A DNA stretch of 64,000 nt, taken from assembly GCA_010015585.1 (NCBI GenBank), contig ML975155.1; one strand, 5' to 3'. Positions 1 through 64,000 of the stretch are shown here, in pieces. Both the position numbers and the translations under genes were made by a program. Source of the stretch: Eremomyces bilateralis CBS 781.70. Its lineage: Eukaryota. The notes under the pieces are model-generated. The model saw only the letters and a program-made list of their open reading frames with translations, made no database searches and had not been told where the DNA came from. Positions within the stretch are counted from its first letter, which is position 1. Every line of letters begins with the position of its first letter.

Positions 1-366
1 AGACGGGATAAAACAGGTTAATGCAAAGGCAGATATGAGACATCTGAGTCTCTAATGATCTGCACAGGGAGTTCAAATATCGTTTGATGCCGGACGATAG
101 ACTCGTTTTCCATGGTTCAACCCGTAAGTCATGGAGGAGCTCGAATCACACAAGAATTCATGGAAATTTTAATCGTAAAATGCCTAGTTGAAAGCATAAC
201 CTTGACTGACGTACCCATGTTCGATATCCATCCCCTGCAGACCCATGGATGTCCTTTCCTGCTCTCTTCTAGACTTCGTGCTATGTCATCGAGCATTGAA
301 ATCATGCGGACAGCCGACATTTAGGCGCAATGAAGACGCCACGTCCCGGCATGTCTTCTTCGTACC

Positions 367-1548
367 TCAGTATTTGCTTTCGAAGCTCGCCCCAAGACCA
401 TACAACCCTTTGACCAAGCCTAAGACAGCCTCGAATGTTGGATCTCCTGGCTCTTTCTTAGTGGCTCTTTTGGTGATGATCGTCGCTTCCACATCTGGCA
501 CCTTCCAGTCCTTTAATGTGGTTTTGAGGTCTAGCGACTCGACCAGATCTAATATGGCCTTCCCTACGGCTTTCGCATCGGCAATGTCATCCCCACTGCG
601 TGGGCGCCCAATGTAAGGGAGCATTCTGGCGATCTGGGCTGCGTCCGCGGGGTTAGACTCTGCCTTTAGCTGTACAACGTGACCAAGCGTCAGGCATGAC
701 GTGAAGCCGTGGGGGATGGAGTATGGTGAGCCGAGTGCGTAGCCGAGGACATGACTAAGGCCGAGTGGGCCAGAGACATTAAGGCCCAGGAATCCGAGCG
801 AGGCAAAGGCGCCGAGTTGAAGGTGCGTGATGGTCTCCTCGTTGCGAGGATCTTGTTTATACTTCGGGAGGTATGTAAATAAAGTTGAGATCGCTGATAG
901 ACACATCTGGCGAGCAGGAATCTCCGTCGCATTTGGATGATACATGAGTTCGACGGCGTGGTCGATTGCGCGGAAGCCGGTGGAAATCCAGAGTCGTGGC
1001 GGTGTCTCCAGAGCGAATATAGAGTCATATATGACCACACGGGGTGCCAGTGCGGGATCACTGACGGCTATCTTGAGGCCGTGTTCATTGGAGTAGCCGC
1101 CATTCATTGTGCATTCCGCAGCACTTAGCGTCGTGGGAATAGTGATGTGGAACAAGTATTTTCCCAGCTTCTCGTTCACACGGTAAGAAATTGCCTTAGC
1201 CGAATCGATCGGGCTCCCGCCGCCGACACTGATGATTGTGTCGATATTCGGATCCTCGACCACACGGTCGGTTGCCTGGTCCAGTTGAGCTACGGGAGCA
1301 TGCTGCTTGATGTCCGCAAATGTCCCGGCATGGTTCGCACCAAGCAAGCTTTCAACCTGTTTAATGAGGCCGGTCTTCGTAGCCAGCGAAGAACCGGTTA
1401 TGATGAAAGCTTTCGACTTCGGTGATGGAAGGGCATTGACTAATTGCTTCGACACGGAACCCGATCCATAATACAATTGCTGCAACTGTGTCGGCTTCCA
1501 CAGCCCAGACGAGGTATTCGTTGTACTCGCCATTGATTCACCAGGCAT
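367..1548 (-). CDS. Iron-containing alcohol dehydrogenase family protein, maleylacetate-reductase-like; single exon
   Basis: 393-aa ORF with GGGSPIDSAK NAD-binding motif, IPTTLSAAE, RAIDHAVE, GLSHVLG and IPHG metal-site motifs of the Fe-ADH/MAR family. Confidence 0.85.
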   Translation of the reverse strand: MPGESMASTTNTSSGLWKPTQLQQLYYGSGSVSKQLVNALPSPKSKAFIITGSSLATKTGLIKQVESLLGANHAGTFADIKQHAPVAQLDQATDRVVEDPNIDTIISVGGGSPIDSAKAISYRVNEKLGKYLFHITIPTTLSAAECTMNGGYSNEHGLKIAVSDPALAPRVVIYDSIFALETPPRLWISTGFRAIDHAVELMYHPNATEIPARQMCLSAISTLFTYLPKYKQDPRNEETITHLQLGAFASLGFLGLNVSGPLGLSHVLGYALGSPYSIPHGFTSCLTLGHVVQLKAESNPADAAQIARMLPYIGRPRSGDDIADAKAVGKAILDLVESLDLKTTLKDWKVPDVEATIITKRATKKEPGDPTFEAVLGLVKGLYGLGASFESKY

Positions 1549-3679
1549 TGGGTTATGCTTTATTATTGGCAGTAACAGTTTTAGTGAGAATGGGAAGTTC
1601 TCAACCCCGAGGCAAACAGGAAGTCAACGGCAATTGCGGAGCAGTGTTGCACGGCTTGGTAAGCTGTGTGACTTCAATCCGAGGTCCAATAAAGCGGGTG
1701 AGAATTGGTGAGACTAATCACTAAAGTAAAAGTAACATGAACATTTGTAGACTTTTTGTTGTCTTCGAAACAGTATAATCGGTAAAAGGAACGACGGCAA
1801 GTTGACCGCCAGAATGCCAGAATGGCCGCCTCGGCCGCCTCGGCCCACCGTGCACGCTCATTGGTCGAAACCCTTCATCCGAAGATTTCCCGGCCGCTCT
1901 GCCCAATCCGCCTGCTTCGACGTCACATATAAAACGCGCATTCCACCATTCCTTCTTCTGCCGTTTTATTTCGTCGCTCTCGTCGTCTTCCCCTTCCTTC
2001 TCCTCTCAAACCCCCCAACTACTGCGGCGACCGAGAATCCACGACCGCTCTTCATTCTTCGCTTGCTCCCTGCTCCCCCTGCGTCTCTGGTTTTCGCTGC
2101 GTTCCCTAGCCGCCGCCCTCCCTCCGGATCGCCGTCCCAAATGTTGCACTCTGTCTATACAGCGCTGCGGTCTCTTCTGCCGGTCATTTCATTCTGGAGG
2201 AACTCGTCTGCCTGGATCACCAGGTACACCTCCCGTTTCCCTAGACCGTTTCTCTCACTCTCGAGCGTGGGACTGACTCTCTCCCAGAATCCGAATCCGA
2301 ATCCAACCTCCTCCCTCTCCATGCTCCTGCCCAAGTTCAGCAGATGGCCGACCATCTCGCGCACGTCCCGCTCGCGAGCTCGGAGTGGCCCACACACACC
2401 CCGGCATTGGGGGCCGCTGATCCCGTTCGGCCACGCCGAGTTCAGCGCCTGAGTCCACCGTCACCCTCAATCCGAGTCATGGAAGTCGGTCACAAGGTCC
2501 ACGGCTTATAACGATCCTAGATCCCTGTATCATTGTTTTCGTCGCTTTGCTACCTACGTGGCATTGTCGGACTCGTGGGCTGAGCCGGTCTGGATGAGGC
2601 GGAGATGAGGGAGGAAAAGCAAGGCAACGGCGAGGCGAGCAGTGGCGGTCGCGGTCATGCTCAAGGAGGGCCACGAGAGGACGAGAGGGCGAGACGGTGA
2701 GACGGTGAGATGCACACGCATGTTACTCTTCCCCCTTTAGCTCCTTGGCTTTCCGGAAGTGGTTGGTGAGTTGGAAATCTATCTGACACCCGGCGATCCC
2801 GAAGGATCTCCAAAAAAAAAACCTGCTCATCTCGCCTAGCCTGCTGAGCCCGCGTCTCAGGCAGCAGCTGGAGCGGTCGAGGGGATAGGTATGGTTGGAA
2901 TGCAGGGGATTGAAAGAGGCGGAGGGACTCGCTCCAAATCTGGGACGTTATTGAATGATGACGCTGTCACCAGACACACCTGATGCAGCATGTATCACTG
3001 TTCTGTCCTAGAAAGGCCGCACCACCATCAGGCGCGAATCTCGGACTGAGTTTCCCGAGGGAGCGCAGCTCTTGTTCCGGTCCAAGATTGAGCTACCCTT
3101 TTCCGATCCACCGTTAGAAGCGGCAAGTTCGGAGGCTCAGCAGCTCCATGTTGCGCATTATCGCATGACGAGGGCTTTCGCGCCGCTGGAAACGCGCGAT
3201 CCTTCAGGGGGACGAAGGCATAATGCGTGCCTCGTTGAAAGGCTGCAATGGTGCAATTCAGGATCGAGAAGGGGACACGTCAGCTCAGCCTCCTTCGCTC
3301 CGGTAGATGGGCGAGGAGGCGATATCATGCTTGATTGGCTTTCTGCGCTTCAGTCCTTCTACCTGGAAGACCGCTGCAAGTACTCCAGGAAGTGGGTATG
3401 CTCGTCTAGGGCTGGTGAGGGCATTTCATGCCTCCTGACCCTTTGATTGAATCGATGGCCTCGGTCCTGTCAGGCTCACTCTTCTCGCAAGATCCGATTT
3501 GGAAGCGCCGGGCCAGAGCTGGTGGATGATCCGCATACGGGCGAGCTGATAAACAAGGCGAGCCTGCTTCACGGCATAAAGGTTTCACTGCTTCCTGCTC
3601 CCTCCTTTCAAAGGTCAGCAACCCCCTCGCACCTTTTCAAGGGCCACACGCATTCAGTGAGAATTGCGCGAAAGCAGAC

Positions 3680-5840
3680 ATGGCGGTCGCTACAGCCCCT
3701 TATTCCTTCGATCCGCAACAATTGCGAATTCTGTCGCCCGATAACTTTCGCAATTATTCTAGCCCGCCAATGGGCCAGCAACCCGAGCGTCGGATGCCAA
3801 AAAGCGGATGCGGAGCTAATACCACTCCTGACATCTCTTCTAACGGCCCATGGACCGATATTGATGACATTCTGAAGGGCGAAGGCTTGGCCGGGCCAGA
3901 GCATACGCAGGAATCATTGTGCGAGGCATTCATAGGAAGCTGTACGGGTGAGTTCCCAGCGATGCTGCGCGAACAGCTTCAGAAGAGGACTATATACTAA
4001 TCTCTCTTAGATGCAGCTATACTCATCGAAGACAGCGAATCGGGCACTGATTCCGAAGATGAGCTGCCTTCTCTAAACGCATTGCTTAGTGCGGGCTCCC
4101 GACCGGAAACCGGTGGGACGCCGGCCGCCGATGGATTCCGTGATTCGAGCTCGTCACAAGCGATAGAGAGCGGCGAAATTCCGCCGTCTGGAAAGAACGG
4201 CGAACCCTCTACTGGCGTCGGCATGTCCCGGAGCAGTAGCGACTTATGTGAGTCCGCGTATCCCTTCCAGTGCTTCGTCTTACGCTAACGCAAATGGCAG
4301 CCAACTACTGTACTATAGACGACGACCTCTCAGTAGCGGACCATACGCGACTGCTATTTGAGAGCCTCGTTCAATCTACCGAAACGGCCGAATCTGGCAA
4401 CCAGCAACCTTCAGGTATGGCCTCGCCGCGCTCTAGAATAGGCATGACCCGACTAACAGAGCAAACGGATGGCATCGCCGATGAAAACCACGACCTTGAA
4501 ATCAATCTGTCGTCCCTTGAACAAAGGAAGCGGAACGGTTCCTCCTCCTGCACGACCCATCCACCGATCTCGGTGCTGCGCCCGACGCTAGATCACAACA
4601 TCAGATAGACCGGCAGCCATTAGAGGAGCAGCGTCCAGCGAAGCGACCGAGACGGTCTCGTTCCGGCGAGGCGCCACCATCCGTCGCCGCTGTCCACGAT
4701 ACTGGGCTTGACTGTTCAGGGCGGCGCGAGACTCCACCCATATATCATCGTGTAGGGAAGGAACGACCGGTCTCTGCCAATGCCGAGACATCTCCCCAAG
4801 ACGGTGATAAGAGCGGCGCAGCGGATAATAAAGGAAGTGCGCGAAGCGAGCACATAAACCGCGACCGCTCTAGCAACCGTGGGCTGACCAGCACTGGCCT
4901 ACGACCGGCTTCGTCTCCCCGTGTAATGAGAGCGTACCAGCGACGTGAGACCGACGATCCGATTCGCGAGCATAGCCAGCTAGGAGACACTGCTGATTAT
5001 GGTCGCGGCTGTGGCGGTGACACAGACGAAGAGCATGCCGTGGATAACAACTATAGAACAACGTCGCCGGGACCGCCACTGGCGCGAAGGAATCGAGGCA
5101 AGATCCAGCGCAGAGGTCGACCGTTCCAGTCGGATGCTGGGAGGAACATACCCACGCTCGCACGGGATCAGCGGATTCCACGCTGCTTGAGCAGCCCGCA
5201 TCCCGACTCCTCAGCAGCCAGAAGCGACGATCGAGGCCCTCGGTACAGCCACGAGAGCGTACCTTTCACCATGGCCCGGCACAATATAACCGACACTTCT
5301 CTTCGTCCAACGGCGGGGGACACTTTCCTAGCAGCTACGATCAAGATCGATAGCAACACCAAGGCGATTTCTTGCGGCATGTTACTCACGCTTCTCGAGA
5401 GAATCCTAGGCCATACAACGAAAGTACAAGACATGACGCTCAAACCGCTCTTAGAAGGCCAATGGCTGCTGACCGGTTTCCTGTGCAGACCTTGCATCAA
5501 TGTCGTCGCCACCACGCAGTGCGAGACTACGCCAAACTGGCGAAGGAGTGCTGCCTCGGGGACCGACTCGGAAGATGACGGTAGCGTCGGCGGGAACGAT
5601 AGTAGCGTCAGCGACTATGGTATCGAGGACGATAATTACATCGGTCAGGGCGTACATGGGCGAAGGAATCGGCGCTGGGAGCCTTTGGAGGATGAGCGCT
5701 TGCGGGCGTGCAGAGTAGAGGGAAAGTCATGGGAGTGGATCTCGAAACAGTTCCCGGGTAGGACGCCGGGCGCCGTGTGTACCCACTGGCACACGATAAA
5801 AAGGTCACGGGAAGGAGTGGATGAGGCAACGGATCCTTAG
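3680..5840 (+). pseudogene. Multi-exon gene for a largely disordered protein with a C-terminal Myb/SANT domain; apparently frameshifted
   Basis: C-terminal RRWEPLEDERLRACRVEGKSWEWISKQFPGRTPGAVCTHW is a Myb/SANT repeat. GTGAGT...AG introns near 3948-4009 and 4248-4300 join the upstream ORFs. The reading frame must switch between about 4521 and 4605 to reach the 4521-5840 open frame, and no good intron explains this. Start uncertain. Confidence 0.55.
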
Positions 5841-6855
5841 CGCTACAGTGATGAACTGGATGCCCACATGGCGCGGGAGATGCTTGGTTCTTCTTCTGAT
5901 CCATCGATAGGATTGACTCTTAATTTCTGCAATACTGTTTGCAATTTCCATTTAGGAATGCAAAATTGGGGTGTCTTGGCGAATTGTGAGGAAGTTGCGA
6001 AATTTCGAATGGGGTCCACGGAAGCGAGAAGGATTTGCACTCGATATGGGCAGATATTTGACGTGGAAAAGAGCTATCAGTCGAGACTTCAATTCAATAT
6101 AATACTCCATTCTCCAAACCTCTCCGCTTTGCCACTTTCTTTTCTTCTCGTGTTTGCCTGTTCCTGCCACCGGCGCACTTCTTGCCACAACGTCATGATA
6201 AACGAGGAAATGGACAACCTTTCCTGGCCCACATTCTTGATTGACCTTGTAGAAGTATTGATACGTGATTGATTGATCTATCTAGGAGTATGGGAGGCCT
6301 CGGAGGAATAGGAGGTAACCACACATTATACTAGCCGTATTGGGATGTCACCTGACTCCCAACCTCTAGAGGATGGTTGATATCCAACAAATTAGAGCTC
6401 GAGAGGTGAGTATTCCGCTTTGGCTGGTGCCGGATTGTGTCGCATTACGCGGGGATGATGATCAAGCAAGGTCGATGCTTAAGCTCAGTTACTGCAGAGA
6501 CACGATGCAAGTTGTTATTGACGATTCCCATTGTCTGGAAGAGATCTAGCTAGCAAGGCAGTTGAAGATAAAGCTAGATATATAGGAAAGGACTGAGGAG
6601 TCCTGATTAGGCTTAGCCTAGGGGTACTGGGCAGCGATTGGAATGTTGCGTGGCATTGGAAATCAACAGGGGCATTTTGCGACAGATTGACCAACACGGC
6701 GAACCGCGTATTCCGTCCAAGACCGCCCTCCGGAAAGTGAATGTTCTTGCATTATCTGACGGTAAATTTGGAAAATTTCGTTTAGATTTACTAGAGGGAA
6801 TTGGATAACTTACAATGTAATCGTTCCATATCACTTAGTAATCCACCAACCTCAT

Positions 6856-6886
6856 AGTTAGTTATTTAGTTAGTTAGTTAGTTAAG
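6856..6886. repeat. (TTAG)n/(TAAC)n simple repeat
   Basis: agttagttatttagttagttagttagttaag read directly. Confidence 0.8.
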
Positions 6887-7194
6887 TGCCATATTTGTGA
6901 AGGTTGTCAAAAGATTCATCTCTACCCTTCATCTTGCAGAGAACCGTCCCTTTCCCCACACGCTACCCCGGAATCCTACCAGTGCCCTGGAATACTCCCC
7001 CGGAATACTATGGAGGTGGCGGTGCCGGTGCCCATGGTGCCAAGCGCTAGATCCGGATCTAATCAATCTAACAGTAGGGTTGATGCCACCTCGTCCAATC
7101 ACTCGTCCATTTTGACGACCATACTAGACGACAACTCCATACTACTTCTATCCGTCCTAACTAATGATTTTAGGTAGATCACTGCACCGCCGGC

Positions 7195-7204
7195 CGGTAT
7201 ACCG
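7195..7204. promoter_or_regulatory. CGGTATACCG palindrome, candidate Zn2Cys6 site upstream of the MFS gene
   Basis: CGG-N4-CCG about 215 bp upstream of ATG 7419; the identical 12-mer CGGTATACCGCG recurs at 13829-13840. Confidence 0.55.
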
Positions 7205-7418
7205 CGCTTCGATGTGCAACTTTGGCCGAACCGATTACACGGTGCATCTGGCCGGCTTGGCGACTCTGCACACGCAGATGGAAACTGCATATGCTCAGCT
7301 CTATTTAAACCCACAGGATACTACGATCTTCACGCCATAAGTCCCTCATTCTCTTCTAATATCATCACCCAACAGCGAAGAAACAAGTACGTGCGACTCG
7401 ACCTCTTTTGCTACCACA

Positions 7419-9220
7419 ATGTCAGACAAGGAAGCTGGCCAGAGGGCAGACCACCTGGAGACCACTACCGGCGACAACGCCAGCGAGATAATCAAGCAGA
7501 CAATTACCGTCGACACGTTGCACAATGATGAGGCAATGAAAGTGCTCGGGAACGCAAGGACCACTGACGCCGTTGACTGGGACGAAGATGAGGAACGGAG
7601 GCTCGTTCGCAAACTGGATTGGAAGTTGATGCCACTGCTCTTTCTGACATTTGGACTCCAATTCTACGACAAAGCATTGTTGTCTTCAGCAGTAAGTATC
7701 AGTGCCAATTATTATGGAAAAACGGTTTAAGATTTCACATACAGGCCCTTTTTGGAATGCGAGAGGACCTCAACCTAACCGGAAATCGATACAACATGTC
7801 TTCTTCCATCTTCTACTTGGGATATATTGCTGGTGCACTACCCACAGCGCTACTAGCACAACGATTCAAAGTCGAACGTGTTGCTGCGGGTCTCATCTTT
7901 GTTTGGGGCGCTTGTTGCACTGCCGCTGTTGGAGCTCGTAACTTCCAAACCTTGTACATCCAACGCTTCTTTCTTGGATTTTTGGAGTCTGGCATCTCTC
8001 CAATCTTCATGGTTATGGTGTCGAGCTTCTACAAGAAGGACGAGCAGGCATGGCGCCAGGGAATATGGTTTTCGGCCAGTAGGCTCTCAGCAATGTCCCA
8101 AGTTCGGAGAGTTCCACTAACAGTTTCTCAGGTGCTTTTATCAGCGTGCCTGGTCCACTTATCAACTATGGACTTGGACACATCACAGGCTCCCTTGCGC
8201 CGTGGAAATATATGTTCATTGTGGCAGGATGCCTCACAATGCTGTGGAGCATTGTGGTGTACTTCTTTATGCCACCAGATCCAATCCGAGCAAAGGGATT
8301 TACAGAAAGGGAGCGGTTCATCCTCGTCGCACGATTGCGATCTAACAACACGGGTGTCCGCAATACTCATTTCAAGGCCGCACAACTTATCGAAACCTTG
8401 GCCGATCCACGATTTTTGCTCACGTTTGCTATGGCATTCTTGATTTTCATTGTCAATGGCCCGGTTTCAACCTTCATGCCACTCATCATTGCCAGCTTTG
8501 GCTATAGTGGTTTCAACAGCCTACTTCTGTCGATACCAGTAGGTGCATTTGGCGGTGTCAGCGCACTTGCGTCAGCCTATTTGGCCCATCGTGTAGCTAG
8601 GCGCGGATGGAGAACATGGGTTATGATCGCGTTCCTAATTCCAGCCATCGTTGGTTCTGTTCTCTTGTGGCAAGTCGAGAGGAAGCATCAAGGGCCATCC
8701 CTCCTAGGTATCATCCTGTTGGGAGGGTTTGCTTCCCCATATGGTATCCTTATGGGTATACAGACTGCCAACACTGCAGGATATACCAAAAGATCGGTCA
8801 CTGCTGCTGGTATCTTTGTGGGTTACTGCCTGGGTAAGTACGATCATGGTCGACATTTCCCACCGCTCCGGCCATCCTCCGCTCCCCAATGCTCGAGATT
8901 ACTATACTCCAGAGACAGCTAACCAACTTTTCAGGCAATTTCACTGGCCCACTTCTATTCAAACCAGAAGATGCTCCTGGATACGCACCAGGGTTCTTGA
9001 GTGTTTTAATAACGAGTATAGCAGCCGGTGTCCTGGCCGTTGGATACAGATATATTTGCGTTTGGGAAAATCACAAACGCGACAAATCCGGTGTTGCGGA
9101 GGGCTTTGAGCATGCTTACGACGATGATGTCACGGACATAAAGGTATGTAGAATGTCTGTGAATCTGTTAGAACTCGATGCTAAGGAATGCAGAATCCAC
9201 AATTCAGATATAATATCTAG
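7419..9220 (+). CDS. MFS transporter, allantoate permease/anion:cation symporter (DAL5-like) family
   Basis: EERRLVRKLDWKLMP, QFYDKA, RFFLGFLES and NTAGYTKR motifs plus NPQFRY C-terminus; introns at about 7692-7744, 8079-8130, 8834-8934 and 9144-9193; TAG at 9218-9220. Confidence 0.9.
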
Positions 9221-9827
9221 CGTGGGAAGTGTGCGCTCGATATACCGAGAACATAGAATTCTACCTATCACCAGCGATGCTTCGCGTAATTTGTCGTTGC
9301 TGGGTTAGTTGCTCCGTGTTGGCCGAAGGGTTCTCCCAAAGGATTCGAGAGTTCTGTATATACGCACTCTATCTCGTTGAAAACGGTTTTGATTGAGCCA
9401 TAAAGCTCCAGACCCCATTCTAAATTGAAAGCGCATCGAGGTAGACGTTCACGGGACAGTGAGGTTTTGCTGTCGCAGGGCCAACTGGAGTGTCATTTCC
9501 GTGAATAGTATGGGTTGCAAGTAACCCGTCAATTAAGTTATCAACGATCGAACAGGTACAGGCGATGGCCTGTCTCGATTACTTGGGCATTATACAGATC
9601 GTTGGTTCTTGGCATCTAGCCTTCAGTGACAACCTCTGTGGTTTGCGCATAGGCTCCGACCATCTGGCATACGACCTAATATTGACATTGATGATTGACT
9701 TAGATTAAGGAACTTGTACTGTATTCTATATGACTAAAACCTAGAAATATCGGGTGAAGAAGTAAATGCGGAGAGCATGGAAAGCCACGAAACTATAACC
9801 GGGTAGCTATATCGATGATTCCAACCA

Positions 9828-11882
9828 TCAGTGCTGGAATGCAGCAAGGTCTTGAACTTTTTCATGCGCTTCCATCCCAACTGTACCGGTGAATGCATTC
9901 TCGGAGCCCGGAAGATTTTGTTGTGCTCGCTCACTATTGAATGTTGCGGACGGCTTTTTTCCAGCGACGATGGAAAGGATCTCCGCCACGTCTATGGTGT
10001 CCGCTGAGGCGCTCTCTGGGCATCGCCAGGCAACATGGTCGTCCGGTCGGACTAAGACTGCATCTCTTTCCCATACCTTTCGTGCAGCTCTTTCCTTTGG
10101 AAGGTGCACCGACTTCAGTGGCACGCCCTGCACAGATGCAACGGTTGAAAACGCTTGAAAATAGGCCGCTTCGGGTGTGAAATCGACCAGGGTGTACTCG
10201 TTTCCGGTGCCGAATAAGTCGAAGATGCTTGTCTGGCCGTCAGAGAGAAAGAGATGTGGAGCGCGGGCACCGGGCCACGTCGAGGGGACATAGTGCTTGT
10301 AGTTCCATGTCGGCTCTGCTTTCGGATCCTCGCTAATAACCGACGGAGAGTTGTTGTACCTGTACCCCAACTCAATACCGTGATCCGTGTTTTCTCCGTT
10401 GTGTGCTGCAACATGCTCAGAAATTTTGGCTCTCAACGCTGCTCCGTCGTCCGAATCTAGAGAGGCCATCTTTGGTACCGCAAGGCACCATTGACGGTAG
10501 GTGTGATGTACCATTTGGTGGACTCCAGAACGCTCGATATTCCTCGCAGCGACAGGTCGTCGTTCGGCTTCATAAGAATCCAGGAGATGCGGCCCTCCGT
10601 GGCCACGTACAACTGCTGCAATTTTCCAGCCAATGTCGAAACTGTCTCCCACCGCCGTGTTCATGCCATAACCGCCGGTTGGAATGTTCTGATGCGCCGC
10701 ATCTCCAGAGATAAATACCCGTCCGCCGCTTGACGTGTAATTATTCGCTAGATAAATGTTTGGCCGCCAGAGGCTGGTGACCAAAACCTCATCGACTTTG
10801 ATCTCAAATGGAGTGAGTTCACCACCAAGAGCGGTATATATGGCAGTGCAAGGGTCAATTTTAGAGACATCAGTGCCCAAGGGGACAGGGTTGTGGACCG
10901 TCCAAGTATCCTTCTCGTCTTGCGAAATGATGACTGAGCCGCTCGCAAAGAAGATATGCCAAAATTGCCCCTGCTGGTGCAAACGCGTCAGATCTCTTGA
11001 CTTGAAATGGATGAGATGCATCGCGGCAGGTCTCAACTCGTAGTTAGCGATGAGAATGAAGAGATAGGTGGATATACTTACACAGGTCCGCCTTCTAACT
11101 TGCTTCCAATGGCGGTTCTGACTTTGCTCCCTGCACCATCGCATCCTATGACATATAAGGACCGAATGATATGCCGGATCCCTTCAGCATCGACCACGAT
11201 GGATTCGACATAGGACTCCTTTTCGATCAAGCTTTCGAATTTCCAACCGAAATAGGTTTCGATGCTGGATGAGATTTGCAATTTAGGCTTCAACCAGGCT
11301 TCAAAGATTGCTTGAGAGCATCTCTGATACGGCTCACGTGGCATGGAACCGTCATTTTGCTCGCGTATCCGTGCCCGCCAGCTGTTCGGCGATGGAAGTT
11401 CCTTTTTGAGTTAATATTGGTACCGAACCCGAACAGGTTTATGCATTAACCTACCCATTTACCCATTATCTTGCCATTGTCAGACAGGCCAGTGCTAAAA
11501 TTGACATTAAACGAGTAATCCTGAGGAACACCTAATGTCGTTTAAGCAGTTGTTCAGGGGGTTCAAAGTGGGTGTGGCCAGGAGAGCAGATCAGCGTTAG
11601 GGGAGAAGATAGACATACCAACGTCGCGAAGCCCTTGGTCTATACCGAGACGTTTCAAGATCTCCATACTCCTGCAGTTCGTAATGTCCATCTTTGGCCA
11701 TTTAGTCGTGTCGAAGTTACGCTCGACCAACATGCATCGGGTGCCATTTGACGCCAATTGCAAAGCGGCAATCAGACCAGCCGGCCCAGCACCGACCACC
11801 AACACCGGTGCCTCATGCTCGACAGTTGCCTATTCGGTCAGTCGAGTCGGTTGCTTGCTTTGGGTTCGGGGGTGCCAACCAT
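9828..11882 (-). CDS. FAD-dependent aromatic-ring monooxygenase (FAD_binding_3, PheA/TfdB-like, with C-terminal thioredoxin-like domain)
   Basis: VVGAGPAG, IGCDGAGS, FISGDAAH..GGYGMNTAVGD, PGARAPH and LVRPDDHVAWR motifs across spliced ORFs. The probable first exon is only the ATG (11882-11880), followed by a ~50-nt intron giving MATVEHEAPVLVVGAG. Confidence 0.88.
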
Positions 11883-12084
11883 ATTAAATTCTTCCTAGAA
11901 TGAGTGTAGTGCGAAGACTACCCGAAGCGTTGTACGGAGGTCAGTGCCTTGATCCGAAAAACAAAAACGGCGAGTTCTATCAGATGGATTCGAGCACCTA
12001 TATCTAGCGTGTCGTGAAGAGCCGGACAACCAGGTATAAACCCTCCAGGTTAGCCCGGCACCGGCGCGGAGTTGGTAGTGGGGA

Positions 12085-12094
12085 CGGTATTCCG
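12085..12094. promoter_or_regulatory. CGGTATTCCG, candidate Zn2Cys6 site upstream of the FAD monooxygenase
   Basis: One mismatch to CGGTATACCG, about 200 bp upstream of ATG 11882. Confidence 0.5.
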
Positions 12095-12477
12095 GGCCAG
12101 CCGCCTTTGTTGGTGCGCGCTCTGCCCTAGAAAGCCTACCTTACCGTCCTCGAACGATATATCTCGTGATACAGCATTCCGTCCAACACTCTTCAGCCCT
12201 CTTCTCTCTGGAGGAATGTCCCGTTTGCCACCATGTCTAGGTCCGCGGCCCCGAAATGAGTCTAGCATATATTGTCACTTCGGATTCATGATTGACTCTA
12301 ACTCAAATTTTGGGCTCCCGACTGACTTATACTGCATGTCACGAGCGTGGTAGTAAACAGAACGTACTTGCTACGCAGATGGATGATACGAGATGATGTC
12401 CAGCAGCGATTGAAGAGGTCAAATATAGAGTATACTAGGTCAAACCAACCAATATTCACAGTTATGTACCACCCACA

Positions 12478-13659
12478 TCACAATTGCGCTGGTTTAGCCA
12501 CATCCAAATTAAGAGGCAACGGAATCGGCTTGCCAGCGTCCTCAATCCGGCCCGTGACAAAGGCTAGAGGGATGTTGGGACCCCAGACATAGAGAGAATC
12601 TGGAGCCGCAGCTTCGCGGCCGAATGGTGTATCTTCATTGACGAGATCTCCATCGGAATAGTGCTCAACCACATTGCCAGATCCATCAAACCTATAGATA
12701 CGCAGTCAGCAACAAACCCATGTCAATATCAACTTGATTAAGCTTTGGTTGTTCTTTACCAGTAATCGAAGATTTGGCTACCCAGAACGTGTCTACCAAT
12801 GCCCCAGCAATTGGTCCAGCCGTTCCTTTGTAGGTGATCGTGCCCCAACCTCTGCGTGTCAAAGTCGTTGACTTCGTAGCTTGAATGGTGTACGTGAGCA
12901 TGTGGCGCTTGCTTGCTAGCGGCGAGGAAAAAGCTCTGTCTGAATTAGAATGATCAAATCCCAGCAGTCAATCGTATGTACAACCGCACGTACATGATGA
13001 TCGGCGTACTGACTTCCAAGGTCAATGTGCATGAAGACAGTATCATCCTTGTTTGAGACTGGGTCGAACACAGCATCGGTGGGTTTAAGGTTGATGGTAG
13101 TGGTATACCATGAAAAGGATTCCTCGAATTTGTTCTGTGGTACCACATATCCGTAATGGCCCAGCTTGTGGACAGGGCTGGCACCGGGTAGGAACCGTCG
13201 GACAGCGCCCTTCCGCGGTTTTTCAACCGCTGTGTTGGAAGCATGGCCACTGTCCTTGCGCTCCAAGGCCCCGACATCGACATCCGGGGAGCGGAGGGTT
13301 TGTCCGTAGACAAACCCGACAGTATTGCCGTTGGGATCTGGCACGGTGACCACTCGGCCACCACCAGGGGCATCCAGGTTCTGAATAGACGAAGCGCCCG
13401 GGAGAGATGCTGCCTTTTCCAGCTCAGCTTCGCTATCCACAACCCAGTAACCTCCGGCGAAGTGCCTCTTTTCATCCGGAGACTGCTCTGCTAGATGGAC
13501 GAAAGGCTGTGCGCCATACCCGCGTAGAAATGTGCGGCCATCCCGTTCATCTTCTGTCACCAAGCCAAAGTCTCCAAAGAATTTGACTGCTTTGGCTAGG
13601 TCAGGGTGCTTGTAGTGGACGTGCGACAAGCGCACAACGCGGATCTTGTCAGAAACCAT
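12478..13659 (-). CDS. VOC/glyoxalase-fold extradiol-type ring-cleavage dioxygenase (trihydroxytoluene-oxygenase-like)
   Basis: Two-domain VOC protein: RLSHVHY..PDL...FFGDFGL N-terminus, then KLGHYG, HVHHSSYEV, WGIGRHVLGSQIFDYW and VEHYSDGD (His/His/Glu metal triad). Introns near 12938-12993 and 12692-12758. Confidence 0.85.
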
Positions 13660-13828
13660 GTCAAATTCGTCGTCAATGAGTGCTCTGATGATTGTTGAAC
13701 TAGACGGCTAGACTTTGAATTTGAATTTGATTTGATTTGATTTAGAGAGATTATATTCCCTTTGACCAAACCGGTTTCACAACACAGTTGGGAACGTGCT
13801 TCTGGGCCCGATGTTGGGCGGCATACGA

Positions 13829-13838
13829 CGGTATACCG
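13829..13838. promoter_or_regulatory. CGGTATACCG palindrome in the 290-bp divergent dioxygenase/FAH promoter
   Basis: Perfect CGG-N4-CCG palindrome between ATG 13659(-) and ATG 13949(+). Confidence 0.6.
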
Positions 13839-13948
13839 CGATCCGGTGTGGCTGCCGGTGTGCAGCTGTTAAAGTAGAAACGGTTTCCAGAACCATTGTT
13901 CTCGACGACGGCAATATTTTGCAAGGGCTTCGTGCATACAACGCAAAT

Positions 13949-14930
13949 ATGGCATTCGAGAAGCTTGTTCGATACCAGGTGGAAGGCTCGATCTATTATG
14001 GGGATCTGATAGAGACAGCTGAAACCGGCTTCAAAGTGCGCAGATTGAGCGGCGGTCTTGGTGGCTTTCAGCCACAAGGGGATATTGATACGGTGAACAA
14101 GGTAAGTTTCCTCAGGCCACACTACACACAGCCGGTAATTCTGACGTTCTTATCTCCGTAGCTCCTTTGCCCCTTGGAGAAGACGCCGATTATACTATGC
14201 ATCGGACTCAACTACAAGAAACATGCAACTGAAGCTTCAGTAAGCCAAATGCTCATGATGTTTTCCTCATTGCTTTGGTGCCGAGGTTTTGTCTGGCAAC
14301 GTAATCGCTGACGGCGGGCTTGTTCAGCTTGAAATTCCAGATTATCCCGTGGTCTTCACCAAGCCCTCGGATGCCCTTGCGGGACCCGGCGAAGCGATTC
14401 CTATCAGCCCAGGCGCTCAATCCATGCTGGACTATGAAGGGGAATTGGTCGTGGTAATTAGCAAGGACTGTAAGAATCTTCCTGAAGACGTTGATCTCAG
14501 CGAATATGTCCTTGGATACACGGCCGGAAACGATGTCTCAGCACGAAACTACCAACTTCCCAAAGCCGGCGGTGGTCAATATTCATATGCGAAGTCGTTC
14601 GACAAGTTTGCACCCATCGGTCCTTATATTGTCAGTTCGAGCGTCATCAAGGATCCGCAAAGCCTGAAATATGTCACGAGGGTGAACGGGAAGACGGTGC
14701 AGGAGACGGACACTGATGACATGATATGGTCGGTGAAGGCGATTCTGCGACACTTGACTCGGGGTACCACCGTGCGCGCAGGAACCATTATCATGACGGG
14801 CACACCAGCTGGCGTCGGCTTTTTCAGGAACCTCTTCCTACAGGACGGTGATATGGTCGAGGTCGAGATCGAAGGAGTGATGAAGCTGTCCAACATTATC
14901 AAGTACGAGGATCATGCTTCCAAAATGTAG
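13949..14930 (+). CDS. Fumarylacetoacetate hydrolase family protein (short, FAHD1/FAHD2-like acylpyruvate hydrolase type)
   Basis: CIGLNYKKHA, VFTKPSDAL, DYEGEL, GNDVSAR, AKSFDKFAPIGP and TGTPAGVG motifs; introns at about 14102-14161 and 14200-14327; about 265 aa. Confidence 0.9.
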
Positions 14931-15319
14931 TCGCCCAGGCAAAATAACTAATAGTCTGATAATCAAAGGCTTCTCTTCTGCTAGTATAAGGCTTCGGTTC
15001 GACTGTTAAGCTGTAGAGCCCGAGTACATCCCCTTAGGGCGGGTTGAACGCATGGGGATGGTGGTGAAGATGGTGATATGGTGCTGTAGGGGATCGAGCT
15101 GGTGGGAAAATTTCCCGTTGTGGTAATTACAGCGTGGCTACATCCGATTAAGTTCTCCCTAACTCGCACCCAGGGCTTTCTCTCGGCCCGGTTTCAACTC
15201 TAAACCCTCTATATCGACGAGTTCGTCGGGTCTTTGGAGAAAGAAATGTCGAACCCTCCCCGTATCCCAAACCTATCTGTACTTTCGTTCCGCTTCCCTT
15301 CGCTCCTCGTTAAATTTGG

Positions 15320-15442
15320 TGTCTGTCAGTACACAAATTTGCGGAGCCGGGTGAGTAGCTGGCGATTGGTTGGTGTGGCACAATTAACGGGGATTTGTGA
15401 AGAGATCTGCGTACCTTGTGACTGAGACTGAGACTGATCCTG
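15320..15442 (+). repeat. Degenerate direct repeat, copy 1 (copy 2 at 16793-16924)
   Basis: Shares gccgggtg..agctggcgattggttggtg..cacaatt..gatctg.gtac....tgagactgat.ctg with 16793-16924. Confidence 0.75.
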
Positions 15443-15534
15443 CATCAGTAATGTTCCGGGTCAGTCCAATCGTGCGTCGGGCTCCGACAGGTGATGGGGT
15501 TGCTACCCCAGACGAAGTTTAGGATCGCGCGACT

Positions 15535-15633
15535 TGCTCACCTTCAAGTGAGTGAGCAGTTTGTTGGTGCTCACTATCAGGCATCGTGAGCACACCCACT
15601 GATCACTCTTCATCACTGTGAGCAGAGTGAGCA
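15535..15633. repeat. Cluster of six TGCTCAC/GTGAGCA heptamers in both orientations
   Basis: Copies at 15535, 15552, 15568, 15586, 15618 and 15627, plus a TGATCAC variant at 15600. Confidence 0.75.
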
Positions 15634-16262
15634 GGATGAAGGAATTGAATCACCGTGTATGTACACATCGAGGTTGCTTTCGACTAAGTTAGCTCTAGTT
15701 GTAAATTGATATCTTCGTCTACCCATACCTCTGCTTCACCTTGTGCGCTTCCCAGCTGATACTCCTCTCTAAGAGATTTAAACCCACGTGACGCATCCCT
15801 GATACCAGCTCACAACAAGCAGTTGTTATAGCGGTTATTTTACCTCTTGGAGCGCGGAGAGCTCTTAGAGTACGGGATTTAGGTATCCAAGTTCGTCGCT
15901 CAGACCTTGACGTCCATGTCATTTCGGAAGTCCTCGGTAATTTGCGGCTTTTGGTATAACTCCCTGCTCTATAACCGTCGAATCCTCAATCATCTCCCCC
16001 CTAACTATTCGTACCCACCCCGTTCCGGCTTATGACGGGAATTTGCTCGGCTGACGGATACCGAGTCGGAGGGTGAGTTCGGCTAAGGCTATATTAGTAC
16101 GCACCTGGATCCTTGATTGTCGTCCCAGCATATATACCCTCTTGTGGTGAGTTACCTTCTGAGCTTAAGAGCCCCTGCGAGAGCTTATATCAACCATCTA
16201 TATAAATCTGAATATCTTCGTTTATCCCCCCAACTGGCGTTTAAGGATACCTTACCGACGGA

Positions 16263-16769
16263 ATGGCACACGAATCGATCCGCCAGCAGCTTATCGGCGC
16301 GTGGGAGCTCATCGAATACGTCGCGTATCTCCCCGACGATCCTTCTAATAAGGTCCACCCTATGGGCCCCAATGCAACGGGCATCATCATGTACACACCG
16401 GACGGGTACATGTCGGCGCAACTCCTGAAGCCGAACCAGGCGGCATTTGACACCGCCCAAGGGACCGCGAACGAATGGGCCCAGGTCGGCAAGAAATTCA
16501 TCGGTTATACGGGCCAGTTTTACTTGGACGAGCGCGGGGACGAAAAGGGTCGGCCAATCCTTATACATCATATGCGCAATGCGAGTCTGCCGTCCTTAAG
16601 AGGGGATAAGCAGAGGCGGCTCGTAGGATTTAGCAACGAAAGCGACGGCAAGTACCTGGTCCTGGGCGTAGAGGGGACAGTGGCTATCGGTACGGAGCGA
16701 AGGGTGCTTCAGTTGCGGTGGAGGAGACTGCCTTACAACGATAAGACGACGCCGCAGGAGAATCTTTGA
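16263..16769 (+). CDS. Lipocalin-like domain protein (Lipocalin_5 type), single exon
   Basis: 168 aa; LIGAWEL...HPMGPNATGIIMYTPDGYMSAQL...FIGYTG.F and terminal LRWRR pattern typical of this beta-barrel family. Confidence 0.75.
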   Translation: MAHESIRQQLIGAWELIEYVAYLPDDPSNKVHPMGPNATGIIMYTPDGYMSAQLLKPNQAAFDTAQGTANEWAQVGKKFIGYTGQFYLDERGDEKGRPILIHHMRNASLPSLRGDKQRRLVGFSNESDGKYLVLGVEGTVAIGTERRVLQLRWRRLPYNDKTTPQENL

Positions 16770-16792
16770 GAAGAGATAGTGCGTTGTAATAA

Positions 16793-16924
16793 GTCTTTGT
16801 CAGGACATAGATTTTGCAAAGCCGGGTGGACAGCTGGCGATTGGTTGGTGAGGCATGTGCAGAACACAATTTAATGGGGGTCTGCATGACATGATCTGTG
16901 TACTTTTGTCTGAGACTGATGCTG
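16793..16924 (+). repeat. Degenerate direct repeat, copy 2 (3' flank of the lipocalin-like gene)
   Basis: Aligns by eye to 15320-15442. Confidence 0.75.
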
Positions 16925-17089
16925 TGGCAAGTTATCTCAGTTGGGACTCAGACGGGATCTGCAAGATAGTTGTGGCGGTGCAGGCATCTTTCAGATGCCG
17001 TCTGAGGGCCTTTTGCAAGCATTTTGGTGGGCGCCCCGCGGAGGACAAAAATAGCAGGACTCACATTGGGCTTGGCGCCACCACCCGTA

Positions 17090-17840
17090 CAGATTTCTAT
17101 ATAAAAACAGATATATTCACAATAACGCTGTCAATCCACGTCAAAATGGAAGGTGACGTTATTAAGTCTTATACAAACAGTCTATAGGTAAAAAACGCGG
17201 CGGTTAGCCCGCCATTCCGCCCCCATAACCAATCAGTTGACCACCAGCCTCGATCACCTTTCGAAGTCGATCAGGCATAGAAAGTACCCGTTTATTAATC
17301 CATTCCTGTTTAAGCTCTCCCCAGGCCTCGATCGCTAATTCACGAGTTTCTTCGGGATTGAAATGGCGATATTTCCGTACGTATTGCTTCGTCGGTTGCC
17401 AACAGTCCTCGATGATCGCAAGATCCGGCGATCCTGCGCAATTAAAGTACGAATGTACGCCATTTTGCTCTTTCCATTGTTGTACGGCATTGCCTTTTTT
17501 CCTTGACCGCGGCGGTGCGTGGCCTGAGTCTTGATCCTCCTCTAAAACGAAGAAATCTCCACGGTCGACCCATTCCTGAACTTCCGTCTGGAGTATCTCC
17601 TTGAGATAAACGTCCTGCGTCTTCTTCCCGTTTTTATTCGTCGGTATCTCGTAAAAGGTAAGGAGGGACTTGAAGTCGTAGCCCACCGCGGCCCATGCGT
17701 GGACTTTGAGCTTCTCTGCGTCGTCCCGTTCCTCCACGCGTTGGATACACTTGGGACAGTACCGTTCGCCGCGTTTCCGGATAATAACGAGCTTCCCTTG
17801 AGGCCCCATCCCGAAATGGACTTCGTCGCTATATCTGATA
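17090..17840 (-). mobile_element. 5'-truncated Tc1/mariner element carrying only the DDE catalytic half of the transposase
   Basis: SDEVHF...WAAVGYDFKS...EEDQDSGH...SPDLAIIEDCW...SMPDRLRKVIEAGG is a Tc1-type DDE domain. No HTH N-terminus. Possible single end TA|CAG at 17088-17092; no matching second TIR found. Confidence 0.8.
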
Positions 17841-18269
17841 CAATCGCGAGAGCAATAAGGCGCCGCATACAACCCAAGGAGGAACACCCACCAACACGGC
17901 GAAAGGGGACCAGAATGCCAGAAACAGCGCAGCAAGTGCCAACCGGCACGATATCACGCAAAGCACCCTAGAAATTGCCAAGGTCCAAGGCATCCCACGG
18001 CGCCAGCACGGAATAACGTGAAGGTTTTCCCCTACTGGGGTTTTTTATCCTCCATAGTTGCCGTACAGCCTGCATAGACCAATAGGGACCGAATCAGGCG
18101 TTAAATAGAATTATTAATAATAATAATATCTTTTCTATGGAACCTACTCCGTACATTTGGTGCAATTTCTGGTATTGTCGTAGTCTGGATATCAACATCC
18201 CCAGATGAACTACAGCTGTGATTGGGTTGTCACCCATGTATGATAGGTATTGGCAGCATTGGCAGTGTC

Positions 18270-18279
18270 CGGTTTACCG
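18270..18279. promoter_or_regulatory. CGGTTTACCG, candidate Zn2Cys6 site upstream of acetoacetyl-CoA synthetase
   Basis: One mismatch to CGGTATACCG, about 390 bp upstream of ATG 18671; a second CGG-N4-CCG lies at 18297-18306. Confidence 0.5.
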
Positions 18280-18670
18280 GTACCTGCCGGTGAACACGGC
18301 ATCCCGGTCAAAGTCTGTGGGGGCGGCGCGCCCCGTCTGCGCCTCCGGAGCCCCATTTTACAGAGCACTGGTACGGTACTCGGGACATAGGCACGCATTC
18401 CTTACTCTGACCGCGCCGGCAGCCGACGCAGGGCACGGGATGGGAGACAAGACGGCTGACCGGGCGGCACCGTTCTGGATGACCGACGGCCCCATTCATG
18501 AAGGCCGGCTAGTGGTGTGCACCATAAGATCATAAGAATCAATTATTGTTATTTGCAGCCGCCGCTTTCCCGACACTTCCTTCACTCCTTTATCAGACCT
18601 ATACGGTACTCACTTGTCTACCGAAAATTAAGTCAGGATATCTCCTGCTCCGGACCAGAATACAGCAACC

Positions 18671-20968
18671 ATGGGCTCGGAACCGATTTGGGTACCTAGC
18701 AATACGCGACACACTGGCATCCACACCTTTCGGCTGTACGTCAATCGGACATATTCCTTGAATCTTCAGACATACGATGACCTACACAAATGGTCTGTCA
18801 TGAACATCCCGGACTTTGCCGAAGCTCTTTTCGTTTTTGCCGGCATCCACGCTTCGACCCCGTACCTTCGACCAGCCGATGGAGTCGACACCATGTATCC
18901 GCCGCCACGGTGGTTTCCCGGTGCCCGGTTGAATTACACCGAGAATATCCTTAAGCCTGGACTCGGGTTGCGACCGAACGGTATTGCCGTTACTGTCTGT
19001 GACGAAGACCCGAGTACGAGTGTCGATATCACGTTCCTCGAGCTCGAGAGACAGACAGCACTCTGGGCTACGGCGTTGCGGAACATGGGTGTTGGAGTGG
19101 GAGACAGAGTTGCTAGTAGGTTTCAGCCATTTTTTACTTTGCTTCTTTTCACCTCCCCCCGCCTCACATTTTGGGTTGAGATTTCGAACATCTGTGCTTG
19201 GAAAGATACTGAGCATCGATAGCTGTGCTACCCAACAAACTCGACTGCCTCCTTGTTCTCCTGGCTGCTGGCTCTATCGGGGCGATTTTCTCGTCGACCT
19301 CACCTGACATGGGTGCCACTGGTATTATCGAGAGGTACAAACAGGTTCGACCTAAGGTTTTGGTTTGTGATACCGTCGTCACCTATGCAGGCAAGAAAAT
19401 AGATTTGCGGAAACGACTATTTGAAGCAAACAAAAAGCTATCTGAGCTGGTCCCCGAGCTTCAACATACCTTGGTGGCCAATGGTCCCATCTTTGAGGGC
19501 CAAAACGTGAAATCGGCCAACTCTGTGCTTGCGGCCACCCGTGCAACAAGTCCCCGATACGAGCAGCTTCCCTTCGACCACCCGATCTACATCCTGTACA
19601 CCTCCGGCACGACGGGGACTCCAAAATGCATCACGCATGCAGCAGGTCGAGCACTCCTGCAACAAAAGAAAGAACTCATCCTCACCGGGGACGTCAAACC
19701 CAACTCGACTTATTATCAATACACGACGACTGGTTGGATGATGTGGAATTGGGTCGTGGCAGTATTGAGCGTGGGTGGGCGAATCATTCTTTATGATGGC
19801 AGTCCGCTTCATCCCACGCCGAGTGCGCAAATCGAGTTGATCAAGAAACAGGAGTGAGTGTGCCACGATCGAAGACCCTCGGTCGCTGTCGAGCCCAGCG
19901 GTTGTGCAGCGCCGGCCTTGGTACTGACCTCTTTGCCATAGTGTCACCCACTGGGGAACAAGTCCAAAATTCCTCGCCGCCCTGAGACGCTCTGGGCTTC
20001 CCAAGGACATGGACCTTCCGAGTCTCTGTCATGTCGGTTCTGCAGGATCGCCCCTCAGCGCCGAGCTCCATCGATGGTTCGCAGACACGTTTCCGGCTGG
20101 AGTAGGACTAACCAGCGGTTCGGGGGGTACTGACCTGGTCGGAGGGAGTGAGTATATGACTCATCTATCTGATGTGCAGCTAGACTTCTGACCATTTGAA
20201 GTTGTCTCCGGCAGTCCGATAACCAATATCTACCCTGGTGAGATCTCCGTGCCAAACCTAGGCATGAAGGTCGAAATCTGGGACAGTTCGGGGAGGAATA
20301 TTGAAGACTCCGGCGAGAAAGGTGATCTCGTTATTACGAAGCCCTTTTTCAGCATGCCAATAGGGTTCTGGGGTGAGAATGGCAAGGCCAAGTACCGTGC
20401 AGCTTATTTTGAGCAGTATCCCGGCGTATGGTACCACGGGGACTTCATCAGGAAAATCCCCGGGACCAATGGTTATGAGATTCTGGGCAGAAGCGACGGC
20501 GTCCTTAACCCTGGAGGTATGTGTCCCACCCGGCAAATGATCGAGAACACTTCACTGACAAATCCAGGCGTGCGGTTTGGCAGCGCAGAAATTTATGGCA
20601 TCTTGGACAAGTTTGAAGAACTCCAAGATTTCCTCTGCGTTGCACAGAAGCTTCCACCCACCTTTCAGGATGAGCAAGTCTTGCTTTTCATTATGATGGC
20701 CGCTGGCAAGCGGCTTGACGACAGTCTTTTGTCCAGGATCAAGCAGGAAATATCGCGATCACTCAGTCTGAGACACGTTCCGGGTGGGATACACGAGGTG
20801 CACGGTATTCCCTATACCGTGAACGGAAAGCGTATTGAGAATCTAGTGAGGGATATTGTGGCCGGGAAATCCGTCGGTGAAGCGCGAACCGCGATAAATC
20901 CAGAGTGTCTGAAGGAATATGAGAACTTCAGGCTCGGCGCCGCGGAAGCAGCGCAAAGCAAGCTCTGA
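18671..20968 (+). CDS. Acetoacetyl-CoA synthetase (acetoacetate-CoA ligase)
   Basis: WFPGARLNYTENIL, FSSTSPDMG, ILYTSGTTGTPKCI, YQYTTTGWMMWNW, SGGTD, W.HGDF and GRSDGVLNPGGVRFGSAEIY motifs characteristic of AACS; four GT-AG introns restore an intact frame. Confidence 0.92.
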
Positions 20969-21266
20969 AGTGCTTTTGGGGGGTTTCCAGAGAATGGAAT
21001 GGAATTTTTGATGTTCTATTAGTCATGTCAACTAGTTTGTCCTAGATACGGTTCGGTCTGGGTACAAGAGTAGAGCCAACTAGGTCACTGAACTCCTGTT
21101 GCTTGATCAACAGGCGGTGAATTACCGTAGAATTTAAGATATAATACAGACTGGGGGAGTCCCCAATCATGTCCTGACCTGAGTACCAGCCTTCAACCCC
21201 GGAGATACTGCCTGGAATCATGTAGACCCTTACTTGTACTGGTATAAACCCCCCCACCAGTCTGCA

Positions 21267-23535
21267 TTATAACTGAAAGTCTGCAGAAAGCACGGGAGTT
21301 CTACGTTCATGCAAAGGCTGCTCGTATGCTGGCGCCTCAGGTGGTCCCGGAAGCTGGCTATACTTGTCCTCTAAGGAAGGGGGAATCTCGTTCATGTTAT
21401 CAATATCAGCAGGCCAGTCGATTTGTCCAAAAAAATTGTATCCCTCGAGCACTGTTTCAGCGTAGTCGAGACCATGTACTTGGGTGCCGGGCTGGGACAC
21501 GTTCGAGGGACGATTGCTGCCAGCCCCCTTGCGCCTCGGAAAGAACACAGAGAAGCGCTTGACAAGCGCATGGTCTGCCGTGCCGCCGCCCTGGAGGCAC
21601 ATCATCTGGAGTACAGCTTGCAAGGATTTAGCATCCATCGATGCATCAATCAGGACGAAGCCACGTACCTAATGTTTCAGATGCAAGTTTCCACTTCCCG
21701 GCAAAATGGGCGAAGATCAGTTCTGCCAATCGCCCTATAGCCTCAAAATCTCTCGCCACTTTTGCCAGGGCTGTTGAGATATCCATTGGAAAATGGATAG
21801 GTAGCATCATGCAAAGAAAAAAAGGATGCGCTGCCACAAGATAGTCTGTTGGCCATCGCGTAATGATTCGCGTAAACGACTTTGCATGTGCACTGCTGGC
21901 ATGTTCGACAACTTGGCTTGAGCAGGAAAGAGAGCTCGGCCCTTCATCGTTGTTAAGTGGCATCATCTCAATCATTGCGTATGCCTGGTTCAGGAGCAGA
22001 TGGGTCCCCATGATCCAATTAGAGGTCCCAAATGATTGTTGGTCGAATGTCGGCAGGTTGGTCGAAATGTTGAACTCGGGAGGCAGTGAGAGTCTGAAGC
22101 AGTTCACACTAACTTCTAAGACATATTTCACTTCCGTGAGGTCTTGCTTTTTTTTATTCAGTTCTTGATAGACCAGTGAAAGAAGGTGGTTGGCCACTAA
22201 GAACCATGCGCGAGGATCCTGATTCTCTGCAGCCTGGAGGGATTTCCAACACTGATGATGAGATGTCATAAGCAGGGCAGATTGACACATATTTCCGGAG
22301 AACCAGGCGTTGTCCGATACTGGCAGGTTGACAGAAAACTGGTGACGGTCCACTGCGAATGGTCTTTGGCTAACCATGGAGCCGAACGTGTCCAGCTCCC
22401 ATATCAGCCACCAGGCGCGACGCATCTCCTCCTTCTGTGTTGAGTCCAGTTGCGGATCTTCAGAATCGGGGTCGTCGATTTCGAACAGTTCCATTTCGTA
22501 GGCCAGCCGGACGCAAACGCCAGTGAGGATCCAGCTTTGAGCATTCAGCTCCGAGGTGTAGTCGTTGAAAGCGAGCAAGATGCAACCTTGCACATACTGT
22601 AGTGAAGATATTTTGGTGGATCGTGCCTCGGCATAGGCATGGCGTGCTGCCTTCATAAACGGTTCATCTCGGTCTCGCGGATCGATGAGGTCGAAATGAG
22701 GTGAATTAGAGTGGCGCGCAGACAGGGCAAAAAGACTGTAGAGCAATAGTTTCATGTCGACAGGCAACTTAGACAGAGCATCGGGCTCGTGACTGAGATG
22801 CTGAGAACAGTACGCCGTGAAGCGAGGCCGGTGGAGAAGTGGCAGCCATGGCTGGATATGCAGAAAGAATACTTCCACCAAGTGCATTGCCACATCACAG
22901 GACACGCGTGCTTCGGTGGTCAACTTGGTTGGGGCCTGTGCTTGCTTGTTGGTCGAAGCGGGGACATCCGATCCTGCCACATTCTCGCCAGTGCCATTGT
23001 CCAACTGGCTCACGCTCACTGATGAGCCGTCCAGGCTCGCGAGATCATGGGCGAAAACGGTTTCCAAGTCTGATTGCGATGGCGAGTCGGCCAAAACAAC
23101 GTCTGGGGCAACTGCGTCACCGGCCGTAGGAGATAGATTCGAAACGAGACCATGATGGCGAGCGTCACCAGATCTAGGAGACAGATTCGACACGAGATCA
23201 TGATCACGGATTTCACCCGGACTCGGCGACGGATTTGGGACAAGGCCATGTTCGCGAAGCAGGTAGGTAGCGCGGGGAGACTTGAGGACGCTCAGCAGCC
23301 GATCCATGTTGCCTTCCACCTCACGCAGGCCGGTTTTCCGTCTCTTGTTGCTGGTAGATGGAGGCTTTCGCTTGATGGGAAAGTAACATTTGCTGCCAGT
23401 CCGACGACACAGTCCACAGGCCGGCCGTGACATATCGCATTTCGTTTTCTTCCGGTGGCATTCCTGACAGGCGCGTGGAATCGTCTGCCATGGAAATTGA
23501 GAACGGCTCCATTGGACTTCGTCGGTCTGTGCCAT
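21267..23535 (-). CDS. Zn2Cys6 transcription factor with fungal-specific TF (MHR) domain
   Basis: ACQECHRKKTKCDMSRPACGLCRRTGSKC binuclear cluster, FF.HIQPWLPLLH and EEMRRAWW motifs; first ATG at 23535; one intron near 21617-21668. Confidence 0.92.
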
Positions 23536-23828
23536 GGTCAAGGAGGCGGACCATGTGCGATATGGTAGCGTCTGGATCCGGACAATGCGATAGCATTCAT
23601 GATTATTCGGAAGCTTCGGCTCAACTTCATGTCCCCAGTGGCAGGATGAGGGTGGTGAAGTTCTTCCACTTGTGTGGGGAAGCTGACCCGCAAGGATCTT
23701 CCCGCCCGAGGTTCTGGCTCACAGATGGGGCGGGGCAATTGAGCCATCTGTGGCGTTTGGAAGTGGTCAGGAGCAGGGATGGAAATTACATGTAAAACCT
23801 GCCTCTGTATAACAACTAACAAGGTATA

Positions 23829-25380
23829 CTCGCACCCCACGCCCATTACAAGTAATAGGCGCTATCCACCTCAATGTACACGAATCTGAGGTAAGGTCTA
23901 CCATTCTGTATACATATATGAAAACACGCTATTTTTGCGGATTTAGCATAGAAACACGTAGGAAATAGGCTAATCTTCCCCTATATGAAATTACATCAAT
24001 ATTAAATAGATTGGCGGGCTGATGAGCCGCTCTTCGCCTCTGACGATCACCACCACCAATACGACATCACCAACTTTGAACTCCTCTACCACCACGAATA
24101 AAGAAGATATTAGGAAGGTCAATCCGTAGATACACGCTATGAAGAGGCAGCTTTCGCCTAAGGGGCGTTTTCCCGTGCCTTGCGTGCCATTTCCGCCCTT
24201 TTTCGGTCTCGGACTTATTCCCGTTCCTCCTTCTGTTTTTCCTTTTCCAGACGCTCTGTCTCCCTATTGTCGACGATATGACGACATTCCTCAATTGATA
24301 ATAGACCACCGCTGAAAACGTGTCGTCGTGACACGTTATCATTGAGCTTACGCATGCGTTTTGCGAGGTCTGATTCGTGAAGGTCTAGCATGGCCTTTTT
24401 CGCCTCCAAGGCCTGTGTCTGCGCGCCGTGATTGAGCTGATTGATGCGGGCGACCAGGTCGGCTGGAACGTCCGCCACCTTCAATATCTCCTCCTGTATA
24501 TGATCCACCAATCGCTGTGTCCCTCGTACTGTTTTTGGCGTGGTGAAAATGATATCGGTTGGAGGTGGAGGCGTAACCGGACGGGCAGTTTCGGTTTCGT
24601 CGGGGATCTGATTCTCTGTGCAGACCTCATGAAATGCGGAAAACCAGTCGGTATTATCCTGTACGTTCTCTGCGTTCCTTCGCTTCAGATCTCGCATCCG
24701 CTGTTTCTTTGCCAATATATCTGGATGACGGTCGAGGAATCGCTTCACCCAGCGGTTTCCAAGAGGCGGTGGCTGACCAGGACTAGTATGATATTCGCTC
24801 ATCGCCTAGGTCGCTGCACCCTATAATTATTCCTTGGTTGGAGACATCCGGAGCTTCTCTAATCGTCTCACGTACTGGACCAGGAAGACCTCTATAGGCG
24901 CGGGGATCCGGAGATTCGTTCGTGGGCGTTGACCCCGCCCGGGGATGCCCATGAGGCGATTCGTGACGCGGCGCTATTCAACGCGGTGGGCTCGAGCTGC
25001 CTCTGCGGCTGATGGAAAAAGTCCTTCTGCATATTAATCTGCAGCCAATTTGATGCGATTCTCTATCTTTTCTTTCTCAGATTTCATGATGGGGTGAGGG
25101 ATAGGCATGATTCAATTTTGGGGGTGGGTTTTGGGGTGGAAGAGTGGTTAGATTGGGCGGCATATCAAACCACGATGGAAATGAATTAGAATTTCAAACA
25201 ATATCTAGCAGCTTAGATAATTGGATTAAATTCACTAATCCACCAAAATAAGTACGGAATACTGCAATGGTGCGAAGATAACACGCTTCGACGCGTCCTG
25301 GGACTATTTCATGTACATTGAGGTGGCTTGTCCGTTGAGGTGGATAGCGCCCATTACTTGTAATGGGCGTGGGGCGCGAG
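23829..25380 (-). mobile_element. Non-autonomous pogo/Fot1-like DNA transposon with TIRs and TA target duplication; transposase internally deleted and mutated
   Basis: TIRs CTCGCACCCCACGCCCATTACAAGTAAT... (23829) and its inverse ending at 25380, with TA at 23827-28 and 25381-82. Transposase remnant from ATG 25087 (HTH/CENP-B-like, LGNRWVKRFLDRHP) has 5 premature TAA/TAG stops and is fused directly to the C-terminal TPPPP..TPKT region, so the DDE domain is missing. Confidence 0.9.
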
Positions 25381-25961
25381 TAGCTGAGATTTGTCCCCCA
25401 CGTTTTTGAGATTTGCCCCCCCTTTGAGATCTGTCGTCGCAGGCCAAGGCATCAGCTCTTGGAGCCTGAGGCTACAAACTGCATTAATAATCTTGGCATG
25501 AGTCTCGTATATGCAAGGCGAGGCGAAGGCGGCATTCGATAGCTAGGGTAGAAAGCTGTATTGGTTACTACTAAACCAAGCAACATGTATTAGATACCGG
25601 TCAAAATATTTTCCGTATTCCAGAAAGGATCCTGATCTGGCCTAAGATATAAAATCAAAGACCGCAGATTTCTGCGGTTGTTGATGCTAGATCGACCGGA
25701 ATAGATGCAGGGCCGGGGGACCAGGCATTGACATAGAACACACAACTTGCACAATACAACTCTGCTGCTTGTCATAAAACATTATCCGTCCTTCGAACCA
25801 TTAATTAGCACATCCCAGTGCGACAACCATCTCCAACTTCCCCAGATTCTGGGGAAGCTGGGTGCCCGGCAGCCAGAAAATACCATGTCCTGAACCAATC
25901 AAAGCTATCACGGCGGCGAGGGAAAGTGCCGTGCCCACCTCGTCCGAGATGGTATGATCGC

Positions 25962-26247
25962 CTACTACGGTATCAGGCATAATAATTGTTAGTGCAACGC
26001 CATTGCAGGGTTTTAACGCTAACCATTTATAACCAATTCCATTCGAATACGATTACTAATATACCTTTACCATCGCGTATGTCCTCCTTGCGCATTGATA
26101 ACGTCCTGAGTAGTGAAATAATTACTGAACTAGCGGTAATATAATGTGATTACTAAATTAATTTAGTATATTTTATTGTAAATGGTTAGCGCCAAAACCC
26201 CTGCAATGGCGCTGCACTAACAATTATTATGCCTGATACCGTAGTAG
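25962..26247. mobile_element. MITE-like element with ~70-bp terminal inverted repeats and AT-rich core
   Basis: ctactacggtatcaggcataataattgttagtgca... at 25962 is inverted at ...tgcactaacaattattatgcctgataccgtagtag ending 26247; TA dinucleotides at both ends; non-coding. Confidence 0.85.
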
Positions 26248-26324
26248 TTTTGCCTCTGCTGCTAGGCGCTGACCCTTCCGGCACAGACCAGGGCCTCTCC
26301 TATTGGAGAGACTAGCCTTGGCTG

Positions 26325-26334
26325 CGGTGCACCG
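26325..26334. promoter_or_regulatory. CGGTGCACCG palindrome, candidate Zn2Cys6 site upstream of the salicylate-hydroxylase-like gene
   Basis: CGGT-N2-ACCG about 290 bp upstream of ATG 26623. Confidence 0.45.
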
Positions 26335-26622
26335 TCTTCCGCCGTGACAGACAGTACTCTCAATGGTCTCCTCTTCATATTGGACGGTACAGAACTGTTC
26401 TGTCCTTGTCTCTCTGATCTCGAGAGCATCGCCCCTACGTATTGCTCTGGTTCCGGCTCTATTCTCCACCTCCGCGGTGAACCACGGAGTCCGTGGCTCG
26501 GGCAGTTTAACGAATAGCAAGCCAAGTAACGGACTAGCATGATAATCTTGATATATGAATAAATCGCATCCAACCCTCAGGGTATTCATGAGAATCATAA
26601 ACTTTGCCGAAGAACTTTCGAG

Positions 26623-28260
26623 ATGGGTGAACTCAATACCTCAAAGCCTTTTCAGGTCATCATTGTTGGCGCCGGTATTGGTGGTCTTGTTTGCGCTATT
26701 TCCTCCGCTCGTGAAGGACTCGCTGTGAAAGTGTTGGAAAGAGCTCCAGAGATTTTGCCCGTATGTTTGTTTCAACCATTCTCTTAAAAGGTTTGCCTTT
26801 AAATTTCGCAGATTGGTGCTGGGATTCAGATTCCACCTAATGCCGCTCGGATTCTTGCCTCTCTTGACCTCTTACCCAAAATTCGGGAGACGGCGATTGA
26901 AGTGCAGAAGCTAAATTTTAGGCGGTACGAAGATGGTCGACTACTTGCTTCGCGCAAATCACGTTCACACGCTCAATGGTTGTGAGTGATATGAGCTCAC
27001 CAGAATTCTATACAGTATTTTTAACCTGGGCCAGTGTGATTCATCGAGCAGATTATCATCAAGTCCTTTTGGACGAGGCCAAACGACTTGGCGTCGAGAT
27101 TCAGCTGAATGCTTCAGTAAAAGACATCAGCTTCGAGGACGGTGTCGTATACCTGGAGGATGACACAACTCTCAAAGGCGATGTCGTAATTGGTGGCGAC
27201 GGTAGTTATAATGATTTGCTCACAAACCATCCATGGTCAAATGGTCGCTGACAGACCGCGTTTTCACCAGGTCTTTGGTCGACAACACGAGAAAAGCTGC
27301 TTGGAAAGGATTCGCAGCCTTTTCAGACGGGGGACTTGGCATACCGGGGGACATTTACTTTGGAGCAATTGGAAGCCCTCAATGATCCACGAGTCGAAGA
27401 GCTGTGCAAAGAACCCGCCGTAACTGTCTGGTTTGGTCCAGAGAAGCACTGCGTTTTCTACCCGGTTCGCGGCGGTACCCAATTCAACCTGGTATTACTC
27501 CGACCTGATAACCTCCCTCAAGGAACAAGAACTGTGAAAGGGGATATTGAAGAAATGAGGTACACCTTCCATGGATGGGATAGCGTGTAAGTGCATTTTC
27601 GATTAGAAGATCTAACCTGGAATAGTCTGAAGTACTGTAGGAGCTAACAAATCAATAGCTTGACGAAGATTATCAGCTGCATTCCTTCGGTACTCAGGTG
27701 GAAACTGTGTCACCACGACGAACTCGATACATGGACCAAGGTGAGGCCAAACAAATCTTTTGGAATCGCAGCAGTTGCTTATTCCGCGGCAGGGTCGCGT
27801 TGCCCTTCTCGGTGACGCATGCCATCCGACTCTACCTTACCAGGCTCAAGGCGCGGCGATGGCCGTTGAAGATGGTGCAATTCTTGGCAGGTTCTTGGGG
27901 AAACTATTTCTGCTACTCCAAAATGGAAGCATTTCACCAGCATCGGAGGCCGAAAGCATTTCGCGGGTGTTAAAGCTGTATGAGACAATTCGAAAGCATC
28001 GCACCACTCAGAATGTTCAGGGCGCCATCAGCAACAGGCATTTTTACCATCTGCCAGATGGGCCGGAACAGCAAAAGCGAGACGAAGAGATGGCAAAGCA
28101 TTCGTTCACTACCGAAACTTCCGAGTACAAGTTTTTGGACATGAAGTACAATGCTGATCTTCTAGAGGTTCCTGTGCTCAGGGAAGCCGGGAAAGCTTTT
28201 GACAGTTGGTGGTCAAGTCACACGGAAGATAAAGGTGAAGGAAATCGATCCCTGATGTAA
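26623..28260 (+). CDS. FAD-dependent monooxygenase, salicylate-hydroxylase (NahG/ShyA)-like
   Basis: VIIVGAGIGGL, IGAGIQIPPNAARIL, IHRAD, VIGGDGLWS, GDLAYR and LLGDACHPTLPYQAQGAAMAVEDG motifs; five introns (first at 26761-26811). Confidence 0.88.
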
Positions 28261-29471
28261 CTGTCTACTACAAATTGGCATACCGGTAGTTAACGGCGCT
28301 GCTGTATCGCAATTCCCTAGTCAGTTAGGATCCTGTACGGCGGTCGATTAGACACACTTGATCAAAACCAAAAAACCATCAAAACTCAAAGCTCAAAATG
28401 AGGTTGGAATATAAGATCGCGTTGTACCCAATCCCTTCAACGATGAAGCGTGCTGTGAGATAAATAGCGGTTTCGCTCAATCCGGTGATTAATGCAGCGA
28501 CACGGTGGAAAACCCCGTTAGATTCCAAAAGAGCGTAGATAGATTGAACTTGATCCTCTAGAGCCGGATCCTACGAAAATAGGCTGTTCCTGCAGCTATT
28601 TTATATGGTTTACAATGGTGATCTTTTCCCTAAAAAGGGAAAGAATAGGGGTATAGAATCGAATACGGAATGAAGCCGTGGAAAAACGCCAAGAAACACA
28701 GATATTCTGTGACACAAATTGTGCAGAGCGAACTTCATCCTTCTATGGATGTGGTCGACACGGTGCAATGTGCAGCGAGTGATGCAAATCAGCCTTGACA
28801 GGGAAAATACGAAAAAACCTTGTATCAGAGGAGAACGCGAACAAAAGCGAGGATGCTTCAATACTTATCACCTTACATTGCTGCACATGTGCCTCGGTAT
28901 ATATATCATTGGTCTAATCCAGTCGGCAAACATTTTGGGGTAAAGGTTGGGTTATATTTCAGTCGAGACCCCATCCTCTTGCACGCAACCACCAAGCCTT
29001 ACAGAAATGTCAGTCAGCCAGTGGAGTGAAGACTGAGAGCAATAGCTGGGGGATCAACTTAGCATGCTAACATGATTCTCTTCCCTTGATAACCCCGCAT
29101 TGTCATGTCTTTCAACAATGCCCTTTGCCAACTACTGGAGATGCACAACTTTACGAGGCCGGGAGAATACTCAACGCCACAAAAGTCTGCAAGCCGTATC
29201 TGCCTAGATGCTCTCCGTATTCATAGCCGACAGAGATTAAAGCTTCACTCTGACCGGTCTGCATTTTTGAAGGATGCAAGCAGAGGAAGACACTATATAT
29301 CATGCCATCTTCGAGGCCGGCGGCTTCACACCACTGATTATTCTGCTTGGACTCTTTTCTATAGTCCTGTCATTTGCTGAATTGATACATTATCTCCATT
29401 CTGCAGTCTCTTTACTATCCTTTGGCTGTGTTAAACGACCATCTTAATTGGTAATATCAAGGACGACCGTC

Positions 29472-30226
29472 ATGCATCCTGTGGAAATTTTCCTGCTGGC
29501 CAGCGCCTCTGTAGCAAGCGCTACCCTGTCGATGGGACAGAAGCGCGTTGAAATGGACCTTAGACGAATCGTGGCTCGTCAGTCCTGGATTTCCATCCCC
29601 ATAATTTGCTCGTTCGTACCTCCGCCAGTGACCTGCGCGCGGTCCTGCGGTGCCGGATACGTTGAATGTGGCGCATCAACGTGCTTTAAACCAAGTCGAG
29701 GAGACATATGTTGCAGTAATGGAAGTGAGTTGCCCGCCGCTGGAATACACTATCAAATTCACTGTGCCGAGCTCGTGCATCAGTGCGGTGCAATGTCCTA
29801 GATACTGATTCGAGTGGCATAGAATCCTGCCCTCAAGGGACATACTGCAGCGATGGCGGCTGCTGTGACAATGGTGATTCCCTCGCAGAGTGCGGTGCAT
29901 CAGTCACCCTTGCTACAGTTGCTTCTGCAGCACCCATCCCTACTACCACATCGTCGCGTTCGTCTTCGGTTTCAACCTCAAGCCGGACGCGGTCCTCCTC
30001 CTCGAGCTCTGGCCCGAGCTTGTTACCGACTGTATCACGGAGCACTGGAGGAACGGGTTCTAGGACACCTTCGGCTGTTTCGCCAACGCGTTCAACGACC
30101 TCAAGCCCTCCCCCGACTGATAGTCGTCCGCCGCAAGTCATGGGGAATGCTGCTGCACAGATTGGCACGTCTGCGGGTATCATCGGTGTTCCGTTCGCTG
30201 TTGTGTTGTTAGCGATAGGGCTTTGA
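29472..30226 (+). CDS. Secreted Cys-rich, Ser/Thr-rich, probably GPI-anchored cell-surface protein
   Basis: Signal-peptide-like N-terminus, CARSCGAGYVEC..CF.PSRGDICC..CP.G.YC..GCC domain, S/T stalk, hydrophobic C-terminus after GNAA; intron 29725-29822. Confidence 0.8.
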
Positions 30227-30379
30227 GTGGTTTATTTTGGTGGGATCTGGGTGGAATAGTCTAATGCACTGTAACATCTGGATGATAGTCGAAGTGTGCC
30301 TATGGGGCTCATTGAGGATCACAACAGAGTGACAGGAAGATTTTGGAATTGCTAATATTTTGGACTGACCTAGTTCTCT

Positions 30380-30845
30380 TTGCTACTTATACACAAATCC
30401 ATTGAATCAGACCCTGCTTGTGCTTTGTTGATATCTCAACGTGCAGCTCTAGCGAAAATTGTTGTCGAGTGCTAGGGACCTTGAGTAGTCCGGTTGGCGG
30501 AACTGAAGAAGAATATTGCTCTTTAGCTGACCGAGTGCCCGTTGCTCATACCCACCAAGTTCATTGAACCAGAGCCTGACACTGCTATTATTGAGATATT
30601 TCAACGTGCTGCTCCAATGAAGCTTTGTTCCAGCGCCAAGGACATTGGGTAGTCCAGTTGGTGGTGCCGAAGAAGAATGTTGCTTTCCTGTACCCATCGC
30701 TATTTATACACCTTATTCGTTGAATCGACCCGAACCGCATTGTGTGCTGTCGTAGAGATATCACAGGGACGTGCCTCACGGAGATTTTGGTCGAGCCTCA
30801 GTGACTCTGAATTTCCCGACTGGTGGAGTCGGGGGAAATTGCGCT
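30380..30845. repeat. Three degenerate tandem copies (~160 bp) of the SNF2 gene's last codons plus 3' flank
   Basis: Anchors ttgaa(t/c)c at 30402, 30564 and 30720; gatat..ca(acgtg) and cagt/cggttgg..gaagaagaat.ttgc recur at the same period. Confidence 0.7.
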
Positions 30846-33800
30846 CCAGGTGGAGGGCTCGGTATTGCTCCAGCCATGTGCGTGGTGGGAGTTCCATAGG
30901 AGCTCGCATAAGACGCGGATGATGCATGTCCACTGCCAGACATGACAGGATGGCCGTTGTGTGGTCCCCAAGACAGAGTATGAGAGCCCGTGTTTGGTCC
31001 CGAAGGCATGAAGGACGTCGAATACGGTGGAGGAGGCATGGTCGAGTTGGTACCGTGGCCAACCGGGTAGCCCCCAACCGGTGCACTAGATGGTGGGATG
31101 ACAGAATAGCCTCCGTGTGAGGGGTAACCCCTATACACCACATGAGGCTGGGCGTGGTGACTGAAGGGTGTCGCAAAGTGATGGTCTGAGGGAGTAGCGT
31201 ACGGCCCTTGTTGAACAGCGACCCCAAAGCTTTGGCTAGATGCCGGAGCCATTGCAGAGCTGGGATAGGGAGAGTAAACACCTAACCTCGATGAGGTTTG
31301 CAGTTGCCTCAATAGCTCCGGTGAACTTTCCAGCCTTTTGACTTCCTCGGCAGCTTCCTCGATCTCATCCTTGGTAAACTCGTCTTCCTCCTCAATTCGG
31401 AACGTCTCGGTTGTTTCGATCTCCGTAATAGATGGATGGTGACTGTCGGTGGAGGAAATTCTCAGAATCTGATCCAGGACTTTCGAGTCCTTCCCTTTGA
31501 ACTCATCAAGCGTTTTGAAGTCAGCATCTTTCGGCGGATCGAAATAATCCTTGGGTTTCGTCGCGGCGCTCTTGAGATGCATATTGTCCAAAGCTTGGAT
31601 GAAAAGTTGCTTCTTGTGGATCTGGACATTCTTTAGCTTTTCCTGGGAGGTGCCAGCAGCGATGAAGCGGTAGACAAAAACATCTTTCTTCTGGCCAAGG
31701 CGGTAAGCTCGACCGATTGCTTGCTCTTCATAGGAGGGATTGAAGGCCAGATCGAATATTACCACTCGGCTCGCTCCGGGCAAATTGAACCCTGTTCCTC
31801 CTGCAGCACTGATGAGGAATACTGGGACATCTCCCTTATTGAACTGCTTGGAGAGTCCCTGTCGCCACTGGCTTGGAACTTGGCCATCCACACGAAGGGA
31901 ACTGATTCCCAGTGAAGTAAGCAGCGTTTGCACATAGTTGAGGACCGGAATACTGGCGGAGTAAACCAGAAGCTTCTCCTTGGCACTGATTGTGCTCTGC
32001 ACAAGGCGGACGAACAGATCCATTTGGTGGGAGAGAGAATGTTCTCGACCCTCAGTCCCGACCATTTCCTCAATGATCTTGACGATTTTGTCACGAAGGA
32101 TCACCAGGCTGTTAGCCACTGGTGTGAAAGCAACTCCATTCTCAGCCCCCGTATCTTCGCTCTTCTCTGAATCCTGACCTGGCAGTGGAGAGCCAGGCTG
32201 ATTCCTCACTTCCAGATTCTTTGACTCCAACCGCTTCTCAATCCGATCCAGTAACAGGATCGGGTGGTTGCATACCAACCCAAGGTCCCCAATGCCCGTC
32301 AAAAAGGACTCTGGAGTTGGCTGTTCCCCCAGCGTCTTTGGTCCCTTATCAAGAAACCATTGGACATAGCATTCATATACTGCTTTCTGGACTTCCGTCA
32401 ACGGCACATGGATGAGAAATTCTACCTTGGGGGGAAGGACAATGTCGCGTTCCGGGTCACTGATGACGGATATCATGTCTCGAAACTGAACCTTCGGTGC
32501 GATTGTCCGCTTCAAGACTTCGAGAAGTTTCAACGCCCTTCGCCGAGTAGCTTTGTCGCAGTTTTTGTAGAGACCATTGGTGATGGGATTCTGATAGATG
32601 GCTCTGAACTTCAATAGCGACCCAAGGTAGTCTGGATCAACCCAATCAATGAGCGAGTAGTATTCTTCCAGGTTGTTGCTCAACGGGGTTCCAGTCAAGG
32701 CGATTCGACTTCTCGTTTTGAATTGGCCCATCACACCTCGCACCCGCCCGGTCGTGTTCTTCATCATGTGGGCCTCATCGGCAATCACGATTGTTGCTGC
32801 ATTGAAGATCGCTTCTGCGTAATCAGTTTTTCCTTTTTCCATGGCGAGGAGCGGATATCCAACGATAAGGGTGCCTCCCGTATGAACCCAATCTGTTGCA
32901 ACTAACGCCCTGTAATGTGCGGGGACTTCGCGATCCAGAAGCCGGACCGGGCTAACCAGGTGACTTTTCGAAGCTGGCACCCAATGCTTGAGTTCATCTT
33001 CCCAATTCTTAATGAGAGCAGGTGGACATACTAGGACAGCATGAAGTTTCGGTTGTATTGCCTTCGTTTGTACGGCCTTTTGCTGCAAGGCTTTCGGTTG
33101 TAAGGCTTTCGGGATCTGAGCTTTCCCGTCCTCGTCTTGACATGCATCTGCAATCGTCAAGAGCAATGTGATTGATTGAATCGTTTTTCCCAAGCCCATT
33201 GTGTGAGCCAGGAGACAACCACCGCCACCATTGACAACCTCGCGCCACATGAACCTTACACCCTCAATCTGGTGTTTGTACATCTGTGAACCAATGTGTG
33301 GGTCGATGAAGATCCCTTTCTCTTGGTCTTGGGAATTCACGCGAACCATCCTTGAGCTGTTGCCCAGTCCGACGGGAGATGATGCTTGGAAAGTAAGGTT
33401 AGATTTCTGCATGCGCAGTTGTGCCGCTCTGACCTTGACCTTTGTTTCCTCGCTCATCTTGACTGTCTTCCTTTTTCGGGGTGTCAATTCGAATGCCAGT
33501 GCTTCCGCATCCAACTCGTCTTCAGACTCCGAGTCCGGAGACCTAGACATTTGGTGTTTCTTTTCGGGGATGGTGATGAGCCCCCTGCCAACAAAAATTT
33601 GAGCGTTTTGAAGGAATGTCTTCGCAGATCCACGAAGCTTCATTGGCTCCCTGATGAAACCGATCAGCTTTTGGCAGTCATCTTCGTCAAAATCTGGGGC
33701 CTGTTCGGAGATGTATGCATGGTCGCATAGATCATATGCAATGAACAACTTCGCAGCAAAGAAGTATGTTGCGCTACTCGTCTCTGACTCGCCCCTCAAG

Positions 33801-36205
33801 CAGTCTCCAACCTTGATGGCATTCAAAGCTCTCGAAACACCATCCCAAAAATTGTATTTGTTCTTATCCTTGCGGGTCAAAAATGCGTTCAGCGTGTTGA
33901 AGATTGATTGAGGGGCCCTTGTCCTGATCATCTTTTCCAGCAATTCCAGACGCCGTTCTTCCTCTTCCAGTTCGGCCCAGCCCCAGTCGAGCACAACCTG
34001 GTCGTGACCCTTAGGCCTCGGAGAGATAGTGAGTCTGCTAAGCTTGCTCAAAGGACTAAGATCCAAATTTCGTTGTGCGGCACCTTTAGCAGGAGAAAAT
34101 TCCGTATCGGAAGACAATGAGATGACCGTCGCACTCGTAGAGATGTTGAAGGGGGGTTTTGCTGGTGTTTTGGGGTTCAACTGTGAGCCAGCCAAAGTAG
34201 GGTGAGCCGGTTCCTGAGCCGGTTCCGGAGCAGTTGGAGAGGCGTCAACGACTGACCTCCCCTCCTTTGACACGACACGATCTGAAGACAAGTCATCGGG
34301 GTCTGCTAGGGTTGCGGGTGTAGTAACTGCGGCATCAGACTGAGGGTCATCCTGGAGGACTAAGGGGAAGTCTCCATCAATCAAAATGTCGCCATCCTGG
34401 TTTCGGTCGGGCGAGTCGATCGTAGAGCCATCGGAGAATCTCTGGAATTTGTTGACAACAAGATCATTTGAGGCGTCATCGTCAACAATGAAATCCGCCA
34501 TGTCATCAGATGCATCAGACTTGACATCAGACTTGGCATCAGACTCGGTATCAGACTCGGTATCAGACTCGTTGACAACAGATCGTTTCCGCTTTCTAGT
34601 GCCGACAGTGAGCGTTCGCCTCTTTGTTGGAGGCAGAGGAGGTTGGCTCCTCTTCAGCACATCGATCTTCCACAGCGCTTCTTGACGGTTGTAAACCGTC
34701 ATACCCAAAATGTCACACTGACGCCGAAGAGATTCTTCGGATTTCTTTCTCGCTTCTCCGATAATATTTTCTCGCAATTTATCCAAGTAGGCCTCGAAGT
34801 GGGGGATACTACCATACGGGGCTCTGGGGGACAAGAGTCGTTCGATTAGGATCTGGCGCCCGTGACGACCATTACCCGACTTCCAGACCGCCAATGCTTC
34901 CTCGTCCTCGCGTCGCGGCCGTTTTGTGGTCTCCCATTCATCAGCAAACTCCGCCACAGCCCCATCTATGATTCGGATGATGTCTTCGTCTGATAGTCGC
35001 TCATCCGGCTTTACCTCATTCTCGGAGTCGACCTCATCCGCGCCATTGTCACTAACGTCCATCTCCCCACTATCCTCGTCGCTCTCGTCGTACTCCATCA
35101 CTTCATCCTCGTCATTCCCATCAGTATGGTTATCATTCATTGGGGTTGAATGTGGACGATCGCCCAGTTGGTTTTTCCAAAACGCGTGTGCTCCGGGTGT
35201 TTGCATGTCATCCTGCTGATGACCTGGTGGGAGACTCATCGGAAAGCCCCTTGTTGCAATGATGTTATCTTCATCGGCCGTAAGAACGATTGGATCGATG
35301 TGAAGCAGAGGGAAATATGCTCGATCCTTCTGCCTCCTACTCCGCTTGAGAGAATGGCCCTGGTTCAGATTAAGTGGGATGATAAGACCAACTGGTTCGC
35401 TAGTGCCTTCTTCGGCTCCTTCAAAGTGGTTTGATTCATCTGAGAGGAATTTGAAGGCACAGACCATAGACTTGTAGGCAAACTTGGACTTGGCAAGTGA
35501 CTCGCTGTTCCCAAATATCATGAACTCTTCATTTTGCTCGAGGATAGTTATATCAGGGTTGAGTTCGCCGCCATGAATTGTGTTCCCGAAAAGAACATCG
35601 TCAACGGAGGATCGGTTGTTGAATTTCACAACCGTCAATTCGATCCTTCGCTTCTTTGCCTGTTGTACATCGGAAGGATGACGGTTTTCTGGCAGAACAA
35701 GCGCAGTTGAGCCCTGTGCGGCATGGTGAAGCGACGATGACTGATTGATAGGCAGTGCCGAGGATTTGTCGCCATTGAGTTGTCGAGGTTGCGGAGATTG
35801 TTGTTGTGGAGATTGTTGTTGCGGGGATTGTTGACGCGGGGATTGTTGATGCGGCGGGGAATGTTGTTCACTTTCTTCTCGTCGAGATTCGTGGTTCCTA
35901 TTCGCAGCGCTATTGATCTGCAGTTTCCGGCCAGGCCATTGTCGCACATTGTCGATCGCTTGAAGAATTGTGAGTTGCTGGGCAAACGTCGGGACGCCGA
36001 ATTCCTCGCGGAGCGTGGTCTCCTTGATGTACTTTAACGCAAACCCATCGATGCCATTGGTGCGTAAAACTTCTTCGAACTTCTTGAGGTCTGGTAGTTT
36101 GCGCCTCGACTCGGGGATATAGGGAAGCCAGATCTCAGTGGCATGGCAGAGGGCATGAACAACCTCGTCCACCGACCACTTCTCTGGGTCGTCCCCCAAC
36201 TCCAT
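30776..36205 (-). CDS. SNF2-family (ATRX/ARIP4-like) helicase/chromatin remodeller, intronless, about 1810 aa
   Basis: HQIEGVRFMW, LAHTMGLGKT, IADEAH, ALTGTPLSNNL.EY and FNPSYEEQAIGRAYRLGQKK motifs; SAM-like DPEKWSVDEVV N-terminus; first ATG at 36205 (track start 36229 is GTG). Confidence 0.9.
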   Translation of the reverse strand: MELGDDPEKWSVDEVVHALCHATEIWLPYIPESRRKLPDLKKFEEVLRTNGIDGFALKYIKETTLREEFGVPTFAQQLTILQAIDNVRQWPGRKLQINSAANRNHESRREESEQHSPPHQQSPRQQSPQQQSPQQQSPQPRQLNGDKSSALPINQSSSLHHAAQGSTALVLPENRHPSDVQQAKKRRIELTVVKFNNRSSVDDVLFGNTIHGGELNPDITILEQNEEFMIFGNSESLAKSKFAYKSMVCAFKFLSDESNHFEGAEEGTSEPVGLIIPLNLNQGHSLKRSRRQKDRAYFPLLHIDPIVLTADEDNIIATRGFPMSLPPGHQQDDMQTPGAHAFWKNQLGDRPHSTPMNDNHTDGNDEDEVMEYDESDEDSGEMDVSDNGADEVDSENEVKPDERLSDEDIIRIIDGAVAEFADEWETTKRPRREDEEALAVWKSGNGRHGRQILIERLLSPRAPYGSIPHFEAYLDKLRENIIGEARKKSEESLRRQCDILGMTVYNRQEALWKIDVLKRSQPPLPPTKRRTLTVGTRKRKRSVVNESDTESDTESDAKSDVKSDASDDMADFIVDDDASNDLVVNKFQRFSDGSTIDSPDRNQDGDILIDGDFPLVLQDDPQSDAAVTTPATLADPDDLSSDRVVSKEGRSVVDASPTAPEPAQEPAHPTLAGSQLNPKTPAKPPFNISTSATVISLSSDTEFSPAKGAAQRNLDLSPLSKLSRLTISPRPKGHDQVVLDWGWAELEEEERRLELLEKMIRTRAPQSIFNTLNAFLTRKDKNKYNFWDGVSRALNAIKVGDCLRGESETSSATYFFAAKLFIAYDLCDHAYISEQAPDFDEDDCQKLIGFIREPMKLRGSAKTFLQNAQIFVGRGLITIPEKKHQMSRSPDSESEDELDAEALAFELTPRKRKTVKMSEETKVKVRAAQLRMQKSNLTFQASSPVGLGNSSRMVRVNSQDQEKGIFIDPHIGSQMYKHQIEGVRFMWREVVNGGGGCLLAHTMGLGKTIQSITLLLTIADACQDEDGKAQIPKALQPKALQQKAVQTKAIQPKLHAVLVCPPALIKNWEDELKHWVPASKSHLVSPVRLLDREVPAHYRALVATDWVHTGGTLIVGYPLLAMEKGKTDYAEAIFNAATIVIADEAHMMKNTTGRVRGVMGQFKTRSRIALTGTPLSNNLEEYYSLIDWVDPDYLGSLLKFRAIYQNPITNGLYKNCDKATRRRALKLLEVLKRTIAPKVQFRDMISVISDPERDIVLPPKVEFLIHVPLTEVQKAVYECYVQWFLDKGPKTLGEQPTPESFLTGIGDLGLVCNHPILLLDRIEKRLESKNLEVRNQPGSPLPGQDSEKSEDTGAENGVAFTPVANSLVILRDKIVKIIEEMVGTEGREHSLSHQMDLFVRLVQSTISAKEKLLVYSASIPVLNYVQTLLTSLGISSLRVDGQVPSQWRQGLSKQFNKGDVPVFLISAAGGTGFNLPGASRVVIFDLAFNPSYEEQAIGRAYRLGQKKDVFVYRFIAAGTSQEKLKNVQIHKKQLFIQALDNMHLKSAATKPKDYFDPPKDADFKTLDEFKGKDSKVLDQILRISSTDSHHPSITEIETTETFRIEEEDEFTKDEIEEAAEEVKRLESSPELLRQLQTSSRLGVYSPYPSSAMAPASSQSFGVAVQQGPYATPSDHHFATPFSHHAQPHVVYRGYPSHGGYSVIPPSSAPVGGYPVGHGTNSTMPPPPYSTSFMPSGPNTGSHTLSWGPHNGHPVMSGSGHASSASYASSYGTPTTHMAGAIPSPPPGAQFPPTPPVGKFRVTEARPKSP

Positions 36206-36389
36206 CCTCACTTCTGAGTGGCAAACCACTCAGTTAATGAAGATTTCAACAGTAGGTAACTCCTTCTCTTTGGACTTTAGACTGGTTGGAACTGCAACGG
36301 CAGCTGTTGCAATGAACACAGACTTGCTGAGATAGTTTGAAGCGAGCGTGCTGTAAAAGACGATGATATTAGGAAGAGAACGTGGGAGG

Positions 36390-36466
36390 GAGAGAGAGAG
36401 AGAGAGAAGTAAACGTAAAAGAAAATCAAACATAAACAAAGTGCAAGTGTGTGTGTGTGTGTGTGT
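36390..36466. repeat. (GA)n and (GT)n microsatellites upstream of the SNF2 gene
   Basis: GA run 36390-36407 and GT run 36447-36466. Confidence 0.9.
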
Positions 36467-37302
36467 ATGCCAGTTCAGATGTGAACTTGCGTCTGTTCAC
36501 ATGATGCTGAATGACTCGCCTAGCTCTCATCCTATTCTCCAGCTCATATCTGAAAGGGAAGCTATACTCACATACAATAGACTGAGTTCTCACTCATATT
36601 AATCGATAATAGTATAGAATAAGTAATGGCTTGTACCCAGAGCCTTGGGTACCGGCACTGGTAGTGGTAATGCGAGCGGATATCTACAGGATATCTACAG
36701 ATACACGGAGTACCGGCCAGGCCACCAGGCAGTAGTGTCCCTCCCTGCCTATGTAGTAGTTGAAATACACCTCCCGCATTTCAAATCACATGAACTCAGT
36801 TCTGAAGCATTCTGCAGTCGTTCACGTGGAAGTACAATAAGGATTTGGTGGTGAGAAATACCGTGTGTCAGCGCCCATGGAAGATGCGAGGTTGAGTTTA
36901 CTATTGAAGGGGAGGTTCTTATGGATACCTTAGCCTATTAGGACGGCCAAATCGGGTAAGGTACGTGGTACAGAAATCATTGCCCAGACTGGATTACTCA
37001 GCATCCTCAAATACTCTGAAGTCTGATATCAACGAGAGCAATAATTAAGGTATTCTCTAAAACCCAGTTTCATATATAAAATCATCATCTTGAATGTATT
37101 TTAGCTAACATCAGAGTCTGGTGTGTTCTCTATAGTCCCTTTATTCGAAGGCTACTGCTCCACGCTTACGGCATAGCTCGAATGTCGCCATTGCGATCAC
37201 CACCTCTGTCTCAGCTAATTAATTACTGGCAACCAGGTTTCCTTTCCGAGCGGGCGGTTATATTCTTCTTAAATCTACCATCCGAGAACAGCAAGAGAAG
37301 AG

Positions 37303-38971
37303 ATGAGCAAGGATATATACCCATCGTACCCTCCAACCCTTACGGAGGAGAGGAAGAAGTTCATCCTCGAGACCGTAAGGGACTGGTCGATAGCACGAGG
37401 ACTGGCAGTGAGGCCTCCGCCTTCCTTCGTGGATCCTAAACATGATCCTACCGGTGTACTAGCAACGAGTGCCCCGGTGACACTGTTCCCGAGTTTGTTT
37501 CCTCGGTCGGCTTTTAATGAAGCAACGTCGATACAAAAGGCTTACAATGAGCTGTACGCGGCCATCACCATGGACAAGGGCTGGCTACAGGAGATCGTAT
37601 CTGAGTATGTCTATTTCAGTCGTATATGGACAATCCCATCTGCATTCTGGCTTTACGAGAATCAAGTGCTGAGCATGCTGCAGGATTGCCGGCATAGACG
37701 AGTTTGTTGGACAACTCTGGTCAGTCCATGAAGCTGTAGCCAAGGAAGGATATGCTCAGGTCACTTTACCCCATCCATACCGCAGTCTAGACAAATACTG
37801 ACCGAAGACCTTGCAGGAACTGAACCTTGGAATGTTCCGTTCAGACTATATGATTCATGTAGAAAAGGGTAAACCGGGATTAAAACAGGTCGAATTCAAC
37901 ACCATTGCCTCGTCGTTCGGTGGCCTCTCATCCCAAGTTTCGTCTCTCCATAAACATTTGCTGGCAAGCCACGCATACCCGGACGAGATCACTGGAGCTG
38001 TTACCGCGGAAAGCCTCCCCCCCAACCCATCCATCAGCGGACTCGCATCGGGGCTGGCGGCTGCACACCGAGAATATACCGCGAAATCAAACCGGCCAAC
38101 TTGCGTGCTCTTCGTCGTGCAGGACCCAGAGCGAAACATCTTCGACCAGAGACTGATCGAGTATGCGCTTCTGGAAGAGGCAAAAGTTCCTTCATTCCGG
38201 CTGCCATTTGCAGAAACGTTGAAGCATACCAGGCTTGAGTCCGATAGGAGTCTCACTTACACGCCGCCACACAGCCCCGAGAAGACTTACGAGGTCAGCG
38301 TGGTATACTACAGAGCAGGATATGCTCCTACGGACTATGAATGGCCAGAAGCTTGGGAAGCTCGACTGTACCTAGAACGGAGCAGCGCCATTAAATGCCC
38401 CAGCATCCTAACTCATCTTGCTGGGTGCAAAAAGGTTCAGCAAGTCCTTGCAACGCCAGGCTCGTCGCATCTCCAAAACTTCATCAAAGACACGCTCGAG
38501 CTCCAGCGGGTTCGGGAAACATTCGCACCTATATATCCCTTCGACGACAGCGCGACCGGCACCAAGGCCCGAGAACTCGCCCTCAACCCCAAGACCGCGG
38601 CCCACTACGTCCTCAAGCCGCAGCGCGAAGGCGGCGGAAACAACATCTACCGCAAGGCCATCCCGGACTTCCTGAAAAGCATTCCCGAGACACAGTGGCC
38701 GGCCTACATCCTGATGGAGATGATCGAGCCGCCTCCGCAGCGGAACACCATCATGCGGAACGGTGACGTGGAGGAGGGAGGGGTGATATGCGAGATCGGC
38801 GTGTACGGCGTCTGCCTATGGAGGATTGCATCGGGGGAGCAGAAGGGCGGAGAGATATTGCATAGTGCCAACGCTGGGTATTTGCTGCGGACGAAGGGCG
38901 ATCAGAGTGAGGAAGGGGGTGTCGCGGCTGGGTTCGGGGCGATGGATAGCTGCTCCTTGGTTGATGTGTAG
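37303..38971 (+). CDS. GSH2: Glutathione synthetase
   Basis: APVTLFPS.FP, GMFRSDYM, KQVEFNTIASSFGG, ERNIFDQ, VLKPQREGGGNN and EGGVAAGFG motifs; two introns. Confidence 0.95.
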
Positions 38972-39353
38972 ATTAGGGATATCATCTCTACGCAATGCTA
39001 GAAGCTACGTTTGAAAATCACTAGAATGAACATTGGTGACCACTCATAGAGGAGGCAATTCATTCTATAATTTTCATCATTATGAACCGTGGTATTTCTT
39101 GGATGTTTCTTGGATACTAAGGATTTCGCGTTGAGAGTGGTGACGCGATGGAGTTTGTTTAGCGATGCGATTGCCGCGACAACCACCAGCGAAGCATGAC
39201 CCCTCCCCTTTCGAAAACTGCAACCTTCTCAGCTACATTTACAATTACCTTTTGATACCAGCAACCAAACCCCAAGAACTTAAGCTACCCCAATTCTCAC
39301 TATAAAGGTCGATTCAATCCACACACTGAGATTTCATCCCGAATATATCCAAG

Positions 39354-40103
39354 ATGGTCAGTAATTCCTCGACTGCCCGCTCCAACCAGACGAATCAGTA
39401 TCCAAACACCACATGTCGGGCACCGCATGAAAGCCCAACGGGAAATCGCACTCTGCTTCCCAACCATATCCGAAGCTAACGAACACTTCACAGGCATCAA
39501 CCAACTACAAAGAAGCCTTCGCCCTCTTCGACAAGCGCGGCAACGGCCGCGTGGCCCTCGATTCCCTCGGCGACCTCCTCCGCGCATGCGGGCAGAACCC
39601 CACGCTCGCTGAGATTGCAGACCTCGAGAAGACCGCAGGTGGTGACTGTGAGTAGCAGCGACTGATACATCCGATATTGATGGACGGAATGGTTGACGGC
39701 ATATGTGCGCAAACAGTTGACTTCGACACCTTCCTCCGGATCTTGAATCGGCCGGGCGGGTTCCGCGACCCGGGCGACCCGGAGGAGTATTGCCGTGGCT
39801 TTCAGGTGTTTGATAAGGATATGACGGGATTTATTGGCGTTGGGCAGCTGCGATACAGTAAGATTACTAGAGGATAGATGGTGGTCTGTTATCCTGGGAC
39901 TGGCGAGTCTAACAACATCACCAGTTCTCACGAATCTCGGCGAGAAGATGACGGACGAGGAAGTTGACGAGTTGCTACGGGGAGTCGATACCGCTAATGG
40001 CGAGATTGACTATAGAGGTACGTCGATCACAACCACTCTTCATACAACGGCCTACTGACACTTTCTCTCCACAGAGATCGTACGGAGAATCCTCGCGAAT
40101 TAG
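39354..40103 (+). CDS. cdc4: Myosin essential light chain (EF-hand, Cdc4/Mlc1)
   Basis: Spliced product MASTNYKEAFALFDKRG...LLRACGQNPT...FQVFDKDMTGFIGVGQLRY..TNLGEKMTDEEVDELL..EIVRRILAN*; four introns; 5' exon assignment slightly uncertain. Confidence 0.9.
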
Positions 40104-40613
40104 GAGTGGGATGGATTACATGGCGCATAGCTCTCGGTTCAATTCTTCGTCTACCGGTAGGCGTGGTGGGATTAGACAAATGCGATGCGGGATGATGGCA
40201 ATGGCGTTGTTGATTGATTTGGGTGGATAGGTATTTCGTATGAGAGCAATCGAACTTTATGGCTTGTTCTTGTAGTGCCAATTGGTACATCATCCATGCC
40301 CGGAAGTTTATATATGCCTTTCGTTACCGGTTCTTCCTATTTGAGAGTTTCGGCGCCAGCATGCCGATTGTCTGTATGGTGGATTTTGATGAAGAGCAGA
40401 ATGGAATCGCTTGCACTCTCTGGTCCGGCGTGAATGATACCTCCCAGTGCTGGCCAGAGGTCTCGGTGAGGTTACCCGTTTCCCCAAAACCATTCCTCAA
40501 CCGTATACCAATCCGCCATCGAGCCCACAAGCCGTTTCGGCATTCTATTAGACTCTATTATGCAGGGTCCAGCTATCGAGGAAGCTATTCTCTTTGAACC
40601 TGGACGGCATTCT

Positions 40614-41168
40614 TCATCCCTCTACTTCCTGCTCCGGCTCCGCATCCTTCTCCATCTCCTCCTTTAACCACTCCGCTTCCTTATTCATCTCCTCCTCCCC
40701 TCTCGCCACCCTCTCCTCATTATCCGGCCCCGTAAACCTCTCCCTCCTTCCCCTCTCCACCAACTGCGCCACCAAATCCCCCTCCTCCCCATCCAACATG
40801 TCGTAAATCCGATCGCTCCCCCCTCTCTCATCCAAGTCCTTCAGCCGCCGCGGAATGATATGGCAATGCACATGCGGCACGCTCTGGCCCGCCGCCGCGC
40901 CGTCCTGCACCGCGACGTTCATCCCGTCGGCCTGGTAGACACGCTCGATGGTCCGCGACACGCGATGAACGGTGGCCCAGAAGTCGGAGATCTCGCGGAG
41001 GGTGAGGTCGCGGAGGCGAGGGACGCGGCGGGTGGAGGAGACGAGAACGTGGCCGGGGAGGAGGGGCTTGAGGTTTACGAGGGCGAAGGAGAGGGGGGTG
41101 AGGTGGAAGACTTGGGGGGTGACGAGGAAGGGGCCGAAGTACACCGAGGAGGGGATTGGAGGTGTCAT
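40614..41168 (-). CDS. HNT2: HIT-family bis(5'-adenosyl)-triphosphatase (Fhit/Aph1)
   Basis: VNLKPLLPGHVLV and QDGAAAGQSVPHVHCHIIPR histidine triad. Confidence 0.93.
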   Translation of the reverse strand: MTPPIPSSVYFGPFLVTPQVFHLTPLSFALVNLKPLLPGHVLVSSTRRVPRLRDLTLREISDFWATVHRVSRTIERVYQADGMNVAVQDGAAAGQSVPHVHCHIIPRRLKDLDERGGSDRIYDMLDGEEGDLVAQLVERGRRERFTGPDNEERVARGEEEMNKEAEWLKEEMEKDAEPEQEVEG

Positions 41169-41640
41169 GACCGGGGAAACAGGATCGAATCTATCGTTGA
41201 CGGTCTAGATTGTAGTTCCGAGGAAATTCGAGCACATAGTAGCTTGAAATCGTGTGTAGAAATTGGTTGGACGGGGATGGATCGAATTCACATGCTTGAT
41301 GCGTCTTGTCTGCAATGGATGAGCTTTGAATGAGCTTAAGGTGGTGAATCGCAGCTTGGAAATGAAAGTTCGAAATCTCAATTAACTATTTGTAAGATTT
41401 ATCTAGGAGTTGCTTTGAAATTGTTGTGATGAGGAGGTGAGTTTGAATCTCTCTCTCAGTATCAAACTGAGGCACCGGCCAATGGTGTCAATCGCGAGTT
41501 CTCGACCTCAAAGCTCCAACATCTCCATCCAACCTCACCATCTCTCCACTTGAAAAGAATCCTTGCCAAATATCAGCCTGACTAAATACATTCTCTCCTC
41601 CCAACCAGCCTTTCGAGCTTGATCTACACTGCAAGCAACC

Positions 41641-42806
41641 ATGGCTTCCAAGATAGAGAAAACCATCGCCCGTCAGAAGGAGAAGTACGTCTTGCGCCGG
41701 CGAGTCACATTTGGCAGCATTAACTCTCTCCCAGAATCGAAGAAGGTCAATACTACGAAGCACACCAACAACTGCGCGTCATTGCGGCCCGCTACATCAA
41801 GCAGACCAACTACGATGCCGCCGCGGACATCCTCGCCTCCGGCGCCGGTCTCCTCCTCAAGGCCGGCCAGGGCGGCAGCGGGGGGGATCTCTGTCTCTTT
41901 TTGCTGGACGTCTGGACGAAGGGCGAGAAGGCGCCGGATGCGGCGAGCAGGGCCAAGTTGGTGTCGTTGTTGAGGACATTTCCGCCGGGAGAGCCGACGA
42001 TGAAGCGGTTTGTGAATGAGATGATGGTGTAAGTGGACGACAGGATCTGGAAATCAGCGGAACGACAGGTTGACTATGATACGTGCAGATGGTCATCGAA
42101 GTTTGGAGAGTATCCTGCTGGAGATCCGGAGCTACACCATGTAGCAGGAACGGTGTTCGCTGAAGGTACTTCTACAACCCCCCAGAGCATGCTTTGTTGA
42201 AGGGTTGCTGACTCCATCCAACCTCTAGCATCCGAAACCTATGACGCCGAACGACACTTCATCCTAGGCACCAAAGAATCGCCCGAACAGCTCATCCGCC
42301 TGGAATACGAATGGTTCACCGAAGATGCGTCGCATACCGCACCACTCTACGCCGCACGCGCCGTGCTACCGTACCTCCTCATTGGCAACATCCGCGCCGC
42401 CAACCAGTCCCTCCTCCTCTTCACGTCCCGCCTCAGCACCGGCAGCTCCACCCTGGCCGTCCAAGAAGTCAGCACGAAGTCCTCCGACCTGCGCGTGTAT
42501 CCGTCGCTACCCCTCCTCAACTTCCTCGGACTGCTCCTCCTCGCTGTGCAGCGGGGTGCGCCCGATCTCTTTAAGCAGCTGAAGAGCCACTACGCGGCGA
42601 ACTTGAAGGAGGTAGGCATGTGGGACGAGGCCCTGGCGCAGATTGGCGAGATCTACTTCGGGATCAAGATCCCGTCGCAGAGTAACCCCCTCTTCGATAT
42701 GATGGGGAATATGTTCAACATGGGTGGTATGGGGCAGGGGAGGAAAAAGGAGGTCAAAGGAAGGGGTATGAACTTACCTGCGCCGCCTACGCCGGGTCTG
42801 GATTGA
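41641..42806 (+). CDS. GET4: Golgi-to-ER traffic protein 4
   Basis: Spliced EEGQYYEAHQQLRVIAARY, GQGGSGGDL, GEYPAGDPELHH, PLLNFL and YFGIKIP motifs; three introns. Confidence 0.92.
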
Positions 42807-42943
42807 GGAGGATAGACAGACGTCTGTAAATATGAGACGATTATCACGCATACAATGCTATACGCGGACATGAACGATGCCAATTTCATGGACAGTACTA
42901 GTGAAGCTGACGAAATGCATGGGTATATTTGCACCAACGAGCT

Positions 42944-43858
42944 TCATCTCCTCCCTCTCCTACTCTTCTCCTTCGGACCCGTAATCCTCTTCACATCATT
43001 CTGACTCAACTTCAACGTCCCCCCTTTAAACCTCCCCACCCCCACCCCAATCCCGCGATCCCTCGTCCTCGTCGTCTTCTCCTTCCTTGCCTTCTCCAAC
43101 ACCACCCCCGTCTCCCCCGCCTCTTTCCTCCGCTTCCTCTCCTTCTCCCTCGCCGCACTCTCCATCCCCTTCCGCTTCAACATCGGCACGTTCTGCTCCG
43201 CGTGGACGGATCCTTTCGCGCCGAGCGACAGGAGATGCAGCTCGTGCGCTTTGTGCCGGTTGCGGCCCATCGGGGCGAGCGAGCTGAGCGGTCCATTCGA
43301 GCCGGCGGATTCGGAGAGGAGGCGGGATTCGCGGAGCAGCTTTTGCAGCGCGCGGTCGTTGGCAAGGTTGTGGGTTTCAGTGTCGGAGTCGGGGGAGTCG
43401 TTGGTTAGGGGAGGTTTGGTAGGTTTACGGCCCGCTGCGGATGACGACGGGGGTTTCGAGGACTATAGAGCGATTAGCAGATGCTATGCAGCACTATCAA
43501 ACGGAGAAAGGCGCACCATAAATGCGCGCATGCCCGCCCTCCCAGCACTCTCCTCATCCTCCATCGCTACTCTCGACACCTCCGCATGATCCACAACCTC
43601 GACAGGCGCTGTATCGTCATCCGACAATCCCTCCCAATCGTCCTCTCCATCCTCCCCCGCAGAATCGTCCTGATCACCCTCGCTTTCGCTTAGATCATCC
43701 TGCTTCCGTTCCTTGCTCACCGCCTCCGGTAATGCCTTAAATCGAGCCTCGAAATGCCTGCGGAACACTTCTCGGACATCCTCTTCGCTCCCGCTCTCAC
43801 TTCCGTCCCTCGCATCCTTCTCGGGGGATCGTCGTTTTCGCTTTCCTAGCATGGCCAT
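42944..43858 (-). CDS. FAF1: 40S ribosome assembly factor Faf1-like protein
   Basis: MLGKRKR, FRRHFEARFK, acidic tract, NLANDRALQKLLRES and GVGRFKGGTLKLS..DV motifs; one intron near 43464-43515. Confidence 0.75.
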
Positions 43859-44190
43859 GTTGGTAGGGCTGAGGGGGGAGGATTTGCTAGGGGCAGTGCG
43901 GCTGGAATGGGGGGTGAGTGGTGCAAAACGTGGGTAAAGCGTGGAAATTATATGTTTCGAAGTCCGAAACTCTTGGGAAATTTTGTCGATCGAGTTGATG
44001 CTCCAGCCTCCAACCCATGCCCCACCAAATAAGTGGTGGCCTTGCGGCCTTATCACCTACAAATTTTGATGCCTTGCGATTTGCGATATCGCTTCAACAG
44101 CTGAATTGGGATCGTGAAAATACATGTTCCTATACCAATTATAACCTCACTAATAGACAATTGCTCTCCGTCTCGCATGACCATCCAACT

Positions 44191-45106
44191 ATGACCCGCT
44201 TCCGCCCCTGCATCGACCTCCACGCCGGCCAGGTCAAGCAAATCGTCGGCGGCACCCTCTCCGATTCATCCCCCTCTGCCCTCCGCACGAACCACACCTC
44301 CACCCTCCCCTCCTCACATTTCGCATCGCTCTACAAAGACAATGGCCTCACGGGCGCTCACATCATCATGTTGGGTCCGGGGAATGATGACGCAGCGACG
44401 GCAGCATGCGAGGCATGGCCGGGAGAACTGCAAGTCGGGGGAGGGGTGAATGATGGGAACGCGGGGGAATGGATACGGCGAGGGGCTGGCAAGGTAGGCG
44501 GAATCCTATTTTTTTTATTTTGATTGAAAGTTTTGCAATCCGCAGTGTGATTGATCCATTTGTGCTAAGCCCAACGCCTCCCAAAAGTAGGTAATCATCA
44601 CCTCCTTCCTCTTCCCTAACGGCCGTTTCTCTCTCGATCGCCTACGGTCCGTCATCGCCGTCCTCGACGATGACACTTCAAAGCTGGTCGTCGACCTCTC
44701 CTGCCGACGACGCGTATCCAGTGAAGGGGTGGTGACCTGGTGGGTGGCCATGAACAAGTGGCAGACCATCACCGACATGGAGGTGAATGAAGGGACGATC
44801 AAAATGCTCGCGCCGTATACCTCGGAGTTTCTGATCCATGCGGCCGATGTGGAAGGGTTGCAGTCGGGGCTAGACGAGGACTTGGTAAGGAACTTGGCGA
44901 GCTGGTGCAGTATCCCGGTGACATATGCGGGTGGGGCCAGCACCGTAAAGGACTTGGATAGAGTAAGAGAGTTGAGTCAAGGGAAAGTGGACTTGACTAT
45001 CGGGAGTGCGTTGGACATTTTTGGAGGCAGAGGGGTGACGTTGGAGGAGTGCGTGGAGTGGAATAGGAGAGAGGAGCGAAGGGAGAAGGAGTTGGCAGGC
45101 AAATGA
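44191..45106 (+). CDS. HIS6: ProFAR isomerase (histidine biosynthesis)
   Basis: MTRFRPCIDLHAGQVKQIVGGTL, LQVGGG, LIHAADVEG, VTYAGG and VDLTIGSALDIFGG; intron about 44494-44590. Confidence 0.96.
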
Positions 45107-45664
45107 TATAACCAAGTCAGAAGACTCAACGGCAGCAGCAGTATTGAAACCAGGAGTTCTTGATATGACTGGATAAGTATACCCCTATACAGGCCTCGGC
45201 AGGATAGATAGGATATTCTACATGATAGAGAATGCTATATAAAATGGCAGAAGATGATGAGAAACAGAAACATTCGTCAAGCGCCGTGACGGCCATCCCC
45301 ACAATCCATGAAGTGTGAGAAAGCTGCCGTTGCCAATTCGTGACCAAAACTCTTCTTCCGCCCCTAACCATGTACGAAGTCTATTGTGCAGATCTCGTCT
45401 CCATGTACGTTCCTCCACCTCCGTCGCTCACATGTTCGTCATATCAAACATCCACCCCGTTCCGAAAGGCAAATCAAACAAACGAAATTTTCCTTCTTCA
45501 GACGTCACCATCGCAGCCCAAAGAAAAAGCCAAAGAACCCCCCCCAAAAAAGATGCGAAAAGAGAAACATGAATCTCATAAGAACCTCACCCATAACCAC
45601 CGTTTTTGAAACCCTCAAACACCTGGAACGCTTCCGTTCGCCCTTAGTCCGCACCCGCGGCTAG

Positions 45665-48080
45665 TCAGTAATTCTGAGCAGCCACCAAATTGTTCATCCC
45701 TCCCATCGCATGCAGATCGGTCAAACCAGGTGCGATCTCGGACAACGACACGCCCAGGGCGCCCGCCGTCACCCCTGGGCTGACGAAATCGTTCCCAGAA
45801 TCAGGAGACTCGCCCAGTCCAAGGGGATCGTCCGTCTCGTCAAGGTCCTCGTCGCTGAATGGCATCTCGCCGTTCGCATTCGAGTCGTGCGTGCGACGGT
45901 GTCTATCAAATCTCGTTAGTCAGAAACCCATCAACGTAGTTAATGCAAGAAAAAAGAACATACTGCGCCAAGTTATCGCTCCGCGAGAACGCTTTCCCGC
46001 ACAGCCCACACACGTACGGCCGCTCCTGCGTGTGCGTCCGCACGTGCCGCTTCAGGTGCTCCAATCGCTTGAACAGCCGACCGCACGTCGGGATCGGGCA
46101 GCTGTGACTCTTCTGCGGATACGGGCCCAGCTCCATCATCGTGGCGCTGCGAGCGCGTCGGTACACGCCGGGTCCGCCGCCCATGGCCGCGCTCATGCCG
46201 GCGGCGCGAGCGACGGCGGAGTGCGTGAGCTGCGCGGAGGCTTCGCCGTAGGCGTCGGTGGAGCTGCCGAGGCCGTTGGAGAGGTCGTCGGTGGAGAGGA
46301 CGGAGAGGTTGGCGGGGTGGGTGTGGGGATTGTCTTCGATGCGGGAGAGCGGGGTGCTGTGGCGGGACATGTGATCTTGGATTTGCTGTTGCGTTTGGCT
46401 TTGGCTTGGTTGATGCTGTTGTTGTTGCGCCCCCGGTGTCGCTTGTTGCTTTGGTTGTGGTTGTGAGGGCGAGGGATGCGCTGACTCGTCAACCTCCACC
46501 AGTGGGATGGCGGAGCTAGACATGCTGCGGCGGAGGTCGGAAGGGCGGTGGGATTGGTGAGAGGTTGGGCCAGGGGTCGAGCCGGCACCAGATGTAGCGG
46601 CCGACACTGCGGCAGCGATCCCGGATGCGCTCAGGGAGGAGCGTCGACGGCGCTGTTTGTAGGTGGGAGAGCCTTCGATGACGGAGTAGACCGTTGAGGG
46701 AGCATAGGGTCGCGAGCCAACGTTCGAGAAGTGATTTCCAACGAGGTTGGAAGGAGGAATCTGCATGAGCGGGTTGAAGGGAGCGGCCGAAGGACCGAGA
46801 TCGGGAATCGCGGTGTAAAGGCCGGTATCTTCGTTGGCGATATAAGCTGGCTCCGCGCCGAGATTGACAGAGTGCTGCGGTGGTGTCAACGGCTCAAACG
46901 AGATGCCGCGGGTGGAGTAGTCTTCATAATGGGATGAGACGAAGGAAGGGGCGGGCGAGTACTCCATATATGCAGGCATGGAGCTATGACGTTGATGAAC
47001 TTGCGAGAGTGGAATCCCGTTGCGATCGTACTGCACAGGAGCGAACTCACGCTCTCGGGACTTGGCGACCGCACCAGCCATCGCCGAGGGGAGGCTCATT
47101 GCTGGGTAGGCTGCCATGCTTGTCATGGTTGGATCTTCAGTAACGCTATGCGGCATCCCTTGGTGAACCATCGGAGGAGGGGGCATCGAGTCCATGGCTC
47201 GCATCACCGGCGACGTGGATTGCGAGAAATTCTGGACGCTGCTGCTATTATTGTTGTTATTGTTGTTATTGAAGGACGAAGAATTGGTCTGCTGCGCCTT
47301 CGTGAGCTGCTCAAAGAGCGATTGAGACGAGTCAAACTCAAAAGAGAGCGCAGGCTCGCTGACGGCAACCGTCGTTGGCTCTTGGGCCATCTTCTCCCTC
47401 TTCAGGTCCCGTTCCAAGGCATCGAGGAAGAGTCGGTCGTGTGGGACGCTGTACCAGTAGAAAACCTTCTGCTTTTTCTGCGTACGGATGCAATTGTTCT
47501 TGTACAAGAAATCCAGAAACGCGCTCTTGGGTTCTTCGAGGGACGCATCCGTGCCAGACTTAAGGTTCCGAAGATCGGAAAAGATCCCCTCCTCGAACTT
47601 CTTCGAGTTCTTGACAGGTCGGCCGAACGCCTGGAATCGGAACGAGAGACATCGCACGATATCCGTACCCGAGATGTGGAAGAGATTGTTCCTATTGCCA
47701 TTGCCGGTTAGGTTGGGAAGATGGAATGCTTTGGAATCATTTCCTTACCATAACACACAAGATACATATTCACCGGTTGGCAGTAGGAACCGTCGAATGT
47801 ATTGATCTGGACTCCAGTCGACGGGAGCAGATAGAAGGAAGTATTTCACTGAGCAAAAGCCGTCAGCATGAGGCCGTTCGTGGACCGTTGGTGATCGTTG
47901 GGAACGGTATGTTCGCGGCGCAACGTCAGAATCGCACTTACAATTATCGACCTGCTGCAACGCTACAACGGCATCGGGGGGTAGACTCTGCTGCGCATCC
48001 TGATCCAGCAGAAATGTTTCCGGTGCGACAGTCCTGGTCTGTGGAGGAGGCATTGCGCCAGCGTGTGAATTTGAATACAT
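45665..48080 (-). CDS. STE12: STE12-like (SteA) transcription factor: STE homeodomain plus two C2H2 zinc fingers
   Basis: [27 protein letters not shown] and [52 protein letters not shown] and [18 protein letters not shown]; three coding introns. Confidence 0.97.
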
Positions 48081-51000
48081 GATCCGTATCTACCGGCCTG
48101 GGACTCGAGACGACGCACGGCGAGTTAAATGGAGACAGCAGAACGAGAGGATATCGCAGGCGAAGCTGTGTTACAGTTCCAGACGCAGATGACAAAATAG
48201 GCTCAACCCAACGGATGTGACCTTGTGAAGGAAATGGACCGTTTTCGCAGAGAACGGTCCACGAGGAATTACCTGCCGATGGTTTCGGAACGAGAGATGT
48301 TAAGAGTCAGATCTTGCGTCCAGACGGCCAGCAGACAACGAAGGTTCAAACGTAAACGTTTGGAAAGAATCTGAAGGCGAAGCGGTTTCGGTGGAGGCGG
48401 GTAGGTGAGGAGAGGAAATGGGGAAGTAAGAACGGAATGCGATCACGAAACGCAAACGAAGCGAGTCTCGGGGATCCGGCCCTCGATCGAACTCGAAGCA
48501 ATATAGGCGTCGGGGCGGAGATGATGTCGAGGAAAGGCGGTGGTAGTAGATAAGGGATAAAGGTAGCGAAGTGGACGAAGAATGGGTTATGATATGAGAA
48601 GACGACCTTTGGAGTGCGAGAACCAGATGGAACAAGCAGATGGGTTTGAAAAAGATGAAACACAAAGAAGGTATGGAAACTGGCTGGGTAGGGAGGGTTA
48701 TCGGGGTTTCGGAGGAAGAATGAGAGGTTTCTGAGCGAAGCGCGACAAGGATTCAAAGCCGCTTCTGATCCACCCTGCAGAAAAGAGATTTAAAACAGAC
48801 GCTGGCGCTGAGCATCGGGTGGGCAGTTCTCCGCCTATGAGACTAAAAAAGCCTCTTTTGGTGGCCGGCAGGCGCCCGGAGGAGATTAGACTCCTTTAGC
48901 CTTTTCCCCGCGAACGGTATTTCGTGTTCGAAATTCACTCCAACAAGCAATGTGCCCGTCCAGGTGGCGGGAGGAGTGCGGGACCGACTGGCATCTCAGT
49001 GCTCGGACTCCACCATTGTGATTGTGAGCCCACACTTGCCCCAGCACGTCGTCGACTCGTCGGAGATGGAACCAGACACCTCCCAGAATCCCAGAATCCC
49101 TCAATGCACTGCGGCTGGTCTGGTGGGCTCCGGATGGCTGGGACCTCGATGGATAGACCAAAACCCAAACAAGACCAGGGCAAGCGGAGAGTGTGAACTG
49201 TGAAGCGACTTGGCCAGCGCTAGTTGGATAAGATATGTATAATGTAACCTTATTCAAGAGAACGAGGCCCCGAAGAGGGCACAGGGACGAGGCTAAGGGC
49301 AAGGTGCAGAAGCTGCAGATACAGGATATGGATTATGGAGTCGTGCTTAGCATTCTCTGGATCTCCACGGTCTTGGGCTCCAGTCGACAGCAACATTGCG
49401 AAGCATGTAATAGGCGGGAAAAGTCAAAATCAGGGTCGGTTGGTGGAGTGCGAGCATTTGATGCATGTGTGACAATCTGGCAGCCCGGCCGCCAAGTGAC
49501 CATCGCTACGAGGGTTCTTCGGTTTGGAGATTCTGAAACTGGGGAGGAAAGGTATGGGTGGTGGACTGGTGGTGGTGGGGTCGTTTCACATTTTCAACGC
49601 GGCCAGGGATGGATTCGGGGGTTCGGGATGAGAAGCTGTGGGCCTTGGTGATATTAGCCAATTGAACCCTTCTCATCATCGCCGTGAGGCCTTGTTTCGG
49701 CCCTCGTAGCTAATTAACGTCCGCCCAATGGTCGCCCACATCGATGACTCGCTGCTTTTGACCTTCTCCATCCAACCTGTCCTTGGGAGAACTAGGATGA
49801 GATGAGGTTCTTCTGATTTGTATTCCGTACCAAACTATCCCAGGTATACGTACCATGCCTCGCCTAGGGCTCACATGCAGCTCTTCATGCACCGCTGTCT
49901 GCTACGTCTGGGCTTGTCCAAAGAATGGCTGAGGTGAACAGAACGAGGAAATCCGTATTCCCTAATACGTGACATATCGAAAGGTGAGCACAAATCCACA
50001 CTGCGTGTGGCTCCCTGGCAACTGGTTGGCGATCGAGTGTCCGTTCGCTCAACCTATTCTCTATCACCTGCCGCGAAAGACCGGCGACACGCTCACAGGA
50101 ATTTTCGTGAAAGCGTAATTATTCTCACCCAGCTGGACCAAATCAGACATCCTGGCGCCTCGCCCAGTTCACCACCGCTGTCAGATATAATTAGATATCA
50201 TATCCGCCCTGCTCTGAATCGTTGTCTTTCCTTCTGATTTAATGAGAGGTCATGGATGAAGTGGAGATGAGCGAGTGTTGAGACAGAATTTTGGTGGCAG
50301 ATAATTCGTCCACACCATCTGCACCCCGACTGAGGGGTGTGACTGGTTGCATGCCCAGCAAAGGTGACGACTGACGAGAGACAAGAAAGCAGACCCTGTG
50401 GTATGCGTCTGAATTCGGCCTCGGAAATGGGCAGTCTCGCCTTCGCTATCTGTCGTGCTGGAAGACTTCAATTGCTCAAGCTACCATGATCCTCGTATCA
50501 GGCATTCTCAAATTCCCAATACATAAACACCTGCAGGCTCAGCCTCCTTGACTCCTCCTTACTACCCGCCGCCGCGAATCCGCGATGATATACGACCTGT
50601 ATTTTATGATTCATACCAATAGAAGACCTATGATTATAGGAATGGGACAGCAGAGGAATGACTCAGAACAGAAAATAGGAAAGCGGTATATGCAAGCCAT
50701 CCCACACAGGTGGAATGTTCACTTTCTCGCGGCTCATGAAACGAGCGAGCCATGGTTCTGGACTGTTACAAAAGCCGCTCCAGTCTCCACCGCTGTAGCT
50801 CAACCCACCACGATAGCTGATTGGTCCAGCATCTCGTTTCCAATTTTGGGGTTGCTGACAGGTCTTTGGCTCTCACGTCCCATAATGTCGACATCAGGGA
50901 GCCTCATCTACTCCAAGCGCCTGAATGGAGTTCATATTACTCTGGAGCCGCCCGCCGTCCACTTGACTGTGTGTAACGACCTATTTTGGTAGACAGAGAT

Positions 51001-54000
51001 CCCGATGATCGGGACCATCCAATAGCCAACACTTGTTTGATGAGCAGTGTATGTAAGGTACCAGAGGCATATAACCGCCTGGTCCTATTTTCGATGATGG
51101 AGCCGGATTTTTGAGCCGGAATCGCTGTACCGGAGATTTCCTGCTTGATGAATCCAAATGTCCGGTAGGTTTGATGGTCATCATTGATCATGTGCGCTGC
51201 AGGTACTGGGGTAATAACAGCAGTTAATATATGTTGGATGACGGAATGATTCAATTGACGACCTAAAAATGGCTCCTTTTCCCTATCATGTGTGATGAGG
51301 GGCCTAGCCCCCCAGTCAACAACAAGGCAAAATGGTAGAGCAGCCCGATGATCCGATGCTTGACTTTGGAACGAGAGAGCGGGCTGCAGGAGGTTGGGTT
51401 CGACCCGTCATGATGGACACGCGGACCGTTCCTGCACGTTGAACGAGTGTACGTCTGGCTGGAGATTTCTGTCCGATGTGTACGGAATAAGTGGTTGTGT
51501 TTGTCGATAACGTCAGATTCGCGCAACTCTCAACTCCCAAGCCGATCTTGTATTCCTTGTCAAGTTACCATGGCACATCTTGGTTTCTGCAGATGGCGCC
51601 GTGTCTCGGGTCATCTTCCCGGAGACGCCTCGAACAGAAAACTGTCCATAACAAGGAGCCGATCCGGGAGTCGGTTTCTTCGGTTTCTTGGGCACATCTT
51701 GTCACCTGTGGGGATAATAGGCTCATTGTGACGATGTCAACACTGTTCTAAGACTTTCTTGCATAAACGACCCGTCCCCGGAATCACGCTTGACTCTGGT
51801 GGGAAAGCGTTCACCATTGAGAAGGTGGGGAAAGCCCGCTGCTAGGCACGTTTTGACTTTTGAAGTTTAATAGATAAGCTTGTGCTTCACGGCTCGGGCT
51901 CCCAGGTGCATGAGTCGTTGGCTTAGCCTACCGTTATCGGTGTCGAATGCTCCGTATCCATATCCATGGTGTTGACGTTTCCCAAATGTCGTCAAGCGAA
52001 GTTCTCCTAGCTTTAGTCCAGGCGCCGGGTGTTAACCTGGAGAGCGGAACAAGAACGTTTGCGTGTTTGCGTAAAGTTGTGGAGCAATTCATAACCTGGA
52101 GACTGTTTTGACAGGAGAGAAGTACGGAGGTAGTACCAGTAGATGGAGGTTTATTTTGTCAGTGAGGAAGGGAGGCTGGTAGCTTCTGTAGAAGGTGTGT
52201 ACTGATCTCTGGAATGCTGATCACTGTTGGTCAACCAACGACTTACCTTACTCCGGACTTACCAGATCATCAACACCATCGAGACCACATAACACACATA
52301 ACACCAGAGGCTACCGCAGGATATTCTTTTCGATTGCTTGCTCTTCTTATCGAAGGGAAGTAGTTCAAATGCAGCCAAAACCGATCGTAGTCCCCTCGGA
52401 TTTCTTCCGTATTGGTTTTTCCCTCACCGAGGTTGGCGATGCGAGTTTCAACTATTTCTTCAGTTCTAAGTACCCTTAAACTTTCCGGTGGATCTACTTG
52501 CCTCTCTGCTATCGCTCGAAACGAATACAATTAATTTGATAGCCTGGGAGGTTGGGAATTTCTCATTCAGACATGTGAATGATACGATGGCTTGAGTCAA
52601 GCCAAGGTCCACATCAAATAGATACCGGCCACCTCCCTGGGCATAATGTAGTTCTGTTCTTTTCTTTTCTTACTCCAGTTGATGCATCTTCGAATGCTGT
52701 ACTCCACAGTTGCACTTAGAAGGAAGCAAGTGTCGCAGGATACAGGCATAATATGCCAGTTACCCTTGGAGAGTACAAGCTTCGACATCTCCTTCGATTC
52801 CATTTCCATATCTGAGTTCACCGTATGTATCCGTACTACCACCGGACTTTAGGTCAATCAGATGGTTATGTTAGCGCCTCTGTGCTTAACCAGTTCAAGT
52901 TAGCGGTCTCGGCACTACATGTCCACACCTGCAGTTGATCCCCTCTCTGAAACGTGGTCGCAGAACATGAGAAGTTTGAGAACGACTGAACGACGACCCT
53001 GGTTGCATGGCCTGAGCATTGTTGGCGGGGTAATTAGAATTGTCGACAAGATCATGTTGCGTCCGCTTTGAGGAATGGGACAACATATCATCATGGTGAT
53101 AAGACAATTTTATCCACGTTGAACAAACTGTGAAACATCGCTTCACGGGGGAGACTTGACCATATCTTGTTTGTCCATACGGAGTGCATGAGATGGATGC
53201 GGTCTCTCCTGTCTCCTTCATCAGCGATTCCTTGAACTAATCGCGGAGCAGGTACTCCGTACTTTGTCCAAGATCAGGAATCGAAGGATCGTCCAAGTTG
53301 AGGACCAGCCAGGAGCAAATATCAAATCGGTGCCTGACTGTCTGGCTATCTTGGACATCATCGCGATCCCCGGAGCCTGCTAGAAGATTCTACCAGCTCT
53401 AGTTTCACTGATGGTCAGACTTGCACGCAGTTCCATGCCCTGTTGGATGGACCTGCATGGAGCAAGGTTTATTGAGCAACGTCTGCATAATGGACCCTGT
53501 TCCCTCCCCCTTCTGCTTGGGCTGCCCTCTCGCTCGAGTAGTCTGCCATAGGAGAGCGGCTGACATCGGCTTGGGTGCTGGACAACACAGATGTAGTCAT
53601 CAAGTTCTAGGACGATACTGTAATCGGCTTGGCTATTGTAGTTAGGAAATATAAGTCATTTCGGTCTGGTTACACATGATACCTTTTGCCTCACACCTAC
53701 CAAATCCTTATATATCAAGGATAATCAGTTAAACTGTTCGTACAGGACCTCTTAACTCTATTACCCAATATACCTTGTTCGATTTCAATTTCTTCATTGA
53801 CTGATGATCGTATTCCCACTTCCAGCATGCTTACATGAACGGCCATGGGACCTCGACTGAGAAGTCAGCCAACTACGAATCGCAGTATAAAATGTCGCCG
53901 AACGCCTGCCCTGCAAAACTGCGGCTCCGCTAGACGGTGTGAAGCTAATGTGCCTCCCACCAGAGGTATCCCAACCACTGTAAATTGTAGTCGAGGTACC

Positions 54001-56338
54001 GTACCTACTTTGGAATAGAGGCCGTCCTCTCCGCTCCCTCAGCAACTCTGCGGTTAAAATCGAACCCTATTAATCGGACCACATGGCCAAAGCCCTAATA
54101 TCGCAGAGATCCGACACTCCGAATACAATCACCTGGGATCCCGGACTATATGTTCACCTCACTGACGACCATGAAGGGCTGTACCAGTAGTCCAGTACAG
54201 TGCATCCCCGATGGCTGTAGATTAACCCCCACGGGGATCACCATGTCGCCATCAGATGGCAAGGCGGGCCGCGGAACCTAGACTTCTGCGCCGACAGACT
54301 GGAGCCACATGCAAGAAAATCGTCGTGGGGAAAGAAGGCTTACGCGGATGTGTAAGTGTTATTACTGTATTGAGTATTGACTGACCAGCACTGACACTCT
54401 GTGGATGCCAGATAATGTGCAGGAACTTACTGTATCTACAACCCAGGCTCGTGCATAAGCATGTATGGTTTATCTTGTCAAGGAATAGTTCGATCCTGCA
54501 AAGCGCTGTCGAATACGGTGGTGGTGCGCATGGAAGGAATTCAGCGCCGTGCGCCATTAGAATGGAATGCGGTTCCTGAATCGTCCTACACCTCAATTGC
54601 AAATTCATACTGATCCATTGCGACCGATTATTTACTATGGACCAACGAAGATATACTGGATCACCAAAACCCGTTCCTGTTTCACTAGCATATCGAGCCC
54701 TACGAGCTCTGATAACGACGGCTGAGAGTCTCACCGCCATCCTGAGACCAACTCCCTCTGCTTCAGATTCCGTTGATAGATGTTGACCGTCTCAGCTGTG
54801 ATGGCCAATCACTACTTTGGAACGAGTGCTCCGGGGCTTCTAGAACTTTGCCGAACAAGCAGAGAGGTTCTCCAGCCCCGCGATACGCTTTGTGTCGGAG
54901 GATATTGTGTTCCCTCGACTGGTGAGATCTTGATGTCTGCCCATAGGGTGGTCTCTGTAGGTGGATCATGGATTTGTCGAGAAGATAAAGATGAGACAGA
55001 AACATTTGCGATTGGCCATTCGTATGGTTTGTAGTGCTACTGAATGTTGAGTTGCTTGAACCACAGTGCCAGAAACCAATGGCATGTCCAAAGTTGCCAT
55101 GGTACTCGATATCAACACACAATTTGTGCAGACACACAGACAGTGAGAGCTATACGACTGTCGCTCGGAGTGCTGAAGAGGACGGCCTGGACCAAACGGG
55201 CGCTGGACGGGCAAGGTCGATCTCACAGCAGCATCCTCGCTAGGTGTGGGATTTCTGAAGCCTTCCAAGGGTAAGGTTCGCTTGTCTTGCAGCGTTGTTC
55301 GTACGACGGGTATTGCTGACCCGAAGAACACTCGTAGGGCTTCGTTCGCCCATGCCGCGAACGACAAGAATAAACCTTTGGTAGTGTCTTCACGGTTCAA
55401 GGTAGAGTAGCAGCACGGTTCTTTGCGCGGTCTGGTTGCGACTCATCTGATCGGGCCGCAGCGGCGAGGAATTCCAAAAAACACTGATCTGTGTCAGCCG
55501 ACCCACGATCTCCCTGCATGGTTCACAGCGGCGTTTGAGATATATTAGAAACCCCTCGGGCGATACCAACCCCACCACCCACGTCATTGGACTATCCAGA
55601 TCTCAAAAAATCCGGAGGAACCCTATTGGGCGGATACGTGCAGATGGAACTGGGCACTTCCGTGTATGTATCAGAATCGACAGGGTTTTCTGGGTGTATG
55701 CATTAAGTTAGAGTTCTTGGAAGGGTATCCAAGAGTACCACCTAAGTTTCAGGGCAGGCTTTACAGCTCAGGAACTAAAAGGATTGCGGTATTCCAATAT
55801 CTCATGACATGCTTGAAGATCTGGTTTGGACCGACTTCCCTACTTGCGCACTTGAGAGCAGATGCCCAGGATTCTCTTTATTACTGCTCGTATCGATGTC
55901 CCAGGGCCCAGACCGGGTATTGCGATGACGACAAGATCGGCAGTTGCTGAAGGACTTCCAAATTACCATGTCCATATCTGATATCATGGATACCATCCAT
56001 GTGCGGCATAGTTTTGGAAGGCGTGGAATGGTGCAATAGCACTGTGACGGTGAAAGTCTTGCGATGGTTCGGGATCGGGGAAGACCACAGCTTTCTTACT
56101 GTAAGAGCGGATGCTTGATCCTTCATCACATGTGAATCTTCATCTGTGTGGTGTGGGTGCTTGAATCTAGTTCACTGAGGTGCTGATATGCGACCCGATG
56201 TGACTTGGCTGGCCTGGAGGACTCATAGCAACCGCCAAATCGATGAACTTTTCGGGTTAGCAAGATGGAAAATAGGATGGGGTTGGGGAATTCATGGCTT
56301 ACCGATGCATTTTAAGATTATCTGGACGATAGTATCAA

Positions 56339-57669
56339 TCATCCCTTCCCAGAGAGAGCTGCTGCAAGCTCATCTGCTGCGATTTTTGTGCGCCAGTTGA
56401 TGAACTCCGAAGTGAGGATCTCTCCATGGCCTTTGTTTTCGACTTTGAAGACCTCTATGGAAGGAGATTGAGGCCGTCTACAGATCCTCCAGACACCCTC
56501 GCCTCGAATAGTAGACTTCAAGACTAAAGACCACTGTAATTAGCAACGTGCACTCACCGCCAGCACTGCTGTGTGGATAAGGGTAGTACTCACACTCGAG
56601 GAACGCTGCTGTGAAATTGATGCAAATATTGCCATCCCAAGTTCTCTTTCCGACTCTCCTCACATTTCCCGGAATGCTCTGTGTCTCCAACTCCTCAAGA
56701 GACACCAACATGCCGTCCTTGTTTCTAAATCCCACGATGATCTTCGGTACGCCGAGTAAGAAACTCTGCGCCCAAAACTTCAGCAGCTTCCTCTCGAACT
56801 TCACCATGTCTTTGTCCGATGATGGCTGCTCTGCTGTCTTCAACTCCACCCATCGGGTGCCCTGGATACCTTCTTGACCATCCTCCGGCCTCGGGTCCGG
56901 TTTACGATCCCATACAGCGTCCACCTCGCCGCCCAGGACCAGTTTTGCACCTCCGATGCCAGTGGAGACCACCGAACAATACTGGCTCTTATTCTCCACA
57001 ATGTCACTTTCCCGCCCCTCAATCGCGTCTCTACTGACTTTATCCCATACGTCCGGAATCGTTGACAACGTCTCGAACTTGTATCCCCAAAAGGACATCA
57101 TGTCCTGCCTCTCAGAGCTGACTCCACCCCGCTGCCTGGCTTCTCTGTCCTGTTGTATCCGCTGCCCCACTTTATACGCATGGTTCTCCTCGATGAAAAT
57201 CGTGCCTTGGAAGCAGGTCGCGTTCATCTCAAACTCAGAGAACCGGTCAAATGGAGTAGTGAGGATCTTCGTGAGCATCCCGCGCCACGTGAGGATGTCG
57301 CAGTTGGTGCGTGTACGCGTGGACTGCTCATGGAGCATCACCGAGCGCAGGAGGCTCGTGATGTGTTCGTCTGTGCTGTCATCATGCTTTTGGAAGGTAG
57401 AGAAGCCGGCGCAAAGGTCTGAGGGGAGAGAAGGCGGGTAGTAGTACTTCAAAGAGGAGACATCTGGGTGGAAGACGTGCTCGGAGTCGTATGAGAAGTG
57501 GGTGAATTCCTGGATATATATTTAGCAACGGTTTGTACATGTCTGGCGCTGGATTGGAAGGACTACGGACTCGTGGGCGCTTGATTGCTGAACTTCCACC
57601 TGAAAATCTCTCAACTGGACGGATGCCGAAGGTAGCTACCGATTCTTGAGACTGTTTGGGGGAAGCCAT
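56339..57669 (-). CDS. RAI1: Rai1/DXO decapping-exonuclease family protein
   Basis: TWRGMLTKI, GTIFIEE, WGYKFE, LGGEVD, VELKT and KLLKFWAQSFLLGVPKIIVGFR; two introns; stop at 56339. Confidence 0.93.
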
Positions 57670-60030
57670 GGCGACAGTAGAAGTCTTCTACATCTAGACA
57701 TTGTCATTAGCTTCGACTTTGTCTCATCGTAAAGATCAGGAAACAAACATGCGTCTCACGAGTCTATGGCGGGGACCAGCATATACAGTAGAGAGCAAAT
57801 TAAATGCCCCTCTGTTGCGGAAGGTGTAGTCCCAGTGTTCAGGTTCTCGAGTTCTTGTTTGTGGTCGATGAAGCTATCATGAGGTGGTTATCAATCAACG
57901 ATCCCAACATGCTTGGACCCTTGACGATGAGAAGCCCAATCTCAATCGAACTATCCATTTGTCGCATCCAGCATTTACTTTCGATGACTTGAACTCAAGC
58001 AACATGGGGTACTTAGTTGCTATTAACGTCTCTGTAATTTATCAGGAAGGTATCTTCGTTTGGTAGCCTTTCTATTTCAGAATGTGTTAATATAACGACT
58101 TGCGCTTTTTTTTTTAAGATGCTGCTGAGTCCAAAGCATTAACTATCCCCTTGATGTCATGATCCCTATTCTCGAATATTCGGATATCAAGTACAGAGTC
58201 GTTGCGACATATTTCAAAGCCTCTTAATTTATATCTCTAATTACTGCATACGACAATCCTAAGCTTTCAAAGGAAGCGCATATTCTTTTCATCAATGCTA
58301 TCCCAAGTCTTCGATTCAAGTCCTGCCACTCTAGCGTTTGGAAACGCCCTAACAATGGACACCATGCCGGCTCCAATATCCTTCCTCAGCACATTTATCT
58401 TGTTCGCGTCCAAGGAGGAAGCGAAAGGACCCTGTCCATTGTAGCATCTTGCACGCACCTCTGGAAGGGAGTCTTCTATACATGGGAAAATCCAGAGTCG
58501 TGTTGCGGTGGATTGCGGGGAACGAGGGGGGAGGGTATGTGTGAGCCAAGATTGTATCTCTGCAATTAAAAGGCTACGATATCTGAACCGCGGAAGCTGA
58601 ATAGAGACGGCTCGTTCCCTTCTAGATGACTGAATATCCACCACGGATTAACACAGACCCATCCGAATGATAACGGCTGTGGAACGTGAATTCCGTGCGA
58701 GTGCTTGTTAGTCGGAGCATCTGGGACGCATCCTTGGGCAAGTATTCCAGTAGCGATGAGAAACCGGCGGTGCTCTCATATGCATCGAATACGGGCGTGT
58801 CGCATCACAGCCTCGGGCAGCTGCACCAGTCGCGCGGAGCTGGCGTCCGATGCGCGAGAGATGGTTATCGCGTTGGTGGGCATGACGCCGGCTGATGAGG
58901 GGTGGTCGACGATTGTGAATCATAGCCGGACGGCAGAGGAGATTGACACGAAGCGGCTCAGCGGATGATATAGCGAACTTCATCGCTGCGAATTCTATCC
59001 AGCGCGCAACACCATACCTTAGACTCACTTGCAAACCAAAAATAGAAAAGCAAAGACAATAGAACCCGAGGGAATTGATCCTGAAGCCTGAAGGGCAAAC
59101 CAGCGAGGTTACCAGATCCGGTCTGCCAATAACCTCTCTGGGACATCACCAGGCCACTCACTGGTGCTCCATATAGTAGAAATTATCTGACCGGAAACCA
59201 TATGCCCCATTTGACATGATGTCGGCAGGAATTCACCTCCCCGAGTTGGATGTCCGATTGAAGGATTCCTGCAACTACCCGCACCCTTGGATTGGGAAGT
59301 CTTCATAAACTGCTCCATAAAGCGGGAAGATATGCGACTGCCCTGCGCTGGTCGGGTTCACATGGCCACATCCCCAACTCCCCGAGACTACACGCACGCG
59401 GGGTCCGACTCGGCGTTATAAATTGCGTCTGAGGTGTCTGCCCAGACGATGTCTCTCAAACGGAAAATTTCCGTGCTTTCCGGTCCGTGATCGCGCTGTG
59501 GGACTCCGACCTCGCCTCTCTCTCAGCCAGGGGATGCCGTTATGTGTTCTGCTCGGTGCTCGGTGCTCTGTTACGGTGGTTCTTCGAGGGGATCGCCAAG
59601 GCGGTTATCTGTTCGTTAGAAAGGCTATGGGGAGGGATATATGGACCTGAGGCTCTGGATCATCTTCGGTATGGATTGGATCGTTTAGATCATCCTAGCC
59701 CACCGGGACCTGGGGGAGGATCGCATTCGGTTTCGAGATCCTTGGAAACGTTTTCTATGGTATAATTATACGAGGCACCCCTGGCAATAAAAAGGGAGAG
59801 CGTCAGGCTCGGGATCGCTAGGCTTAGCGCATAAATGACTGGAAGGTAATTGGAAACAAGCACACGATGAAAAGGAAAGGTTTGAATAGGGGAATATGAT
59901 TAATGTAATTGCGGTTGGGTATCATTGATATGGCGGTACGCTGACCAGCCATTGAACAAAAAGATTATTGCTGAATCAGACAGGAATGAGACCAGTGCTA
60001 CAAGATCAAAGTGGCCGCGAACCTTTCCGT

Positions 60031-61654
60031 TTATACCTGCAATGGCTGCTGCAAAGCGGGTGGCGGAACCTGTAGTCCCGTTTGCTCATCTCGTTCCGGA
60101 TCATGCTCATGCTCACCCTCGCCACCTGCTACTCCCTGTTCTTCCCCTTCTTGGCCGGTACTAGTCCGCTCTTGCTCGGCGCCGATATGTGGATCGGGGA
60201 TTTGAATATCAATCTGCGGATATAAGTTAGCTCCCTACCATGATAATGCATTCGAATGAGAGGGGACGTACCGTCATATATGCTGATCTCCTTAACGGAA
60301 TAATCCTCACTCCTTCCCTCGCCCCCACCCTCTCATTCCAGTCCTCAATCCAATTCTCCAACTCCCGCAACCGCAACTTCACCTGGCTCAGTCCGAAGTC
60401 CTCCCACAGCCACCCCGTCGCGACGCCCATGAAGGCATCGACCCACGCCCGCGTACTCCAGGGACTGAACTCCTCAATCAACACGCCATTGATCTTCTTC
60501 ACGATGGCGCGGAACTCGTCTTCCGGGATCATCGGATCCAGCACTTCCGGATACAGGTTCGCAAACGTGGGCGCGAGGTCCCCAACGATCATCCAATCGC
60601 GCTTGATCCGGATGATGCGTGTTGTTTGGTAGAGAGGGGAGGAAATCGGGACGTGAGGGTTGAGGTGTGGGAAGCAGGGGTGAGATGGTCCCCAGGAGAA
60701 TTCATCTTGATCATGCTCGGGTTCCGGGTCGTCATTGCGTAGGAAATCGGGAATCGGGTGGGAATGTGATGAAGGGGGAAGGGAGGCGCGGGAAGAAGAA
60801 TTGCGTAGGTACGGCGCGGCCTCGGGGTCCAAGGAATTTAGAGTATGAGGAATCGGCGCCTCGGATTGGTATGTGGTAGCCATCGATAGTCCTGGAACAG
60901 TCTCCTCTGGTGACCGAATCGGCGGCTGGATTATTTGCGTTCTCGTCTCCACGTGTCCCTGCGGGAGGGTCTGTATTTGCGTTTGCGGTGGTCTTAGATG
61001 CCGCGATCGCTCTCCGTCATCCAACACTCCACTCCTGCGCCCGCTCGGTAGTCCCACGCTCGTCCGACTCCCACTTTCCCCACCCGTCGATCGTTCGACG
61101 ATCAGCGACCCAGGCAGCGAATGCCTGCTCCTCCGCTGTTCGTCGAGCGTCAGCAGCGGATACTCGTCGCGCGTCGCGGTCGGCGGCCGTTGGCGATGCT
61201 GCTGATTCGCGGCGGCGGGACCGTATTCCGCGGAATAGGAGGCGAGGGCCTGCGGGTGCGAGACGGGGACGTTGGGGATGGCGAGGGTGCGTGGGGAGGA
61301 GTTGACGGGGTTCCAGAGGCGCGCGGCGGGGAGGATGGGGATCTGAGTGGGCGAGGTGAAGCGGAAGATACGGTTCGTCAAGCTCCAGCGTGCTGGGGCG
61401 GCGGGTGGGAGAGAGGCATCCAATGCTGAGTTGGAGTAGGGGGTCTCCTGCGTTTGGTGGGGCGGCGTCTGGGGTGTCGCCGTTGGTGGTTCGATCGCGT
61501 CGTTACTGTGATACTGGGGGGAGGAGGAGAACGGACGGAATAGAGACGCCGTGATTGCGTTGAAGAAAGGATGAGAGAGAGGGGGTCGCAGTGAAAGGGC
61601 CAAAGAAGACCACAAATGAAGGGTGAGGTTGAAGATGCAGGAGGTCTTGCCCAA
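60031..61654 (-). CDS. ERF4: Palmitoyltransferase accessory subunit Erf4/Golgin A7 family; start codon uncertain
   Basis: WGPSHPCFPHLNPHVP, TRIIRIKRDW, PTFANLYPE and IPLRRSAYMT|IDIQIPDP across an intron near 60214-60271; stop at 60031. First in-frame ATG is 60883, but the frame is open to 61654. Confidence 0.8.
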
Positions 61655-64000
61655 TCAAGAGGGCTAGCGGTAGCGCCTGCAGTTGCTGTGTCCTGGACCG
61701 GGTGGATGCCTGAGGTTGAAAGGAATTGGATGCCTGAGAGGCTGACACTTGGAGCGGGAAGCCTGCGGTCGGTGCAAGCTGCGTTTTCGCACAACATCTG
61801 GCGATTTGGAAGGGTTTGCAAGTTAGTGGAACACTTCAAGACTCGAAGAGGCACGTAACGATGAGAAAAATGAGGATCCAGATAGAACAGAAGCGGCTTG
61901 GTCTGAGTTGGTCACACTGGGTTCATCACATCTCTGGGCTGATGCCCTGGCTAATAAGCTGGCTTTCAACGAGATCGGCTTCGTACGGGTGCTGAGTTGG
62001 TCACAACGCCTCCTGGTCGGTGCGATTCTATAGCGGAAGGATGACGGACGCTCTCGACTCCGATGGGGCTTTCGATCGATTTATCCAACGGGAGTGAGGG
62101 AGGACACGCACTCGGCAGTGGATGCTGAATACACCACTAACTAACGGTTATCGTTTATCTAAGTCACAGTCCGTTGGTGTTTTGGAAGAACCGTACTAGT
62201 GGGACGCGGATCTATTTGACTTCTACGGAGTACATTTATTCGGCTCTTGATTGATTGCAGCATTTTACATTTATGTGCCGAGCATCTTCCCCCTACTGGT
62301 ATACGGACCCAGCTTTCACCATTCGCGATCTGCAACGAGTGTCAACTAGCATCTTCCTATGGGCATCCTCCCCAAAGTTTCAGCGATGATCTTTCCGGTC
62401 GAGACTTCGTTTGACTCCTTGGAGTTTGGCTCAATTGAAGTCCATATTTCCCCGCGAATAGTCTCCTTGATGTGGACCGTGTACCGTGGAGTTAAACTGC
62501 CGATTCCATAATTACTTCCTCATTCATTCGGATTGTCGAACCTAGCGATTTGATTCTATGATTTCCACGTCTTTCCATCATCAGTCTATCAATGGTCAAC
62601 CAAACACGAAAGTGTCAGTCCTCATTCTGCCCTGTGAAACCCCTGGTGTGAATTGTGATGGTGTCGGACCATGTTCCCAGCACTCTGGCCGCGGACGGCC
62701 GGACCGCCCTGTTTTTTTCTGCTATGGGCAACGGTCCCCACGCTTGCAAACGCCACCGGGTCACCAGCGCCATGGGACGGAAACTCCATGACTTGCCAAA
62801 TCGGCATCAATCTGGGCGCCTTATGGGGGTGTCATTTAGGCGGCTGTCATTTATGCGACAAGGGCACATAGGAGAGGAACCGAGGCGAGGAGAGATCGAA
62901 TGGATTGTTGTCGTTAGAGATCTAGTATGACCACATCCAGTTGATGAACATGCAATTGGACGAGCAAGCGATGTCGGGAACTACGGTATTTTTCCGGGGA
63001 ATGAACATCTCCTGCCTGTCCTAACTCGTAGGCCTTGAAGTTCCCGAAGAGGAATTCCTGCTGGCCGATGAGCCAGGTTCCGATACTCCGGGCTAGTGAA
63101 AGGAATAATTCCTGGAAATGGACCAATATTTTCCGTATTGCCCCTTAATGATGGCTGATTATCCGGCATATGAGTTCGGGTTGAGTCTTTACTAACGATC
63201 TTGGCTGGGTTGCCTTGCAACGATTCCCCTGGTATAACCACTGTACTGGAGCGGGAACGAGTTTAATAGAACCCCAACGACAGCCGCGAGCTCTAGGACC
63301 TAGGTAGATGGGAGTTGGCGTTATCAGAGCCACGTCACTGATGTCACGTATGATGTATGATGTACTGATGTCAGTCACTCAGTACTCAAGCTAGACCAGG
63401 ACCCGTCATTCTCTATTTGTACTCCAGCATTCAAGCGAGCCGGCCTCCTCGGAGCATCTGCTTTTTAACCGTCCAAGGGTACAGGTAGCAACTGCATGTG
63501 CCTGTAATGGAGGACACGTCCCCTGTCAAGTCAAGCTCGATACTAATACGCCGGAATTCCCATCCCCATTCGTCCGTTGCTTGCCATCTCAATCGACATA
63601 ATGATTTTCATGTTTTGCTCTTCATTGTCCCATACAGTCTTCTTTCCATCTCTCCGCTGGTGCTGGTAAACCCCAAGAACCCTCCCCATCATGGGGCTTG
63701 TCTCCCCAAACAGCATTCTGCAACCGTAAAGGCTTCCCGTGACCGCTTTCGCTGGAGATCAACGTCTAGGTTGGCTGAAAAGTCTCCTTCATGCACCCGT
63801 TGGTGTCCTGTGATCGGTTAGACCCAGTCATGTAGAAATGGGAATTGCAATGCGTACCTTTGAATTGAGTCGACCAGTGAGCAGCAAAACCCATGCTCTG
63901 TAACAATATCCATGCAGTGCATAATACAAGCATCCCTAAAGCCGCAAAACATCCTCTTCCATCGTGACAAACCCATGTTCTCACTGGGATAATCGAACAA

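Follow-up and report, generated by a model that had tools for sequence, protein, structure and literature searches.

Which compound do eight adjacent genes of Eremomyces bilateralis CBS 781.70, a soil/dung fungus, consume, and how would they act together? The 64-kb stretch of DNA analysed here (the window) had been predicted to hold, in one cluster, an anion-type MFS transporter, two flavin monooxygenases, a vicinal oxygen chelate-type (VOC) dioxygenase, a short FAH-family protein, a lipocalin-like protein, an acetoacetyl-CoA synthetase (AACS), and a Zn2Cys6 transcription factor. Pfam was run on 102 stop-to-stop ORFs between 6 and 30 kb, with 202 ORFs scanned in all, and gene models were assembled from coordinates. 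All eight genes were present at the predicted place, with Pfam domains and open models whose introns were all GT..AG (Table 1). Public E. bilateralis proteins match the lengths of the VOC (351), hydroxylase (604), and AACS (665) models. Housekeeping genes fill the right flank from 30.8 kb onward.

Table 1. Features of the cluster, with positions in the window
Feature	Position	Strand	Details
Candidate binding site of cluster Zn2Cys6 factor, CGGTATACCG	7195..7204		motif search
MFS transporter, anion:cation symporter type	7419..9220	+	514 aa; exons 7419-7691, 7745-8078, 8132-8833, 8935-9143, 9194-9220; four GT..AG introns
Flavin monooxygenase, phenol-hydroxylase/TfdB/MhqA type	9828..11882	-	604 aa; exons 11880-11882 (ATG only, unconfirmed), 11619-11829, 11455-11531, 11082-11401, 9828-11031
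Two-domain VOC-type extradiol dioxygenase (predicted)	12478..13659	-	351 aa; exons 12994-13659, 12760-12935, 12478-12691
Shared promoter region, divergent VOC and FAH genes	13660..13948		289 bp, by gene models
Short FAH-family protein	13949..14930	+	277 aa; exons 13949-14101, 14162-14239, 14328-14930
Lipocalin_5-domain protein	16263..16769	+	168 aa, single exon
DDE_3-like transposase remnant, between lipocalin-like gene and AACS	17207..17953	-	Pfam
AACS (acetoacetate-CoA ligase)	18671..20968	+	665 aa; exons 18671-19115, 19223-19853, 19942-20147, 20202-20516, 20568-20968
Zn2Cys6 transcription factor	21270..23535	-	ATG 23535, intron 21617-21668; 3' end near 21270, approximate
Transposon relic, between transcription factor and second monooxygenase	23827..25382		1.56 kb, 54-nt inverted repeats
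Second flavin monooxygenase	26623..28260	+	446 aa; exons 26623-26760, 26812-26981, 27035-27201, 27271-27586, 27659-27740, 27793-28260

The introns were checked against the contigs of run X1, whose label "RNA?" is a guess. X1 contigs skipped exactly the predicted introns in the genes for VOC (both, in one contig), FAH (two), AACS (all four), the transcription factor (one), and the second monooxygenase (all five), and 15 cluster introns were joined across in total. An extra FAH intron (14903-14968) was also found, which alters only the last residues and leaves a slightly different C-terminus. Single contigs extended from VOC via FAH into the lipocalin-like gene, crossed the convergent AACS and transcription factor genes, and covered the hydroxylase region 9755-11031; the MFS introns were not among the X1 joints listed. 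These results indicate that the cluster is intact and transcribed, the X1 contigs attesting the existence of spliced forms only.

The VOC protein, identical (100%) to a public protein of 351 aa (P0001), carries a Glyoxalase domain (12919-13707, -), and its fold resembles those of catechol 2,3-dioxygenase, AphC, BphC, and homoprotocatechuate 2,3-dioxygenase (TM 0.62-0.77). Residues H168, H221/H222, H238/H239, H271, Y280, and E290 were invariant in 20 fungal sequences and line up with motifs known from solved VOC dioxygenases (HH, HH..EV, GRH, and E). The protein thus has a complete two-domain extradiol fold with invariant His/His/Glu-type positions, and the cluster is very probably one for aromatic catabolism with extradiol cleavage. 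The named profile families nearest to the VOC protein, catechol 2,3-dioxygenase (44.9 bits, where the cut-off is 320) and HpaD, both score far below their cut-offs. Identity to the VOCs of bacterial clusters is only 31-37%, and the fungal VOCs form a split of their own; a 2025 paper states that reference enzymes are lacking for fungal VOC clades. We found no characterized fungal VOC-type extradiol cluster in the literature, in line with the original prediction, which knew of no genetic characterization in fungi.

The FAH-family protein (FAA_hydrolase at 14259-14927, +, 203 bits) has as PDB neighbors HpcE, the best match, L-2,4-diketo-3-deoxyrhamnonate hydrolase, FAHD1 acylpyruvase, and fumarylpyruvate hydrolase. 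The nearest NCBIfam families are the HpaG C-terminal family and 2,4-didehydro-3-deoxy-L-rhamnonate hydrolase, both below cut-off, and homology alone does not tell a hydrolase from an isomerase or decarboxylase. The HpcE and HpaG matches, together with the two families nearest to the VOC protein, would suit a classical catechol/homoprotocatechuate meta pathway in which the FAH-family protein acts as an isomerase, decarboxylase, or hydratase (HpcE/MhpD type). However, the named-family matches are all far under their cut-offs, and the semialdehyde dehydrogenase or alpha/beta hydrolase, hydratase, and aldolase of such a pathway are missing both from the window and from compact bacterial VOC-FAH-ligase operons, which makes this pathway very unlikely. 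We consider that the FAH protein probably acts as a hydrolase, yielding pyruvate and a 3-oxoacid that the ligase activates.

The putative ligase (ACAS_N/AMP-binding at 18632-20188, +) was compared with the acetoacetate-CoA ligase profile TIGR01217. Its five exons were colinear with positions 4-143, 145-354, 358-424, 430-527, and 531-647 of the 652 in the profile, and their scores sum to 554.5 bits against a cut-off of 520.9. The public 665-aa protein P0241 is named "acetoacetyl-CoA synthetase-like protein." By profile, the enzyme is a true acetoacetate-CoA ligase.

The original prediction had called the first monooxygenase TfdB-like, and this description is borne out by its FAD_binding_3 and Rng_hyd_C domains (9831-11829, -) and by the presence of 2,4-dichlorophenol 6-monooxygenase, alongside RebC and HbpA, among its PDB neighbors. 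A public 604-aa protein (P0121) is 100% identical to it across exon 5; its predicted first intron, with a weak GTTGGC donor, would come straight after an exon made up of the ATG alone. By contrast, the salicylate-hydroxylase (NahG)-like label given to the second monooxygenase (FAD_binding_3 at 27745-28257, +) has to be replaced. Two of its exons each match 8gsm, "4-hydroxybenzoate decarboxylase" (E values of 3e-21 and 1.6e-20), and the same two match 8x38, "Decarboxylative Vanillate 1-Hydroxylase," whereas NahG (6bz5) reached only 5e-5. The enzyme is thus, by sequence, far nearer to decarboxylative 4-hydroxybenzoate/vanillate 1-hydroxylases than to NahG, a likeness that fits an acid substrate and an anion MFS. 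The MFS_1 domain of the transporter (7592-8919, +) is split over two ORF pieces; in NCBIfam the transporter comes closest to TIGR00893, the D-galactonate transporter subfamily, with a score under the cut-off. The lipocalin-like protein matched Lipocalin_5 (PF13924; 16245-16766, +, 91 bits) and had no NCBIfam or PDB match.

We then compared the locus with related fungal and bacterial loci. Among 40 metagenome loci in which 1.5 kb or more flanks the VOC gene on either side, an FAH gene lay within 1.5 kb of it in 31 and within 5 kb in 33, and was absent from 6; the set includes bacterial loci as well as fungal ones that carry Fungal_trans and introns. Orthologues of the hydroxylase and VOC genes have adjacent locus tags in six named fungi. 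In Aspergillus nanangensis, AACS (FE257_005838) lies beside the VOC (FE257_005833) and hydroxylase (FE257_005834) genes, and one Fusarium nematophilum gene model (P0256) joins FAH (62% identity to that of the window) and AACS (54%). The metagenome locus with the closest VOC and FAH (L001, 54% each) has an AACS-family exon adjoining FAH. Close AACS relatives also occur on contigs equal in size to those bearing VOC/hydroxylase relatives in Fusarium mundagurra (37477) and Cadophora (30916) and on two further contigs (24796 and 13512), an indirect sign of co-location. In bacteria, the order VOC-FAH-acyl-CoA synthetase was found in 6 of 12 annotated loci, with a flavin hydroxylase and TetR alongside, and likewise on a Burkholderia stagnalis plasmid. 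The predicted co-clustering is therefore conserved for VOC-FAH and hydroxylase-VOC, and recurrent for AACS. AACS was missing from the available DNA of five fungal loci (L002, L003, L007, L023, and L030), so acetoacetate may not be a general product.

This variation bears on a second alternative, a general hydroxyquinol module for rings that are unsubstituted or have other side chains, the methyl case being one of several. Resorcinol or 2,4-dihydroxybenzoate would then pass through hydroxyquinol to pyruvate and malonate semialdehyde, and longer 5-alkylresorcinols would give 3-oxo fatty acids. Such breadth is consistent with the differing entry hydroxylases of the fungal loci, several of which have no AACS, and with the bacterial versions, whose loci encode an acyl-CoA synthetase of the PRK07529 type together with outer-membrane channels that serve hydrophobic compounds (FadL/TodX, DUF1302/DUF1329, and OmpW); in one bacterial locus (L072), the VOC gene adjoins a type III polyketide synthase. 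The ligase of the window, however, is an acetoacetate-CoA ligase at profile level, which points to a methyl ketone end, and Pfam found no aldehyde dehydrogenase for malonate semialdehyde in the cluster. We regard a general module as quite unlikely here.

Transposon relics interrupt the cluster. The DDE_3 remnant (E value of 7.5e-5) scored 23.1 bits, under the Pfam cut-off of 28.6, and X1 contigs over it differ at 10 listed places from 17348 to 17736, as expected from other copies. The second relic has inverted repeats (I2) that are 93% complementary and a 196-aa ORF (24215-24805, -) with no Pfam match; its stretch 24296-25178 is covered by an X1 contig. Together the two relics set AACS apart from the core, and with it the genes for the MFS transporter, the lipocalin-like protein, and the second monooxygenase. 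As these last three also had no counterpart in 80 related loci, their membership is less secure. As signs of a rearranged region, the relics could also speak for a chance neighborhood; flavin monooxygenases of both types are known in polyketide clusters too, and RebC, RdmE, TropB, and AfoD among the PDB neighbors of the monooxygenases would fit genes that tailor a secondary metabolite or protect its producer. Both ideas are hardly credible: the VOC-FAH pair and its hydroxylase/ligase neighbors recur across kingdoms, and the 202 window ORFs contained no PKS, NRPS, or terpene synthase domains. The predicted absence of PKS/NRPS was thus upheld, which argues for a catabolic rather than a biosynthetic module.

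The Zn2Cys6 factor (Zn_clus and Fungal_trans at 21649-23718, -) would control the cluster genes. A motif search located CGGTATACCG within the VOC/FAH promoter region (13829-13838), and related copies of the palindrome lie at 12085 (hydroxylase promoter), 18270 (AACS promoter), and 9238 (not a promoter). The pattern CGGTWWACCG, picked post hoc after looking at the sequence, occurs 3 times in the 64 kb, where 0.17 occurrences would be expected; allowing one mismatch raises this to 5 (0.9 expected), all of which fall between 7.2 and 18.3 kb. The palindrome was missing from all 83 related loci.

Taken together, these sequence comparisons suggest that the cluster most likely burns methyl-substituted phenolic rings to pyruvate and acetoacetate, and we modestly favor a self-contained catabolic cluster for such phenolics, of polyketide type or from plants, as the best explanation. 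An aromatic acid would be taken up via the anion-type MFS. The two monooxygenases, one decarboxylative 1-hydroxylase-like and the other MhqA/TfdB-like, may act in series, for example from a 4-hydroxy-methylbenzoate via methylhydroquinone to the triol, or as parallel entries, for example for orsellinate and orcinol. Both would lead to a methyl-hydroxyquinol, most simply 2,3,5-trihydroxytoluene, which the VOC protein would open by extradiol cleavage to 2,4,6-trioxoheptanoate. This acylpyruvate would be split by the short FAH into pyruvate and acetoacetate, and AACS would convert the latter to acetoacetyl-CoA. For the entire chain via 2,3,5-trihydroxytoluene we see the balance as even, and we rather doubt that the cluster is naturally fed by orsellinate or orcinol.

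Ring opening by this kind of route has so far been studied only in bacteria. In Pseudomonas putida, according to work attributed to Chapman and Ribbons (1976), orcinol is reportedly converted via 2,3,5-trihydroxytoluene and extradiol cleavage to 2,4,6-trioxoheptanoate, ending in pyruvate. The trioxoheptanoate is said to be hydrolyzed to acetate and acetylpyruvate, not acetoacetate, so this route shares the triol, trioxoheptanoate, and pyruvate with the proposed one and differs in that step. To our knowledge, its biochemistry alone is described, with no cloned genes. In Burkholderia 2,4-dinitrotoluene degradation, a flavin monooxygenase (DntB), a trihydroxytoluene extradiol oxygenase (DntD), and an FAH-family isomerase/hydrolase (DntG) reportedly act in series and release pyruvate, as credited to Johnson et al. 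in 2000. Compared by description, this pathway differs in its substrate, 2,4,5-trihydroxytoluene, and its other product, methylmalonate semialdehyde. Among fungi, the catabolic cluster for gallate/1,2,3,5-tetrahydroxybenzene (Martins et al. 2023, PMC10832562), as far as the available part of that paper describes it, likewise combines a flavin monooxygenase, a ring-opening enzyme, an FAH-like gene, an MFS transporter, a transcription factor, and a small protein of unknown role, but its ring opener is a DUF3500 protein instead of a VOC and it has no AACS.

Of the systems studied so far, the one that comes closest is the methylhydroquinone (Mhq) cluster of bacteria (Burkholderia/Caballeronia) that degrade fenitrothion, found on plasmid byi_3p of Burkholderia sp. 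YI23 and plasmid 2 of SFA1. On the YI23 plasmid, genes for a thiolase, CoA ligase, MhqA, and VOC are consecutive, and the FAH gene follows four genes on. The flavin hydroxylase with its thioredoxin-like C-terminus, the two-domain VOC, and the short FAH are all homologous to those of the window, with identities of 27% (hydroxylase, full length), 31%, and 40%. In the available part of Sato et al. 2021 (PMC8571283), 2-methylhydroquinone is converted via trihydroxytoluene to 2,4,6-trioxoheptanoate, and fenitrothion co-induced mhqA (67 to 14623 TPM), mhqB (37 to 6784), and an FAH-family gene (40 to 13617). The conserved core and this homology thus lend comparative support to the predicted pathway logic.

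The scheme of PMC8571283, in which trioxoheptanoate gives acetate and acetylpyruvate and then acetate and pyruvate, cites the orcinol pathway and tentatively assigns the FAH-family gene such a role, drawn with a question mark. FAHD1-type enzymes hydrolyze acetylpyruvate, as stated in the available part of PMC3196145. By analogy, the FAH of the window might cut trioxoheptanoate, and then acetylpyruvate, so that two acetates and pyruvate result, a route that needs no AACS, leaving this enzyme to be used otherwise or to activate a different small acid. We judge this unlikely: relatives of the AACS are repeatedly found next to the module, one gene model unites AACS with FAH, an acyl-CoA synthetase directly follows FAH in bacterial operons, and the YI23 thiolase would have nothing to do if the products were acetate and pyruvate alone. 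Because methylhydroquinone lacks a carboxyl group, the Mhq ligase and thiolase can only come into play once the ring has been opened. The Mhq cluster, too, includes an acid-CoA ligase, although this belongs to another AMP-binding family with no match to the AACS. The Mhq cluster differs further in being bacterial, plasmid-borne, and of low identity to the window, and in having a thiolase, for which Pfam found no gene among the window ORFs, whereas the window adds a decarboxylative hydroxylase, a Zn2Cys6 factor, and an anion MFS, all absent from Mhq.

The gene content of the cluster was examined by a Pfam scan of 102 open reading frames (ORFs) located at 6-30 kb in the window, in which all of the gene families claimed in the original prediction were recovered. 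The absence of polyketide and non-ribosomal peptide synthases (PKS/NRPS) also held, since none was found in these ORFs or in 100 ORFs elsewhere in the window. Beyond 30.8 kb, the window contains housekeeping genes only (SNF2 helicase, glutathione synthase, HIT, GET4, a histidine-biosynthesis gene, Ste12-like, RAI1, and Erf4). Eremomyces bilateralis CBS 781.70 belongs to a dothideomycete lineage, and the largest window exons of the VOC protein, the hydroxylase, and the acetoacetate-CoA ligase (AACS) were 100% identical to public proteins of the same strain. The Fe-type alcohol dehydrogenase family includes maleylacetate reductases of hydroxyquinol pathways; when the gene at the window's left edge was weighed as such a reductase, its top NCBIfam matches were of the lactaldehyde reductase type and below the cut-off.

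Seven spliced models were made from coordinates, and every one was open with GT..AG introns. Contigs of X1, the one sequencing run that covers the stretch and whose label "RNA?" is a guess, were read for intron bridging and not for depth ranking. They skipped predicted introns of five genes and revealed an additional short intron in the FAH-family gene (FAH), and we read them as spliced transcripts. This support concerns the splicing of the five genes, as distinct from their expression level or induction, and the ATG-only first exon of the hydroxylase and the MFS introns lie outside it. At the right end of the cluster, the summed depth of X1 contigs was ~10 times that of neighbouring bins, a contig came in from the right, and the ORFs just beyond matched no Pfam family; this region may be an additional transcribed unit.

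Features of the window and of its gene models (P0001, P0121, and P0241 are the public proteins of the same strain and lie on a common 1.30-Mb contig)
Feature	Position	Strand	Public protein	Length	Predicted introns skipped by X1 contigs	Remark
Fe-type alcohol dehydrogenase gene	370-1623	-				left edge of window
Long GC-rich ORFs without Pfam family	1751-5837					between Fe-type alcohol dehydrogenase gene and cluster
Example of these ORFs	4521-5837	+		439 aa		
Palindrome copies	7.2-18.3 kb					all five copies in the window
Hydroxylase			P0121	604 aa		
VOC protein			P0001	351 aa	2	
FAH					2	
Additional FAH intron	14903-14968					close to stop codon
Direct repeat	15338-15380 and 16813-16855			43 nt		86% identical; spacing 1475 bases
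X1 contigs over transposase remnant	16684-17997					11 listed differences from window, 16968-17736
AACS			P0241	665 aa	4	
Transcription factor					1	
MITE-like element	25962-26247			286 bp		53-nt inverted repeats, 96% complementary, 180 nt between arms; just upstream of second monooxygenase
Second monooxygenase					5	
High summed X1 depth	27853-28500 onward					1974 vs about 160-220
X1 contig coming in from right	28453					
ORFs without Pfam family	28.6-30.2 kb					

The AlphaFold model of the VOC protein (pLDDT 71.8, pTM 0.77) comprises two tandem VOC domains and was superposed over its full length on the overall fold of catechol 2,3-dioxygenase, BphC, and HPCD. In Foldseek comparisons, it matched 3b59, C23O, AphC, BphC, and HPCD with E values of 5e-19 to 1e-16 and TM scores of 0.62-0.77 over ~320 columns. 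In the catalytic domain, H168, H221/H222, H238/H239, H271, Y280, and E290 were invariant among 20 fungal sequences, and the HH, HH..EV, GRH, and E motifs aligned to solved VOC dioxygenases. By XylE numbering, we take these residues to be the metal triad (His, His, and Glu) and second-sphere His/Tyr. Sequence and model together indicate that the VOC protein is a divergent yet complete type I extradiol dioxygenase. In an unrooted tree, 19 fungal sequences formed one split against 13 bacterial ones with support of 100/100, three of the bacterial rows sitting on long branches; lacking a root, the tree does not tell which way any transfer went. Assignments to catechol 2,3-dioxygenase (TIGR03211; 44.9 bits vs an NCBIfam cut-off of 320.2), HpaD (TIGR02295; 41.1 vs 321.4), and BphC (TIGR03213; 31.4 vs 366.45) were rejected.

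The adjacent FAH belongs to the FAH superfamily (FAA_hydrolase, PF01557, 203.1 bits vs a gathering score of 23.9). It is a short form, and its PDB and NCBIfam neighbours are of both kinds, namely isomerase/decarboxylases (HpcE) and the beta-diketone hydrolases L-2,4-diketo-3-deoxyrhamnonate hydrolase, FAHD1, and fumarylpyruvate hydrolase. An NY..H..E stretch, which may have diagnostic value between hydrolases and isomerase/decarboxylases of the superfamily, was found in FAH exon 2 and in P0256, a Fusarium nematophilum gene model. Homology alone does not settle which of the two reactions FAH catalyzes.

The first monooxygenase carries both FAD_binding_3 and the C-terminal thioredoxin-like Rng_hyd_C domain, aligns over its full length with MhqA of the bacterial methylhydroquinone (Mhq) cluster (E 6.5e-47), and has subfamily PRK06126 as its top NCBIfam match. 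By these domain and alignment data, it is a phenol-hydroxylase/TfdB/MhqA-type group A flavin monooxygenase. The second monooxygenase had been described as salicylate-hydroxylase-like, but it appears far nearer to solved decarboxylative 4-hydroxybenzoate/vanillate 1-hydroxylases: two of its exons ranked 8gsm and 8x38 first (E 3e-21 / 1.6e-20 and 5e-19 / 1e-11), compared with E 5e-5 for a salicylate hydroxylase structure. The MFS protein falls in the anion:cation symporter group. The lipocalin-like protein had neither an NCBIfam nor a PDB match. When the lipocalin-like, MFS, and second-monooxygenase proteins were searched against 80 related loci (tblastn, E 1e-4), nothing was obtained but two weak bacterial monooxygenase matches (L066 and L071).

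The cluster ligase is, at profile level, an acetoacetate-CoA ligase. Its five exons were colinear with TIGR01217 over profile positions 4-647 of 652, and their scores (83.7 + 213.2 + 38.5 + 112.9 + 106.2) exceeded the cut-off of 520.9 bits with a total of 554.5, where this total is a plain sum of separate exon matches and not one score for the spliced protein. The nearest relatives were 50-76% identical over exon 2, and their genomic placement was not scattered. In Aspergillus nanangensis, the AACS gene FE257_005838 is four and five tags from the hydroxylase and VOC genes. In Fusarium mundagurra, Cadophora sp., and two other assemblies, a relative of AACS and a relative of VOC or the hydroxylase occurred on contigs of identical size (37477, 30916, 24796, and 13512 bases), indirect evidence of co-location. 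In L001, whose VOC and FAH (54% each) come nearest to those of the window among the metagenome loci, an exon adjoining FAH had acetoacetate-CoA ligase as its best family. Furthermore, P0256 (968 aa) consists of FAH (62% identical to that of the window) followed by a full AACS (54%); this model may be a true fusion or an annotation that merges two neighbours, and in either case the two genes are adjacent and co-oriented. On the other side, tblastn found no AACS in the available DNA of five fungal loci (L002, L003, L007, L023, and L030), which counts against the generality of the AACS link.

We scanned metagenome contigs with the VOC alignment and obtained 80 loci, 40 of which had at least 1.5 kb on either side of the VOC gene. 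In these 40 loci, a FAH homologue was located within 1.5 kb of VOC in 31 and within 5 kb in 33, and six had none. Among all 80, any FAH match was present in 52 and a hydroxylase-like match in 22. The five fungal loci named above, which bear introns or Fungal_trans, were annotated, and all had FAH adjoining VOC; flavin monooxygenases were present in L002, L003, L023, and L030, and a fungal transcription factor in L003 and L007. In addition, hydroxylase and VOC orthologues had consecutive locus tags in Exophiala spinifera, Rhinocladiella mackenziei, Fonsecaea erecta, Cladophialophora carrionii, Plenodomus lindquistii, and Aspergillus nanangensis. Conserved co-clustering was borne out for VOC-FAH and for hydroxylase-VOC; AACS accompanies the module in A. 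nanangensis, shares contigs with its members in other assemblies, and adjoins FAH in P0256.

Twelve bacterial loci were annotated, and half of them were ordered VOC, FAH, and an acyl-CoA synthetase of subfamily PRK07529. Their neighbours were an old-yellow-enzyme gene, TetR regulators, outer-membrane channels of the kind that admit hydrophobic compounds, and an MhpA-like hydroxylase. FAH adjoined VOC without the PRK07529 ligase in L011, L012, and L066. In L044, selected ORFs gave no Pfam match for VOC or FAH, and the tblastn matches were 43 bases apart. L068 and L072 had no FAH adjacent to VOC. L072 (2342-8434, GC 0.35) encodes an AMP-binding enzyme, a fusion of an acyl carrier protein with a type III polyketide synthase, and a flavin monooxygenase, followed by the VOC homologue, and it has no FAH; the setting resembles that of a biosynthetic locus with an alkylresorcinol-like product. 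A further bacterial locus, on a plasmid of the lichen-derived Polymorphobacter sp. PAMC 29334 (L082), contains two VOC genes, FAH, an AMP-binding enzyme, and an MhpA-like hydroxylase within 19 kb, together with two CocE/NonD hydrolases, an amidohydrolase-family gene, GntR, and MFS, and is a candidate for the breakdown of lichen depsides or orsellinate. Separately, the proteins P0024 and P0234 (tags CL912_33010 and CL912_33050 on a 64.5-kb contig) are filed under one "Deltaproteobacteria bacterium" metagenome-assembled genome; they share 59% and 56% identity with the fungal exons of VOC and the hydroxylase, compared with only 31-37% reached by bacterial VOC homologues, and the contig is probably fungal.

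Transposon relics, which the original prediction did not mention, were found within the cluster. One is a DDE_3-like transposase remnant, scoring below the Pfam cut-off, which separates the lipocalin-like gene from AACS. Another, 1.56 kb long and bounded by 54-nt inverted repeats, takes up the greater part of the "gap" that parts the second monooxygenase from the transcription factor; a MITE-like element is also present. Such relics leave a compact core made up of the MFS, hydroxylase, VOC, FAH, and lipocalin-like genes, and divide from it both AACS with the transcription factor and the second monooxygenase. Across the transposase remnant, X1 contigs differed from the window, which suggests transcripts of further element copies elsewhere in the genome. 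A 43-nt direct repeat flanks the lipocalin-like gene and may be a trace of its arrival in the cluster by insertion or duplication. The palindrome CGGTATACCG or its one-mismatch variant occurred five times in the window, and four of these copies precede MFS, hydroxylase, VOC/FAH, and AACS. This pattern was chosen post hoc, after inspection, and the five copies compare with 0.9 expected by chance and were reached in 0 of 100 shuffles. CGGTWWACCG was absent from all of 83 related loci, so the element is species-specific at best; we regard it as a candidate regulatory element and a lead only.

Extradiol cleavage of 2,3,5-trihydroxytoluene beside the methyl-bearing carbon gives 2,4,6-trioxoheptanoate, and FAH-type enzymes convert 2,4-diketo acids to pyruvate and the acid. 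In the proposed pathway, FAH would cut 2,4,6-trioxoheptanoate to pyruvate and acetoacetate, and AACS would take the latter. 2,3,5-Trihydroxytoluene could be formed by decarboxylative 1-hydroxylation of orsellinate (whose carboxyl is para to the 4-OH), by ortho-hydroxylation of orcinol, or by MhqA-type hydroxylation of methylhydroquinone; a possible source of methylhydroquinone would be 4-hydroxy-methylbenzoate, via a decarboxylative hydroxylase. The 4-hydroxy-methylbenzoate/methylhydroquinone series would place every cluster enzyme in line and fits the anion transporter. The orsellinate/orcinol version would have the two hydroxylases acting in parallel, and we prefer neither version over the other. 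The interpretation of the cluster as a catabolic pathway for methyl-resorcinol/orsellinate-type phenolics is partly supported: it stands as to architecture, conservation, and analogy with Mhq, and its chemistry is a proposal; we lean slightly towards the full chain.

A broader scheme, which we put forward tentatively and consider somewhat doubtful, is a widespread, unstudied route that amounts to the synthesis of resorcinol-type polyketides run "in reverse". A dedicated FAH hydrolase and a VOC clade of its own kind, paired before the fungal/bacterial split or by transfer, would open 6-alkyl-hydroxyquinols, and the side chain would leave as a 3-oxoacid, become a CoA ester, and undergo thiolysis. 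The ligase would be AACS in fungi (fused to FAH in one gene model) and a PRK07529-type ligase with a thiolase in bacteria. If this is true, the module would be the missing genetic basis of fungal orcinol, orsellinate, and alkylresorcinol turnover and the first VOC-type extradiol catabolic pathway in the fungal kingdom. 

Returning to the pathway proposed for the cluster itself, the locus offers a concrete gene set (VOC dioxygenase, FAH partner, two entry hydroxylases, acetoacetate ligase, transporter, and regulator), and the pathway prediction has simple read-outs, namely O2 uptake, pyruvate, and acetoacetate vs acetate. If it holds, it would explain how moulds use polyketides of the orsellinate or orcinol type, fragments of lichen depsides, methylhydroquinones, or alkylresorcinols from cereals, and would assign a function to many bacterial VOC-FAH-ligase operons.

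In the textbook view, fungi open aromatic rings almost wholly by intradiol cleavage. According to the available portion of a 2025 comparative study (PMC12420386), fungal extradiol enzymes acting on lignin-related compounds have been characterised only for the homogentisate type, and the fungal VOC-type extradiol clades have no reference enzyme. Our literature search returned no genetic or enzymatic study of how fungi catabolize orcinol, orsellinate, or trihydroxytoluene, in agreement with the earlier statement that no genetic characterisation of such a cluster in fungi was known. The sole trace in that search was a mention of "trihydroxytoluene oxygenase" in the accessible text of a Scedosporium genome annotation, and a review on Aspergillus niger (PMC12388069) does not mention orcinol, orsellinate, resorcinol, or acetoacetate.

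Among known systems, the bacterial Mhq cluster of fenitrothion degraders was compared. A tblastn search of plasmids with P0001 gave 76 records, and plasmid byi_3p of Burkholderia sp. YI23 has the order 3-ketoacyl-CoA thiolase, long-chain-fatty-acid-CoA ligase, MhqA, VOC, three small genes, and a FAH-family gene. The window proteins are 27% (hydroxylase), 31% (VOC), and 40% (FAH) identical to those of YI23, whereas the Mhq ligase belongs to another family and is only analogous, and the Mhq thiolase has no counterpart among 202 ORFs of the window searched with Pfam. In the available portion of Sato et al. 2021 (PMC8571283), the intermediates are 2-methylhydroquinone, trihydroxytoluene, and 2,4,6-trioxoheptanoate, and its supplement gives a 100- to 340-fold increase of mhqA, mhqB, a hydrolase, and the FAH-family gene on fenitrothion. 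There, the FAH-family gene is drawn with a "?" as a trioxoheptanoate or acetylpyruvate hydrolase yielding acetate and pyruvate, a question that would be settled if our prediction is true. Since methylhydroquinone has no carboxyl, the Mhq ligase and thiolase would be sensible only after ring opening, on a 3-oxoacid; this reasoning is ours and not that of Sato et al. The sorgoleone srg cluster was rejected as a relative, its gene families being different in the accessible part of 10.1101/2023.05.26.542311. The nearest fungal parallel is the gallate cluster, which has a DUF3500 ring-opening enzyme and a FAH-like gene, as described in the available portion of PMC10832562. The kind of system is known from bacteria, and what is new is its fungal form, in which the VOC proteins make up a separate clade and are joined by a putative decarboxylative hydroxylase and a dedicated AACS.
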